Part shown: positions 1 through 64,000 of the stretch, piece after piece
How positions within the stretch are numbered: position 1 is the first letter of the stretch
Layout of the letters: the number at the start of each line of letters is the position of its first letter
Source of the DNA: Pavona decussata
Lineage: Eukaryota
NCBI GenBank assembly: GCA_977016875.1
Contig: CDRNST010000221.1
Location: 124,001-188,000, forward strand
Length of the DNA stretch: 64,000 nt
Direction: 5' to 3'
Notes under the pieces: generated by a model
Databases searched by the model: none
What the model was told of the DNA's origin: nothing
The model's input: the letters and a program-made list of their open reading frames with translations, nothing else
Made by a program: the position numbers and the translations under genes

Positions 1-100
1 TCGTATGTTAGTCATATGTTAGTCGTATGTATTCGTATGTATCCGTATGTTCCGTATGTTACACGTATGTTACCCGTATGTTAGTCGTAAGTCGTGTGGT
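1..100. repeat. Degenerate tandem repeat of ~10-11 bp units (CGTATGTTA core)
   Basis: Repeated tcgtatgtta/ccgtatgtt units; probably subterminal repeats of an element truncated by the window edge. Confidence 0.7.
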
Positions 101-1459
101 GTTTTAGGTCATGATCTGTGCTAATAACCGAGGAGTGTGACTCTCCATTAATTTAATTAAAATGTTCACAACATTTTCCTTCTGCTTCCCGTGGATTTAT
201 TTTTGTGCGCGATCAAAAACAAACAAAGAGGTTTTCAAAATACTTGGTCACGAAATTTGACTCCTTGCACATCACTATTTCTGTACTCAAAATGAATATC
301 ATTGTGTTTGGAAGAAGTAATTACTGAAAACGTACAAGCGCTTGCGGGATTTATATTTCATGAACATTTCACGCGAGGTGAAGGCGATTTGAAAATAGTA
401 AATCTTGTTCCACTCCTAGCAGTTTTTAAAACAGTGAAATTTAACTTATAATCTCGCTGTTCTCTAAAAATTGAAGAGTCTTCAAGTTTTGTTTGGTTTA
501 TAATTTATTATACTCCTATCAATTTGCATGGCGAGAGAAATATTCTGTCAATTTCGCGGCGTGAAAATTTTCACTATTTGCCAAGTTCATAAGCAAACTA
601 CATCAAGCCGCTCAATTGTTCACTATCTCAAGTACATGCAATCATGCACTTTACCCGCAGCACTTCACTTTCCAATGGAAACTACTAGTGTACATGTTTT
701 TTGCTTACCGCGCAAAACAATTAAATTACAGATGTACACGCACTCTGATTCATTTCAATACGCAAAGCAACGCAAAGGTGGACGTGTACGTTCTTTTGGT
801 GGTTTTACGTGGTTATCAATCGACAAAAAAGCGTCCAGTTTATCTTCCTCGCGTCGTGTTCTTGCCAAATGAAACATGATACATGTGAACAATTTTGTTT
901 TCCTAGCACGTGACCTAAATCTTACTGTTTTCTGTATGGTAATTAATACTCCTTTCTACGTTCAAACGGAAGAAGCTTTCAATCTTGTTGAAGTTACTAT
1001 TTTGGCTTTATCCAAGTGAACGTAAATATAGAAACACGTCAAGCGCTGATTGTTGCTGTGCATAAGCGAACTTTCAGTGTTTACATTTGTTCTGCTGCAA
1101 AGAGCTTATCGCTCACACTAGACCCCAACTGAAATTTATTTCGAAGCTTTAGTTTTAGTTTCCTACTTTACCCTTAGCCTTTCACCTACGGAATTGTCTT
1201 GAATCTTTAAAGTTAATTGAACGTGTATTTTTTTATATATTGCGGCCAGAGAAATAGAATGTTTTGTTCGGCTGTATGTAAATTCAATGTTTACGGCCTG
1301 ATCTTATCGATTAGGTTTGACACCAAAGGGGGTTTATCGCACTGTGGAATTTCGTATTCTTTCAGTGACGTTGTTTCCTCGGATTTTTACGGTAAGCTCC
1401 TTTAATTTCATGTTTGCGTTTGATGTTTTCTGCAACGAGCAGCTCCGCCTATCAAAGTG

Positions 1460-1548
1460 TAGCCCCTCTTAAAGATGCTCTTTTGGCTCGTCACGCAATC
1501 TTTCCTCCCCAGCGAGAAGAGCCAAAAGAGCGTCTGCGAGGGAGGTTA
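1460..1548. repeat. Short hairpin MITE-like element
   Basis: TAGCC...GGTTA ends with internal inverted repeat gctcttttggctc / gagccaaaagagc. Confidence 0.45.
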
Positions 1549-2217
1549 ATCGAGGTCGAACTTTTGGAAAATATCCGTCCCGAAAGGAAAGTTGCCGCTT
1601 AGTTTCGGTCAATGGAAGGAGTTAGCAGACAACACACATATTAGCTGTTTTCTTTTAAGAATACGTTATTCGTTGAGTTGATTTTACGACCTTGTTTTTT
1701 GTCCCGTAATGGCGGCTTATGATGAAACGACAACAGCAGAATACAGTTTATGAAGTAGAATCCATATGAAAATTAGCCATGTGGAATTTTTCGTGTTGAG
1801 CCAATGACGTCAATTCCTGTAATTTGAGCCTTAACTTCCGGAACAAGGCCAAGCAATGGCGGCCGTGAAATCTCGAATAAAAAGCTAAAAAAAAAAAATA
1901 CTTCCAATCGCCGTAAAGGATTGAAATTTGGTAACATGAGTAAGAAGGTCATATTCTACACGAAAATGCAAAAAGATGGAAAATGAAATTTTCGTCCCAG
2001 GGGCACTTTAAAATAACTCCCTAAAAATCCTGCCGGTGCGCCAAACTAGGACCCCAAACTATACTGCAGATACAAATAAAGGATAGATGTCAAAAGTTAT
2101 TCTAGCATTTTTTTGGGATGTCGGTTGGTTGTGTGATACGACTTCGTTGAAGTTTGCTTATTTGACAAATTTGCAGACGGACGCCATTTTGAAAACTAAG
2201 GGAGAGCACTAAACGCA

Positions 2218-2288
2218 GGAATCCGGAATCCGGAATCCGGAATCGGGAATCCAGAACAGAAAACTGGAATCCGGATCCAGCGGAATCC
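2218..2288. repeat. (GGAATCC)n heptamer repeat
   Basis: ggaatccggaatccggaatccggaatcgggaatcc...ggaatccggatccagcggaatcc. Confidence 0.75.
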
Positions 2289-5200
2289 TCAAGATTCAGC
2301 AATTAGATTGTCTGAAAATAATGCCAACGCAAATGGATATTTTTCGATTCGTGACACCTGAGAAAAAATCTAATTAAGTCGTTATTTCCACAAAATGAAA
2401 AATGATTGGTCTCACGGTTAAAACATGTCAAAAAAATCGCGCATGTAGTAAAGGAAAGAAAATTTGATAGTCTATATCTTCTTTTTGAAACTATGTTAAG
2501 GTTTCTGGAGACCACAAATATCACCTATAGTTACGGTTACATGTAAAGAGTCTCTTGAATTACAAAGTGAAGTAAGCAAATCAGTCAGAAACGAAGCTCG
2601 AAGTGGAATAAAAACAAATATCATGAAAGGATAAATGGCGTCATTATATGAAATTTGAAGCAAAGAACCCGGTTCGCAGTTTAATAAACGTCATCAGAAT
2701 ATTTACTAAAATGAGCAACCCACTTTGGAGCCGACAGTTTTCTTTCATGTTTCCGAAATGCGGCTGTAAACCGAAATCTGCACTTTCTCACTTTTGGTCG
2801 GTGGCGAATGCGGGATATGGATGTAGCATTAAAAAGCTCTAAAATATGTTTGCCAGCTTTGACCTTCTCCAGTCTCAATGCAAGATTCGCGTAAGCGAGT
2901 TTTGCTAAAAAAAAAAAAAAAAAAAAAGGTGTAATGGAAGTTGCGTGAGAGTGACGCAAAGTAACGCAAAGTGACGTTCCGTGTTGATCACGTGAATTTC
3001 TGTAAAACATTATTCGAAATAGACGAAAGTGCTGCACAAAATTCCTGCTGGAACGACTGATTCACAGTGGTGCATAGCTTGGCTTGCATAGTGGGGAACG
3101 TAAGATTAAACAGAGAACTAAGAAATCAACGGCAAAGAAATCAAGTTTGTTTGAGGTCAGTGACAGGAATGAGGTGAGTCACGGCAAAAATGTAGAAACT
3201 ATGCACGCTGTTTCGTTATGTTAACTTGTTACACTTTAGGTTACGATTTCAATTCACAAAAAGAAAAGAAAGGGAGTTTACAGTTAATACTTGGTACAAA
3301 TAGATGTTTCTAACGGCTTATTTTAATAAAACAATGGAAGTTAAAACAATTCAAGTGCGCTTGTTGTTCATTTCAAAATGGCGGATAGTGAAAATGTGCT
3401 CAGTTTGTACCCCAGGAGGTTTTTCGGTGAGATTCTTCGCGTAACGCAGGTATTTCTGGCTAGTTTGTTGGAGGCCCTAACGAGGCCTTTAAGAGAAGCC
3501 GTTGGTTGCTTTTGAAAAAAAAAATCGTTAAATATTTATAAGAAGGGTTGGCTTGCTCTGTTACAAGTCAGAGAACTAAAAAAAAAAAACATTTAATGAA
3601 TAGGACTTGCGTGTAAGCGGTTCAAAAGTTACGATTGCCTGATTTAGTAGCGTAATGAATGTTGACATTATTTGCGGTTTTGTTGACCAAAAATGCTGTC
3701 GATCGTTTAAAATTCGTTTCTCGTAAACGAGTAGTTATTTGGTTAAATGGATGTTCTTTTCATAAGTGTGGTACCAGGGCCTATCAATGTACAAAGCATG
3801 AGCGAATTCGAATTTTGAGCTGTGTTTGGGATTTCTTGGGTTTTTACAGACATTTACTCTTAAATATCAGCTAAGTAATCATTGTTTTGTGTTTAGCAGT
3901 AGTCCTAAAAGCCCGGAAAAAAGAGGTAAGCACTTGAGTTTTGGAATGCCCCGCCGCCCCATCAGTTTCGATTCAATGTCTCATCACATCTTCGAATACT
4001 ACTGTATTAGATCACTGTATTAGACTTTTATCCTTTTCACCACTACTACTACTGTACGTAATAAACGATAAGAATCCTTCAGTCGCTGGTCAAGTTCTCG
4101 CCATGTTCTTAGCGATACGTCAAGAAATTACGGTTTTCATTTTAATGCTTGCCGCGCCACAAAATTGTCATGTGTTTGTCAAGAAAAAGAAGAAGAAAAA
4201 AAAAAAGAATTGTCGGGATCGGTCATGCCAGTGGGCACTCAAAATACCAATAATAACGGGTTTTTGGCCTCTGGGTATTTAGTATATAAACAACGGTATC
4301 ACTTATTCTGGATTGACCTCGCGAAGTCTGCCTCAATATTGCACGTGACATTTTAATCCGGCCGCGTTTTATTTTACCCCACGGTTTCTGTTATTCTTTT
4401 TAAAGGAAACTCTTCACCGTTTTTTGGAAGCTAAATTTCAACTTTATAAGTAAGGAACGTTTTAGGGGCAAAATATGCTGAAACAAGATGAGAACCAACA
4501 TTGTTCACTTAGGCTTAGACAAAGCCTGGCACTTCCGTTTAAGGTTTTCGTTTTCCGCCGAATTAACCATAGTTAAAATAAATAAAAGAAATAAAGGACT
4601 TATTAATCACAGAATGATAAAAACTTTGCCCGATGTAGCCCTAATACCATTAGACGCGACAATAGACAACAAAGTATTCTTAATTTTAAATGAAGTTTAT
4701 TTAGATTATCAATGTCCACCAAGTAAAAAAGGACAACTTGGCAGATTGCCTATCATACCAAATAAGTACCCGATTCCCTTCTAAACTCGCCTTTTTTTTT
4801 AACCTTTTTAGTTTTTGCAAGTTTGTTTCTGTTGAGGGACTAGAATTGATAGTTGGACGCGAAAAAATGATGCAACCGACATGACGTGTAAGGCGAAAAG
4901 ATGGGAAGGCGCGGGGGGAGGGGGAGGGGTGGAGGGTGAAAGTGGGGGGGGGGGGGGCAAGAGACAAATAAGATACTGTGCTAAGGCTGAAGAGACGGAT
5001 CACGAGGCAGACTCAAGGTAACAAATAAACGTCGTATGGGGGTTACATGAAGCTGAATGAACCTGCTGGTCTTAAAAATCCTAACAGCAGTTGATGTCAA
5101 TCTGATATTCGAAGAAAAAAGTATATGATCTGCAGCCCAAAACTCAAGAGTCATACTCTTCTATCAGTTCCTGTTTGCGCGCCTTCTTGTCTCGGCGACA

Positions 5201-6814
5201 GTGTGAACGGATATGCGACTACAGGAGTAATACAACAAAAAGAACAACTCAACATCAACAAATACCAATGAACAAGAAATTTGTATTTTGTACTTGTTGT
5301 TTATAATTCCCGCAGCTAACAAGGAGCAAACGTCGGTACTAAGATAAAATTGCCAAAAATCAATCCTAAAATTAAAATGTCGTTGGTTACTACATATTAT
5401 TTCTAGCAGCTGTTAAAGAAGAATATAAAGTCTATAAAATCGAGTCTAAGAATAACCTTTAATGAACCTGAGACGAAATCACGTTTCTCTCATATCACTA
5501 GCACCGGGAATGCATGATATATCATCGTTGCCGAATTACCATTCCAAAAGATCCCACTAAACAAACTGGAAATGTTTCTATTAAAATGAGAAAAAAAGCT
5601 ACATGCTACTTTTTTACTGCTTATAACTACACGTTCTCTGTTTAGCCGATATATTCAGTCAATAAAAGTATAGAAAACCCTTACAAAAATGATGGGTACT
5701 CTTTCTAGATGTAACCCTGAACAACTCGGACGCTCACACACGCAAATCAATGCTAAAAGAACACTAAATAAATCACTTAAAATAACTTTACTTTACCGGA
5801 GACATTTTCTTCATTTCATTTCTTGTGCAAAGCAAACTAACACAACTTTTTAAAAGGAGCATGACAGGACTACAATACTACAAAATCTAAATGAATACAA
5901 ATGGTAAATATGAACTGCAAACTTCACTGCTTGAGCATAACAGCAACTAATAACCACCTATAAGATAGATGGCTTTTAATTTATTTGAAAGGAGGGAATT
6001 CTCGAAGAAACAATAAACCCTGAGTTTTGGCCTGCAAAGATTTGCACAGATTTTGCACTCCGTGAGATCAGTTGTCAAAGAGGTCACGCTGCCGACCAAT
6101 GAAAAGTATTGATGTTGGCAAGCTCTGAGACTCGTGGCAAATTCGCAGGAAATGCATAGCGGTCACGTTCTCCCTCACGAGTGTTTCTCTTTGCACGTGT
6201 ATTATAGTTTCAAGCGCCTAAACATCAAGTATGTCGTAATGCTATAGTCAAGCTACTCCTACAAACTATTGACTATCTTTACTTAATCTAAAAACTCAAA
6301 CGTTTGAACTACTTAGGGGTAATTTCGTAAAATAAATTAATTGACCAGTGACTTTTTGAGTAATTTCACTCAATGTTCGATCAGAAAACAAAAAACAGTG
6401 GAAACAATCGTCCTGTAACGCCGATTCATAATACATTCAAAACGGTCGTACAATGTTTTCTAAATAAACAGCTAAAGTCTGCTACCTTTCCCCGCAGTTG
6501 GCACCGGCCGGTAGCAAATGATAGCAACGGGCACAGGAACTTAACTAAGTTGTGATTAGTTCGGGACACTTGTTTCTATTGCCGTAATCGCGAACATAAT
6601 TGCTTTCTTTTGCTACCACAGTTTGAAAATGCTGCTTAGTATAGTTATTTCTAGCTTTTACATTTGACTGCTACAAGTTTGTTGTACGTATTTCTTCAAA
6701 TATTCACCCACTGATCTCGCATCGCTGGGATTACAGGCCCTTCAACAGTCCGTAAAGCACAATTCATATCAGTTGATATGCTGTAAACGAAGGGTAGTAT
6801 TGAACTGTTAATTA

Positions 6815-7099
6815 TTATAGCCTTGAGAGTTTGTCACTGACCCTATCCAGGATTCTCTTGGCAAGATCCAGGACCTCGTGAGCCGTCGTTTCTGAGTAGA
6901 CTTCATTGGGAATCTGGGGGTAGCGGACTTGGTCAGGATAGCGCATGCGTGTTGAGTCCACCACGCGACACTCCAACTTGTTTGCTAAGCTGTCCAATTG
7001 TAAGTCGTCCAAACGTGCGGCAATTCGTATTAGACTGTGTGCATGTGTCTTGAAAGCATCATCTGCATATTGGGCAGCCTTCAGCGCCTTCTCGGCAGC
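6815..7099 (-). CDS. SACS: Sacsin-like gene 1, last exon (C-terminal part of HEPN domain)
   Basis: Acceptor ttag|GCT at 7099; reads AAEKALKAAQY...THAHSL...RMRYPDQV...IPNEVYS...LSRL*; 285 nt, phase 0, continues from WACFKCHQ. Confidence 0.92.
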   Translation of the reverse strand, partial: AAEKALKAAQYADDAFKTHAHSLIRIAARLDDLQLDSLANKLECRVVDSTRMRYPDQVRYPQIPNEVYSETTAHEVLDLAKRILDRVSDKLSRL

Positions 7100-7304
7100 C
7101 TAAATACCATAAAAGTGCCATAGCAACAATGGTTTCATACAGCCCTTTCCCCCACACATCAAATGTTCCAAAACTGTACAAATGGTCTACAAATCTGCGC
7201 ACTAAGACCTTAACTCATTTAAAAACGAAGTGGTTTTATCGTTACCTGTCCCATTTTCAAAGTTGTTGCTATAAATTTTACGTTTTATTACATTGCTTTC
7301 AGGT

Positions 7305-7306
<2 letters not shown>

Positions 7307-7346
<40 letters not shown>

Positions 7347-7436
7347 CACTACCACTACCACTACCACTACCACTACCACTACCACTACCACTACCACTAC
7401 CACTACCACTACCACTACCACTACCACTACCACTAC
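7307..7436. repeat. (CTA)n then (CTACCA)n microsatellite running into an N gap
   Basis: Direct inspection. Confidence 0.95.
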
Positions 7437-7925
7437 NNNNNNNNNNNNNNNNNNNNNNNNNNNNNNNNNNNNNNNNNNNNNNNNNNNNNNNNNNNNNNNN
7501 NNNNNNNNNNNNNNNNNNNNNNNNNNNNNNNNNNNNNNNNNNNNNNNNNNNNNNNNNNNNNNNNNNNNNNNNNNNNNNNNNNNNNNNNNNNNNNNNNNNN
7601 NNNNNNNNNNNNNNNNNNNNNNNNNNNNNNNNNNNNNNNNNNNNNNNNNNNNNNNNNNNNNNNNNNNNNCAAAGTCTAGAGAGATTCGCTATTCCCACAC
7701 GTAGTTTGGGCCACCTTTAACGCCCCAGTCTATGTATAATCTTATAGCATACNNNNNNNNNNNNNNNNNNNNNNNNNNNNNNNNNNNNNNNNNNNNNNNN
7801 NNNNNNNNNNNNNNNNNNNNNNNNNNNNNNNNNNNNNNNNNNNNNNNNNNNNNNNNNNNNNNNNNNNNNNNNNNNNNNNNNNNNNNNNNNNNNNNNNNNN
7901 NNNNNNNNNNNNNNNNNGGTAAAGC

Positions 7926-8048
7926 ATTTGACAATAAAAATCTGCGACGCTTCGACGTTTCCAGAACGTCATTATTAAGTGCAAGTTCTGGAAACGTCGA
8001 AACGGCGTGCTGTGTTTTACAATATTTTATCGCAGATTTTTATTGTCA

Positions 8049-8051
<3 letters not shown>
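7926..8051. repeat. Inverted-repeat hairpin, possible Penelope-like pLTR remnant with degenerate hammerhead-like motif
   Basis: atttgacaataaaaatctgcga / tcgcagatttttattgtcaaat and ttcgacgtttccagaac / gttctggaaacgtcgaa; GACGTT-loop-AACGTC stem followed by GAA. Confidence 0.45.

Positions 8052-8119
<68 letters not shown>
8050..8119. repeat. (TAA)n microsatellite
   Basis: Direct inspection. Confidence 0.95.
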
Positions 8120-8121
<2 letters not shown>

Positions 8122-8719
8122 TTTATAGATTTAACCAGGGTGACCTCTTCAACATAAAATACTGATATCAATAAGGGCCCTGCAAAAAAAAGGAAAGAAC
8201 CTAAAAAGCCTAAATACAGCCACTAACGTTAAAAGTAATTAAAAAGCTAATGATCTATAGAATTCTAATTCTTAAGATCCTTCATTTCAGTTTGGAATTT
8301 CATTAAAAAGTTTTGATCCACTTAAATAAAAAGACTTCTCTGCAGTCTCAATTCCCACTTTGGGAAGCATTAAGTTCTTCCAACTTCCCCTCGTCTTGTG
8401 AGGTAAGTTCTGTGTAATTACGAATTTTGTTGTACCACATAACAACTAGAGAGCTAACCCACTCATCAATTCAATTCGGCACAAAATCCAGTCATTGCAG
8501 TGATCATGATTATCCTCATCGTCAATCAAGAAAATTTTTCCGATACCTGATCACTCCTATGCTTCTGCCTATTCCTATTATTCAAGGTCAGTGGTCCACT
8601 TTTTTTGTCTGTGGATGATATATTCTTATGGGTGGTCGGTCAGATGAAATATATTTTTTAATCTTCAACTCTTATTCAGGACTTTTGGAAGGGGAAAGTT
8701 AAACTTTCAGGGCACCTAC

Positions 8720-11700
8720 CTGATGGCACTTGAAACAAGCCCACTCATACGATGGGTTGTCAGCAGCTAAGTCTTTGGAAGCCGCCTTCAGGTCGAGTTT
8801 AGCTTGTCTGAACCAGCGGCGTGCCTCACCTGGTTGGGGATTCTTCTTACAGAAGCTTGGAGGAAAAAATGATTTCGAGCCAGCACTGGTTGAATCAACA
8901 CAGTCCCCAAATGTTCGCATATAACTTGCCCTGTATTCTCGACGTTGTGCATGATGTTGCCGGGCACGCGTTTCCCAGAAACCAAAGAAGGCTTTGAGAC
9001 TGGTTGCTGAATTGCTGTCCGAGCTATGGCTTCTAGCTTGTGCTTCACTGCGCTCCAACCTTGCAACTTCATTCTGTAGGTGCTGGAAAACCTCTTTGTA
9101 GAATTCCTCGTCTTGGAGGTTCTTCTCAGGATGCCACTGTAGAAATAATCGCTTTATGATTTTTCTCCTTCTTTTCTCAGGGAGCGACCATGCCATTTCC
9201 AGCGCCTCTGTAACTTGGGCCAAAATTTTCATTTTCTCTTCTGTTAGAGTGGAACTTGTATGTTGGTCTCGTAACCCAAGTGAAGAAGACTGGAGGCGAT
9301 GAAATTTGTACAAATCAGCCGATTCGGCATCCTGTAGCGGTTTGTCATGGCCTACGTTGACTTTGTAGAGTTTTGTATAGAGACTGGCGTCTTCTTTATT
9401 TGTGTCTTCAATGATAACGGCATAGACAAAAGTAGCATCTCCGCTCTCCTGATCCAGACTGGGATCATCCAATTCCAAACCAACATATTCTCCAGGGGAA
9501 AATTCTTCAAATGCTTCGTTTAAGAGATGATGGTCTTCGATCGGGATGAAATTTCCTGGCTGTGGCAAGACATTATTCCGTGACGCGTCGTAAGAGTCAT
9601 CTTGTCGAATTTGCATGTCGTCCAGGATTGACCATATCTTGGTGGGATCCGTACGCAGCATCTCTGGAATGAACATTGCCGTCTCCCGAAGCAACCCTTT
9701 ACATGCTTCTGCAATCACTTGCGTTAAAACCAGTGATACCTTGCTAAGGGTGTCCTCTACATCTGCATTAACATAGACCTTCCAAACAACTTTATCAGCT
9801 TCTGAGACCTTATCCACGAAGTGTGGCACTTCAGCTTCACTGCCTGGAATAAGAACTCCCTTGTACATCAGGTTGGTCTCAATTTTCTTCATTCCAAGGA
9901 ACTCGATATTCTTAAGCCTGTCTTCGACGGAAGCAATGACATTATCATCCAAGTTTCCACTTTCACGGTTTGCATGCCGAATGAGCCTCAAGATTCCATG
10001 AAAGAACTGTTCTGAGCAAAGTTGTTTTTTCAGTGAATCAGCCACGTTAAACCGTACAGCCAAAGCAACACCATCCGTGGAATCCGGCGAATGAACAAAT
10101 TTCTCCTCCACAACATCAGATAGCATCTGCGGTCGAAAATCTGTTGAAAGAAGCATGATGTAATCTTTGTAGTTCATGCATGAGTTGCGCTGCAGTTCTG
10201 CTCTCTTTAGTTCCACCACAAATAGTTCGTTGAAGCTCTGTAGGCGACTTTGGTACTGAGGAGCGTCATCGAATATTAGGTCAGTGGACTTGTGTAAGGT
10301 AACAGGTTGAGTCACACTTGCGCCCCTACTAAATACACATAGTGCTGGCAAGTAAAGTTTTGAGATACCAATCTCCTCCGCCGAGTCTTGTTGCAGACAC
10401 TCAAAGAAACCTCTAACCGCTCGCAAGGAACTTTGGATCTCGTTGGGGTGTAGCTTATTTTCCTTACTTTGATCGTGTAACATTTCCAGTACCATCGCGT
10501 AGTGGGACGACTTTACAGATTTCGAGCTACCCAAATACTGAAACAACTTGTGAAACTCTCCAAATTCTGGAGGGACTCCAAATAGAAATGGTGATATCTC
10601 GTCCCTCTCGTACAGCTCAAGCACAACTTGTTGAGCTGGAACGTACCTTGTGCCCTGCTCGACCAAAATGCAAGGTGCATTTTGAAGGCTTCCCTTGACA
10701 TCACTGTCTGTGGTACCGTTTTCCTGCAAAAATCTATAAATCTTTTTCATGACTAACTTTCTTGTGACACTCTGATCTTCTGACACTCTGGTATTGTTTT
10801 GCTTCACGAGATGATGAGAGATTTTGAGGCAGTGAGATGTAACCAGATCTGTGGTAGGTTGTGACAGAACGCTAAGACGTGACAGGGGGGAGCCGAAAGG
10901 AACCCTCATTGCAAACGAAGCTCTTGGATCTGCCCACTGGGGGAGTAGATGCGCTGTTGTCCAAACAGTCTCAGCATGCTCTAAAATGACAGAGTCTTTG
11001 AAAGAAATGTATGGAGTTTGGCCCTCTTCTTTTTCACCATACTGTGCGTGTAGCTTGCGAAGGTCATCGCGGACTGGATCTGAAACCACAAAGCGAATTC
11101 CGCAAACAGCCTGCAGAAGACCATCGTCTAACACGTGTAGTCGACTGAAAAGGTGGGAAACTAGAACCTTGGACTTATTGTCTGTTTCCGCAGTCCACTG
11201 CCTGTCCGCTTCCTCCGCTACCTCATCGACAAATCTCTTGAAATGATCGCAAGAAACTTCGTGCACCATCCCAATCTTCTTCATAAACGGTAGCCATTGT
11301 TCCGAGTTGAAAGGTTCAGGTGGAAACTTGTCTTCCGAAAGCATGGCTTTGAAAACATTGTTGAGAGGGTCATAGAAACAACTTGCTTTCTGCAATGTAC
11401 CATCACCTGTGGTAATGACCTCCGTGTTCCTCAAACAGTGTACCATCCTCTCTTCGTCAGTCGTCGGAGTGCTTCTCAAAATACAGTCTCGAATATACGT
11501 GAGGTGCGTCTGTTTTGTCTCCCTGCTGAAGACCTTGAAATGTGGACAGATGAATTTACAGTACACATCAATTGGAGAGATACTGTCAAATTCTAGAAAT
11601 TTGTATAGTCCAGAGAGGCCTTGGACGACTTCCAGAAACAACACATTAACTTCACGTTCTAGACTGCTTATTTCCACTCTCGGTATTCCACTAGGTAGGA

Positions 11701-14700
11701 GGCAAATTCGTTGATTTTCAAGACTGACAAGACTACCGTGTGTGGCAAGATAAAAGGGAAGCTTCCTCAAGGTATCTTTCCCACAGGAGATTAATTCCAA
11801 GCTGCTTACATTTTCGCTAAAATACTGCAGAACGGTCCTGCAGCTGTTAGGATCCAATACTCCTTGTAACGAATAAGCTCTTGTTTTCATACGTCGTTGA
11901 AGTGATAGAAGAAGAGATCCTGGGTTTGCAAGAGACCCGACAACGCATTTAAGGACAGCCTGTGCATCCCTTAATGCACTCATCATGTGTGCAGTTGAGG
12001 TTAATGGGCTACAAAGAACTGATGTGTTCAGCTCAGGCAGACCCACCTTTTGAAGAGCTTCAACAAGTGGCATTCTTGTAATATCCCATTGTGTGAAGTC
12101 AAGAACTGATTCAGCTAAATCCAAGGGAACCAGGAAATGGACTGTGTCTTGACTTGAATCACTTAAGCCACTCCCTTCTTGCACTTCATTTTTCTCTTTT
12201 GCCGGGAGAATACTCCAATTGGACAAAGGTGCGAGACTAATCCTCCGAATGTAGCTTGACTCTTGATTCCCTAGATGGAATGACATAAGAGGTTTCGCGA
12301 CTTCAGCAAGAAAACTCCAAACTCTGAAGATCCAATGAGGAGTTGGTTCTTGAGCAGTCCCGTCATCTGGGAACCACTTGACGAAGTCACCTTTCTGGTA
12401 ATACAACGGTGGCAGTGTACGGGGCAAATATGTGGCGAAAGCATTAACATCAAACGGTTTGAACACAGATGCCTGACGACTTACTGCATCGTTGAAGATA
12501 TTAGTTCTTAGTTGCTCATGAACAAACATCTCCTTACATTTTGGCAAAATGTCGTGGTATCCAGACAAGAACTTTCGATCTACACGATCAAATGCACGAA
12601 GTACATTGTCTTGTGTGAGAAGTAGCGGCAGACCAGGTAAATTCTTTACAAACTCTTTCTGACGTTTGCAGTAGCTAAGCACAAGTGCAACGCCAGCATC
12701 GCTCTTAAATGGAGTGTCGTGGACATTAGCCGGAATAGATCCAATGCTACAAAGAGAATCTTTACTTCTGAAGGTCTTCAAAAATTCCATTACCGATGAA
12801 GGTGATACGCAACAGGAATACACATCACACTGATGCAATGCGCGGAAGACAGATAACGAAAACTTTACAAGGTTAAATCCCGTTTCAATCAGGATTTCTG
12901 ACAAGGAAATCTTTAAATCTGTCTCAAGATTATTAAAGAACGCCTGGTCTTTTCCTAAGCCAGTTGGTGGAAGCCATGACAAGTTAGCTTTATTCGAACA
13001 AGCTGAACCTCTGGGTGCTCTTCGCAACACTGGAAGAAGACGCATTTGCTTTTCGTTCATTCCCTGATACACAGATCGTACTAGCGTATTCCAATAAGAA
13101 TCGGTCGCAAGAACTTGTGGAAACAGCTTCTCATAATCTTCAACTCTTATGACCAATTCTTGTTCGCAGCAGCTTGGATGTTCTGGTTCAGAGCCTTGCA
13201 ACACTGGCAGCTGATAGTAATTCCTTACCTCGTCCAAAAGTCTTAGATAGCAAGATGCTATCACATCACTCAGCAAAGCGTTGTTCCAGTCAGTACGATA
13301 ACCTCCAGTTTCGTCCTTCCACAAATTTCGCCTGGCCTCGTGGTCCAATGCAAAGTGACCATTAATGTGAACTGGCAGATCAGTTGTAATTGGAAGCGGT
13401 AAAAAACAATAAGCTTTCTTTTTTCTTTCTGGTGGCTCCCCTCCCTTTGATGTCTTTGTCAAGAGGCAAGCAACACCACCACTGGGAAGCATTCTAAGAT
13501 CGTGACTTCGAAAAGCATTGATAATACTCTTTGTGATGCTGTTCTCAAAACCAAACTGCTGAACGACGAACCAATTCTCTTCATTCCCGGTATTGTCATT
13601 CAACGTCATAACGTAGGAGCAATGCTTTCGCTCAATGTTAGAAGGGAGATGCTCTCCTTCTTTGACCAGTTTTCCAACTTTCTTTGTGTAGCTGGCGAAT
13701 TCGCGTCGTTTAAGTTCATCTTGGTCAGACATCACTGCTTTGACTGAATAGGAGTTTACCACTTTTCCAGTCTCATCAATTTCGCACAATGTTATCTTCT
13801 TCACGTTGTTCACAAAAAGAAGGACTTCAAAGAGCTCACTCTTTAGTGCTTCCATCATTTCACTCACTATCTCCAGCGTAATTGGAGTTTGTGATAACTT
13901 GGAAGCATCGGCCATCTCTTTCGTTCTAAGAGGAAACCGAAACATAGTTGAATTCTGTATTGGAAAATTGTCCTCTAGGTAGCAGGAAAATACATCTGGA
14001 AATGTTTGCTTTAACTCTGTGGTCTCTATGTACTTTCTGCCTGGTTCTTGCGGATTAGCGTCTGGGACGTACTGACAATTTGGATCAAATACGCACAACA
14101 CTTCGCCAATCTCATCACTTTGGGACATGAACGAAGGGACGTCGGTCAAGTGGTAGACAGCATTAAAGCCAACACCATACTGGCCAGTCTTGCTTGGGTC
14201 ATTTTCTTTACTTCCCTCCCCAAGGTGCTGTATGCCTTCAATATCGGCCTCAGTGAAAGGTTTGTTGTTGTAAACGCACAACGCAGGGCCCTGTAGTGGC
14301 TCCCAGCAGGTCTCAAATACTCGCTCCTTAGGATGGTTGCGGGGGTCCTTAATGAAACAAATCTCAGTTGCCTGTGCGTCATCTGCATTCTGAAGAAGTT
14401 CTTTTAGTAGCTCTTTCCCACATGGATAGGCCTTCAGAATCCGTTTTAAGCGATTTGTTAGTTTCTCCTTCTGTCCAAAAGATATTCCAAATGTGTGACG
14501 CCGCAAAGCTTCTTCTCTTCGTGACTTTACTCCTAATGTTGTAGCTGTTGATCGAGGAATCTTGGAATTGACAAACTGAACTCCAGTATTCCCGGAAATC
14601 CAATCACAATCTTTAAAACAAAGTTCCTTCACCGGCTGCATTATTCCTTTAGAGCTTGGAAGATAAATCAAATCCCTCTTCTTCTCAGTTGTTATAGAAA

Positions 14701-17700
14701 ATTTAGATTCCAGCAACGAATCTTCTAATTGCGTTGCCAAATTTACGGCAATTTGAAGAGTTTGCTTGTCCAGTTTTCTTCCTTGAAATTCTTGCATTAT
14801 ACGCTCCAAAGCAAACATGTAGTCGTCTGGTCCGAAGAAGTCTCTCACACCGGCTACTTTCATCAGTGTTGAATACAGCCGAGCCAAATCCTCAGGAATC
14901 TTGTATAAATACGGAGAACAATCAGCGTGTAATTTGAACGCTACTTGATTCCCACACAAAAACTCATCTCCAACGAGAATACAATTCTTCGTTTTCAGAA
15001 AACCAATTATTTCAGCCTCGTTGTCCCCGAGCTCTTCTTGAAGAAATCTGTAAGACGAACTGCATACTGTTCTAACCATTTCCGCATCAGCATGGGCTAG
15101 TCCTGTAGACACTGCCTCATTAAGTTGGGCAATCACATGCTTGACTGTAGCCTTATTTCTGTTTAAATTCAAGAACTCTGCAACTTTCACCGGGATGGAC
15201 AAATTGATTATCGGTTCAGTGCAACAAACTAGATACAACTGATCGGTTAAAAAGCCCTCAACTGAAGATATCAGAACTTGCTGGTTTTCCCCTTGAATTT
15301 CGCTGCCTTTCCAGGTGAGAGGAAAGTTCTGTGGCTTTCCGAGTACCGGGAGAAATTTAGCTTCTGAAATCCTGGTTCGAATCTCAATTGATGGAAGACT
15401 TTGACCTTCACGCTTCAACTTTTTTTCTAAAAAGTCTATCAAATGCTTAGTCCTCTGAATGGCTTCATCGCTCTGATCTCGACTCAGAATGCTTACGCTT
15501 TCTGCCCTTTCTGCCACCTCGGGCCACGAGAGATCATTTGTCAACATTCCAAGTTGCTCGAGCTTTAGTAGTCGTGAAGGATTAAGGAAGGTTTCGTCAG
15601 TGCCATGTGGAAACCTGGCATCTTTGATAGAAAACAGCAGCCCTACTTCTTTTTCTGGAGAGACAAGCTGAGTGGGGCATTTTAGGCTGTAGCCTTGTGG
15701 TGATGCTGGAATGCATGCGTAGCTCTTAATCATGTCATCAAACTCTCCATTTTTGTTGTCCAGTGCGTACAGGACCAATCTGTCTCTCAACTGAGGAGGT
15801 ACCGAGCCGACGTTTGGAAAGAACAATTCGCGAAAAAACCTGTTCTTATTAAAGTTTCCAGATTGGATCGCTGTTTCCAGATCAAAGCTAACAAACGACT
15901 CGTGAATGTCCGCAGGAAGATCAACAACAACCTTATTGCTACCTAGCAGTAACCGAAAAACCTCAAACGCTACATCCCCGATTTCAGTATCCCTGCGAAA
16001 CATTGGATGGAGAAAGACAACCTCGTGGACTCCCACCCAACTGTTTCCATGTGGAAAAAGGGGGAGGCTCTCAGCAACAAGGCGTTCATAAAATGAACAG
16101 GCCAGAGGCTCACAGGCTTTTTCTACTTCACGGGACCTAGGCCACAATGAATGAAACTGATATGTGCCTCCTGGTGCTTGTGTAGCTTGCTTGACATCGT
16201 TAATGAGATCGAGATATGCAGCGCAAACAGAATCTTTCAATAGAACGTTGTTCCAATCTGCTCCGATGCAGACTTTGTCGTCTTCAGTTTTGTCCTTCAA
16301 CCTACGTCTGTTAGAAGCTACTGCAAACGCTCCATTGACGTGTAAAGGGAGACCAGTGTGAATTGGAAGGGGAAGGTAGCAAAATGCACTTCCTGAGGGA
16401 TTTGAGCGACAAACAGGTACTGAAATGGAATCATAATTAAGCGTCAGTTGAACAGCAACTCCACCTGAGGGAAGAAGGCTTTTGTCTTGCTTCGAAAACT
16501 GCATTGCTTCGCCAGTTCCCATGGAAGATGCGACAAGCCACCTCTCTGTATCGGATGGTAGGTGAACTTCGTCTCCGAAGAAATGGGAGCCGTCCACTGT
16601 AACAGTGCTTTGGACGTCGATGGTAATCGCTGACCTCAGTAAAACAGTACTTGAATTCCCGGAATATCCCGCAAACTTGACAGCTTCGGATGAGGCTCTA
16701 AGAAAGTTGCACTGCTTTAAAAGGAACTGATCCTCAGCGCTGAGTTCTTTAGAGACTGTAGATAGGTTGTATGGGGTAGACAACTCTCTTAGCACTACAT
16801 CTTTTGCCAACTTTTTTGTCACATCAAAAATCATGTTAGGTTGTGGATTTCCAGTTGTGTCTTTAGGCAAATGAAAGATGCTTACTCGAAGGACATTCTG
16901 TGTGAAGAGAAGCAGTGATCTGGCCCCACCAATAAACAGCCTCAATAGGTCTTTTACTTGCTTGCAGTCGTAAGGAAGAGGATTGATTTCACTTCGTATG
17001 GCTTGCTCTTTGGTTCTTAGTGGGAAGCGAAACAGTGTCCCATGAAAAGAGTTGTCTTCTTTGTCTAAATGAAGGTCACAATCAAATATACCATTGAACG
17101 GTTTGAACTGATTGCGGAACTTTCGCAGCTTCTTTACATTTTTGTTGGTGTCAATTTTCACTCCCGGTTTGTTTTTGTTCCTGATTGCCTTTCCAAGATA
17201 GAAGGTGTTAGGATCAAAAATCACGAAATAATTTCGGCTAACCAACATGGGAACATCCGTGAGGTTATAAACTGCATTGAAGCCAAGGCCAAACTTGCCA
17301 ATTTTTTCAGTGTCGTGCTCTTTTGTTGCTCCGCTCAATTTTGTCAAGTTCTCAAAATCTTCATTTCGGAATTCCGCATCGTTGTATACCCACAGTGCAG
17401 CACCTTGACATTCTCTCATTCCTTCGTCAATCAGGCAGGTCATGGCATCCTCGTTGGTGCGTTCATCGTACAGAAATCTGACTTCCGTGGCACCTGCGTC
17501 GTCGGCATTCTGAATAAGCTCTTTTGGTACTGCAAATCCATCCTTGTAGTCTTCAAGGAGTCTGTTAAGTCTACGAGTGAGTTTCTCCTCTTGTCCAAAC
17601 TCTTCACCTACTCCTAACTCATCTGGATCTAGCATTGAGTTACTCAAGGGTCGAACGTTAAAAAATTCTGCTGTGCTGTTAGAAACGTCCGGATGGACAA

Positions 17701-19797
17701 AGAAATAAGTTACTTCTTCATCGTCTTTTTCCATTTGTAGCCACTCGCGGTCACAATATACACACTCTTCGACTGAAGCAAGCCTGACAAAAGCATCGCC
17801 TTCCACTTGCGTAGGAATCAGCACTTTTTCTTGAAGTTGAGGGGACAGAGGACCGTCAGAACTCTTTAACTTATTCAGTATGGTTATAGATAACTGCAGG
17901 TCCTTTTCCACGTCAGCAGGTTCAAACGGCGGCTTACTCTTTGCATACTTCTCTTTGATCAAGCTAAGAACCTGAAGCAAAACAGATGCATCACATACTG
18001 CTTCCATGCCAAACGCCAAGAACAGGTCACAGTATTCTTTCATCTCTGCTGGAAGACAGGTAATATACGGTGTGAGGTCAAGAGCAGGCTTTTCAGCAAG
18101 TATGGAAGAGGGGGCTGAAAATCCATCTCCATTCCAAATCCACCTTGAATTCTGAATTTCCTGCAAGGATTTTGCAACATCAGCGTCATCTGCATTGTAG
18201 CAGAGGAAAGAGTAGGTGTCTTTGAGTACTAACATATAACGCGGCTTTTCATCCCTGGTGTAACAGCCCGTAATGACGTTTAAATGCTTCACAACTTCCA
18301 GTCCTTGAGGCGTTTTGTCCCAACCAAAATATCTGGCTAATTGACTGGAAGATTCTACTCCAATTATCGGCCTCACTGTTCCGATGAGATTCACGTTCTC
18401 TTTGCTTGTGACTTCTGTGGGCTTGAAGAAACTGATCTTTTCCTCACCCTCTCCCCAGAAATGAAGACTGCTGGGATAATTTTCGGGTTTTTTCCTCGTT
18501 CCACATACCCAAGGAATTTCTCGAAGCAGTTCTCCGAGTGCTGTTCCAGAAACGGGTTCCTGGAGTTTCCTTGGCTCTCTTTCCAAATAAGTCATAAGTG
18601 CTTCTGACTTCTGCCTCTGTTTCTGCTCTAGCTCCGCTGTCGGCGTGCTGGTGATTTCAGAGATCTTTCTAGCACTTTGGTAAAGGTCTTGGGCGTTGAT
18701 TTCATCCTCGCTTTTCATACCAAGTTTCCTCAGAACTGCAAGAACTGAAAGTTCAGCATACTGCACCCCGGTAGGAAAAACATCTTCATCGGCAAACAAT
18801 CTCCGAATCAAGTCTTTCGTGGGATCAAAAAGCTCCATTGCTCTCACCCGGCCACCCAAGGTCGGAACAAATGGCAGGGCTTTCATCGCATCTTCGAACG
18901 TAGCACTGGCGCCGGCATAAACTTCGTATCTCTTCATCACAAAGGCTATTAGTTGATCTATATCTTCCTCTGGATATTTTTTGTCTTTAACACCAGGGAA
19001 TATCCCATCCAGTAAAAACGTTGTAGGTGTCAGGATTTTAATGTCTAGCAAGCCAACCATCTTCCGTGAGTCTTCATCCTTTATGTCAATGAATTTTCCT
19101 TGAGGAGTCACTGGAAACTCGTGTGCCTTCTCTGGTGCTGCATGAAAGCCCTCCTTCTTTGACACGAAATCCTCTGAGTTGCTGACCGTTTGGAAAAGGG
19201 GAAGGCAAAGAAGAAGAGCCTTTTCTTGAACATCAAGAGATGAAGCCTTCGAAATAAAATTTCGTAAGGAACGTCTGCCATCATTGGTGACTTTATCTAA
19301 TATGATAGCTGAAAGCATTCCATTACCTTTCTCTGTGGAGTATATCGCTATGGCCTTTAAGACACCATGGACAGTTGGTGGGTGAACAAATGTTTTCAGA
19401 ACACCGAGGTTGCGATTCCAGAAGGCTGGGCAGTCTTCCATGACTAGCACTCCCAGCTTTGTCAAAACATCACTTAGATTCTTTTCTAAATAATCGTTAT
19501 CCAATCTTCTGACAACAACTTTAGACTGTTTTCTTAGTCTTGTTAGGGTAACGGGAACTTGCGAGAGGTCGAGCGGAATCAAAGGGAGGTTTTCTAGGCT
19601 AGAGAGATCCTCGTCCGTCACAAAATGTTCTCTCAGGTAGTCCCACACGCTGCTGAGCCATTCTTTTGTTGGATGGTTTAGATTTCTGTCACCAGGGTGC
19701 CACTGAATTCTGTCGCCTTTTGACCAGTCAGAAGGTAACGACTCCAAAAGCAGAGAAGGTATGTCACGGCTGCAGAGGAGTCGTAACTGAGTGCATC
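8720..19797 (-). CDS. SACS: Sacsin-like gene 1, giant 11,078-nt exon: end of sacsin repeat 1, repeats 2 and 3 (HATPase/GHKL modules), J-domain, start of HEPN
   Basis: Acceptor tgtag|GA at 19797 and donor CAG|gtaggt at 8720; FGQEEKLTRRL..ELIQNADDAGA..KIGKFGLGFNAVY and FGQKEKLTNRL..ELLQNADDAQA..KTGQYGVGFNAVY; LPLHVNGAF/LPVHINGHF; KRLFLQWHPEKN; EARRWFRQA..WACFKCHQ. Confidence 0.96.
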
Positions 19798-20989
19798 CTA
19801 CAGGGAAAGTAAACCATTTACGTTGATAGTCGTTTTTGTACTGAAAGCTTAAACAAGGACTCTTTTGGTAGTCACGTTGGATTTTACTTAAAATAAGAAG
19901 CTATCGAAAATGAACGTCTATCGAAGATTTTCTATGCTAGAGAAGTGTAACATGATTTCTAAGAGTTTGCAAATTTCGTTAGCATTGTAATTATCTCGCC
20001 GAGAAAAGGCATAAAATGATTTGACCCCATGTTAGAAATGTGTCACGTCCTCTCACCCCAATAACTGATTGTCAATAAACGTTGCCAAAATAGGTCTAAG
20101 GCATGAACAAGCAGCTTGTGCGAATGGTAAATAATGACGAGCAAGGGGCACAATATATCCCTACCCCTATCCCTTTTACAAGCTTGGTGTATCCAAGGGT
20201 TAACTTTTCATGTATCGAATTTCACGATATATGAAAACGGGCGCCAAATAACAATTGCTTTCTATAAACCTGAGTGATGAGGCATGAGGCGCTCACCACG
20301 AAACTTCAATTTTATACAAAAGAAGTAACACAACTTTGATGTTTTGGAGTTACGGTATAATCGCAAGCGAATAATATTCATACTAAACGCTACAACCGGC
20401 CATTCTCTAATTCAGATAACGATTTAACAAAAAAGGAGACGAAGAACAAAACTTGCAACTAAGATGGGCCTTTCCTATTACTCCTATATACTAAGACTTT
20501 TTTCACGTGTAGAATTAATTTTACTATCTAAACATTAGACAGGGCTATTTTGGTTTGATATGGTTAACGTTTTGAAGTGCTTTAAGGTTAAAGGACAAAA
20601 TGCATTTCACACCACTTTTTATTCCTGTTACTTCTAACTGTACGTAATTGTTCCGAGAAAGCAGAGGCCACAAAGATGGGACTATTCCCTCTGTGTTATG
20701 CTAAAATAATGGCATGCTGCAACGAAAAGGTAATGTCATCCAAGGATATATGAATGAAACACACACGATTCTAAGAAATTTGGAAAATTACGAACAAATT
20801 TTTCCTTGCGGAACACGACTAGGATGAATATTTTAATGCTAGATCCCTCAGCAAGCGTCACCCAAATAAATTCCGCAATGTGATTCTTCATGTTGTTATT
20901 GTGAAAATGAACGTGATTTGACGGTTGCTAATTCGAACTTTAATGTATGCACACTGACACTACTTCTCTTGAATATTTAATTAAGCTTC

Positions 20990-21253
20990 CCATTGGTGAT
21001 AGTGAATTTTCTTTTGTTATTGAAACTATTGTATTTTCGTTTGAATTTAAGTTTAAATAGCTTATGCTGTTGTATTTTTCTTTAGTGTGTACTGTAACCC
21101 TCGGTTAGCGTAGCGAAAATCAATACATATTGCTACACAAATCATTTGATAAATGTCTTTTTTGGTTTTATTTGTTGTTTTATATGTTTTATATGTTTAT
21201 ATGAAACTTGTACATTTAATCTTTTCTCAATAAATCAAATCAAATCAAATCAA
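20990..21253 (+). mobile_element. Probable LINE 3' end remnant with AATAAA and (ATCAA)n tail
   Basis: T-rich tract ending caataaatcaaatcaaatcaaatcaa immediately beside the donor of exon 21257-21840; left boundary approximate. Confidence 0.35.
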
Positions 21254-21256
21254 TAC

Positions 21257-21840
21257 CTTTTCTTGCCACATCTTCTAGTTTTTCTAATGTGTGTTCATCG
21301 ACCTCTTGGTCCAGAATGCGATGCTTTAGACCAGGAAGAAGCTCTGGTGGATGAATTTTTGATGTGATGTAAATGTAATCACCAGCTGAGCTTTTGAAAG
21401 GCACAACGTTTCCATCAGAGACAGGTAAAAGTTCAAGCCCAAGGAGTTCAAAAAAGTTATCATCTTTGAGAACAAACTTGAGAAGGCAAAACTTTTCTTT
21501 TCGTCCTAGGCTACTGTAACAGGATGGTGTGACCTTGAGAATTCGACGCACAAAGGATGGTGTGATCTCGAGCTCTTCGGTGATAGGCGTGTAGAAGCTT
21601 ATGGACTCCAACACATGATTAGGCAAGATGGCGACGTTTTGTTTGGCTTCGAGCAAGACATTCTGAAGAAGCTCCTTTGGATCAAATTCTTCAAGCTTGT
21701 CAAAGATGGCCTCTCCCACGTTAAGCCATTGGCCTCCGTGGACTTGAGTGTATATGACTTGTTTACTGCGCAGCAACTCAAACAAGGGTTGTTGGATTCT
21801 TTTCCATGTTTGTTCAATACTGTTGATATCTGGCCACGCT
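21257..21840 (-). CDS. SACS: Sacsin-like gene 1 internal exon
   Basis: aaacag|A GCG TGG CCA (K-AWPDINS...) through ...VARK G|gtattg; 584 nt, phase 2 in and phase 1 out, consistent with both neighbours; LLGLELLPVSDG motif. Confidence 0.9.
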
Positions 21841-22825
21841 CTGTTTGAGACAAAAACGCCAGCGTAACGATCATTAGTGATTGAAACGTTAAATGTAAAC
21901 GCTATGCGGAGTAAAAATCAAGCTTTCCAGCGTCACTGCCTTGATCGGGGACAAAAACCTATCTTCATGGTAAAGATTCTATCTTTACTTTTTTGCCTAT
22001 AGGATGATAGCCTAGTTCCCTTTTGGTCTGTTTTGTCCGCGAGCGAACTTCCAGATTACTGTCTGCTGGGGTTGCTGATTTGTTGTTGTTGTTCTTGTTG
22101 TTGTCTTGTCTTGTTTTTTGTTTATAGTTACACTGGTTGGCTCGTGGGCATTAGTTTACAGGCATATTGTGCAACAAATTTCCCAATTGGACAAATTGAT
22201 TATCAGAAAACCATGAAAGCCAGTAGACCTCTGTGAAAGATAAACCCAGATTTTAAATCCTAGAATTTGATTTAAACTCCATTCCATGAAGTGACTATTA
22301 CTACTCGACAAGCCCTCCAAATGTAGAATAAAATATTTTAGTTCCTAGCTTCTTCTAACACTTCAGTTCTCCAAGCATACTTACGCGTAATCCGAAAATT
22401 TCTTCACTGCTTCTATACTTTACGTACTAATTCAAAAACAAAAAGAATAGAAAACGAATGGGTTTTTATTTCGCCTCAGCTGCATGATTTGCACTGTTTC
22501 TGACAACAATACCAAGATTAACGTCTTGCTGAACGCTTAATCAGCAAAAGGATTCTTTAGTATCCTTTCAGGTTGCACAGGGAATGAAGAGATAAGGGTA
22601 AAGATACTTTAAGGAGGTCCAGGCCTAAGGAATTCTCCTAGTTGACAAATTCTTGAAAGCAGCAACAGCAAACAAATGAAGAAGGCACAGGGAAAAAATG
22701 GGCGTCAAAATCTTCTTACCCCCCACGCGCTTTCCATAAACTAATTTTTCACTCTTGCTGAGTGCCAGACTTACGCCTTGTACCATGTTTTGGATCCGTC
22801 ACTGATAAGCGATAAAAAAACTTAC

Positions 22826-23807
22826 TTGTAAATTGATTCTGGTTGCACATTAAGGCTCCTGTTGATAATAGCTTCACATATCAAGGTAGCATACGCATTT
22901 GGAACAGCTTCCTCCAACAAACAGTGGTTCCACAACAAGGACTTGTCAGTCAGCTTCTCTCGGTTCTCTTGATCGGCATTTGGCGTTTTGATGTGACGTC
23001 TATTCTGGCTCAGAGCAAAGAATCCGTTCACATGCACTGGTAAGCCTGTCATGCTTTTCTTTTGCACTGGCAAAGGAAGAGCGCAAAACACATGACCTGA
23101 AATGTCGGGCGTTTCAGGGCTGACTCCAGATGGTAGCGCCATGGCTACGCCAACTGAAGGTAAATAGCCGAGGTCTGTATCTGTCAAGAGTTTCTCAAAC
23201 TGTTCTGAGAGGTGACCTCCACAGCAATAACTTGTGACAAGAAAGGAATGCCTCTGCATCTCACCATTCCTCTCTGTCTCAATTGTGAGCGGGTACGTGA
23301 CTGTAACAGGCTCTGGCATGTGTTTACCAGGCTCTACTTTGGCATAGAACTCTTTCCTTTTTCTGCAGGCTAACTGAAGGCTGTCGTCGCTGATTTTAAC
23401 TCGAAAGATTCGTTTTGGGTGCGCCTGTGATTTCTCCCGCACGTAAAGCTCGATAGCTTCTAAATTTCGCAGAAACAAAAGCACCAGATGAGCATCAGCA
23501 ATAAAACTATTAAACAAGCTTTCCACCTTGTCGAAAGAGTACAACGTTTGTGATAATTCAGAGGGGGTGTCACGCAACGGAAAACGAAACAGTGTGCCAT
23601 GGTAACGTCCTGCACCATCGAATTCTTTATCGCTAAATTCAAATAGTCCTTTGTAAGGACGAAACTGATCTGGAATGTCTTCCATGATTTCACGCTGTTT
23701 ATTTAACAGCCACGCGAATCCGGTTCTCCGGATCCCCTCTTCGTTAAAGTGCTGCTCGTGCGGGTCAAGGAACGCAATTCTTGTGTTGCTGAGGATGCTT
23801 GGTAAAT
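22826..23807 (-). CDS. SACS: Sacsin-like gene 1 internal exon (sacsin repeat 1)
   Basis: cctag|AT at 23807 and AA|gtaag at 22826; DLPSILS..FLDPHE..GTLFRFPLR..FCALPLP..LPVHVNGFFAL; 982 nt. Confidence 0.93.
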
Positions 23808-24539
23808 CTAGGATGAAAATGAGTAAGTTATATAACATACAATCCTCTGTTAGGCTAAAAGGTTGGTAAAAAGCACCTGCATTGCCGAATAAAGGATCCA
23901 ATACGCTGAAAAGATCGACGAAAAATCAGAATAGCGTCGAGGAAACCAGAAAGTTATATGAAGTAGTAACAATTGTATAGAAGGCTAAAGAATGTTCCAA
24001 TTTAGTGAAGAATGCTCCATCGTCTTCTGTGTATTAAATCTGGCAAATTTGATTCCACCCTCCCGTGGTTAACGCTTCACTTCCAAGTTCTTATTTCTGC
24101 ACCAACATCTTCAATAGTAAGCACTGATGACTTCACAAATGGTACAGTTTCCAGAAGAAGGCAGTTCGAATCCTCTCTTTTGTCTCACTAACGCTCTTCC
24201 ATAAAGCTTTAAAAGAAATTTAAGGACGGGACTCTTAATACAGATTATCTTTTTTAGAGTTAACTTTGGAAAAAAGAGATTTTAGCAAGGGGTATCGGAA
24301 TCCAAAAATTGGGGTTACAACGCATTTATCAAAGATAGTAAGACAACAAAAGTTTTGAAAAGCTCTATTATAAAAACAATTTATGGCATTTTAGTTCAAA
24401 TTGAAGCTTAATTATCTGTGAAAATGCGTTGTTACCCCCATTTTTGTTATTCCAATAACTCTTGCTAAGATATTCTTCTCGCGCAGAACGAATGCCCAGT
24501 TAACAAAGGATAGCACAGTCCTTATGGCTGAAGGGTTAC

Positions 24540-24687
24540 CTGTCATATGAAACACGGATTTAAAACCCAGGCCAAATCGACCCACTTTCATAGGATCTTT
24601 GACTTTCATACTGTCACTCAGCATTCTAATGCCCCTCCAGTCATTCTTAGAAAACCGGGCGTTGTTGTACGCATAAAGTGCCGGGCC
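24540..24687 (-). CDS. SACS: Sacsin-like gene 1 internal exon (HATPase motifs of repeat 1)
   Basis: cag|GGC CCG at 24687 and ACA G|gtaacc at 24540; GPALYAYNNARF..KVGRFGLGFKSVFHMT. Confidence 0.93.
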
Positions 24688-24973
24688 CTGTTGAGGAATG
24701 AAACCAAGAACTAAATCAGAACTCACTAATAACTCGCCTTCTTCCTACGAAGGGCCTATAGGGTTATGTGCTGCCCAGGAGCCGCTCCAATGGGATCATG
24801 ACAATGGGACGTTTGACCTGGAACGGTGAATCTATTTTCGAAGCACTTTCTGGCACGGGGCAGGATGAAATTCTTCAGGCGAAATGTGAGCAGCGATTAT
24901 AACTTATTTAGATCGAGATAAAAGCAGTGAGGAAATTAATTTTACGAAAAACACGACACTCCTGAGTTTTACA

Positions 24974-25018
24974 ACAGACATGTTTCGGCAGTTGCCTCAT
25001 GAGTGCCATCTTCAGTGT
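24974..25018 (-). ncRNA. Minimal type I hammerhead ribozyme motif (Penelope-associated)
   Basis: Minus strand ACA-CTGAAGA-T-GGCA(ctcatgaggcaac)TGCC-GAAAC-AT-GTC-TGT. Confidence 0.75.
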
Positions 25019-26360
25019 GAAATGAACAACAAATTACAGTGGAATATAAATGCTAAAAAAATTACAATAATAATAGAAATAATTAAGACCATAACAATAG
25101 TAATACAAAATTAAACAGAAAGTTCTAAATTAACGTGTATGACTTGTGCGTTGAGTGTAGGTTTTTCCCAAACTATGTGCAACGCCTCTTTGATTTTAAG
25201 GGCAAACCGCGTGGATGCCTGATCGATGATGGCAAAATTGTCGCGGGAGCATGCAGAGCGACATGCTGACGAAGTCTCCAGATGCTTGAAAATGTGTGAG
25301 GCCCCGTCCGTTTCCAAGTGTTCCCTTACACGTGTGTTGAAATGTCTGGTGGTCTCACCGACATAGCAAGCTGCACAGCCTGCGCACGAAAATTTATAAA
25401 CCACACATGATCAGAGTCCATTGGGGATAGGGTCTTTCACACTAGAGAGACTACCTACTTTGAAAGAGGAAAACGCTAACACTACGTTTGCATTATTACA
25501 ATAGAAATGTGAAAGTCGACTAGAACATTCCGCAAGAAAACATTCACCGGCTTATTAACATGTTTTTCTAGTTTTACCTCATTTTCATACAAAATTGGGC
25601 TAGTCAAGACACTTGTTGACAGAACTCTCAAGATTTGTAACACCTGGCAAGCGTTTATTGAGGACATCGCGTCACTAACATTCATCCTAAAGAAAAACAT
25701 GTATCCTCCCAGGCTAATAGAAAGAATCATTAACCGCAGTGTCACTCAGTATGTAACAGGCAACTATGTAAGATCAACTCGTGAACAAGCGCCTAATACC
25801 TTTTATTTCAAATTACCATACATAGGTTATATTTCTAGCATCGCTCAAAAGGGCATTCGTCGACTTTCACATTTCTATTGTAATAATGCAAATATAGTGT
25901 TGGCGTTTTCCTCTTTCAAAGTAGGTAGCATCTTTAGTGTGAAAGACCCTATCCCCAATGAACTCCGATCATGTGTGGTTTACAAATTTTCGTGCGCAGG
26001 CTGTGCAGCTTGCTATGTCAGTGAGACCACCAGACATTTCAACACACGTGTATGGGAACACTTGGAAACGGACAGGGTCTCACACATCTTCAAGCATCTG
26101 GAGACTTCGTCAGCATGTCGCTCTGCATGCTCCCGCGACAATTTTGCCATCATCGATCAGGCATCCACGCGGTTTGCCCTTAAAATCAAAGAGGCGTTGC
26201 ACATAGTTTGGGAAAAACCTACACTCAACGCACAAGTCATACACGTTAATTTAGAACTTTCTGTTTAATTTTGTATTACTTTTGTTATGGTCTTAATTAT
26301 TTCTATTATTATTGTAATTTTTTTAGCATTTTTATTCCACTGTAATTTGTTGTTCATTTC

Positions 26361-26400
26361 ACACTGAAGATGGCAGAGGCAACTGCCGAAACATGTCTGT
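26361..26400 (+). ncRNA. Minimal type I hammerhead ribozyme motif (Penelope-associated)
   Basis: ACA-CTGAAGA-T-GGCAG(aggcaa)CTGCC-GAAAC-AT-GTC-TGT; CUGAnGA and GAAA core, palindromic ACATGT stem III, GUC site at 26395-26397. Confidence 0.78.
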
Positions 26401-26597
26401 TGTAAAACTCAGGAGTGTCGTGTTTTTCTTAAAATTAACTTATTTAGAGCAGTTACTTGCTACACCTCATGTGCTACATGTTTAAACTAATTACTTATAT
26501 TATTGTTGGCGAGCGTTAGGAAGGCAGCACACTGTTCTCAACAATAGCGGAGAAAATCCAAAATTTGTCGGATGTTTCATATTGTATTGTCAGTGTA

Positions 26598-29500
26598 AGT
26601 TAAGAAGACAGAAAACGAACTGGTGTGCGCGCGGATAGAGCGTGCTCACCAATAGAGACATTTGAATTATCGTAAGCATTTAAGCGGCCTTCACACGGCA
26701 AACTAAAGTTGGCAAACTTGTGTTGGCAAACTCAAGTTGGTGTGTGTGAACGGCAAAAAAAACAGTCGGCAAGTTGATAAACTGTTGGCGCCAAATAGAA
26801 CTTGCCTCTATTCTTGCCAACTTTTTCACCAACTTTTTCGTGTTGGTAAACTCGTATTTGACGTGTGAACGGTTGGTAAACGTGTGTTCGTGACTGTCAA
26901 CCAATCAAAACACGCGCTCTTTTCACGTGATTTGCGTGGCACTTCACAAAATGGTGGACGGACGTGTAGACGAACGTGCAACTTTTCGATTAATCGAGGA
27001 AGTTCAAAACTGTCCAGATCTTTGGGACGTTTCGTCTGCAGCGCATAAAGACACAAAAAACAAGCAGAAGAAAATGGAAGAACTAGCGGAGAAACTGGGG
27101 TTAAAAGGCGGTAAGTAAAGGATGGGATTTCTACTGATATAAGGTTTCGTCCAAAACTTTCTATTTTTCCAGCGCTTTCTGTTTCTTCTTCGGCGAATAA
27201 CATACAATAGGACCAAGACACAAGCGGCAACTCTTCGTGAGTGCCACTGCTCTGCGACGGTTTTGTTGCAAATTTAGCGCGTGTTGTGATTTGACGCGAG
27301 TTTGACGTGTGAAGGCACGAGTTTGCCAACTTTTTGAAGTTCGCCAACACGAGTTTGCCAACTTAAGCTTGCCGTGTGAAGGCCGCTTAAGAGTTTCGTA
27401 AGTTACGCGTACGATTGTCGCATGTGCGAGATGTTTTTTTTTTTTTTGGAGGGGGGGGGGGGGGGGGTTTATTTTGGTAAAGTTTAGTACCAACCGCGTT
27501 ACCGTTTTTGAGGTTTTTTTTTTGTTGCCGGTTACCCTACCGTTTTTTTTAGAAGAGTTTTGCGCAACCGCTTGCGAATATTTTCTGGCGACCACGACGG
27601 GAGAAAGGTGTAAACTGGTGTTTGTTTTGAGGTCTCGTTTGTGAAATGAGTTTCGAGTTGTGCGTTATGGCATCAGATACCGACTATACGAATTTACCGA
27701 GAAAACGAGGAAACTAAACTGAGTGGAGTCGACAAAAGGAAGGAAATGGACATTCTGTTGATACAGATAAAGAGTCGAAAACGTACCACAAAAACGAAAA
27801 TTTCGAAACTGCCACACGAGCTGGAAAGACTGCGTAAAGGAATCCGAAGTAACCATCATCGAAAGTGCGATTGAGCAGCTGTGGGCAGCCCAAGAAAATG
27901 CACAGGAAATTTTAGAGGAACTGTCCGCATTCTATTTCGAAGTGGGAGACGATTCTGGGAAAAACGAAGCTTTTGAAGAGTCCGAAACAATCGCAAAAAA
28001 AGTACAAAAAGCGATTGAAGCAGGACAAGATGCAATAAAAGTCCGCGCGGCCAAAACTGTGAACATAAGTAGGTCTTCAAGCGAGAACACGATGGATCGC
28101 TCCGAGCAGCCAGTCGGACAATATCAGCTAAATGAAAGTCATGGCAATCATGACGACCGAAACCGATTGTTGAAGCCGTTAAAGATTCCTACGTTCAATG
28201 GTGACAAACGAAAGTTTGAAGATTTCTGGGCCCTCTTCAGAAGTCTATCAGACGAGTCAACCGAGCCACCGATCTGAAAATGGCAAGGCTGCGACAATGC
28301 CTCACAGGGAACGCCTTGGAAGCCATTCGCGGTATCGGAGTCACTGCTCCCGAATACGAGGAGGCCAAAGAGATATTAAAAACGAAGTATGGTGGTGAGC
28401 GACGGCTTCTGCGAGCCTACATGGATCAACTAGAAGAGATGCCATTCATTAGAAGTAACGATATTCAGACCCTGGAGAGGTTTGCTGACCTTGTTAGAAT
28501 TACGTTGGTAAAATTACGGGCGGAAGGAAGAGACGGAGAGCTAGAAGATGGAACCCTTCATAGCTTGCTGTTAAAGAAGTTGCCTGAATGAACGTCAGGT
28601 AGAGAATTACAGCCGCTGGTTAAACGAACGCGCCAGAGAAAAATCAGTGGTAGCTGTCAGAGGCTGGCTTAAAGACGAGGTCAGATCCCTAGTTCCTAAT
28701 CAAAGCGGCGGAAATGGTGAACGGGAATGAATCGAAACCAGTCGAGTACGCAAGACCTCCTACAGCATCAAAGTACCAGGATCAGAGCAGGATACGAAAT
28801 TTTCATACCGCTACGACGAGAAATAAGCCAAGGATCACGAAGCCTCCCTCTTCCCTCTGTAGTAGTCTCGATCACGGTTTGTGGTTTTATAAGCAGTTCT
28901 ATGAAAAAGGGGTAGACCGTTGGCAGATTGCTAAAGAAAGAAATCTGTGTTTTCGTTGCCTTGCCTCTGATCATAGGGGAAAGACTGTAGAAAGGCCCGC
29001 ATATGTGGAATCGAATCATCACCGCCTTCTTCCTTGAAGTGAAGTGTTGGCAGAAACCGGACCGATGACTACGTTACCCAATGTTGCCGGACTATGGGAG
29101 AGGCCAAGTTGTTCCACGGGAGGGGGCGCCCGCAGTGACTCTGACCAGCTGTTATGTCAAAACGCTCACTGAGTCTTATTCGTTACGAACTGTCCCTGTG
29201 TAGATGAAGGCTAATGGTAGAAAATTAAAGATAAACGCTATTCTAGACGACGCATCGAACGAAACTTTCTTAAACGATTGAGTTGCTGGGGTACTTAGAC
29301 TGCAAGAACCTTTTCAGAAAGTTCACGTTTATGTTATCAACGATACAGTGGAAACCTTTCAGCCCATGCCGTTAAAGATTAAAGCAGAAACTGTCGATGG
29401 GAGGTTTTCAAAAGAAATCAGCGTAAAAACGTGCCTGCAGACAGTGACAGGCAATTACAGAGTCGTGAACCGGATCGAACATCAGAATAAACGGCCTCAC

Positions 29501-30116
29501 CTGATCCTGTGCAGTTTTACCAAGCCAGCAAACGATGGAGTTGTCGATCTTTTGATTGGAATTGATCACTGTGTTTGCGGGGAGGAGACCCTACTTAATT
29601 CCCATCCGTTGACTTATCAGAGTTCAGACCCGCGAGACGATGTTCCATTGACCCCTAACCATTTCGTGCATTGCCAAATAGCAGGACAGTTCCCCCTGAT
29701 TCTGTTAAAACCACTACTTTTCACCCGCGTCAAAGATGGCGAAAGGTTCAGGACATTATTTCACGAGTGTGGAGGGGATGGCTCAAAAAATGTGTTCCTG
29801 CCCTCAACAGCCGACCAAAGTGCACTTTAGAAATCCGAGACCCAAAAGTTGGGAATGTAGTTCTTGTGATGCAGCCCGATACTCCAAGAGGACGTTGGCC
29901 ATTAGGGCGAATTGTTGAAGTATATCCCGGACGTGATAGCCACACCCGTGTGGCTAAAGTTGCGTGTGGAATAAAGACTGTCGTTAGACCAATTAACAAA
30001 ACTGATTCCTCTTGGAATCAATTGCTAATTAGTTATTTAAAAATACACCAGGACTACCTCCCAGTGTTGGGAGGGGGAATGTTAAGAAGACAAAAAAACG
30101 AACTGGCGTGCGCGCA
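26598..30116 (+). mobile_element. Degenerate, internally deleted BEL/Pao LTR retrotransposon
   Basis: LTR start gttaagaagaca..aacgaactgg.gtgcgcgc at 26598 and 30080; PBS-like TGGCATCAG at 27668; PPT gggagggggaa before 30080; gag (LKIPTFNGD..F..FW..F, LRQCLTGNA, CFRCL..DH), protease (INAILDDAS), integrase C-terminus (LNS.PL..LTPNHF; RWRKVQ..WPLGRIVEVYPG); many stops and frameshifts. Confidence 0.88.
26684..27386. mobile_element. Non-autonomous PIF/Harbinger deletion derivative inserted in the BEL 5' LTR
   Basis: TIRs gcggccttcacacggcaa..gttggcaaact / agtttgccaac..ttgccgtgtgaaggccgc flanked by TTAA; MADF-like ORF start (LIEEVQNCPDLWD..HKD..K, +, 26951-27110) and transposase-like N-terminus (RRRRNRKRW..FWTKPYI, -). 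Confidence 0.8.
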
Positions 30117-31399
30117 GCACAAAAAAAGTATATATAAATAAATTTTAAAAATCGGACAGATGTTATAAAGTTGTCACTAACGAGATTACTTTCGCGGCAA
30201 ATGACCTCACCCGCGAGCTTTCGTTGTACAGTGATTGAATAGAGTCATGTCTTATCGTTTTACTTTCGAATATCTCGTATTTTGATCCGAAGGTTATTTC
30301 GTTGATTCGGCGCCATACGTTCTGTGGTTGTCGCCTGAATTTTACTTGCTTTCCCTTGCTGATCGAAAACAGTTTTAAAGCTGCCGTATCTACCATACCG
30401 GTCTTGTGTTAGAAAATGTGACTGTAACGAGATCGGTTTCCTGCGTATTTCTTTCCATTGCAGTTGACTCCAGGGGAGCTGATGTTTTATTGGTTCGCGG
30501 TATCGTGGGGTGAGAAAATCTACTGGGGAGGTGTGAGGTGTTAGCGCGTTCGCGAATCATGTTTTAAAGAATTTGTCGGTTTTGAAGGGTGATGGGTAAT
30601 TGAAAAATCTTAAATATCTCTGCTGCGGCACCGTTTTATGTAATGCGTCCCTCCACTTTTTAGCTCCACGGACTTTACACTTGGATAGCTAAGTAACCAA
30701 TCAGCTTCACACCGTTCTGTTGATTGATCCTCTGCCATTGATAAGAAACAGTTGTTTGGATTCAGCGCCCGCGTTCGATATCCGATACGTTGACTTCATG
30801 TGAATGATGCACGGTAGTTTCACCTTCTGAGGGCTACCGGCACTTTCGAAGCAAACAAATTCCCCAAATTATATTTTCCAAATTCTACAAATATTAAGCT
30901 TTGTATTGATGTCTAGGTTGCTATCGTTTACTTAAAGGTCACGCGGCTACGAATTTTATGCCGACGGATACCACGCGAAGGTCGGTCATAACATAAAATT
31001 AAATGGGGCTAAGTAATCTCGTTAAGTAATAGACCTTATTCGCTCTATATGCTAGATGTCCATCACAAAGCACGTGATATTCTCAGGAAAATCGATCCTT
31101 TGTCTTTTTGGAAGTAAAAAAAAAATGCATGCCATGGGTTTCCGTTTTCACACCTTCACATTACTTTCTTCCTAATTTCTGTTCTTTGTGTTCAATTAAT
31201 ATGAGGAGATAAAGAAACTTGAAACTTGAACTTGAAAATGTGACCGATTCTAAAAGTGACTACTCCCTAGAGTACGGTCTTGTGATTTGTAATGGGGCAA
31301 GAAAACAACGGAGCGAATGAGGCCTATTAAAAGTAATAGTGAGTGAAAAATCAGAACTGCTGGTATCATGCACTACGTACAAAATCTGTTAATACACAC

Positions 31400-31510
31400 C
31401 TGAAACCGAGCAAGAGTTTCACTATGCAGTTTCTCTGTTCCATAACTGTTCTCGTCGTAAAGAAATTTAATCTGACTCGCTCCTGCATCTTCCGCATTTT
31501 GGACGAGCTC
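31400..31510 (-). CDS. SACS: Sacsin-like gene 1 exon (ELVQNAEDA ATPase motif I); absent from the ORF track
   Basis: ttttag|GAG CTC GTC CAA AAT GCG GAA GAT GCA ... TTT CAG|gtgtgt; [37 protein letters not shown]; 111 nt, phase 0-0. Confidence 0.92.
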
Positions 31511-31798
31511 CTAAAACAACACATGCATTTAGTTGCGTCAAATTGAACTACACAGAAGCAGTTTCTCGTGGAACTGTTTTTATGACATCGCTGCGGTATG
31601 TGTTAAAAGGCACGCTTACAAAGATTTTAAATTTTCCCGTTTGATCTTCCATTTAAATGAACATCCTGCAACTTCTTAGACTATCTCACTTTCTTGCACG
31701 TCACGGAAAACAAACATAAAGTTATATGACGTCTGATAAGTAATCAAGAAGTAATTTCCACATCACATGGCATCATTCCTTCATGGCTCTGACTTTAA

Positions 31799-32412
31799 AG
31801 AGGCAGTGTCACCTATTTTACTGTCACTTTGATTGGCCAAAAAACATATTTGAATCCGTGGAATCGTTAAAACAATGGTTCAGTTTTATTAATTTTAGGG
31901 AGCTTAAGCAACGACGACGGCAACGGCAACGAAAACGTCACCTGAAAATATATCTTTATTTCATTTGTGTTACTTCGAGATTATTTCAACTCGCTCAACT
32001 TTTACAAAACTGGCGAACTATCCAGGAACCAAATTGGTAGGAGTGGCGTACAAGTTAAGAAAGAAAATGAAAATCTAACTGTCGTGCGTTCACGTTCTCC
32101 ACAAAACCGTAAATGTGGTCACTTCACGTTGTTGCTTTGCAGAGGACGACACAGAAATCTACCAAAATGTAAAACGCACGTGCAGAGCGATTGATTTTGT
32201 TCATTAAACCTATTGTTTTGCGGCGTTGTAGTTGCCGTCGCCGTCGTCGTTGCTTAAGCTCCCTAATATCCCTACAAGTACAAAGAACCTAGTATTAATT
32301 TTGTTTGGCTGCAGATGGCTAGGATGGAAATGGATTGCAACCAATGTTTTCAAGACTTTTCGTCTAATATTTGAAGCAGTTTTGACCAAAATACAGCCGT
32401 GAAAGTGCCCCT
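31799..32412. mobile_element. Degenerate TTAA-flanked MITE hosting a nested element
   Basis: Imperfect TIRs ttaa-agaggcagtgtcac / gtgaaagtgcccct-tcaa. Confidence 0.45.
31898..32263. mobile_element. MITE with TA target duplication
   Basis: TA-gggagcttaagcaacgacgacggc ... gccgtcgtcgttgcttaagctccc-TA. Confidence 0.88.
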
Positions 32413-32416
32413 TCAA

Positions 32417-32940
32417 CCCTATCTAGACTGCGGGGTTGAGGAGGGGGGAGGAGAGGGTGGGGGTTGTTCCCGCGGCGACTTTCAACTCTGAATAACGTTT
32501 TTTAATATTTGAGCAAACGCCACGCCCTGAGACTTCATGACTTTGTTCAGAACTTTATCTGCGAAAAATTTGGTGTGGTCGGTTAATATTGATTGACTTC
32601 AATGTTACCATGGCAACAAATGTTTGACAGGCAGCTTTTTCAGAAAATAGCGTTATTGGTTTTCATTGCTCTCTGTCCAATTTTGGCGCTTTCCTGAGGT
32701 TTGAGAAAATCCAGAAATCCAAGATGGCGGCCACTTGGCAATCATGACCTAATTACCACTTGATATGACGTTGTCTCTTCGCGTTGCGGACCTAAAAGGA
32801 GACAAATTTGGACGTACTACCTATTCTCCAAGTCTCATTGTCATACCCTTTATACTTGCGAAGTTATGGAGGGAGGAATTCGCCCCCTCCCCCCGGCCCC
32901 AAGAGACCAAAAAAAGGGGGAAAAACCGGTCTAGATAGGG
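32417..32940. mobile_element. piggyBac-like MITE
   Basis: TIRs ccctatctagac / gtctagataggg; flanks tcaa and ttaa. Confidence 0.75.
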
Positions 32941-33456
32941 TTAAGGTAAAGATTTTTTTTATACAATAGACCCTTGCTTTTTAATTGCTATAGCTTCGTT
33001 TCAAACGTTGTGGACTTTGCCTTCTGTTTTCCTTTTTGTGTTTTTTATTTGCCATGAACTTGTTTTTGTTAGAACAGACAATCCATGAATTGTCAGAAGG
33101 CTATTTTTTTAATAATTTAACATTTTCTGTCAAAACAAGAGCAAGTTTATTTGGACAATTTCTCATTTAAAGAATATCAGCTGATTGCCTTGTGGCAGAA
33201 AACATTCAAAAAGTGGTTATTGCTAAATTATATTCAATACACCTTTTATAAAATAGATATCAGGTATGTACTTTATCTTATTTTTTGTGTCATTTATTTT
33301 TGGTTTACTTTCACTTTCTTTAAAATTGCTTTCCTTAACATCAATTACGACCTTAACAATATTAATCATTAAAAACAACAACAACAAAAGTAAAGACTAC
33401 CAAACACAACTAAAATCTCCCACAACTGAAAGAAGTATCGTAAGGCAAGGATCTAC

Positions 33457-33569
33457 CTTTAGTATCTGCCCATCATCTGGGTACTGATCTAGGATTTGCT
33501 TCAACTGCTTTATGAGTGATGGCTGAATAAAATCAAACTCTTCATCATCGCTGTCTAGTTCTGGATCCA
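33457..33569 (-). CDS. SACS: Sacsin-like gene 1 first main coding exon
   Basis: tttgtag|TG GAT CCA ... CTA AAG|gtagat; (M)DPELDSDDEEFDFIQPSLIKQLKQILDQYPDDGQILK, the typical start of a sacsin repeat. Confidence 0.9.
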
Positions 33570-34693
33570 CTACAAAACACCACACAATAAAACACAATTG
33601 AACCTCTTCCTGTGCTCATACACCTTTAATAGGTAAACAGCCACAGACTAAATGCATTACTGTTTCTTAACCAGATTTCCCAAGCAAGGAATCCAATATA
33701 AAGATTGGGGTGACAGCCTCCATCAAGTGAATTCTCTTTTTCTTATAACAGGCAATTTAGTCCCTTGTTCCCCACAACTTCCCTTAATTCCCTTATGAGA
33801 CACAGGCTGGGATATTTGTCCTCCAACATTTAGTCCCCCACCCCATCCCTGAGTATCTCTGCGCTTTCTCAAACCCTAAGCTGGGAGAATAGGGAGGAAG
33901 ATGGTGGCCGGGGAAGCCCAGATAATCTTTTTTTCTGTCTTTTGCCAAAGAGCTGTCCGCCAACATTACAACTAACAAGAGAAACCTGTGCTATAAATAT
34001 TTGGGGGATTAAGATATGCAAAATCTTCATTCTGTCAGGGTAGTGATGTGTGTGTGGAAAGAAATGGGACCCCTATTCAGGTTTCCAAATTGTAAGAGGT
34101 TTTTTCTATTTGTTTTACTGACCGCGGGAGTTGCTAACAAATCAGACGAGTCATTTGAGAAGATGCTAGGATAAATAACACAAGGCTCTAGTCAGCAGGG
34201 CCTGCGTCTGGGATGTCATTAGACCACGGGGGGTCTAATGGGGGGGGGGGGGGGGGCGGAGGGGATAGTGTTGGTGGGCAACTGTTTGCTTGAACTTGAA
34301 AACTAAACTTAAAGGAAGAACTGGGACTGAAGACAGTGGTTTCCACATATTTGATATCATCTATCGATGGTGAAGCACTCAAGTGAATGCTATGGCAAGG
34401 CGTAATTGACTGGTACTTATATTTTCAACAGAGAAGCAAGGCTTTTGATTATACACCAGGGACAGTTTTGTTCGTTTCTACTAGACACTTTGTTATAAAC
34501 TCTTAGAAAAAACGAGACTTAGTCAGCTGCTAGCTAAACACCTTAAACAAGTTTAAACTGAATCTTATTTCAGTTTTGTCTATCAAAATAGCTCCACAAT
34601 AGCCCATGAAAATTATTGCGCATTGTGCACTGCACCTTTATCAATGCTAACCGGTCACATACCGTGTTGTGTTGTACAGAAATTACGTTCCCT

Positions 34694-34973
34694 TGACCCC
34701 TACAGCGACCAGCAGAAGGGGCCATAATTTTCTTTTAAATGAAAGGTTTTATTAGCTTAATATTGAGGTTGCTAGGAACAAAGCTGGTTGTTGTAACGAC
34801 CGAAACCCGACCAAATACAAGCTTTATGTGCTGACCCCTACAGCGACCAGCAGAAGGGGCCATCATTTTCTTTTAAATCGAAAGGTTTTATTAGCTTAAT
34901 ATTAAGGTTGCTAGGAAACAAAGCTGGTTGTTGTGACGACCAAAACCCGACCAAATACACAGCTTTATGTGCT
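34694..34973. repeat. Tandem duplication, ~138 bp x2
   Basis: tgacccctacagcgaccagcagaaggggccat... starts at 34694 and 34832. Confidence 0.9.
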
Positions 34974-35094
34974 CTTGTGGCTAAAAACGTATCCCTCATA
35001 TATATTGCAAAATTAAAGGTCTTATTAATAAATGTACAGCATGTAGTCACATGGCTCACCCTTGCATCATAAGGAAAAATTAATTTTTACTCAC

Positions 35095-35142
35095 TCGTAA
35101 TCACCGGAAGCCAGAGTCCTTAAACTGTTCGGTAATCATGAC
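35095..35142 (-). other. 48-nt 5'UTR exon of gene 1 with a 12-codon uORF; supplies the A of the split ATG
   Basis: Polypyrimidine tract tctttctttccctgctag|G and donor TTACGA|gtgagt; A + TG from the next exon gives ACG ATG G. Confidence 0.65.
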
Positions 35143-35591
35143 CTAGCAGGGAAAGAAAGAAATTTACGATGTTAGGTATGATATATTCAGCCATTTATTC
35201 TATGTGACAACTAATCTATTCTAATCTATTTTCCAAATAGTTGGCCTCGACACAGCAATTTTAATTGAGGCTTCGAGAGTAAATATTTTGGAAAAATGAA
35301 TTGAACGTTTCCTGAACTAAGAAAGCCGTGTCTAAGGCGATAGAGTGTCGTGTACAGGTCCTGAAAGTTCAGTCCTGGGCATGGTTAATCGGCTGTGATC
35401 GTGGACGCGACTCGTTCTTGATCGTGCATACCATTAAATAAGTCCACAACATGACTCTAACTTTTGGCAAAGGAAAAGGATCTTTGAATTTTAATTCCTT
35501 CAGCATTTTCTGAACAAGAGTTAAAGCCAGCAATCCCAGCCGGTGAATCATGAAGGAGTGAATGGCATTAGCCGACGAACAGAGCTACCAA

Positions 35592-36240
35592 AAATGAGGT
35601 GTGCGCATATAGCGGAATCTATATTTCAGGAAGTGATTATGTTCACTCTTGACCGATTTTGTTTTCCAATTTCCATCACCATTTAAAGAACATCTCAAGT
35701 CGGCCGTAAACATACACCTTGCAAAATCTCTTATCCCTCATCGCAATATCTGCGAAGAATAAAACGCAATTCTTAATTTCTCGAAACCGTTATAGCAACG
35801 AAGAAACCGTGAGAGGTGTTCGTTGCTGGGCATGTTTCCAAATTTTGATACACCGACGTTATTCATCCACTTTTGTCGCGAAATTAACATTTCCACGAAG
35901 CGCTAGCAGCTGAAATTATGACTGAATGGCCGAAGCTCTCGAATCAAGGCAATAAATGACTTAACTGACTTACCCAAAACCTTCACATGCAATAACTCTT
36001 CGTCTGTTGTTAGTCAAAACAAGCTTGCCGGTGTTTCTCGGAATTTCACTGCAATTTTTAAAGCTTCCTTTTTCCCGGAATCGACAGGTGAAAAAACCGT
36101 GGAAGTCACGTGAATAGATTTCTCGGAATAATACACGCCTCACATCCAGTGTAAAGGTAGAAATTTAAGGGGAAACGTTCATGTTAAATTGAAATCTTTG
36201 ACGGAGTCTTAATGTGTATTTTAAGCCTTTTTTACGATTA
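35592..36240 (-). promoter_or_regulatory. Promoter/first-exon module copy 1 (three GAS-type sites, E-box, donor)
   Basis: TTCTCGGAA 36035-36043, TTCCCGGAA 36072-36080, GTCACGTGA 36105-36113, TTCTCGGAA 36120-36128; minus-strand GTAAGT donor at 35973-35968. Confidence 0.65.
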
Positions 36241-36276
36241 ATGTATTTCTGTTGTTGAAGACGGACGAGATGCTAG

Positions 36277-36871
36277 AAATGAGGCGTGCGCATATAGCAG
36301 AATCTATATTTCAGGAAGTGATTATGTTCACTCTTGACCGATTTTGTTTTCCAATTTCCATCACCATTAAAAGAACATCTCAAGTCGGCCGCAAACATAC
36401 ACCTTGCAAAATATCTTATCCCTCATCGCAATAGCTGCGAAGAGTAGAACGCAGTTATAGTTATCAATTTTTGGAAACCGTTATAGTGACGAAGATACTG
36501 TGGGAGGTGTTCGTTGCTGGGCAAGTTTCCAAGTTTTAATACAACAGCATTATTCATCCACTTTTGTTGCGAAAAATTTCCACGGAGCGCTAGCAGCTGG
36601 AATTTTGACTAAATGGCCGAAACTCTCGAATCAAGGCAATAAATGACTGAACTGACTTACCCAAAGCCTTCACATGCAAGAACTATTCGTCTGTCGTTAG
36701 TCAACACAAGCTTGCCGGTGTTTCTCAGAATTTTACGGCAATTTAATAAGCTTCCTTTTCCCGAAATCGACAGGTGAACAAACTGTGGAAGTCACGTGAA
36801 TGGATTTCTCGGAATACTACACTCACATCTGATGTAAAGGTAGAAATTTAAGGGGAAAAGATTTATATTAA
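36277..36871 (-). promoter_or_regulatory. Promoter/first-exon module copy 2 (recent tandem duplicate of copy 1)
   Basis: High similarity to 35592-36190; TTCTCAGAA 36722-36730, GTCACGTGA 36791-36799, TTCTCGGAA 36806-36814; GTAAGT donor at 36660-36655. Confidence 0.65.
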
Positions 36872-37274
36872 GGCGGGGGTAAACGTGAAATTTGAAGAGG
36901 TTTTAAGAAGGGTTAGAAGAAAGAAAATGATTTTTGGAACACCAACAGAAAGTTGATACCCACGCAAGAGCACCAAAGGTTGCTAGTGGACTAACTTGGT
37001 GTCTGTCTATTAATTATTAACTAAAAATTCTTATTTTAAAACTTCACTAAATCTTGAATATTTCTAATTTCTCTTTATTTTTAGTTACCAATCCTTCTTG
37101 AAAAACTATCTCCTCCCAAATGTACCAAAAAGTCACCCAAAAATTCACAAACAACCCCACAACATATATTCACGGGATGAGCAGAGAGGTTTTGGATTGC
37201 TTGAAACATGAACGAGATATTTTCATTAAAGCCATGTCAAGTGCGGTAAAATGGCGTTTAGGTTTACCCCCGCC
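36872..37274. mobile_element. TTAA-flanked non-autonomous DNA transposon (Kolobok-like termini)
   Basis: TIR ggcgggggtaaac / gtttacccccgcc with TTAA on both sides; empty site (gttaaattgaaatc) visible in module copy 1. Confidence 0.8.
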
Positions 37275-37315
37275 TTAAATTGAAATCTTTTAAGGCTTTT
37301 TTTTCTTACGATTAA

Positions 37316-37580
37316 AGCCCGCCGCACACGTGAGGAAAGAGCTGAGCAAAATGCCTCGCGAGGCAGTAGTTCAGCCATTTCCTCTCGTGTGCGGTGAAGT
37401 TTTGGTAAGAATTTCGCCTCGCGAGGCGAAATCTCAAATATCCAACATGTTTGATACTTGAGATTTCGCCTCGCGAGGCGAAATTCTCACCAAAACTTCA
37501 CCGCACACGAGAGGAAACGGCTCAGCTATCTGCCTCGCGAGGTATTTTGCTCAGCTCTTTCCTCACGTGTGCGGCGGGCT
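37316..37580. mobile_element. Fully palindromic Tourist/Harbinger-like MITE
   Basis: TAA-agcccgccgcacacgtgaggaaagagctgagc ... gctcagctctttcctcacgtgtgcggcgggct-TAA; whole element folds back; four gcctcgcgagg units. Confidence 0.9.
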
Positions 37581-39269
37581 TAACGCATTCACCTGCATAC
37601 TTTATTCGAACCGCATTCATCTAACTTTAGGATGAAATCTTTTAAAATGATTAATAATTTTTTGTAGAATATCTTTGCCAATAGCTTTGAAGGCGAGGCT
37701 AACAAAGCTTTTCATTTAAAAAACTAGTTTTGTCTGGATATGAATGAAAACTTATTTTCAAAAAAAAAAAAAAGTATTTATTACCTGGCTTTCATAATGA
37801 GGTTCAAAGCAACTCGGAAATGGTCCATTAAGGCAAAACTATTCAGTGTAATCAAACGCTTCGTCACATGTCCCGCATTTCCGTTCTACATTTTCTCATT
37901 CAGTTATTACCCTCTCCTAGTAGCTCCATGTATCAAAAAATTCTTGCTATCTTTTACGACAGGACTGATAAATGATTTTACTTTGTCTTATTTGCAACCG
38001 CTAAATGACTTACCACATTACAACTATCAACATGGAAAAGAAGTAGATTACACTAACTCGACCTAACTCTTTGTTTTCTGATGAAAATTCAGCAGGCTAC
38101 AGTTTTCTTGGAATTTTTCCGATGCTTTCGTGGAAAAGTGCAGGCAGCTGAATAAACACTACCAAATTTCTTCTAATTGAACTTTCTCCAGCGTATGCAA
38201 AAAAAAAACAACAACTATTCTTTCCTCCCACCTCGCAAAACACAGACTTGGAAAACGAAATAATGACATAACATCTCCTTGTCCTATTCTAGGACACAGG
38301 TTGCATATTCAGTTTTGTTAATATCCGTGATAGAAAAGTCTCTTTTCACGGTAACATTCCGCCATATTGAAATTTGACTACTGAGTAAACCGCACGAAAT
38401 GCCGGGTTTGTGTGATGGGGAATTCATTCGTTAACTTTTATTTATTGTGGTATAATTTACATTGTATTGCAAAACCTGTGAAAGCCATAAAATTTTAATT
38501 AAACACAGCAGAACAAAGAGTTTTGACAGTTTTCTGTTACATTTGGAGGAATGTAGCCGTGTGAGAAAGTGATTAATTTGAGGGGTATAGTTGGGCCGTC
38601 GTGCTTTTAAGCTTTATAATTTATTTATCTTTGTTAGTCAACCGTTAACTTTAACAGGGTATCGCAGACCATGCACAGAATAATGAAATAAGCCGCGATT
38701 ACACGATCTCCTGCCAAACCACATCGGCCGGGTCCACATCCCTAGAATTATTACACACACGCTCAGAAGGCATTCATCGCAATTAGAGTTTCTTTGATGC
38801 CTTGTGCTTTCGGAGTGATAAAATACCGTATTGTATATGCAATTAAAGGCCAGCTAGGTTGTTTTGCAAGAGATTTTATGCTCAGGACTTCAAACAGAGA
38901 GCTGTCTTAGGCTTAGCCAACACAAAGAGTCCTTAAAAGGGCCGTAAAATAATCTAGGTACACAGAAATCTCTTTTCTATACAACTAGCTATTTTTTTCC
39001 TTGAGTACAGTGCCCTTAAATGGCGGGCGAATGATAACTGGTAAACTCACGACGGTCGCTTCCGAAAGCGGACGAACCGTGTTTCCCAATCTATTGTGCT
39101 CTAATAAATGTGGCGTGTTGCAAACAGTAAGAATTAGAACAAAAAAAAATTGAAATTAAGGTTACACACACAGTTTTCAAAGCTTTGCGAATAAATCTGT
39201 TGTGAATGGGCAACGCTGCAGGAAGTACCAATGAATTTATAGCTGATTTGGACTACTTGAAACTGAGTG

Positions 39270-39465
39270 CATTAAGATTAGTAAACTTGCCAAGTATAAA
39301 GGTGATATGTCCGGAAGCGAGCGAAGATATAGTTCTGCAAAGTCGCCAAATTTTACAGACGTTTGTACCATACAAGCGTCTGTAAAATCTCGTGACTTTG
39401 CGGATGCATGCCCTCATTAGTTTTAAACATATCATTCTCAAACTTAGCAAACTTACTAATTTTAA
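39270..39465. repeat. Degenerate inverted repeat (old MITE core)
   Basis: ttaagattagtaaacttgccaagt..gatatgt versus acatatc..aacttagcaaacttactaattttaa. Confidence 0.4.
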
Positions 39466-40079
39466 AGCGTCCTTTCCAGCGGTGTCGGTGGATTTTTGCT
39501 AACTGGTCCAAGTCAAAAGTTTAAAAAACCATGGAAGGTTCTATTAATTTGAACATTTCCCGAAGAAAGCCGTATCTAACGGCGATGTTAAAATAAGGCA
39601 ACGTTGCAGAAATAAAATGTCATGATAATTATACCACCGAACCAACTGGTGTTAGAAAATAGAATGATAAATGTCCCCAAGATTTTGGAGATTGGCAGAT
39701 AAAACTTTCTCACATTCACACAGAGAAATTGTAACTAAGAAATAACTTTAAAAGTTTGGAATAGTGAACGACGCATTCAGGTTGTACCCTTTGTCCTTAT
39801 CCTGATTCGATGGAAGAAACATTTTAAGGTGACTTCATACATTTCGCGCATCCGGACATTATCATGACCAAATCACCGACGTTCGTATCTTCTAACAAAT
39901 TACCTTGAACGATGTCAATTCAGTTGACTGACCAGATCCCCGACAGCCAAACGCAAGATATACTTGTTTCTTTTATACTTAAAGCAGTATGTTTACACTT
40001 GCAGAAGTTTTAAGCTAAATGGCACGTAAAATGCCAGTGTATTTCATGTTACTCAGTTAGTAACCATGCCACCTAGTAA

Positions 40080-41316
40080 GGCCCGGTTCAGACGCCGAAC
40101 TTTTCATGAGCCGAACCTAATACCTTGAATAAAGTACATGAAAAGTTCGGCGTCTGGATCAGTTGAGAACGGCTGTTTCAATTTGGAACGGCTCAGCCGT
40201 TCTTCCCGCCTTCAGGGCCTCTTCATATGATCCCGGTTACCGGGATGGCTCGGTAAGCGGGATGAATTTTGCAGTCCGTTCATATGGGAAATTTCATCCC
40301 GGTTACCGAGATGAAAAGTGGTGACGCGGTCAATCGAGCGTGACATTTACCGAACAAGCCCGGCAAGAATTTTTCATTTTTATCGGTTCTACAAACCTCA
40401 AAAGTATTATATCTTTATCTCTACCACGAAAAGGAACTGAATTATTTTGAACTAAAACATCTCAGAAATGAGCCGTAATAATCAAATATATGCGTTCTAA
40501 GACGCGAATGTTTGGTTATAGAGGGCCTCTTCATATGATCCCGGTTGACCGGGCTAGCCCGCTTACCGAGATCTCGCCTCATTCCTATTTCTTTTGTAAG
40601 AAATTCGATGTGTTCATATGAGAAGGCGGGCCAGCCCGGTTACCGAGATCTCGGTTTCAGCGACCGAGATCTCGGGAGTCCGGGACGAAAAATTTCTCAT
40701 ATGAACACGGTATCCCGGTTACCGGGATGAAGTCTATAACCAAACATTCGCGTCTTAGAACGGATATATTTGATTATTACGGCTCATTTCTGAGATGTTC
40801 TAGTTCAAAATAATTCCTTTTCGTAGTAGAGATAAAGATATTATACTTTTGAGGTTTGTAGAACTGATAAAAATGAAAAATTCTTACCGGGCTTGTTCGG
40901 TAAATGTCACGCTCGATTGACCGCGTCACCACTTTTCATCTCGGTAACCGGGATGAAATTTCCCATATGAACAGACTGCAAAATTCATCCCGTTTACCGA
41001 GCCATCCCGGTAACCGGGATCATATGAAGAGGCCCTCAGCCGGGAATTTCGGCTTTGGAACGGCTTTGATTCAGACGCCGAACCTTTTATGAGCCGAAGC
41101 TAATGCATAAATTATTATAACATATTTCAAAGGAAAAAAGGAAAAAATAAAAAAAAAATAAAAACCGCTGACATTTCGATCGGTTTTGCTTCAAGTAAAT
41201 TAAGTTCGGCTAATTAAGTTCAGCGTCTGAATCAAAAGGAAGGATTTTCGTGATTTGCGCCGACCATAATTTCAATTAAATTCGGCTCATAAAAAGTTCG
41301 GCGTCTGAACTGGGCC
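40080..41316. mobile_element. Harbinger-like MITE (TAA target duplication) with nested insertion
   Basis: TAA-ggcccggttcagacgccgaactttt.atgagccgaa ... ttcggctcataaaaagttcggcgtctgaactgggcc-TAA. Confidence 0.88.
40215..41035. mobile_element. Nested foldback element with ~300 bp inverted arms and TCA target duplication
   Basis: TCA-gggcctcttcatatgatcccggttacc ... catatgaagaggccc-TCA; arms 40215-40522 and 40733-41035; a third terminus copy at 40523. Confidence 0.88.
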
Positions 41317-41809
41317 TAACCGGACATAACTGAAACCTCAAACCTCGATTTCACTGATATGATATCCCTGCTGTAGTGGACCTTGAAGATTGGCCCATGA
41401 TCAGGCAATGGTGAATCAAATTCTATTATTAAATAAGGACACAGCGCAAAAAGTAACTTTTAGATATAGAAAAGGATCCTGTAAACTCGAGCTCACCTGC
41501 TCGACAGACCGGTAAACTATGACAACAATTTAAATCAACATGGCGGGCTTATTATAAGCGAGAAATCGTGTTTGAAAAATTCATCTTCGGTGTGTACACT
41601 AAAGGGAAATATATAAAAATGATCATTTTGTGGAAGTAAGTATTTTTGCTATGGGTTTTTTTTATATTTTGAACGAGTCCTAATGTTCGAATCGCGGGTT
41701 CATTAACACAGCTTTGAAATCGGCCGTAAAAATCACTCCATAAACACACAGCCGGCATGGTTTACTACTAGTTATATCCCTTATTGCGCGGTTATAAAGA
41801 ACTTACAAT

Positions 41810-42265
41810 TAATTTCTCGGAATTATTTAATCAACGAAGAGACCGTAGTAGATGTTCGTTGGTTCGCACTACAATTACCGCAGTAAGCGTAACCGGCATT
41901 TCTCACGCAATTTTGCCGCTGCCTGCGAAAAACATTTGAACGAACCGTTGAGCAGTTGATTATCTCGAATAAAGACCAATAAAAGCAACAAATAACTCAC
42001 CAAAAACTTCACAGACAAGAAAATTTCCCCCTGATGTAAGTCAACGAAAATTTGCAGTTCCTTCTAGAACCTTCAAGGTAAAGTTCTTCCAGTGATTTCC
42101 CGGAATCGTTAGCTGAACAAACCGTAGACGTCACGTGATCAGGTTTCTCGGAATATCGACGCACCTCATCGCACATCCGGTGTTATCTGCATATCGAAAA
42201 CCTTACAATGGAGGTTTAAAAGGTTGAGCCGAAAAGATTTATATTCAATTAAAAACTTTCACGTC
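41810..42265 (-). promoter_or_regulatory. Promoter/first-exon module copy 3 (older, diverged paralogue)
   Basis: TTCTCGGAA 41814-41822, GTGAGT donor at 42000-41995, TTCCCGGAA 42097-42105, GTCACGTGA 42130-42138, TTCTCGGAA 42145-42153; motif order and spacing match copy 1. Confidence 0.6.
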
Positions 42266-44176
42266 TTTTTTCTCAGGATTTTCGTACTTCTCTTAGAAAA
42301 ATTGTTTGAAGTTGGAAAGCTACGTAACACAGCTAGATATAAATAAATACGCTAGATCATATGCACAACAATCTTTAAAACCTTATCGCAAAATGCGAAG
42401 ACATTAAATAATTCACGCAAAATAAAAGTACTTACTATAAGAAGATTGCTTGTTTTGCAATCGAAAATTTGTGTTTCCCTAAAAGAGAAGGGACTAGAAC
42501 GTTTCGGTCGCAAAATCTTATCGGGGTTATATTGGCTGGAAAGCCGGATATACTATTATGTTATGCAATATTTCATGGCAGCTTAGATTATTTTTTGACA
42601 AATTCCAAGTATGAAGTAAATGGCAAAATTTTCTGGTGAATAGGTTTTAAAGAAACTGTGGTGCTGTGTAGTTAGGGAGTGAAAACGAATGTTTAGTTTT
42701 ATCAGCGAAGTTGGAAAGGTAATTTGGCAACCATAAAGAGATTTGAATGCTAACGTTTCCAGCGTTAAACCTAAACGGTCTTAAACCTTATCGCCTCTTT
42801 TGATAAAACCAAACATTCGAACAACAACTTTATTTCACATTTCCTTGCATTTTCAAACTGTTTTATATTAAAACTTTCCATATTGAGAATATACAATTAA
42901 CATTTTACACTGAATATACGTTTTATATAAGGATATGCCTAGCAGCTAGATAACCGCAAATGAGGTTTTCGAGCTAGTAGAGCGCATGCGTAATTTGTTT
43001 GTTTTTGTGTACGTGGGACACCGGCTTATTCAACGCTTGAAACTGATCCATTTGAGTGTATGTAAATGCTCCAGAACTGTTGACCCTTTGTTATCTTAAT
43101 TTAATAGACTTTAATAGATTTGATGCCTGAGTGATTTTTCCTGTTTCGTTATCTGCATTTGAAAGCACTTCACTGCAGGTGATGGTAAGACAATAAAGCA
43201 CTAAAAAATAAACTTTACAATTTCATGCTGTCCTGTGTTGTTAAAAAAATAGCAATGCGGAAATTTTTCAGGTCAAAAACATTTCAATTTTCAGGTGCCG
43301 GGTGTTAGCTCAGTTCGCTTTCAGCAAACATGGTGAAGCAAACCTCTGTATGAAATTTTTCTGTTGTTCAGTGTACTTGCTGTCTTCGGAATAAGAGATA
43401 CTGCATACGGGAGTAAAGAAGTAACAAGCTACGTAGGTAGGTCAATTAAGAACATCAAGCATGCATTGTTACGGTCGCGTATGATCTGAAATGAGCGGTT
43501 GAGTCTAGAGCCCGGTGCTCTTTTCTAGGACTATTTCGAAATAAGGAGTACTTGAAAGATATAGCAATTAATTGTACTGTTTGCTGTTTGGAGCAATATT
43601 CCATACGCGTTTTCGTGATTACTACTCGTGATTAATATTCCTGCTCCCGAATGTAGAATGATAGCTTACCGATACATTGGTTCGGCTGAATAACACACAG
43701 CTTGAAATACCCCTTGTTTAAGTTTTATTTGGAGACTCAAAAATTAACGAAGAGCAAAAACACACGATTCAGTATCTTAACGTAACATAAACTTCTACAG
43801 ACTTTTGCAATGCTTTACTATGTGAGCGTATTCTAATTGTAAATAACTTAGATGTATGTACTATTTACTTAAATATTGTGACATGAGATATGTATTTTTT
43901 ATCTNNNNNNNNNNNNNNNNNNNNNNNNNNNNNNNNNNNNNNNNNNNNNNNNNNNNNNNNNNNNNNNNNNNNNNNNNNNNNNNNNNNNNNNNNNNNNNNN
44001 NNNNNNNNNNNNNNNNNNNNNNNNNNNNNNNNNNNNNNNNNNNNNNNNNNNNNNNNNNNNNNNNNNNNNNNNNNNNNNNNNNNNNNNNNNNNCCATTTCA
44101 TTAATTAATTAATACTCCCTGAAATAGCTAAGAATAAAAAAAATGCCAGGGAGCAGGATTAAATAAAATAAATTAA

Positions 44177-44643
44177 CCCTTTAATCCCTAATAGTGCCAA
44201 TTGGCACATAATGCCATAACGTTTTCAACATTTGACAGATTTCTATGATTTTTTGACACCAAGATGGTCTTGTGAAGCTTAACCACTCTCCCATGTATAT
44301 GTGATATGGTTGACCATCCCCCATAACTTTTCAACTTTCCCCCCTCCCCCTAGAAGTTGTGGGTCTCAGATATCTCTCTCGTTAATGAACATGTCGAGAA
44401 CTGCAAGATAAGCTATAGTTAAGGGGTATACATAATGTACACAAGGATTGTGACGTTTTTGAACTTCTAAATTTTTACTTTTTAAGTCCATTTTTCTCAA
44501 ACCCATAACTTTTCTCATTCATAATTTTTTTCAGTTATGAAATAACACTCATGAGAAGCTTTAAAATGGTATATCATACATGGACATTGAGTTTGTAGTC
44601 CTGGATCTGGAGAAAATGTCGTTTTGCCTTAATACTGAAAGGA
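44177..44643. mobile_element. Possible piggyBac-like MITE
   Basis: TTAA-cccttt ... aaagga-TTAA; terminal repeats weak. Confidence 0.35.
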
Positions 44644-44928
44644 TTAAATTAAATATTGATAACAGAGCCGACCAAGGTGGCAGATATCTTTGATGCCGTC
44701 TTCGATTCGTCTCAGCCGCACAGGCACATCAACACGTACTAAATGACTTTCATTCGTAGAGGACGTTGATTACAGGCTATCTATAAATCTAAGGTACGAA
44801 CAGGTAAAATATTGTAACCCAGCGATGGAGAGGCTCAATCCACACTCCCTTCTGACACTAAGTGTTATGAGTTTGTATGTAAGACCAAGGAAAGTTGTGA
44901 CTGCTTTTCGTTTCTTATTTTTCAACAG

Positions 44929-45048
44929 TCCTCCCAAGCTCCTGCACCGAGCGTCCTAGCTACAACGGAGCTACATGTATTAAAATGAATGGTAATTCCT
45001 TCGACTGCATATGCCCTGAAAGATTCACTGGACTCCTCTGTGAGAGAG
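44929..45048 (+). CDS. EGF-like exon (second Cys replaced by Ser)
   Basis: caacag|TC..SSCTERPSYNGATCIKMNGNSFDCICPERFTGLLCER..G|gtaat; phase 1-1. Confidence 0.75.
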
Positions 45049-45907
45049 GTAATCGAATGTTATTAAACATACTCTTCTTGATACACTGTACACTACTCGC
45101 AACTTTAGCGCAGTTGTAGGCAATTTAGGGAACTGTTCCTGCGTAAAACATTCCGGCTTTTTAAATATTTGATGTCCAATGGGTTGTTAATAATGAATCC
45201 CTTTTTTTAAAATATCACGGGACAAAATTTCTGAGAAAAGCTGATGCAAAATTGTCTCCTTGAACTGCCTACTTAGGCAGCAGGATAGAAGACTCAACTG
45301 CATACCAGACTCAGCGATAGAGCTTCTTTAACCCAGGATAATATATATGAAGGGCTAAAACTTTTACGATTAGCTTAACTTTTGCTTAGACGTTTACTGT
45401 TAAGGATTCCATCCACGAGCGCAACAGTTTTGTACCTTGCATACTGTATATGGAATACACTAGCGACACAGGGAAGTTTTATCCATTTTCATATAGCCAT
45501 TTTTGTGAATGTCTTTAGCAGAAGTAAAAGTAAGAACCACTTTTTCAGTCGCGGATCTAGGGGAGTTTGGGAGGCCGGACCTCCTTCTTAATTTTCGAGC
45601 GAGGGGCTGAGATATTTCGTTTGGCAAAGAGAACAAATCAGCCGAACGAGAGCGGGCCCCACACCTATCTGGAGGTTTGGATCCACCATTGTTCTTAAAC
45701 CGTAAGCGTAAGTACTGTTCAGTAGCTATAATAAGTGGTCCGGCATTTGGTTTTCAGCTATCAACTCAAAAGCGTGAACCACTTGAATATATAGCATTGC
45801 AATGAGAAGCAAAGTAGTGTTTCGGCACGATAACTACATTTTACCGTGTGAGTGGGCTTCTCGTATACACACTGGTAATGACTGTCAACCATTGTTTTAT
45901 CCAATAG

Positions 45908-46024
45908 AACGTGATCCATGTGACAGCAGCCCTTGTAAAAATGGTGGGACGTGCACAAAGGTGACGTTCAAAGTTTTTAATTGCACTTGTGCTAAAGGAT
46001 ACACTGGACCCAGCTGCGCTCAGG
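45908..46024 (+). CDS. EGF-like exon
   Basis: RDPCDSSPCKNGGTCTKVTFKVFNCTCAKGYTGPSCAQ; AG/GT boundaries, phase 1-1. Confidence 0.85.
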
Positions 46025-46843
46025 GTAAGAAGCTTTTTAAAGGCTTTTTTTTCGCAACTAGTAAAGTTGCGTACATAACTAACTGCAGTGGTCAAACTTT
46101 CATCTGCAGTTTAAACGTATGAATTTCATATATCCCACTTCGATCCAGTCAGATCATGCATGTACGATCTATACATGATTAACACTGGTCTTTTGAAAGT
46201 CATCAAAATTATGTTGAGTTGCTTTAGAAGAGTTAAAAATATCAATAAACGTGGCAGGCTCCGGTTAGAACAGTAAATATTAGCCACAGTTTGAGTAGCC
46301 ACTCAGAGCACGCTAATCTCGTACCCAGGTCGTCTCACTTTCTGGGAGAGAACATCTGGTAAAATCTGATTGGAGAACGTCGGGAGATATCTTCACCCAT
46401 TTGGGTAACATATAAAGAGCACGCGAAAAATTACGTGTAAACTGTATAAAATCTATGCAAGATTCTTGTTACTCAGCCGACATACTAAGTTGTGGTTTTG
46501 TTTTACGCTGCCACGAGCATCTTTCAGTTACACCAAACTGTGAATATTTATCACTGATATGGTGTATTTTCTATATTACATTCAGAGTGTAACAACGCGG
46601 CAATGATCTCAGTTTACACTTACGCTAGTGTAACCAAGGCGGAAATCTATTATATGCATTGAATGATCCCCTAACATTATGTTGCATTGCAAAATGCTCG
46701 CACTATTCGGTCTCTGCTTAAACCGATCAGGAAAATTTGAAAAGTGATCGTTTGCTCGCGACCTTCATTAGTGATAAGGTTTTGACACTCGTGCAGTAAT
46801 AATAAATTTTGATGCTAAGAGCTTAGCATTGTTCTTGACACAG

Positions 46844-46969
46844 ATATCAACGAGTGCAGGACGGACAATGGTGGCTGCCAAGATATCTGCGTAAATACTG
46901 TTGGAGGATTTCACTGCGCATGCTCAAATCCTGGGTATAGACTTGCCTCAGACAAACGCCATTGTATTG
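46844..46969 (+). CDS. Calcium-binding EGF exon
   Basis: [42 protein letters not shown]; phase 1-1. Confidence 0.85.
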
Positions 46970-47638
46970 GTAAGCTTTGTTTCTTTACAGCAAATTCACT
47001 GTAGTTTGTCAATAGTTATCAACTTGAACTGGCATGGCGAGCCTTGTCTTGTGCGTGCTTTGAGGGTTCGACCAGTGCAGCTGAGAAAGGAGCTGGGAAC
47101 ATCTAAATGAGTAAAAACAGTTTAATTTTGTCTGAGCTATGTCCATGGAAACAAGGATGTTTTCCTCGCAAAATCGAGTAAAAAGTGGCTACCCAATTTA
47201 TTATTATTACTATTATTTATTATTTTTTGTGACAAAAATTTTTGTTCTGCCCAAACGGTCATTTACATGTAAACGTTTTGCACCAGAAGGAGAAATTCCA
47301 AGAAGTGGGTTGAAAAATCGAGACGCAGCCGAGCTTTTCTTGACGAACTTCGAGGCTTTTCGAAACCGGTTGAAACACTTGTCCTTCTCAAAACATTAAT
47401 AATTCTTGGAGAAATTCCAAGCAAAAGTTCATCAAAGTTGTGACAATTTAGAATAACTCCTTTTTTTTTTTTCGCTTTATGGATTGTTAATGAGCTTAAG
47501 CAAATATCTTCCTGCACATTTATGTTAACTTTATCCTAAAGGACCTAATCCATGTGAGAGACGTCCTTGCAAAAATGGAGGCACGTGTGCCAAGGTGGGG
47601 TCTTACGTCTTCAAATGCACGTGCGCTCAAGGAGGAAA

Positions 47639-47787
47639 TCTCGGAAATACTGGTCACGTATGACGTGGATTGACTGTAACGAAGTGTTTTAGTTGTCACC
47701 AAACGTGTTCGCATACAGTTAAAAAAATTGCATATAAATTAAAAACATTATCTTGTTTTACTAACACCTGCTTGCGCTGCTGAACTT
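47639..47787 (+). repeat. 149-bp copy of intronic segment 49111-49259 that truncates an EGF exon
   Basis: tctcggaaatactggtcacg...gctgctgaactt is present at both positions. Confidence 0.9.
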
Positions 47788-48219
47788 GTTTCGTTGCATC
47801 TTCGTTAATTTTACTCGGTGATTTCTTTACCTTCCCTAAATTCTATTTGTTCTGTCTTTGACTTTAATAACTGAAATAATACTAATTTTGTCCTTAAACA
47901 GTTGTAAGTCTGGCCCGCCTAGATTAGCTCTCGCTACCTGTGGGCCTGTCTCTCTTTTTTGCTAAATTTTTGAATCCTTTTGAATGAACTTGAAACGTGA
48001 AACTTGAAAAAACAAACAAAAACATCATTAGACTATCAGATTACTACTGCATTGGTTTAATCATTACGTGAAAGCTAAAGCGAAGAGCCACTGCGCTAAA
48101 TATCCAACTGTGATGCAAATTCCAGTTTAAACAACGCTTCAACCTTAATCAATTAATATTTAATTTGCCGAACAAATGGGGTTAATTATCTGTTTACTGA
48201 CACCTTCCTTTTGGGACAG

Positions 48220-48345
48220 ACGTTGACGAGTGTAAGCTGAACAATGGCGATTGTCAAGATATTTGCGTCAATGCTGTCGGAGGTTACTACTGCGCATGCT
48301 CAGATCCTCAGTTTAGTATCGCCCCAGACAAGCGTCACTGTGTTG
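48220..48345 (+). CDS. Calcium-binding EGF exon
   Basis: DVDECKLNNGDCQDICVNAVGGYYCACSDPQFSIAPDKRHCV; paralogous to 46844-46969. Confidence 0.85.
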
Positions 48346-49311
48346 GTAAGTTGCCTAATTTTATTTTGAGAACTCGATCGTTAAGCATTTTGGCGAGAGC
48401 AAAATGAAATAATTGCAATGAAATACGATAGATGTAATGTAATGATGTAACATTCATTATATCAAGGGCTTGAGACGAAGAAAAAATTTTGAGTCCCGAG
48501 GGGAATCAACCTATGACTTGTCGTAAACCACTTAGTTTTAGAGAAATGCGTGAAAAGATAGGCCATTTACCAGCTAGGTGTATATGAAACGCGCGTTCTG
48601 GAAGCTGTTAGCATCAGCAATGTTGGAAATCGTCCCGTGTGGTGTTGAATGTTATGTTTTGGAATGTTATTGTTATGGCTTCGATTTCGGTCGGGGAATC
48701 AATTTTTTTGTCCCCTTCCACTCGCGTACACCCCTGACAATACTGTAGTCCCGAGAAATTCTTCAATTGTCAAAAAGGTTTGGGTGTTTTTAGACCATTT
48801 ACAGTCAATCCACGTGACGCGTGACCGGTATTTTTTAAAATTTGAACGAGTTTTGTCAGTTTTGAACTGAGAGTTCCCGTAGAAATTTCCCTAGTTTATT
48901 GACGGTATAAATCTATGCATTTTTCTTTTACTTTTTACATTACAGCATTAAGTATTTTAGGAATAACAATTGTTTCCCAAGTATTTTGCACCTTTTTTTT
49001 TTTTTTTTTTCAGTTAATGCATCTTTTTCGGAAAGATTTCCAGAGAAAATGTTAAACATTCCCATTCAAATGCTGGACATTACAAAGAGGACTTCGAACG
49101 TTCATTTCATTCTCGGAAATACTGGTCACGCATGACGTGGATTGACTGTAACGAAGTGTTTTAGTTGTCACCAAACGTGTTCGCATAAAGTTAAAAAAAT
49201 TGCATATAAATTAGAAACATTCTCTTGTTTTACTAACACCTGCTTCCGCTGCTGAACTTAAAACAATTAAAACGGATTTTGTTATGTTGTGATGAATTTT
49301 TCTATAAACAG

Positions 49312-49717
49312 CTGAAGGAGTGGATCTAGACTGCGGACAGAACAACATGACAATCACTCTTCCCAAGTCCCTTCTCTTGGGCCTGGACCGTGAGCACCTG
49401 AGGCTGATAGACGTACACTGCAAGGCATCTGAAAATCTTACGCACTTCTTCCTGTCAACAAAGCTGACGGGTTGTAAAACAGAGCTCAGGCATAAAGGAG
49501 ATTACGCCATTTACAGCAACATGGTTTCTGAAATTCCTATCAAGCAAAATCAAATCATAACCCGCGTGCGCAACGCTATGATACCGTTCTATTGCTTCTA
49601 CTCAAAATGGGGCGTGGTCTCGTCGATCGGAATCAAGCCAATGAGCAAGAAGGTTGTTCTGTCTTCTAGAGGATTTGGGAGATTCACTATCACTTTGGAT
49701 TTGTTCAAGAAAGACAA
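49312..49717 (+). CDS. ZP-N domain exon
   Basis: VDLDCGQNNMTITLPKSLL..C..LTGCKT..IYSN..IITR..IPFYCFY..GFGRFTITLDLF; AG/GT boundaries. Confidence 0.85.
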
Positions 49718-50395
49718 GTAAGTCAGGAGATTTCATTAATATTGTGAGGAACGCTGCTTTGCTAGAATTTGATGAAAGTGTACTGTTTAACAAATTAATG
49801 ATCTTCTGAACTTTTTTCCCTTCAATGTTTTAATTAGGAATCCTTGTGCCTGTACTCAGTTGATGATGAGCATGGCCATACCAAACACATTCACGTCACA
49901 GCGTGTTCACGTTCTTGTTTATTTTAAGCTTGAACTTCACTCCAATTCAAAGGATCCTTGCTAACCAATCAGGAGGTTGACACAATTTTCACGCGGACCG
50001 AAACTTAAACTTTCTCGGGAAATCGTAATCTTGACCGAGTCTACAAATAGAGAGATCTGTGAAAATACCGTCCCACACAGTTAATATAGGAGTTGTACGC
50101 TCCCAGTAATGAGCTTCTGATTTTGCTTAGCTTTTTGCTTGTAGATTAATTAAGCTTGTTCTTGCAATAATAAGTTCGATATAGATTACAGACTGCAATA
50201 ATTACATGAATGATTTTTACTGTTAGACTACTGTTCTCTGTGTTGAAAAAACATTTGAAGGGTGGAGTTACCCCTTTATGTGGCAGAATCTCCCAAACAG
50301 CGTGCGTTTCCTCGAAGCCCTTGAGATGGATTATAACGAAGACTTTCTTTCTGTGTTTGTAAGTAATAAAAAAGTGTACTGACTTCTATTTTCAG

Positions 50396-50563
50396 TTTCT
50401 GAAATCAATTTTCCCAACAAGACTTCCCTGTTAGGGAGAGAATGTTTTTTGAGGTGCAAGTTGACACTGAGGATGATCGGTTAACAATCCTTGCCTTGGA
50501 TTGCCTTGCCATGCCTTCCCAGGACAGGAATTCAGAGCCCAGATACGATGTTATTAAGGACGG
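50396..50563 (+). CDS. ZP-C exon a (contains an in-frame stop)
   Basis: F*NQFSQQDFPVRERMFFEVQV..LDCLAMPS..YDVIKDG|gtgcgt. Confidence 0.7.
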
Positions 50564-51088
50564 GTGCGTTTATAAAACTCCTCTTGATATATTTTCCACT
50601 GTTTACTCATTTTGTCTTCCTTATTTAATGCTGAAGAAATGCCATGTGCTTAATAGAGCGATGTTGGACCTTGGAACAATTATGTGCAAACAAATCCAAA
50701 TTAATAGACCAAATGAAAAAATGGCAATTTGATTGGTTCAGAGAGCAAAGCAAATGCCTGTGGTTTTTTGGTGGGCTTCGATCTTTCACCCCTGCGTTTG
50801 TTTCAACCGTGGCGGGTGAAAAAAAAAGCCGGAAGAGGCGTCTGCTTTCGCAGGCTGTTCAGTAATATACTGTAGCAAACCAACCTGAAGCGTTATTCAT
50901 ATAATTATTGTCCAGACACAGTAATTACTGGATTTCAATCCTCTTTGAAGGTGCAATGCTCTTTAGTGGCGCTAGGACTGACTCGTACAGTAAAATAAAT
51001 CATTTGCCTGCTTTTGATTCAAAGCGTTCGTGTGTTATTAAAAGTCAAAGCAAACCCCATGATACATGATATATATCTTGCTTCATAG

Positions 51089-51417
51089 ATGTTCAGTTGA
51101 CAAGACGCTAAGGTTCCATCCCCGCCCAGACCCGCAGACTCAGCGTTTTAGCCTGGAAGCCTTCCAATATGTCAGCAAACACCCTCAAGTCTTCTTCCAC
51201 TGCAAGGTTAAAGTTTGCAACGTAACTGATCCAGCCTCGTGGTGTGAACAAGGCTGCATTAAACGAGAGCGACGAAGTACTAAGACTCTCCCTGACAACA
51301 TAGATGACGTGTATTCTCTGGCCCAGGGTCCGCTCACACTGAACCGAGAAAAGTGGGGGACGGACGCAGACGATCAAGACCTCGATTTCCATAAGGGCAC
51401 TCGAGTGTTAGAAAACA
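51089..51417 (+). CDS. ZP-C exon b with furin-like cleavage site
   Basis: CSVDKTL..QRFSLEAFQY..VFFHCKVKVC..SWCEQGC.KRERR..LAQGPL. Confidence 0.85.
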
Positions 51418-54400
51418 GTATGTATTGTTGGGTCAAGGAGGAGAGGAGAGTGAAAATATAAATAATCTAAACCAGGAGCCCATTGCCCAGAGCGTACAAC
51501 TGTTATATGTTCGTGTGATGGCGTTTTCACCTTAGATTGAAGTCCCCACAAATCCGGTCTCCCAAGGGAACCATTCTAGCTTTGCACAATTTTCATGTGA
51601 ACCGGAATTTAAATTTTCGCGGGAAATAGTACTCCCATACGTATCTAAACCTAAACCGACATGTGTAAACGCCGTTGCGAAGGCCAAGAATGGCAGTTAT
51701 TCGCTCTGAGTAATGGGCTTCGGCCTAAACGAATTTACTTACAGCAAAATTAATTTAAGTGTTATTCGTTAAAGTATCAAAGTACAACTACCTTGGATAA
51801 TAGGCTAATGGTTATCATAGCGTAAGAGCTATTTTGGCAAGGTGCTTCAGCAAAGTGAACCCTTTTCAAGACCAGACACTTTCCTTACCTTCCCCTCTTA
51901 AAGGAAAAGTACTAGAGTATCTCAGCTTCTACAGACGAGTGGCTTTTCTGGATAATGAGATAAACCGGACAGAAACAGCTATTTCAAATTCCAAAAAGAA
52001 TCTCAGCTAATGCGAGCCTCGTTGGCTATCTATAATTTATTATAACCCACCCATCAATTTTCGCACGATTTTATTTTATTTTAAAGGGAACTGGGTGCTG
52101 AGAGACTCCTGGAACACATTGGCACACATGCACACGGCATACACGAAGGGAAATTCCGGAGACTCAGTAGTCGCTTAGGGTCTTTTACTAGAGCCCTTTT
52201 GAATTGGTTCATAACGGTTTTTAAATTTTGTTTTGTATCTTTTGCATTTCAGACAGGGACTAGATGCACGAATAGTACAAACGATGGGGAAATCACAGTT
52301 TGAAGGGAAAGGTCTTCGCGACGTTTCCCGAGAGAACCCGATTTCCCTTTCGTACATGATTTTTATATTAGAATTAGAAAAATACAATTTACCGACCAGA
52401 AGGAAACATTTGGAACAAATAGAAGGTGAAAGTTGAAGTTGAAAGAAATTAATTGCTAGGGTACTTTCTTTATGATTTCCACTAATATTTTTATTCTAGG
52501 TTTATCTTTCCATTTTCCTTGATTTATCTTGAAAGCTCCCTCAATCACAAAAAGGCAGTTCTCCTCTAGCCTTCCGCCCACCCCACTCCATGCTCTTTAA
52601 ACGGGAGTTGGACTAGATTTCGTTTCTCTCGATGCTAACAGCCTTGTTTGTGTTTGTTGTCGTTGTTGATGATGTTGTTAAGGGGTTCCTTTAATACCCA
52701 TATATAATACTTGCTTGAACTGCCCTTGCACGCTGTCGTTTAGTGCCGAGTGTCCCGTTTAAACGCCCCCATCTGAAATGATCATACCTTATTGCCATTC
52801 TAACCTTCGCCAGAAATAAAGGATGTTTTAAAGGGCTTTTATTTCACCCATTTTGAAATAACTGGTGATCCTTGTTATAGGATTGGCTCTCAGTTAGCTG
52901 TGCGATTTATTCACGAATTGTTCTGTTGTTGTTGTTATTTTTTCGTCTAAATCACATTCTTTTCTTCAGCCCATCAAAATGAAAATGAAATAATGATAAC
53001 CAATCACATTTCATGCATTATAATACCTCCACTAGGCAAACAGTTTGCAGAAACATTTAGAACAAAAAGAGTCATTTGGGGGTGGGGGGATTTGGCAATT
53101 TCTGTTGACCAAATTCCCCCTCAGTTTTCCAGAGAAAGCCGGGTTTCTTGAAGTGGATAAATAAATAGTAATGCTGACAAAAATAAACTGTATGATTTCA
53201 AAATGGGTGAAATAAAGTGATAATTGAACGTGTCGTGCAATTTTGGTCAGCGTGCTCGTTCGATTTTGAAATCACGTGTATGTTTCAGCCCAAATCGCAC
53301 TCCACTCAGTTCAATTACCATTATTTATTGTTATTGTTATTTCGTCTCAAAGATTTACTGAAAGGTTTCTAGTAAATTCTCGAATGGGTGAGCAATCTCT
53401 ACAGCTTGATGATTTCTTTTCTAAAGGGCAACGGTGACACGCACTTGAAATGATGGCCTTGGCGTTTCAGATTGCAAATCAATCCCTCATCAATACCTCC
53501 CGTATTTAAAATTTATCACACTTATAAACCGGTGGCTCCCTTAAAAATTTAAACAATTTTATTTATCAGCAATATCAAAAAACAGTTTTACACTCATAAA
53601 TCGGTGGCTGTCATAATAGAAAAGCTAAGGCAGAAATGAAATACTTGTTGCTACAGATAACTGAAATGAATCTAATGCTAATGGAGATATTGTAGAAAAA
53701 TATATAAACTACTGAAATTGAACGCAAGGCTTCAATACATAATTGAGCTGAGTGAATTAAGACTTAGTGGCTCTTTATTCCGGCAACGTTCTATCTAACG
53801 GCTAACTGACCTTCTAGGCTAGACTTCATGTTCACTTCATTCAATTTTGAACCCTGTTTGGCTAAGAAACGCTTGAACTATTAACGATGAGTAAAAAATA
53901 CGCGAGACTTTTGTAAACAAACAAGCTATCCTACTTCATATAAAATAAGTTTACTGGTCGACTTCTTTTCTCGCTGTGAATTCATTTGATATCTTATTTT
54001 AAAAGTAATTAAAGAAAGGCGCTTTTAAAGAACGTCACCAAGTGGCAAAGTTCTTTACCTACAATACAAACAACGGGAAATTTAATAAAACTATCTTTGC
54101 AATTGCATGTAACTAGCTAAAGCTGTTACGTTTGCAAGACTTAATCCCACTTTGTGGGGTGAGTGTAACTAACTGCCAGGGTATACACATGAATTGTATT
54201 ATCGTTTTAGTGTTGGTCCTTGTCGCTTGACAGGATACAGCTTTGTGGAAAAAGCTCTTTCGCCAAAATCGATCTTATCAAAAACGGCCATAGGGCTACG
54301 GGTCTAGCCGGTTGAGCTTACCCTGATTAAGGCCGCCAATCATTAGATGGTCCTATGTGGTGTACGCCCTAAGCAACTAAATCGCGAGACAACATGACAA

Positions 54401-55464
54401 CAATTATTTTCAGTCTAAGATTTAAAATTGCTGACGCTGAAATCTAGAGATTTTTGTGAAACACCAGGACGAGACGGCTAAATCATTGTAAACAAATGGA
54501 TAAACTCTAACAAGCTTTTGTGATTGATTAACGACCAAAATTCGTCTCTGGCTGGTTATTTCTTCACTACTAAGTCACACAAGAAATAAAGCATACTGTT
54601 GGAAATACAGCCTACATTGTAAGAAATTTCTGAGGCAGGTTTGATCAAACTTTAACTTAAAGTCCTTAGCGGCTGCTACAGCATCTACTAGGACTTGCTT
54701 GCTAATGTCCAAGAAAGCCTATCATGAAGGCTCTACGTAGCCACCACAATCGTTTCTCAAAATTGTTCTCATTATTTGGTTTATAAAATGTAATCACAAA
54801 GAAAAACTAAAACCGCTACCGCTATCCTTTACATGACAACAGCGAGATTAGCTTGAAGCACGTTGAGGCATTAAAATACAGTAGCGTCGCTTTTTATAGG
54901 TTCCTTCACCGTCTGAATGCGTCGTTGGAACTGGAAAGCAAAGACAAACGCCTATTAAAAGAAATTTCAAGAAAAAAACTCCTAACAAGACGTAAAAGAC
55001 GCAGATATACAGCTGTGAACTCTCCCCTCGCTGCAACAAAGACAATCATTGAATCACACTGCATTTACAAGGGGAGTAACTGTTATATGCTATTGTATTA
55101 TTACAGTAACGCGGGCACCGTTGATAGAAGTACGAGAGAGGTTCATACCGTACCGGACAGGTTTCAAACTGGCAGATCGCTAAAGGACTTCCGATTACCT
55201 GTTCCCAAGTTGCCACGAGCAGGACGAATCAGTAAAATAATTCCACTCTCAAGAGCGGAGCGAGAAGCTCGACAAAAAAGCTTGCGCTAGATCGTTGCCT
55301 CATCGTAAGAAACTTGAGGTCTTTGCGGTACAGTTTTCTTACAGCACAAAAACAATCTACCACATTGTAAATACAGGGTTAACCTGACAAAAAGACAATT
55401 AGCACTAATTTTAAAGAATTGGGTTTAGATAGGTAGATTTCAAATTTTCTATTGGAAACAAACC

Positions 55465-55743
55465 TCAGAAAATTCGGCTTCTAACTCCTTGGACAATCCT
55501 CTTGGCTAGTGTCAAGGCATCTTGGGCCATCTGGACATTGTACACTTCGTTTGGAATCCGGGGGGCGCTCACCATGTCTGGATACCGCATGCGTGTGTAA
55601 CCACCCACAACTCCCTCCAACTGGCTGGCAAACTGAAGTAGTTCAGGTTCATTGAAACTGTAGCAAATTTGAACCAAGTTGTGGACGTTCGATTTTTCTG
55701 CATCTATGGTGTACTGGACAGCTTTTAGGGCCTTCTCTGCTGC
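55465..55743 (-). CDS. SACS: Sacsin-like gene 2, last exon (HEPN)
   Basis: ccatag|GCA GCA GAG AAG; AAEKALKAVQY..HNLVQI..RMRYPD..IPNEVY..RSRIF*; 279 nt. Confidence 0.92.
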   Translation of the reverse strand, partial: AAEKALKAVQYTIDAEKSNVHNLVQICYSFNEPELLQFASQLEGVVGGYTRMRYPDMVSAPRIPNEVYNVQMAQDALTLAKRIVQGVRSRIF

Positions 55744-56351
55744 CTATGGACGTAACATTTTCTGTCATTAGGCGTCGTCACGAACGTATAGTAAACGGAA
55801 ATAACCTGTTCCAAGAGTGTCGGTACGTAACCAGGTACATTAACTTTACGAACTGACTGACACCACCTTTCCATTCCTGGATGCCACTCAAAGCAGTGTT
55901 TTTTGGATTGACGGTGTAGCTCTTACTATAACCACAGCCATCACATAATTAGGGCCCTTGAAGTACGCTTGTAATGAATCCGAAAAACATTTACACGCCA
56001 CTAAAAGGTCTATCAATTCAAACCAATTATCTTGGCAACTTTCTCCTTAATTACACTTGTGAATAAATAAAAATGCCATGGTTTGCTAGAAATCAATTCA
56101 ATAATTATAAGCATCTTTTGTAGTCGAGCCTCTTCGTTTCACAGTGGCATACAGCATTGATGGCAACGGCTGTTGTGACTGTCGTTTTCAGATGTGACGT
56201 CATTGCAAACTAAATGACAAAAAAGATTATGCTTCAAAGCTTTCCTGTCATCTCATTTCAAGGCAATTTCTTACATTTACATTGCTCGATTGTAAAAGGC
56301 CCTTACACTGATTCTATTCTGACAACAAAGTGAAACAAATGTAAGCCATAC

Positions 56352-59300
56352 CTGGTGGCACTTGAAACAAGCCCATTCGTAGGACGGTCTAATGCACGTA
56401 ATGTCGTTTTCTACTGCAACGATATCGGCCTCTGCCTGTCGGAACCATCGCCTGGCTTCTCCTGGTTGTGGATTCGGTCTTCGGGTGGTACGTTCACGAA
56501 ACGGCTGCCTTGTTCTGTATCCTTCGCGCTGGGTGTGATGTTGCCTTGCACGTCTCCCCCAACAAGTGAAAAAATCATCGTACGAACCATGCTGAGTTCC
56601 AGTGGCACCCATGTTCGTAGCTTGTTGGCTACCTCTAGGTTCACCTCTTTCCAATCGATACATTTCACTCTGTAGATGTTTGCAAACCTCATTGCAGAAT
56701 TCCTCATCACCCACATTCTTATCAGGATGCCACCGCAGATACAGGCGCTTGATGACTTTCCGACGTTTGTCTTCTGGCATTTTCCATGCCTCTTCCAAAA
56801 GATCTGAAATCTCGTCAAACACCTCCTTTTTATTTCTACTTCTGGGTCGCTGGACGGGGTCTTGGGCAGAGCTCTGTCGCTGAACATCAGAGACGACAAC
56901 CGCTGAAGACGAAGGGGATTCTAAACGGTGGAACTTGTACAAGTCCGTGGCATCAACGTCTTTCTCTTGGTTACCTCCAATGTCAATTGTGTACCTCCTC
57001 GCAAAAAGAGGACGATCTTGAGCCGTCACCTCCTTGACAATCCTTGCGTAGATGTACGTTGCGACTCCGTCTTCTTGATGTAGGCTCGGATCTTCGAGTT
57101 CATATCCCACGTATTCACCTGGTTCAAATTCTTCAAATGCATCATTCAACAAATGATGCTCATCCAGTGGAATAAAAGTGCCTAGATTGGGAAAGATGTC
57201 CACCTCTGCTTCACAGTTGGAGTCATCTGGTCGAACTTTCAGGGAGTCTAATAGGGACCGTACACCGCTCGGGGGACAGTTCAAAATCTGAAAGATTAAC
57301 CCTGCTTTCTTTCCAAGAAGGTCTCCATATAACTCTACAATCACGTGAGAGACCCAGGATATGACTAAAGACTTATCAGCCATTGCTGCTACAGCATCTA
57401 GATACAACTTCCGCATTTCTCCACCAGATGTCGTTCTCTTTTCCAAGAAGTAAGGAACTTTGGCTTCACTTTCCGGAATGGGATTGCCGTCATAAAAAAG
57501 AATGGTTTTAAGGTTACTGACAGCGCAGATCTCAATACCTTGAAGTCCATTTTTGATTTGTCTTATCACCGCTTCATCAAGATACTTGTTGTGAGAGTTC
57601 TCGTCTCGAATCAGTCTGACTAATCCAGAAAAGAACTGTGGCGAGGACAGCCGTTGCTTCATCAGGGTCACATCTTCAGATGCCATCAATACGTTACTCT
57701 GCGAGTCACTGAGTTTTTCATCAACCACGGAAGATAGCATTTTAGGTCGTATTGTTGTCGGCAGCTTCATCAATAACTCCCTGTAGTTAGTCATGGTGGA
57801 ATGGCATGTCACATTCATCTTTCTAAGGTCAAGCAATAAATGGTGCTGAAACTTTTGCAGACGATCAAGAACATCGGGGGATTGGTCATTGAAAATCAAC
57901 TTTGAAGACTCGTGCATGGTCACTGGCAAGTGTGGTGGCACACTAAGGCTACCATATCTATCTAAGAAACTTCTTTGCGATGGGATTCCTGGTAGGTGTA
58001 GTTCCAAAAGGCTCTTAACCTCTTCCACCTTATTCTCCAGCTGTTCAAAGAAACCTTTCTCCGCCTTGACACAGATAATGACTTCATTTGGGTGTAGTTT
58101 AGCACTTTTGCATTTTTCGTACAACTTCTTTAGCACCATGGTGTAATGGCTAATCGTTACATGTTTATTACAGCCAATTCTCTGAAACAAAGGATGAAAC
58201 TTTCCAAATTCTAGCGGAACTCTGTAGAGAAATGGCTTAATTTCAAGGTAGTCATACAGGTCAAGTACCGCTTGGCTTGGTAGAATGAATTTCTTTCCTT
58301 TCTCGACCAAAATGCATGGTGTATTTGATAGCAGTTCTGTGGTTTCATTGCTTGTGATAAGCTGTGATTGCAAAAACTCGTAAATGCATTCCATGACTGC
58401 TATTTTCGTGTCACACTGCCTAGGCGAAGAATTTTCCCTCTCGTTTTTGCTTCCAAGATGGAAACAGATGGTTTGACAGTGGTCAATAACGAGATCTACA
58501 GATGGCGTCTTCATAATTTGAAGCTGAGCGATGAAAGCATTACAGTATTGGTCAATTTTGGTTCCCGAAGGACAACCAAGCTCGCGCTTCCGATGGGTAG
58601 GATCCGCCCAACTTGGAAGTAAATGCGTTTTTGTCCAAACGATCTCTGCGTAATGGGAAGGAGCTGCTCTTTTGAATGCACAAAAAAAACTCTGACCATT
58701 TGTCGTCGCTTGCCATGGTTGACATAAGTCTTGGAGGTCTTTTTTAACAGGATCACTGGCTACAAAACGAATATCGCAGACAGCTTGCAGAAGTCCTTCT
58801 GCCACAACATTGGGTCGTCGTATCAGGTATTTTACCAATACCTGTGATTTCTTTCTGGTGTTGCCGGTTGGCTCTGTTGCTGCCTCACGAGCAACTTCTC
58901 TAGCAAATCTCTTGAAGTGATCCTGAGAAACCACTCCAACTAGACCAATTCTTCGCAAAACTTTTAACCATTCTATTGAGTCAAGAGGTTTGGGCGGGAA
59001 GTTGTTCGGCGAGAGCATGGTGGTGAACACCTCTACACATGGGTCATAAAACGAAGATGCGGTTTTTAGGGAGCCATCTGCTGAGGGAATGAATGGAGTG
59101 TGTCTGAAGCAGTCCAGAAGCCGTTGCATGTCGTCTTCTGATGTTGCAGGGTTTGACAGAATATCTGTACGAATGTACTCTAGATGTGACTCCCTTGCGT
59201 CTTGGCTAAAAATGTGCAAATTTGGTAAGATCCATGTACAATACACGTCTTCAGCAGTTACGCACTCAAGAGCAAAGAACTTGAAAAGCCTCGAAAGACT

Positions 59301-62300
59301 TTCCCAGGATTCCAGAAATACAACATCTAACTCACGCTCCAATACTTCAAGTTCTATTCTTGGTACCTCAATTGGCAGGACGCAAGCTCTGGGATGTTGA
59401 TCGAGTCGTATGAAGCCTCCGTGTGTTGCAGGGTAAAAAGGTAGCTTCCTTAGCTTGCTTCCGTCGGTCTCTTTAAGGCTGCTCACACTTCTGCTAAAGT
59501 ATTCCAGGAGCACTTTACAGTCTGCAGACTTCAGCTTTTCCGGTGACTGTCGGTCCATTTCAATCTTTTCATCAAGCGCTGTTAGTAGAGATGTTGGAGA
59601 CCTCAAAGATGAGACCATTAAACGAGCCAGTGAAACTCCATTAGATGATGAATACATAGTCATTCCAGAGCTCAAGGTTGACAGCATAGCATAATTAAGC
59701 TCAAGCACTCCGAGTTTTCGTAACACTTCCACGACATCAAAATTTGAAGCATCTGGACTACCGTAATCAAGGACGGATGATGCTTTGCACAGAGGAACAA
59801 GAAACTGTGCGGCTGGCTGGGGCACGCTGGAAGAAACAAACGGAAGCAGCGACTTCTTTTTCTGTACGATTTTCACGTTATTGGCTGGGAGAATACTCCA
59901 GTTAGCCAGGGAACCAATTTTAGCTTTAATGCGTGCGTGCCGAGAATCTTCAGCTATTTTTGGATCATCGAGAATATCCCTTGTAATCTCGCCTAGAAAA
60001 ACCCACACTCTGGATATCCATCGTTGGTTGGGCGTTGTTTTCTGATCTGGAGACCACTGAACAAAGGCGCCTTTTTCGTAGCACTCACGAGGCAATGTCT
60101 GAGGTAGGTTTTGGGTGAACCCTTCTGCATCCAGGGGCCTCAAAACGGATGATTTTAAAGTCGGTTCATCACTGAACAATTTCCGGTACACTAGCTCGTT
60201 TAAAAAAACTTGTGGGGAACCAGGTAAAATATCTTTAAATCGAGAAAAAAACTTTGGGTCTTTGCTTGAGAACAACTGAAGGCAATTATCTTGCGTTAAA
60301 AGCATAGGAAGACCTGGCAGTTGATCAAAAAAGTGCTCCATCCCTTTACAGTACAGCAGCATTAGAACAACCCCAAGGGCATCTCTGAATGGTGTTGCGT
60401 TTACGTTACAGGGAATCTGTCCAATCTTGCACAGTGGTTCTTGAGAGCTAATAGACTTGTAGAAGTCGACCACAGACATGGGAGAAACAGCACAAGTAGG
60501 AACTTGTGATCGCTGAAAAGAGACATTCAGCGCCGTGGAAAAGGCCAAAAGGTTAAAGCCACTTTCGAGTAATATCTCTTCAAACCTTGTTCTTGCTTTC
60601 GTTTGGAAATCATCTCTTTTCTCCTCAGATACCTTGACAAAAGGTTCGGTTTCTGCAAGGTTGTTAAAGAATGCTTGACTTTTTTGATGTCCTGTTGGCG
60701 GAAACCAAGTAATCTCAACCACCGACGTGTTGTCCAAGACTTGCTGCGTGACACCCAAAGGCGTTTTCCTAACAACTGGCAGCAATTTTAACCCTTTCAA
60801 GTTGATTTCCTGGTAAACAGTATCCACTAATGTCTTCCAGTAAGGCTCTGTAGGTGGTATGAGTGGAAAGAATCTTTCATATGCTCTGATTCTCTGCAAT
60901 ATCTCATTTTCCGTGCACATCACAACGCAAGGGGTGCCGTCTTGAGCGATGGGCAGGTGAAGGAAAGTCCGTACTTCATCTAGAAGTGTGAGGTAGCATG
61001 AAGCCACCACATCTCTCAGTAAAGCATTATTCCAGTCACTGCGATACCCACCCGCTTCGTCTCTCCACAAATTTCGTCTTGCCTCGTGGTCGAGTGCAAA
61101 GTGTCCATTGATGTGCACTGGCAGATCAGTTTCGAACGGGAGAGGGAGGAAGCAGTAAACTTTGTTTCCTCTTCTATCAGAATCTCGCGATTTCGTCTCC
61201 AAAAGACCGGCAACACCACCACGAGGAAGCATACCAAGCTCGTGCTTCTTAAAGGCGTTGGTGATACTGCTATTCAGTTTCTTCTCAAAACCAATTTGCT
61301 GAACTATTAGCCATTTTTCTTCGTTTCCTAAGTTATCTGCGATCTTCAAAACATAGGAAACTCTTGCTACTTGAATATCACTTGGAAGAAGATCCTTTTC
61401 TCTCTTCATCGTCTCTCCAATCTGTTTGATTTTATTGGCAAATGCTCGTCTTTTGGCTTCATCATCCTTTGACATCGTTGCCTCGACCGAATACAATTTC
61501 GTCAGTCTACCACTCTTGTCATTCACTTCACAAAGAGTGATTTTATTCACATTGTTCACAAAAAGAAGAACTTCAAACAGCTCCTTTTTCAAGTCTTCCA
61601 TCAACGTATCCAGCCTACTTAGTGTCACGGGACTAGATGATATTTGAGACACCATGGCCATCTCCCGTGTTCGTAAAGGAAATCTGAACATAGTCCCGTT
61701 ATCAGTGGAAAAATGATCCTGTAGATAGCAAGGGAAAACGTCTGGGAACATTGACTTTAGTGTTGTGATGTTTTGTAACATTATTCCAGGCTCTTGAATA
61801 GTTGCACCAGGAACGTATTTGCAGTGAGGATCAAAGGCACACAAAACATCACCAATGTCGTTTCCCTTTGACATAAAAGAAGGCACATCCGTCAAATGGT
61901 ACACAGCGTTGAAGCCGACTCCGTACTGACCAGTCTTGTTTGGATCTTCTCCCTTGCTTCCCTCACCAAGGTTATGTATTCCCTCGATATCTGCCTTGGT
62001 GAATGGCTTGTTGTTGTACACACAAAGCGCAGGACCCTGCAGTGGTTTCCAACTGTCTTCAAAAACTCTTCCATCAGGATGGTGCCTGGGATCCTTAATG
62101 AAGAAAATCTCTGTGGCCTGTGCATCATCTGCATTTTGCAGTAGCTCTTTCAATATTTCCTTCTCACAAGGATAGCCAGTTAGAATACGCTTCAAACGAT
62201 TTGTGAGCTTCTCCCGTTGTCCAAAGGGAATTCCTAGTAGATGTGGTCGCAGGGCTTCCTGTCGCCGTGTTCTCACACACAGCTGACGGCATATCGCCAA

Positions 62301-64000
62301 TGAAATTCTGTCATTGACAAACTGTACGCCTTCTTCATCAGGCATCCAGGGACAGTCCCGAATGCAAAGATCAGATACCGGTGTCATCAATCCTTTAGAG
62401 TCAGGAAGATAAACAACTCCCAAATTCTCGTGCATCCCAGAAAGATCAAAGTTAGTATCTTTCACTGCTTCGCCCAATAGTACTGCCAGGCGGGTTGCAA
62501 CTTGAAGGGTTTGCTCGTCTAGTGTATTCCCTCCAAATCTACCCTTTATTTCACGTAAGCTTGAGATATAATCGTGCGCAACAAATGTCATCTTAACTCC
62601 TGCTGCTTTCATCAAAGGACCAAACCACTCAGCAATCCACTGTGGAAGCTTGAAGAGATACGGTGAACAATCATTAGGAAGCGAAAATGCCACTTGCTGC
62701 GCAGAAAGAAACCTCTTTCCGTCAAGAATGAATCTCTTTCCCTGCAACGCCTCAAAAATTCTATCGCCAGAGTGCGAGAGACTTTGCTGTAAACATGCAT
62801 AAGTCGTTCTGAAAACTTCTTGTAGCTCTTTGTATTCTAATGAATTGAGTGAATCAACCTTCGCCGAGAATGCATTGGTCAGTTGCTGTATTACTTGCTC
62901 CAATGTGACGCCCCTTGTGTCTAGCGTTAACAGCTTTTTCACGTTTCTTGAAATAGATATTCCAACCAATGGTTCAGTGCAACAAACAAGGTACTTTTGC
63001 TCCTCTAGGTAGGCTTCTTCAGGTGCTAGTAGTGAATTGTCTTCAAATTCATCTCCTTTCCAGAAAAGTGGGAAATCAGTTGGCTTTTTGAGAACTGGAA
63101 GAAATTTAGCCTTTGTGATACGCTCATAAGAAGTAGGATCGGGAAATGATTTGAATTTTATCTTCTTCTCCATAAAACTCAGCAATGCTTTTCCTCGCCT
63201 TAACGCTGCATCACTGTCATTTAAATTGTGGATACTCTCGGCTCTTTCTGCTACCTCGGACCAGGGAAGATCATTTGAGGCCATTCCTAGCTGCTCCAGT
63301 CTAGCAAGCCTTTGAAAGCTAAGATACGATTTTGGAGTACCAAACGGAAATCTGCCGTCTTCAGGAGCGAATAGTGATGCTACTTCTCTGTAAGGGTGTA
63401 CAAGTTGCTGAGGTAGCTGAAGAGTATTTCCACTCGGTGACGTTGGAATGCAGGCGTGTAGCTTTATCAGCTGGTTTAAATCTCCACTGTTAGCATCTAA
63501 AGCGTGCAAAGTCAACACATCTCTCAAGTAAGGTGGAAGGGTCAAAAGATTCGGGAAAAAAATTTCACGGAAAAATCTTATCTTGCTATAGCCTCTAGCG
63601 TTCATTTCTTGGCTTTGACCATAGACTTGTAAAGAACGGAAAACATCGAATGGCAAATCTATCACCAACCCTCGTCCCTTGAAACACATTTGAAGAACTT
63701 TGTTCGCAGCTTCTCCAGTTTGAGACTCCTCCCGGAAATGCGGATCAAGGAAAACTATTTGCTTGACGCCAACCCATCTCTCTCCATCAGAAAAAAGAGG
63801 AAAGTCGCCACCAGCGAGCTTTGCATAAAACGAGGTCAAAAGTGGCAAGCAGTTAGGTTGTACTTCAGACTCCTTCGGCCACAGCGAATGGAACACATAT
63901 GAGCCATCATTGGGGATAATTGTTTTCATGTCCTCCAGAAGATCAAGAAAGGCTGAAACCACGGAATCTTGCAACAGCACCTTATTCCAATCCACTCCAA
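56352..64000 (-). CDS. SACS: Sacsin-like gene 2, giant exon (5' partial at window edge): end of repeat 2, repeat 3, J-domain (HPD), HEPN start
   Basis: Open frame to the window edge; FGQREKLTNRL..ELLQNADDAQA..KTGQYGVGFNAVY; YLRWHPDKN; WACFKCHQ|gtatgg donor at 56352; colinear with gene 1. Confidence 0.96.

Follow-up and report, generated by a model that had tools for sequence, protein, structure and literature searches.

What are the giant sacsin-like genes of this coral locus, and what do they do? The window analyzed here, a 64,000-nucleotide stretch of Pavona decussata DNA, carries the whole of one such gene (gene 1) and part of another (gene 2), two of the six loci of a cluster. The original prediction took them for members of an innate-defense effector family. 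They are real and transcribed sacsin-like genes. The explanation that we favor, and that as a whole we judge moderately probable, is that they belong to a stony-coral sacsin subfamily of ancient paralogs encoding giant chaperones or scaffolds, probably in cellular stress responses.

Gene 1 occupies positions 6815-35095 of the minus strand in at least nine exons, every intron being GT-AG (Table 1). The complete GT-AG model yields a CDS of 13,302 nt that encodes 4,433 aa and stops at 6815-6817, in agreement with the approximate length and the start coordinate given at the outset. Its stop-to-stop frame (8702-19900, minus) contains 3,733 codons and zero N. Gene 2 (55465-64000+, minus) is partial, its stop-to-stop frame running from 56280 past the window end and reaching 3,769 codons, again with zero N, in the genome. 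Frames of this length are far beyond chance. The two giant frames are colinear, with 45.8% identity across 2,550 aa and saturated dS, which bears out the description of two diverged giant paralogs on the same strand. The two genes are separated by a plus-strand EGF-ZP gene (45.8-51.5 kb) that is unrelated to them; a ZP-domain gene also adjoins the gene-2 ortholog in another species.

At the 5' end of gene 1 the start codon is split, with its A at 35095 and TG from 33569. RNA contigs link 31509 with 33456 and also 33569 with 35095/35098, the ends being CT..AC. Contigs from X1 and X5 span 35096/9-35144, after which a further 81-99 letters have no match on 35145-37200; gene 1 has at least one additional 5' exon upstream of 35142 and outside 35145-37200. 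At the other end, the assembly gaps 7437-7669 and 7753-7917 both fall inside the last intron, so that the span 7100-8719 may differ from its true length; we infer from the canonical gene structure, and not from reads, that this intron is physically continuous across the gaps.

Table 1. Features of gene 1, gene 2, and the flanking 5' region, by position in the window
Feature	Position	Strand	Basis or remark
Gene 1 last coding exon: 94 aa + stop; C-terminal two thirds of HEPN, with RMRYPD	6815..7099	-	
Gene 1 last intron, phase 0	7100..8719	-	Donor CAG/GTAGGT after 8720, acceptor TTTAG/GCT before 7099
Gene 1 giant exon: second and third sacsin repeats, J domain, HEPN start; 11,078 nt	8720..19797	-	Pfam and PDB matches
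Gene 1 HEPN start, within giant exon	8720-8824	-	
Gene 1 J-domain WHPE, within giant exon	about 9125-9154	-	
Gene 1 least constrained patch, giant-frame codons about 2425-2725 (~300 codons)	11726..12628	-	pN/pS
Gene 1 giant-exon N-/G-boxes	17495-17521, 17279-17299, 14375-14401, 14165-14185	-	
Gene 1 coding exon 6	21257..21840	-	tblastn with Stylophora and Oculina sacsin-like proteins; GT-AG boundaries
Gene 1 coding exon 5: SACS-domain part of repeat 1	22826..23807	-	Pfam SACS, E 1e-23
Gene 1 coding exon 4: repeat-1 G-box GRFGLGF	24540..24687	-	GT-AG gene model
Gene 1 coding exon 3: repeat-1 N-box ELVQNAEDA	31400..31510	-	RNA contigs over 31399-31509, joined to 33456
Gene 1 coding exon 2: TG of start codon, acidic N terminus MDPELDSDDEEF..., without UBL	33457..33569	-	RNA contigs
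Gene 1 short 5'UTR exon, last base = A of split ATG	35095..35142	-	RNA contigs, splice signals
Two tandem copies of 685-bp 5' cassette	35582..36871	.	
Composite element TTCCCGRAA..CAGGTG..GTCACGTGA..TTCTCGGAA, one per tandem cassette	36072-36128, 36758-36814	.	
Distal partial cassette, composite element at 42097-42153	41963..42155	.	
Assembly gap, intergenic (gene 1 5' region to EGF-ZP gene)	43905..44092	.	Coding sequence untouched
Gene 2 last coding exon: 92 aa + stop; rest of HEPN, with RMRYPD	55465..55743	-	
Gene 2 giant exon, 3' 7.6 kb of a frame of ~11.3 kb	56352..64000	-	Frame extends to contig C221:191586
Gene 2 N-/G-boxes	62121-62147, 61911-61931	-	

The domain content places both genes in the sacsin family. 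Gene 1 has the three repeat regions, each an Hsp90/GHKL-like ATPase head with a SACS domain, that define the family: Pfam SACS (PF25794) has two matches in the giant exon (E 3e-156) and a third in exon 5, and gene 1 also matches the PDB sacsin Sr1 structures 5V44-47 (E 2e-40). The GHKL motifs are intact, as had been claimed. The N-box (E-[LIV]-x-QNADDA) and G-box (GKFGLGF or GQYGVGF) are preserved in gene 1 and gene 2 and in all three gene 1 repeats, and the ATPase motifs are intact in every intact paralog. The giant exon of gene 2 encodes repeat 3, a J domain bearing WHPD at 56721-56750, and the start of HEPN. Pfam found only SACS, HEPN, and a weak HATPase_c_3 in the proteins of the two genes, with no match to UBL, XPCB, or the NOV_C PD-(D/E)xK nuclease. 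A UBL can be excluded for gene 1 because the repeat-1 N-box begins ~39 residues past the start codon, leaving no room for one. Both UBL and XPCB are considered vertebrate additions to sacsin (PMC3710099; 10.64898/2026.09.30.754977).

The proposed J domain stood as a sacsin-type domain N-terminal to HEPN (phmmer match to 1IUR, the sacsin J domain, over 62 residues, E 2.2e-18) but not as a Pfam DnaJ match, the scores of 15.7 and 12.7 bits being under the cut-off of 27.8. Its tripeptide varies: WHPD occurs in gene 2 and in paralogs F, H, I, J, and K, WHPE in gene 1 and B, and WHPK in A and G, and among the proteins closest to gene 1 HPE and HPD are found in 14 each. The HPD tripeptide of a J domain is required for Hsp70 stimulation, so its replacement by HPE or HPK means that Hsp70 coupling may be lost in some members.

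HEPN (PF05168) is split by the last intron in both genes: the giant exon closes with profile positions 1-33, and the last exon supplies the remainder (34-115 in gene 1, E 8e-7; 34-114 in gene 2, E 4e-5). The last exon of gene 1 is also matched by 3O10, the HEPN structure of human sacsin (E 1.5e-5). The catalytic HEPN RNase motif Rx4-6H is absent from both, gene 1 having RYPDQV and gene 2 RYPDMV, with no His at +5. The RYPxxH register is present in the K and I/J types (RYPHFH in K, RYPNKH in I), and human sacsin (RYPDLL) also lacks the His. An alternative register, RMRYPD (Rx4D), is present together with a conserved upstream His; this is the variant discussed for HEPN-T proteins (PMC3710099).

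A genome-wide count, one of the checks proposed with the original prediction, confirmed a physical array of diverged paralogs: contig C221 holds six sacsin-like loci within 310 kb, five intact and one (E) a pseudogene, out of ~11 loci in three subfamilies. A phylogeny, also proposed, went against the prediction, as it recovered ancient, conserved orthogroups. The cluster subfamily was found in stony corals only. Gene 1 groups with Montipora and Stylophora proteins, and the F type with proteins of Porites, Montipora, Oculina, and Stylophora (SH-like support 0.98-1.0 in both cases). Because the gene-1 and F types each span both coral clades, they represent largely conserved orthology and not a recent expansion. 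On the evidence of the tree, the cluster duplications are older than the complex/robust coral split and the paralogs have been kept as orthologs in other corals. Recent lineage-specific expansion, a hallmark of immune multigene families, was not found for the main paralogs; the only younger pairs are A/G (66% identity), gene 2/E (72.5%), and I/J (91%), the last outside the cluster subfamily. The canonical K type, on contig C87, groups with anemone sacsins in the tree; it is 52% identical to the Nematostella protein and 74-81% to those of Stylophora and Oculina, while gene 1 and the F type reach just 50-56% identity to Stylophora and Oculina proteins.

By homology to vertebrate sacsin, the cluster proteins would be giant chaperones or scaffolds powered by ATP. 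Those members that keep HPD could recruit Hsp70 via the J domain, and the HEPN domain may provide dimerization or nucleotide/RNA binding. The paralogs probably diverged in clients or partners, the least constrained patch of gene 1 being located after repeat 3, and their probable use would be in cellular stress responses, heat included and infection possibly. A dedicated role as pathogen-recognition effectors is improbable. Coral sacsin is reported to be induced by heat and to be, in Acropora, under long-term balancing selection (bioRxiv 10.1101/867754; PMC8626496), and sacsin has been listed among coral-diversified stress/immune genes (PMC6208414). The diversification of coral sacsins and the virus-induced sacsins of oysters and fish are already published.

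The alternative closest to the original prediction is that the cluster is an innate-defense family of effectors or sensors, antiviral for example, which pathogens induce, perhaps through a GAS-like/E-box element, and whose GHKL repeats and HEPN would target either foreign nucleic acid or the proteostasis of infected cells, along the lines of the related prokaryotic Tiamat and plant NOV proteins; we regard this as possible rather than probable. The multi-copy cluster is itself in its favor, as is family turnover, which is evident in the decayed pseudogene E, in the other haplotype, with a nonsense allele and an extra paralog, and in a gene-conversion tract. We read this history as slow birth-and-death with occasional gene conversion. 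Constraint is likewise relaxed. In the same species pair (against ERZ26692669), omega was 0.136 for K and 0.329 for gene 1; other cluster pairs gave 0.23-0.31 and canonical K 0.09-0.14, so that, relative to the single canonical sacsin, purifying selection on the cluster genes is weaker by a factor of ~2.5-3.5. At 300-codon resolution selection was purifying everywhere except in one gene 1 patch with omega near 1, where pN/pS was 0.9-1.3 against the ERZ26692669 ortholog and 0.85 against the ERZ26692694 ortholog, compared with 0.2-0.4 elsewhere. Weaker constraint and turnover are equally compatible with a conflict-driven family. Against the defense reading, in pairwise and windowed analyses no segment, the patch included, had an omega significantly above 1, and the duplications are ancient, with orthologs conserved across stony corals. 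The argument from expansion and divergence accordingly held for weaker constraint (omega 0.33 versus 0.14) and turnover but not for the age of the duplications.

The regulatory evidence for defense is similarly divided. The composite element, with its two GAS-like palindromes, has 4 copies in the 602-Mb genome, all of them 5' of two cluster genes, and the copy in the distal cassette differs at 1 base in 57 from the one upstream of cluster gene B. This distal cassette may be near the true promoter of gene 1. The local GAS-like cluster sits in the candidate-promoter cassette, and the promoter of gene 2 falls outside the window. The promoters had been described as GAS-rich; across the whole window there is no enrichment, TTCNNNGAA occurring at 39 sites versus 31.9 +/- 5.3 expected. 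No RNA contig covers 35240-36815, and in the observed gene 1 transcript the proximal cassettes probably fall within an intron, downstream of a further, unmapped 5' exon. Six-frame genome searches for STAT_bind and STAT_alpha also gave no match, which does not amount to absence.

The statement that sacsins of aquatic animals have been reported as induced by viruses or stress proved correct: in oysters poly(I:C) induces sacsin, which forms a multigene family there (PMC7064767), and fish sacsin is recurrently virus responsive (PMC8875540). In addition, two preprints place the sacsin ATPase beside the antiphage protein Tiamat (10.64898/2026.09.30.754977; 10.64898/2026.09.30.755639). Set against this are the lack of a detected nuclease domain, the loss of the canonical HEPN His register, and the occurrence of gene 1 across studies. 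Words of gene 1 are present in 14 runs from five studies, the RNA status of these runs being guessed, and spliced gene 1 exons were found in three of the four runs examined (runs of unstated condition, from two samples and three studies), which suggests basal expression. The array, the weaker constraint, and the turnover lend the defense reading partial support, while ancient orthology and purifying selection count against it, and an immune role for the cluster is a plausible, unproven hypothesis.

The same occurrence of gene 1 across studies and of its spliced transcripts would fit a purely housekeeping cluster, in which old, subfunctionalized proteostasis copies are split by tissue or stage and the higher omega reflects redundancy. 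The ancient, conserved orthogroups, the purifying selection throughout, and the intact ATPase motifs would follow as well. We nonetheless consider this unlikely, given that coral, oyster, and fish sacsins have been reported to respond to heat or viruses (10.1101/867754; PMC7064767; PMC8875540; PMC6208414), that the pseudogene and the heterozygous nonsense allele show some members to be dispensable, and that the HPD motif varies among them. Finally, the idea that gene 1 and gene 2 are haplotigs or a misassembled duplicate of one gene, which the gapped contig and the very divergent haplotypes of the individual (dS 0.07 at the canonical sacsin) might invite, is so improbable that it can be dismissed, being refuted by the level of divergence (46% identity, dS saturated) and by the separate, closer orthologs of each gene in other species, with the EGF-ZP gene in between and a ZP-domain gene beside the gene-2 ortholog elsewhere.

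The preferred reading, that of ancient stony-coral chaperones or scaffolds, can be set beside the systems already known. Like human SACS, the gene mutated in ARSACS, the coral genes encode three repeats with an Hsp90-like ATPase head, a sacsin-type J domain, and a C-terminal HEPN without the RYPxxH His (3O10), and they have a single giant coding exon of ~11 kb. Unlike vertebrate sacsin, they are without UBL, XPCB was not detected, and the HEPN is intron split; SACS is a single-copy gene, against a cluster of several copies in the coral, gene 1 has HPE for HPD, and identity to human Sr1 is only moderate. With canonical cnidarian sacsin (K, Nematostella "sacsin isoform X1," and Stylophora "Sacsin") the cluster genes share domain order and the giant exon, but K is single-copy, shares only ~30% identity with genes 1 and 2, and has an unsplit HEPN that keeps RYPHFH (Rx4H).

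The sacsin-like gene of Acropora millepora (Fuller et al., 10.1101/867754; PMC8626496), which has been interpreted as a co-chaperone in heat stress whose evolutionary dynamics are unusual, resembles the cluster in combining Hsp90-like, J, and HEPN domains with no UBL. It has three exons and is described as showing no paralog signal in read coverage, in contrast to the at least nine exons of gene 1 and its six-locus cluster, and from these exon counts this balancing-selection gene probably belongs to another subfamily than gene 1. The induced sacsins of oysters and teleosts (PMC7064767; PMC8875540) are aquatic-animal homologs, multi-copy in oysters, and it is for those genes that induction is shown. 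Further afield, the bacterial antiphage GHL ATPase-nuclease Tiamat and plant NO VEIN carry a SACS-type ATPase with a helical repeat, the same supradomain (PF25794; 10.64898/2026.09.30.754977; 10.64898/2026.09.30.755639). Those proteins join a single SACS unit to a NOV_C nuclease, whereas the coral ones, with three repeats, carry a J domain followed by HEPN at the C-terminal end.

Two N-free, minus-strand stop-to-stop frames lie in the window, which spans contig C221:124001-188000. One, at 8702-19900 (3,733 codons), contains the 11-kb exon of gene 1, a complete sacsin-like gene, and the other, at 56280-63998, belongs to its partial paralogue, gene 2, and runs past the window edge to a total of 3,769 codons. 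The two frames are colinear and share 45.8% identity across 2,550 residues, which bears out the giant, diverged paralogues of the original prediction; the intact GHKL motifs that it reported were also located. A model of gene 1 was built by tblastn of annotated coral sacsin-like proteins on the window and inspection of splice signals. Its introns are GT-AG throughout, its start codon is split (A at 35095, TG at 33569), and its open frame of 13,302 nt encodes 4,433 aa plus a stop, the length first proposed. This joined model was checked for frame and length, and its exons were each searched individually.

Two of the three assembly gaps bear on this model. We place them within the last intron because that intron is in phase 0, because the HEPN profile is split there (positions 1-33 stop exactly at the donor and 34-115 start at the acceptor), and because the last exon opens with 23 residues identical to the matching segment of a Montipora protein of the same orthogroup, while the last exon of gene 2 differs there. 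The gaps therefore leave the coding sequence uninterrupted. We infer physical continuity across 7437-7917 from gene structure, and the assembled intron length is nominal. The 3' end of gene 2, which is gap-free, is structured like that of gene 1, with a donor after 56352 and a last exon at 55465-55743.

Fourteen runs from five studies, whose RNA status was guessed, contained 28-88% of the words sampled from the giant exon of gene 1, and contigs from four of these runs were placed on the gap-free interval 31300-37200. The 31509-33456 junction was joined by contigs of runs X5 and X6, and the 33569-35095/35098 junction by contigs of X1 and X5; both end in CT..AC, the minus-strand form of GT..AG. 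These spliced joins, from two samples and three studies, indicate that the runs are RNA and that gene 1 is transcribed and spliced as modeled. The contigs also run 81-99 letters past the short exon at 35095-35142, onto sequence absent from 35145-37200, and at least one more 5' exon thus lies upstream. Very deep RNA contigs with many loose ends, seen in all four runs at 31891-32481 and 36816-37200, look like transcribed repeats in the introns or 5' region of the gene. Separately, short plus-strand frames in intron 3 (28280-30141) match DUF1759 (E 1e-13) and DUF5641 (E 1.5e-20), which we take to be typical domains of BEL/Pao-type LTR retroelements; being fragmented, they look like a decayed insertion.

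A six-frame PF25794 search of the 602-Mb assembly, with locus retrieval, found about eleven sacsin-like copies in three subfamilies. The first comprises a six-locus cluster on contig C221 (A, B, gene 1, gene 2, E, and F) together with G and H, with pairwise identities of 46-66%. Locus E is decayed, with roughly the first 1,400 codons of the giant exon missing and with at least two stops and a frameshift; its best piece shares 72.5% identity with gene 2. The second subfamily, I and J, is a pair with 91% identity (dS 0.14, omega 0.31), each with an unsplit HEPN inside a giant exon of some 4,290 codons. The third is represented by K, which is 38% identical to I/J, and the K and I/J groups are each about 30% identical to the cluster genes. 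On this haplotype the K frame is broken by a single indel into 942 and 3,440 codons with a 76-nt overlap, and on the other haplotype it is intact at 4,358 aa; a real frameshift allele and a shared assembly error are the alternatives.

Locations of the sacsin-like loci and assembly gaps (window positions unless a contig is named)
Feature	Location	Strand	Remarks
Gene 1 coding exons	33457-33569, 31400-31510, 24540-24687, 22826-23807, 21257-21840, 8720-19797, 6815-7099	-	tblastn and splice signals
Assembly gaps	7437-7669, 7753-7917		inside last intron of gene 1 (7100-8719)
Third assembly gap	43905-44092		intergenic
A	C221 31.4-42.8 kb	+	
B	C221 63.2-74.4 kb		
E	C221 249.8-257.4 kb		pseudogene
F	C221 293.0-304.3 kb		
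G	contig C143		subfamily of the C221 genes
H	contig C18		subfamily of the C221 genes
I and J	C540:104337-117206 and 134476-147342	-	second group; 30 kb apart
K	C87:773136-786205	-	third group; canonical sacsin
P0044	L025, ERZ25073805 ctg133337:1164452-1181680		extra F-like paralogue; second contig set

The tandem array that had been proposed is therefore real in that six loci share C221, but it is not purely tandem, since A is inverted and an unrelated plus-strand gene (45802-51461), whose exons encode EGF, ZP-N, and ZP-C domains, separates gene 1 from gene 2. In another coral assembly (locus L023), the gene 2 orthologue likewise has a ZP-domain gene immediately 3' of it, and the neighborhood is thus conserved.

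Both giant frames carry the Pfam sacsin domain (PF25794) and end with the start of HEPN. In gene 1, repeat 2 has its match in the Hsp90-like domain structures of human and lizard sacsin (E 2e-40), the last exon matches the human sacsin HEPN structure 3O10, and the pre-HEPN region, which scores under the Pfam DnaJ cut-off, matches the solved sacsin J domain 1IUR (E 2e-18). Its N-terminus enters repeat 1 directly, so gene 1 lacks a ubiquitin-like domain. Pfam searches found no nuclease domain in these proteins. Six members (gene 2, F, H, I, J, and K) have HPD as the J-domain tripeptide, gene 1 and B read HPE, and A and G read HPK; the nearest proteins to gene 1 in other corals are evenly divided, 14 with HPE versus 14 with HPD. 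The RYPxxH register of HEPN is present in K (RYPHFH) and I (RYPNKH) and absent from gene 1 (RYPDQV) and gene 2 (RYPDMV), as it is from human sacsin (RYPDLL). The sequence RMRYPD, read as Rx4D together with an upstream His that is conserved, may provide an alternative motif, a HEPN variant of the type discussed previously (PMC3710099), and HEPN catalysis is for that reason not to be judged from sequence.

The best matches were to stony corals without exception. In FastTree LG+gamma trees with SH-like supports (67 sequences over 3,628 columns and 31 sequences over 3,461 columns, rooted on amphioxus), gene 1 grouped with Montipora and Stylophora proteins and F with Porites, Montipora, Oculina, and Stylophora proteins (support of 1.0 for both), and a third clade (support 0.76-0.98) comprised gene 2, B, H, A, and G along with orthologues of theirs in other assemblies. 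K fell with Oculina, Stylophora, and three anemone sacsins, and I/J with Acropora, Montipora, and Desmophyllum proteins, again with a support of 1.0 for each. These groupings imply that gene 1, gene 2, and F had already arisen by duplication before complex and robust corals split. In this sampling the cluster subfamily comprises stony-coral sequences only, on a long branch, and its origin may predate the stony corals. As judged from the trees, then, the paralogues are kept as orthologues across stony corals, a pattern of conservation that the original prediction had counted against an immune role.

Uniform purifying selection had been counted against it likewise, and here the outcome is divided: selection is purifying but is relaxed and nonuniform. 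Nei-Gojobori estimates on codon alignments of the matched pair, this genome and ERZ26692669, gave an omega of 0.136 for canonical K (dN 0.0145, dS 0.107, 95% bootstrap 0.10-0.17) and 0.329 for gene 1 (dN 0.0453, dS 0.138, 95% bootstrap 0.28-0.38). Against two more distant corals, K gave 0.094. Elsewhere the values were 0.29 for gene 2, 0.28 for gene 1 versus a third species, 0.29 for F, and 0.23 for A versus G. The picture is of purifying selection relaxed about 2.5- to 3.5-fold relative to the canonical gene. Constraint is strongest in the ATPase heads (0.07-0.17) and weakest in a patch at giant-frame codons ~2425-2725 (window 11726-12628), where pN/pS is 0.9-1.3 versus one species and 0.85 versus another. 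In no window of the alignments was omega significantly above 1, and positive selection is not demonstrated by these Nei-Gojobori windows.

Variation within the individual was also apparent. The public assembly ERZ25073805 has contigs that match this genome exactly at K and F, and therefore seems to be the complete contig set from the same individual. Its second contig set carries a gene 1 allele with 99.4% nucleotide identity and a candidate nonsense change, GAA to TAA, at about giant-frame codon 2748 (L026:10950-10990 on ctg133337, window ~11650-11660), which would truncate the protein ahead of the J and HEPN domains. The F allele on that set is 95.6% identical (dS 0.10; F region, 94-96%), and K is 97.8% identical between haplotypes (dS 0.07). 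Balancing selection at F was considered and dropped, because the K value places the divergence of F close to the baseline for this individual. The divergence of the gene 1 region is unusually low compared with those of K and of F, 150 kb away. The second set also holds P0044, whose giant exon is 92-97% identical to F over its first 4.2 kb and 67-80% identical over the rest, the pattern of a gene-conversion tract. No P0044-type counterpart was found in this assembly, but its expected position falls at the end of contig C221, which makes a presence/absence polymorphism no more than possible.

The GAS-rich promoters of the original prediction did not hold up as a property of the window, in which TTCNNNGAA occurs 39 times versus 31.9 ± 5.3 times in shuffles. 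Two tandem 685-bp cassettes (35582-36871) account for six of those sites, and a further three fall near 42.1 kb. Each cassette holds a composite element in which two GAS-like palindromes flank CAGGTG and GTCACGTGA. The pattern TTCCCGRAA-N(25-40)-CACGTGA-N(5-15)-TTCTCGGAA has four occurrences genome-wide, three 5' of gene 1 and one 5' of B, and a reversed control pattern has none. The 5' region of gene 1 (34931-43587, 8.7 kb) is colinear with that of B (C221:83140-88000), and identity climbs from 68% to 92% away from the gene, the proteins being only 51% identical. This suggests that the control regions of these old paralogues were homogenized recently, and the homology may extend past the compared stretch. 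We rejected the cassettes as transcribed first exons, as RNA contigs are absent from 35240-36815. Given this absence and the further 5' exon upstream, the proximal cassettes are probably intronic, and of the copies of the composite element 5' of gene 1 only the distal one (42097-42153) is a promoter candidate. The gene 2 promoter lies outside the window. Searches of the genome for STAT domains were blank, which cannot show absence.

Taken together, these results support only part of the proposal that the family is an immune or stress effector system rather than a set of housekeeping chaperones. The cluster genes amount to more than plain housekeeping copies; at the same time they are ancient, conserved, and apparently expressed with no known challenge. 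For constitutive expression, a further point that had been set against the proposal, the evidence is no more than suggestive, as the RNA runs come from conditions that are not known. An immune role of the cluster is a hypothesis. In its fullest form, the stony-coral sacsin cluster would be a defense module of Tiamat/sacsin ATPase descent. The paralogues would be diversified sensors or effectors, with the variable patch after repeat 3 contacting pathogen or damaged-self ligands; coupling to Hsp70 would differ among members according to HPD, HPE, or HPK; gene content would differ between haplotypes, with null alleles carried; and two members would be co-induced through a recently homogenized 5' control region and its unique GAS-like/E-box element. 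This reading seems to us improbable.

Sacsin is best known from humans, in which it is a single-copy ataxia gene of still unclear mechanism. In corals, sacsin, an Hsp70 co-chaperone, is listed with the diversified genes that respond to stress or to immune challenge (Cunning et al., PMC6208414). Genome-wide in Acropora millepora, the signal of long-term balancing selection was strongest at a sacsin gene, with heat induction cited (Fuller et al., 10.1101/867754), and a follow-up described two haplogroups of that three-exon gene (PMC8626496), which we can relate to our subfamilies only indirectly, via exon number. Earlier work has thus already reported multicopy sacsins in corals and proposed that they act in stress or immunity. 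New here are the layout of the cluster, the three subfamilies together with their age, and the rate comparison matched to the canonical gene, as well as the J- and HEPN-motif differences, the pseudogene, nonsense allele, and conversion tract, and the shared 5' block. The result is a coral-specific cluster with faster evolution, a variable Hsp70-activating J motif, and gene loss and conversion, which offers natural variants for probing the roles of the repeats, J domain, and HEPN. It also calls for caution, in that expression or population signals assigned to "sacsin" may derive from any of about eleven paralogues or from very divergent haplotypes.

The cluster further provides loci for testing two current ideas, the role of coral sacsins in heat tolerance and the immune origin of the sacsin/Tiamat ATPase lineage. 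In oysters, poly(I:C) induces sacsin, which is a multigene family there (PMC7064767), fish sacsin is repeatedly induced by nodavirus (PMC8875540), and sponges have Death-fused sacsin paralogues, described in a study that also discussed the sacsin HEPN (Anantharaman et al., PMC3710099). Two 2026 preprints place the sacsin ATPase beside antiphage Tiamat and plant NO VEIN and report aquatic sacsin homologues without UBL and XPCB (10.64898/2026.09.30.754977; 10.64898/2026.09.30.755639).

What the first reader, a model, noticed from the sequence alone, without database searches (positions are those of the whole stretch)
35592..42265. Triplicated promoter/first-exon cassette with conserved STAT (GAS) sites and E-box upstream of a giant sacsin
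Seen in sequence: three paralogous modules (35592-36240, 36277-36871, ~41810-42265). Each carries a minus-strand splice donor (GTAAGT, GTAAGT, GTGAGT) and a fixed cluster of TTCCCGGAA, GTCACGTGA and TTCTCGGAA; the first site is mutated to TTCCCGAAA in copy 2. In the diverged copy 3 the flanks have drifted while the motifs and their spacing are retained, which acts as an internal phylogenetic footprint. Established: TTCnnnGAA is the STAT GAS element and GTCACGTGA is a USF/MiT-TFE type E-box. Inference: the gene has alternative STAT-responsive promoters and may behave like an interferon-stimulated gene in an invertebrate with no known interferon.
Basis: partly seen in the sequence, partly recalled or inferred. 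Interest (0 to 1): 0.8.

Follow-up and report, generated by a model that had tools for sequence, protein, structure and literature searches.

The report
Duplicated promoter and leader-exon array
Three copies of a short promoter plus non-coding first exon sit upstream of a giant coral sacsin-like gene and share a strongly conserved block of STAT-type and E-box motifs, which gives a testable but still unproven handle on how this stress- and immunity-linked gene family is switched on.

Summary
Three paralogous modules lie at 35582-36266, 36267-36900 and about 41680-42300. Each has a minus-strand GTRAGT donor and the same TTCCGAGAA-N6-TCACGTGAC-N25-TTCCGGGAA block with identical spacing; copy 2 has one broken site.

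The module is not a dispersed repeat. The 602-Mb genome holds seven BLAST matches, all on this contig, and three form a second array upstream of a neighbouring sacsin paralogue.

Across ten copies from this coral and a sister species, the E-box is the only 8-column window without a substitution. The TTCN3GAA sites change at about half the background rate. The 57-64-nt block is the most conserved stretch of the module.

Exon 1 lies in each module, followed by a 48-nt non-coding exon 2 (35142-35095) ending in A. Exon 3 starts with TG, so the ATG is split across the junction. A spliced transcript contig from another coral shows the homologous exon 1 end, exon 2 start and split ATG.

The same motif vocabulary recurs upstream of a third paralogue and of a sacsin-like gene in another coral, where little or no sequence similarity remains.

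Binding by STAT or MiT/TFE, and interferon-like induction, are inference only. This is a well-supported promoter array of a known kind, of moderate interest.

The parts
35582..36266 (-). Module C1 (P-type, proximal): upstream part, motif block, TATA-like TTTAAAAA, exon 1, donor, and the duplicated part of intron 1
   Evidence: Tandem repeat families D1-D4; alignments
36267..36900 (-). Module C2 (P-type, tandem copy): GAS1 broken (TTTCGGGAA on the minus strand), GAS2 centre changed (TTCTGAGAA), intronic inverted repeat degraded, donor kept
41680..42300 (-). Module C3 (D-type, distal, no TATA-like box); homology with the gene B array extends over 41323-42622 at 91%
36072..36128 (-). C1 composite element on the minus strand: TTCCGAGAA (36128-36120) - N6 - TCACGTGAC (36113-36105) - N25 - TTCCGGGAA (36080-36072)
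   Evidence: It lies within the most conserved 57-64-column window of the 10-copy alignment
36035..36043 (-). C1 fourth TTCN3GAA site (GAS2, TTCCGAGAA), just 3' of the TATA-like box and at about the inferred start site
36758..36814 (-). C2 composite element: GAS0 36806-36814 and E-box 36791-36799 intact; GAS1 36758-36766 mutated (TTCCCGAAA on the + strand)
42097..42153 (-). C3 composite element: GAS0 42145-42153, E-box 42130-42138, GAS1 42097-42105
35974..36030 (-). Inferred non-coding exon 1 of C1. The 5' end is approximate, placed about 30 nt after the TATA-like box. The 3' end is GGTTTTGG, followed by donor GTAAGT at 35973-35968
   Evidence: Sequence. Donor kept in all 8 P- and D-type copies of the alignment. 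GGTTTTGG is found at the exon 1/exon 2 junction of transcript contig L044. The start site itself is inferred
36661..36717 (-). Inferred exon 1 of C2 (5' end approximate); donor GTAAGT at 36660-36655
42001..42060 (-). Inferred exon 1 of C3 (5' end approximate); donor GTGAGT at 42000-41995
35095..35142 (-). Common non-coding exon 2 (48 nt). Acceptor AG at 35144-35143, donor GTGAGT at 35094-35089, last base A. Contains a 12-codon upstream ORF at 35139-35101
   Evidence: Acceptor, donor, final A and upstream ORF are conserved in gene B's proximal copy and in the sister species. The first 12 nt match the L044 transcript 11 of 12
33457..33569 (-). Exon 3, the first coding exon. It starts with TG and completes the ATG with the final A of exon 2, giving M-DPELDSDDEEFDFIQPSLIKQLKQILDQYPDDGQILK
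   Evidence: The same TG start occurs in paralogues B and F. The transcript-derived protein P0031 starts MEVDGEDEGFDLIQP
35796..35825 (-). Second conserved block, in intron 1 of C1: inverted repeat CAACGAA-N16-TTCGTTG, followed by a TTYCGAGAAATTAA site that is an intact TTCCGAGAA only in D-type copies (41814-41822 in C3)
   Evidence: family D5; 0.63 changes per column against about 0.95 background
42062..42074 (-). In C3 the fourth site reads GAAGGTTCTAGAA, a perfect three-unit heat-shock element instead of TTCN3GAA
   Evidence: The sister species has TTCCTAGAA here. The element occurs at chance frequency in the window (2 observed, 1.9 expected)
8699..33569 (-). Coding body of the sacsin-like gene served by the modules: several exons including a 3682-codon exon at 8699-19747
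   Evidence: Pfam SACS and HEPN; exon matches

Best explanation
The three modules are paralogous copies of one unit: a proximal promoter, a short non-coding first exon and its splice donor. The unit belongs to a giant sacsin-like gene of a stony coral. The copies most likely act as alternative first exons. Each would splice to a common 48-nt non-coding exon 2, which ends in A, and then to exon 3, which begins with TG and so completes the start codon. These splices are inferred for this gene and shown only for a homologue in another coral. The functional core of each unit is a block of about 57 nt, placed roughly 40-100 nt upstream of the inferred start site. The block is an E-box of the TCAYGTGA type flanked by palindromic TTCN3GAA sites, with a further TTCN3GAA at the start site. 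I infer that a bHLH-zipper factor binds the E-box. A MiT/TFE factor fits best, because the T and A flanks are kept even where CACGTG has become CATGTG in distant copies; USF is also possible. I infer that a dimeric factor reads TTCN3GAA, and STAT is the only known family with that specificity. My odds are about 0.75-0.8 for a promoter and leader-exon array, about 0.5 for a MiT/TFE or USF E-box in use, about 0.3 for STAT binding, and about 0.15 for interferon-like induction.
For: The module is confined to sacsin loci: 7 BLAST matches in 602 Mb, all on contig C221, in two arrays upstream of paralogues B and C. Donors GTAAGT or GTGAGT sit at the homologous column in all 8 P- and D-type copies, and the +3 base toggles only between A and G. 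Exon 2's acceptor, donor, final A and upstream ORF are conserved in gene B and the sister species, whereas a redundant distal copy has lost its acceptor and its upstream ATG. Exon 3 starts with TG in genes B, C and F. A spliced transcript contig (L044, Logan SRR22097827) reads ...GGTTTTGG-AT-GTCATGATCACC...CTGA|TGGAAGTT. That is the exon 1 end, the exon 2 start and the split ATG. Fitch parsimony on 10 copies gave 0 changes in the 8 E-box columns, the only such window of 480. The four TTCN3GAA sites changed at 0.44-0.56 per column, against about 0.95 for the remaining columns (binomial p=0.002). The least-changed 57- and 64-column windows cover the block. P-type and D-type consensus sequences are 51% identical overall, but the longest well-conserved stretches cover the block. 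A genome-wide search for TTCYSRGAA-TCAYRTGA-TTCYSRGAA found 5 places and none for the control pattern. Four of the five are upstream of sacsins on C221, including one near gene F that has no BLAST similarity to the modules. In another coral (L048) the region 8-9.5 kb upstream of the first coding exon has no BLAST similarity to the window, yet it carries 5 TTCYSRGAA sites (0.9 expected), TCAYGTGA boxes and an 18-nt near-match to C3's GAS1 flank. The genome has a MiT/TFE gene over the Pfam cut-off and colinear weak STAT_alpha and STAT_bind hits at one locus. CpG is not depleted over 35.5-43 kb (o/e 0.8-1.7), whereas the coding exons are depleted (0.69-0.71).
Against: There are no transcript, CAGE or chromatin data for this species, so start sites and the three exon 1 to exon 2 junctions are inferred. 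Several copies are visibly decaying: C2 has a broken GAS1, the B1-type has lost its donor in both species, and the sister species' proximal P copy is cut off after GAS1. Fewer than three promoters may therefore be live. The spacers inside the block are also conserved (0.68 changes per column), so the footprint does not single out the named motifs. Some excess of central over half-site changes in the TTCN3GAA sites can be explained by CpG decay. Pairs of TTCN3GAA-like sites are common genome-wide, 301 against 129 for the control, many in repeats. The STAT gene evidence is sub-threshold. In Nematostella, STAT knock-down did not alter 2'3'-cGAMP-induced gene expression (PMC8713801). Two A. millepora sacsin-like clusters moved in opposite directions after poly I:C, 3.2-fold up and to 0.075 (PMC3723955 additional file 2). 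No module was found upstream of the window's second sacsin, of the other paralogues whose upstream DNA was fetched, or in two other loci examined.
Confidence: 0.6

Rival explanations
1. The array is a promoter array, but the TTCN3GAA sites are not STAT sites. The TTCCGG and CGGAA cores could be ETS-type sites or sites for another factor. Together with a USF, MYC or MAX-type CACGTG box they would form an ordinary constitutive promoter with no immune or cytokine-like inducibility.
For: CCGGAA and CGGAA cores lie inside every TTCCGGGAA and TTCCGAGAA site. A further invariant GGATGTG (ETS-like) lies about 25 nt upstream of the block. The sacsin coding exons have CpG o/e of 0.69-0.71, which I read as a sign of gene-body methylation. 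TTCN3GAA pairs are common genome-wide. The anthozoan STAT knock-down had no effect on 2'3'-cGAMP-induced gene expression.
Against: Both half-sites, TTC and GAA, are kept, not just the ETS-like half. Five different central triplets (CGG, CGA, CGC, TGG, CAG) occur at GAS1 with the half-sites intact. Distant clusters switch CACGTG to CATGTG but keep the T and A flanks, which by established knowledge fits MiT/TFE rather than USF or MYC.
Confidence: 0.3
2. Only one module per gene is a live promoter. The other copies are decaying by-products of local duplication, or have become intronic or upstream enhancers that keep the motif block but no longer start transcripts.
For: C2 has a broken GAS1 and a degraded intronic repeat. 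B1-type copies lack the donor in both species. B2's downstream exon 2 copy has lost its acceptor and upstream ATG. The sister species' proximal P copy is truncated right after GAS1 yet keeps the block.
Against: C1 and C3, and likewise B3 and the sister species' D copies and its L043 P copy, keep GAS0, the E-box, GAS1 and a consensus donor. C3 and B3 are 91-94% identical and the D versus P split predates both the gene B/C duplication and the species split, yet both types keep the donor.
Confidence: 0.35
3. The distal (D-type) promoter is a heat-shock promoter driven by HSF through GAAGGTTCTAGAA. The TTCN3GAA sites would be degenerate heat-shock elements.
For: C3 and B3 carry a perfect nGAAnnTTCnnGAAn just upstream of exon 1. 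Coral sacsins are reported to be up-regulated by heat (10.1101/867754).
Against: The element occurs at chance frequency in the window (2 observed, 1.9 expected). The sister species has TTCCTAGAA at the same place and P-type copies have TTCCGAGAA, so 3-nt spacing appears ancestral. By established knowledge, HSF needs 2-nt spacing.
Confidence: 0.1
4. There is no regulatory function. The shared block reflects recent duplication or a short gene-conversion tract between copies, and the motifs are incidental.
For: Most copies are only 10-20% diverged, the comparisons are within one gene family, and conversion cannot be excluded.
Against: P and D types differ at fixed positions inside the block in both arrays and both species, so any conversion would have to be old. 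The same motif vocabulary recurs upstream of gene F and in L048, where little or no alignable sequence remains.
Confidence: 0.07
5. The module is a dispersed repeat or transposon fragment unrelated to sacsins.
For: None was found. MITE-like inverted repeats lie between C2 and C3 but outside the modules.
Against: There are 7 matches in the whole genome, all within two sacsin upstream regions on one contig. The exact motif pair has 5 hits, 4 of them in modules.
Confidence: 0.02

Closest known systems
Arrays of alternative promoters with non-coding first exons spliced to a common exon (my recollection of a known gene architecture, not checked here)
   Same: Repeated units of promoter, short leader exon and donor lie upstream of one shared acceptor. 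The protein is unchanged and only the leader and its regulation differ.
   Different: The units here are recent duplicates (69-93% identical) that carry the same motif block rather than distinct regulatory inputs. Use of each leader is not shown.
STAT-binding GAS element, TTCN3GAA (established knowledge; optimal Drosophila STAT92E and vertebrate STAT sites are TTCCCGGAA-like)
   Same: Perfect TTCCSGGAA and TTCYCGGAA palindromes, 3-4 per module. The half-sites are conserved while the central triplet varies.
   Different: No binding or induction data exist. Whether this coral has a JAK was not examined. The STAT gene evidence in this genome is sub-threshold.
CLEAR element and M-box bound by MiT/TFE factors (consensus GTCACGTGAC and TCATGTG; established knowledge)
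   Same: GTCACGTGA(A/C/T) matches 9 of 10 positions and the TCACGTGA core is invariant in all ten aligned copies. Distant clusters have TCATGTGA with the same T and A flanks. A MiT/TFE gene is present.
   Different: Each module has one box, not the multiple boxes I recall as typical of lysosomal genes. USF can bind the same core. No link between sacsin-like genes and the lysosome or autophagy programme is shown in corals.
Coral sacsin-like genes described in Acropora (10.1101/867754; PMC8626496)
   Same: The same protein family. Those papers report heat responsiveness and long-term balancing selection, and PMC8626496 cites a poly I:C effect on sacsin-like expression.
   Different: Neither paper yielded a promoter description: a search of PMC8626496 for 'promoter' found nothing, and only the sacsin passages of 10.1101/867754 were read. 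The present locus is a tandem cluster of at least six sacsin paralogues in another coral.

Membership tests
Alternative first-exon / promoter array | Each unit ends in a consensus 5' splice site at the homologous position | tested here: met
   GTAAGT or GTGAGT in all 8 P- and D-type copies of the alignment; lost only in the B1-type
Alternative first-exon / promoter array | A shared downstream acceptor and an exon compatible with the reading frame | tested here: met
   Acceptor at 35144-35143 with a polypyrimidine tract. Exon 2 ends in A and exon 3 starts with TG. Both are conserved in gene B and the sister species
Alternative first-exon / promoter array | Transcripts that join each first exon to the common exon | tested here: inconclusive
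   Only a homologous transcript from another coral (L044) shows an exon 1 end joined to an exon 2 start. No transcript of this gene was available
Alternative first-exon / promoter array | Mapped transcription start sites | not testable with these tools
   Needs CAGE or 5' RACE. Only a TATA-like box in P-type copies is visible
STAT GAS element | Palindrome TTCN3GAA | tested here: met
STAT GAS element | Constraint on the sites above background | tested here: met
   18 changes in 35 columns against 285 in 289, p=0.002. Weakened by CpG effects and by conserved spacers
STAT GAS element | A STAT gene in the genome | tested here: inconclusive
   Nothing at default thresholds. With a relaxed E-value, three colinear same-strand hits appear at C8:3616274-3620489 (18.6, 22.2 and 24.1 bits)
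STAT GAS element | STAT occupancy and stimulus-dependent activation | not testable with these tools
   Needs EMSA, DAP-seq or CUT&RUN, plus reporters
MiT/TFE CLEAR or M-box E-box | TCAYGTGA core with a 5' T and a 3' A flank | tested here: met
   All 10 aligned copies have it. Gene F clusters have TCATGTGAC and GTCACGTGAT, and L048 has GTCATGTGAT. One sister-species copy has TCACGTGT after a 22-nt deletion
MiT/TFE CLEAR or M-box E-box | Evolutionary invariance | tested here: met
   0 changes in 8 columns, the only such window of 480
MiT/TFE CLEAR or M-box E-box | A MiT/TFE gene in the genome | tested here: met
   PF15951 hits of 57.3 and 27.8 bits, colinear, at C93:4458686-4460140
MiT/TFE CLEAR or M-box E-box | Binding by TFE/MITF rather than USF, MYC or MAX | not testable with these tools
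   Needs a biochemical or genetic test
Dispersed repeat / transposon | Many copies scattered over the genome | tested here: not met
   7 matches, all on C221 upstream of two sacsins
Heat-shock element | Three or more alternating nGAAn units with 2-nt spacing, conserved | tested here: not met
   Present only in C3 and B3. The sister species and P-type copies have 3-nt spacing. It occurs at chance frequency in the window
Interferon-stimulated-gene-like behaviour | Induction by nucleic-acid or cyclic-dinucleotide stimuli through the promoter sites | not testable with these tools
   The literature is mixed: A. millepora sacsin-like clusters went 3.2-fold up and down to 0.075 after poly I:C

The most novel reading that the evidence does not exclude
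A composite STAT (TTCN3GAA) and MiT/TFE (TCAYGTGA) promoter grammar is the shared switch of one subfamily of the expanded, fast-diverging sacsin-like genes of stony corals. Sacsins are reported relatives of the bacterial anti-phage ATPase Tiamat. If the grammar is real, a STAT/TFE-driven stress and immune programme would exist in a cnidarian without interferon.
Probability: 0.15. Interest if true: 0.7.

Novelty: new member of a known kind. Interest (0 to 1): 0.4.

Why it matters
Sacsin-like genes are among the most discussed loci in coral stress genetics. They are reported as heat-induced and under long-term balancing selection (10.1101/867754), responsive to poly I:C (PMC3723955), and recently tied to a family of anti-phage ATPases (10.64898/2026.09.30.754977). 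I found no description of how they are regulated in the papers I read. This locus offers a compact, conserved 57-nt element, precise predicted junctions and candidate factor genes. The question of what turns coral sacsins on therefore becomes testable with isoform-specific RT-PCR, binding assays and reporters. It would not by itself change how we think about gene regulation.

Tried and rejected
- **Dispersed repeat or transposon:** rejected. The genome has 7 matches, all at two sacsin upstream regions.
- **Known RNA families:** Rfam at E<=0.1 over 34500-43000 gave only sub-threshold miRNA-like hits in MITE hairpins at 37404-37491, 39334-39404 and 40089-40158. None lies in a module.
- **Cassette upstream of the window's second sacsin (gene D):** its first coding exon lies at C221:215065-215163. 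About 13 kb upstream of it has no module by BLAST or motif scan.
- **Other paralogues:** the fetched upstream DNA of paralogues A and E and those on C18, C143 and C87 also has no module.
- **A third species (ERZ26692694):** I walked upstream in four look-ups. About 22 kb upstream of exon 3 consists of transposon- and virus-like genes with no module, so this is inconclusive rather than negative. The walk in the sister species through a 67-aa ORF landed on repeat copies elsewhere.
- **L050 (another coral):** no cluster upstream of its sacsin paralogue.
- **Genome-wide pairs of TTCN3GAA-like sites:** too common and often in repeats (301 against 129 for the control), so uninformative.
- **STAT Pfam searches at default thresholds:** negative, because the domains are split by introns.
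- **Heat-shock element:** at chance frequency and not conserved.
- **Spliced model:** The comparison with the transcript contig was made exon by exon.

Full report
**Where the window lies**

The window is G000:C221:124001-188000 of a 602-Mb assembly. The large minus-strand ORFs are sacsin-like: SACS domain E=3e-156, plus HEPN. The closest named relatives are sacsin-like proteins of the stony corals Porites, Oculina and Montipora, at 47-49% identity. I therefore take the organism to be a scleractinian coral. Contig C221 carries at least six sacsin paralogues, and five or six more lie on other contigs. The gene downstream of the finding, here called gene C, has its giant exon at 8699-19747.

**Check of the observation**

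- C1 (35582-36266) and C2 (36267-36900) are a tandem duplication with a 685-691 nt period. They are 85-93% identical by segment and 88% by BLAST.
- C3 (about 41680-42300) aligns with them at 69-76% in blocks.
- The donors, the three motifs, their identical spacing and the mutated first site of copy 2 are all as stated.

**Not a dispersed repeat**

A whole-genome DNA search with C1 found seven matches, all on C221. Three are the window's modules. The other four lie at 81.6-87.0 kb. Aligned, those four form three modules, B1, B2 and B3, upstream of the paralogue at 68-79 kb, here called gene B. The exact pair TTCCGAGAA-N(4-12)-TCACGTGAC occurs five times in the genome, four of them in modules, and the reversed control pattern never occurs.

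The gene B and gene C regions are colinear duplicates that include an upstream EGF/ZP gene. The modules fall into three types:
- P-type (C1, C2, B2), with a TATA-like box;
- D-type (C3, B3), without one;
- B1-type, a donor-less hybrid.

**Copies from other corals**

ORFs that happen to overlap the module or the first coding exon had been called as genes in public assemblies. I used them to reach other species. The sister species (ENA ERZ26692669; introns about 79-91% identical to the window) has modules of all three types on the same contig as its gene C orthologue. Directly upstream of that orthologue the order is:
- a B1-like copy;
- a D copy;
- a full P copy, with a 22-nt deletion between its two E-boxes;
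- a P copy cut off right after the block;
- exon 2;
- exon 3.

The array therefore keeps being rearranged, while the block survives in every piece.

**Footprint**

I aligned ten copies (six from this genome, four from the sister species) and counted Fitch parsimony changes per column.

| Feature | Changes per column |
|---|---|
| E-box, 8 columns | 0.00 |
| Four TTCN3GAA sites | 0.44-0.56 |
| Spacer between E-box and GAS1 | 0.68 |
| Exon 1 | 1.0 |
| Remaining columns | about 0.95 |

- The E-box is the only zero-change 8-column window of 480.
- The TTCN3GAA sites differ from the remaining columns at p=0.002.
- The least-changed 57- and 64-column windows cover the block from GAS0 to GAS1.
- P-type and D-type consensus sequences are 51% identical overall, but the longest well-conserved stretches cover this block.

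At GAS1, five different central triplets occur with intact half-sites, against two independent half-site breaks. That fits TTCN3GAA recognition, but part of it can be CpG decay.

A second conserved block lies in intron 1. It is the inverted repeat CAACGAA-N16-TTCGTTG followed by a further TTYCGAGAA site. I have no explanation for it.

**Gene model**

- Exon 2 is 35142-35095: acceptor AG with a long pyrimidine tract, donor GTGAGT. All three frames are closed, so it is non-coding.
- Exon 2 ends in A and exon 3 (33569-33457) begins with TG, giving ACG-ATG-G and the N-terminus MDPELDSDDEEFDFIQP....
- The same TG start is found in genes B and F. Four other paralogues start this exon with CG and must begin translation further upstream.
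- Exon 2's acceptor, donor, final A and a 12-codon upstream ORF are conserved in gene B's proximal copy and in the sister species. A redundant distal copy in gene B has lost both the acceptor and the upstream ATG.

**Transcript evidence**

P0031 is a full-length 4429-aa sacsin-like protein from a 13,950-nt Logan contig (SRR22097827). The contig is spliced: segments that are contiguous in it are separated by introns in the genomes. Its coding sequence is only about 70% identical to genes B and C.

Its 84-nt leader nevertheless reads ...CAGTGGTTTTGG-AT-GTCATGATCACC...GTCCTGA|TGGAAGTTGAT.
- GGTTTTGG is the last 8 nt of exon 1 in C1.
- GTCATGATYACC is the first 12 nt of exon 2, matching 11 of 12.
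- The ATG is split in the same way.

By my rough estimate, finding both short matches at the right places by chance has a probability of about 1e-7. This shows the leader architecture in a homologue, not in this gene. I compared exon by exon and did not build or search a joined model.

**The same vocabulary without alignable sequence**

A genome-wide search for TTCYSRGAA-N(4-30)-TCAYRTGA-N(10-40)-TTCYSRGAA found five places and none for the control pattern. They are C1, C3, B3, one on C331, and C221:320582, about 11 kb upstream of gene F's first coding exon. A second such cluster lies 540 nt away from the gene F site. That 10-kb locus holds 4 sites against 0.45 expected and has no BLAST similarity to the modules.

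In another coral (L048, ENA ERZ25067889), the upstream region shows no BLAST similarity to the window. Even so, the stretch 7.9-9.5 kb upstream of the first coding exon carries:
- five TTCYSRGAA sites, against 0.9 expected;
- TCAYGTGA boxes, 10 matches against 1.5 expected;
- ATTCCGAGAAATCACTGG, which differs by one base from C3's ATTCCGGGAAATCACTGG.

In these distant clusters CACGTG is sometimes CATGTG, but the flanking T and A are kept. By established knowledge that is the MiT/TFE signature rather than the USF or MYC one.

**Candidate factors**

A MiT/TFE gene is present: PF15951 hits of 57.3 and 27.8 bits at C93:4458686-4460140. STAT families gave nothing at default thresholds. With a relaxed E-value, the best STAT_alpha hit and the two best STAT_bind hits are colinear on one strand within 4.2 kb at C8:3616274-3620489. 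I read that as a probable intron-split STAT gene. Nematostella has a single STAT, and knocking it down did not change 2'3'-cGAMP-induced gene expression (PMC8713801).

**Literature context**

- Coral sacsin is reported as heat-induced and under long-term balancing selection (10.1101/867754).
- After poly I:C in A. millepora, one sacsin-like cluster rose 3.2-fold and another fell to 0.075 (PMC3723955 additional file 2).
- Sacsin groups with the anti-phage ATPase Tiamat (10.64898/2026.09.30.754977).

**Verdict**

The modules are a duplicated array of promoter plus leader exon, specific to one subfamily of coral sacsin-like genes. Their conserved core is a composite of an E-box and TTCN3GAA sites. 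That much is well supported. Which copies fire, which proteins bind and what stimulus acts are all inferred.

The STAT and interferon-like reading is possible but has no direct support, and what bears on it is indirect or against it. I file the finding as a new member of a known kind, of moderate interest.

Noticed in passing
window 35139-35101 (minus strand): Exon 2 carries a 12-codon upstream ORF (MITEQFKDSGFR*). Its ATG, length and stop position are kept in gene B's proximal copy and in the sister species. The uATG context GTCATGATYACC is the best-conserved part of exon 2 and is also present in the L044 transcript. This suggests translational control of the leader.
   Followed up: partly
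window 35095 / 33569: The start codon is split across an intron: A at the end of exon 2 and TG at the start of exon 3. Paralogues B and F share this. Paralogues D and E and those on C18 and C143 start the homologous exon with CG.
   Followed up: yes
window 42062-42074; L009:2916-2928 region: In C3 and B3 two substitutions turn the fourth TTCN3GAA site into a perfect three-unit heat-shock element, GAAGGTTCTAGAA. The sister species has TTCCTAGAA at the same place.
   Followed up: partly
window 35796-35825, 36487-36516 region, 41830-41860 region: A conserved intronic inverted repeat, CAACGAA-N16-TTCGTTG (9-bp arms in P-type copies), is about as conserved as the promoter block. Its function is unknown.
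   Followed up: partly
window 8699-24718 versus 37583-53646, compared with C221:64-94 kb: Between the gene B and gene C duplicates, the sacsin coding exons are mostly 69-81% identical, whereas most aligned segments of the upstream non-coding DNA and the neighbouring EGF/ZP gene are 78-93% identical. Either the coding sequence is diverging fast or the upstream part was homogenised later.
   Followed up: no
window 37315-37581 and 40076-41320: Long, near-perfect inverted repeats (up to 223-nt arms, 97% complementary) lie between C2 and C3. They look like MITE-type insertions and account for the sub-threshold miRNA-like Rfam hits. The corresponding interval is much shorter in the sister species.
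   Followed up: partly
window 25100-30150 (+ strand): Fragments of a retroelement (DUF1759 gag-like, DUF5641 integrase-associated) sit inside an intron of the sacsin gene.
   Followed up: partly
window 45802-51461 (+ strand): An EGF plus ZP-N/ZP-C gene lies between the two sacsins on the opposite strand. A copy also lies upstream of gene B. Its 5' end is unknown, so sharing of the C3 region as a divergent promoter cannot be excluded.
   Followed up: partly
window about 43.9-44.1 kb: A run of N (assembly gap or masked stretch), left as it is.
   Followed up: no
L010:1313-1360 (C221:105313-105360): An isolated pair, TTCCCGGAA-N30-TTCCGAGAA followed by CAGGTG, lies between genes B and C. No module similarity or obvious gene is nearby.
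   Followed up: no
L042, L045, L046, L047 (ENA ERZ26692694 ctg14618): In a third coral, more than 20 kb between the first coding exon and the next exon, and upstream of the first coding exon, is filled with integrase/chromodomain retroelement genes and virus-like genes (Pox_A32 ATPase, VLTF3-like, Bro-N, VRR-NUC). It looks like a Polinton-like or endogenous viral insertion. Observed only.
   Followed up: no
G000:C8:3616274-3620489 and G000:C93:4458686-4460140: Candidate STAT gene (three weak colinear hits) and a MiT/TFE gene (two hits over the cut-off) in this genome.
   Followed up: partly
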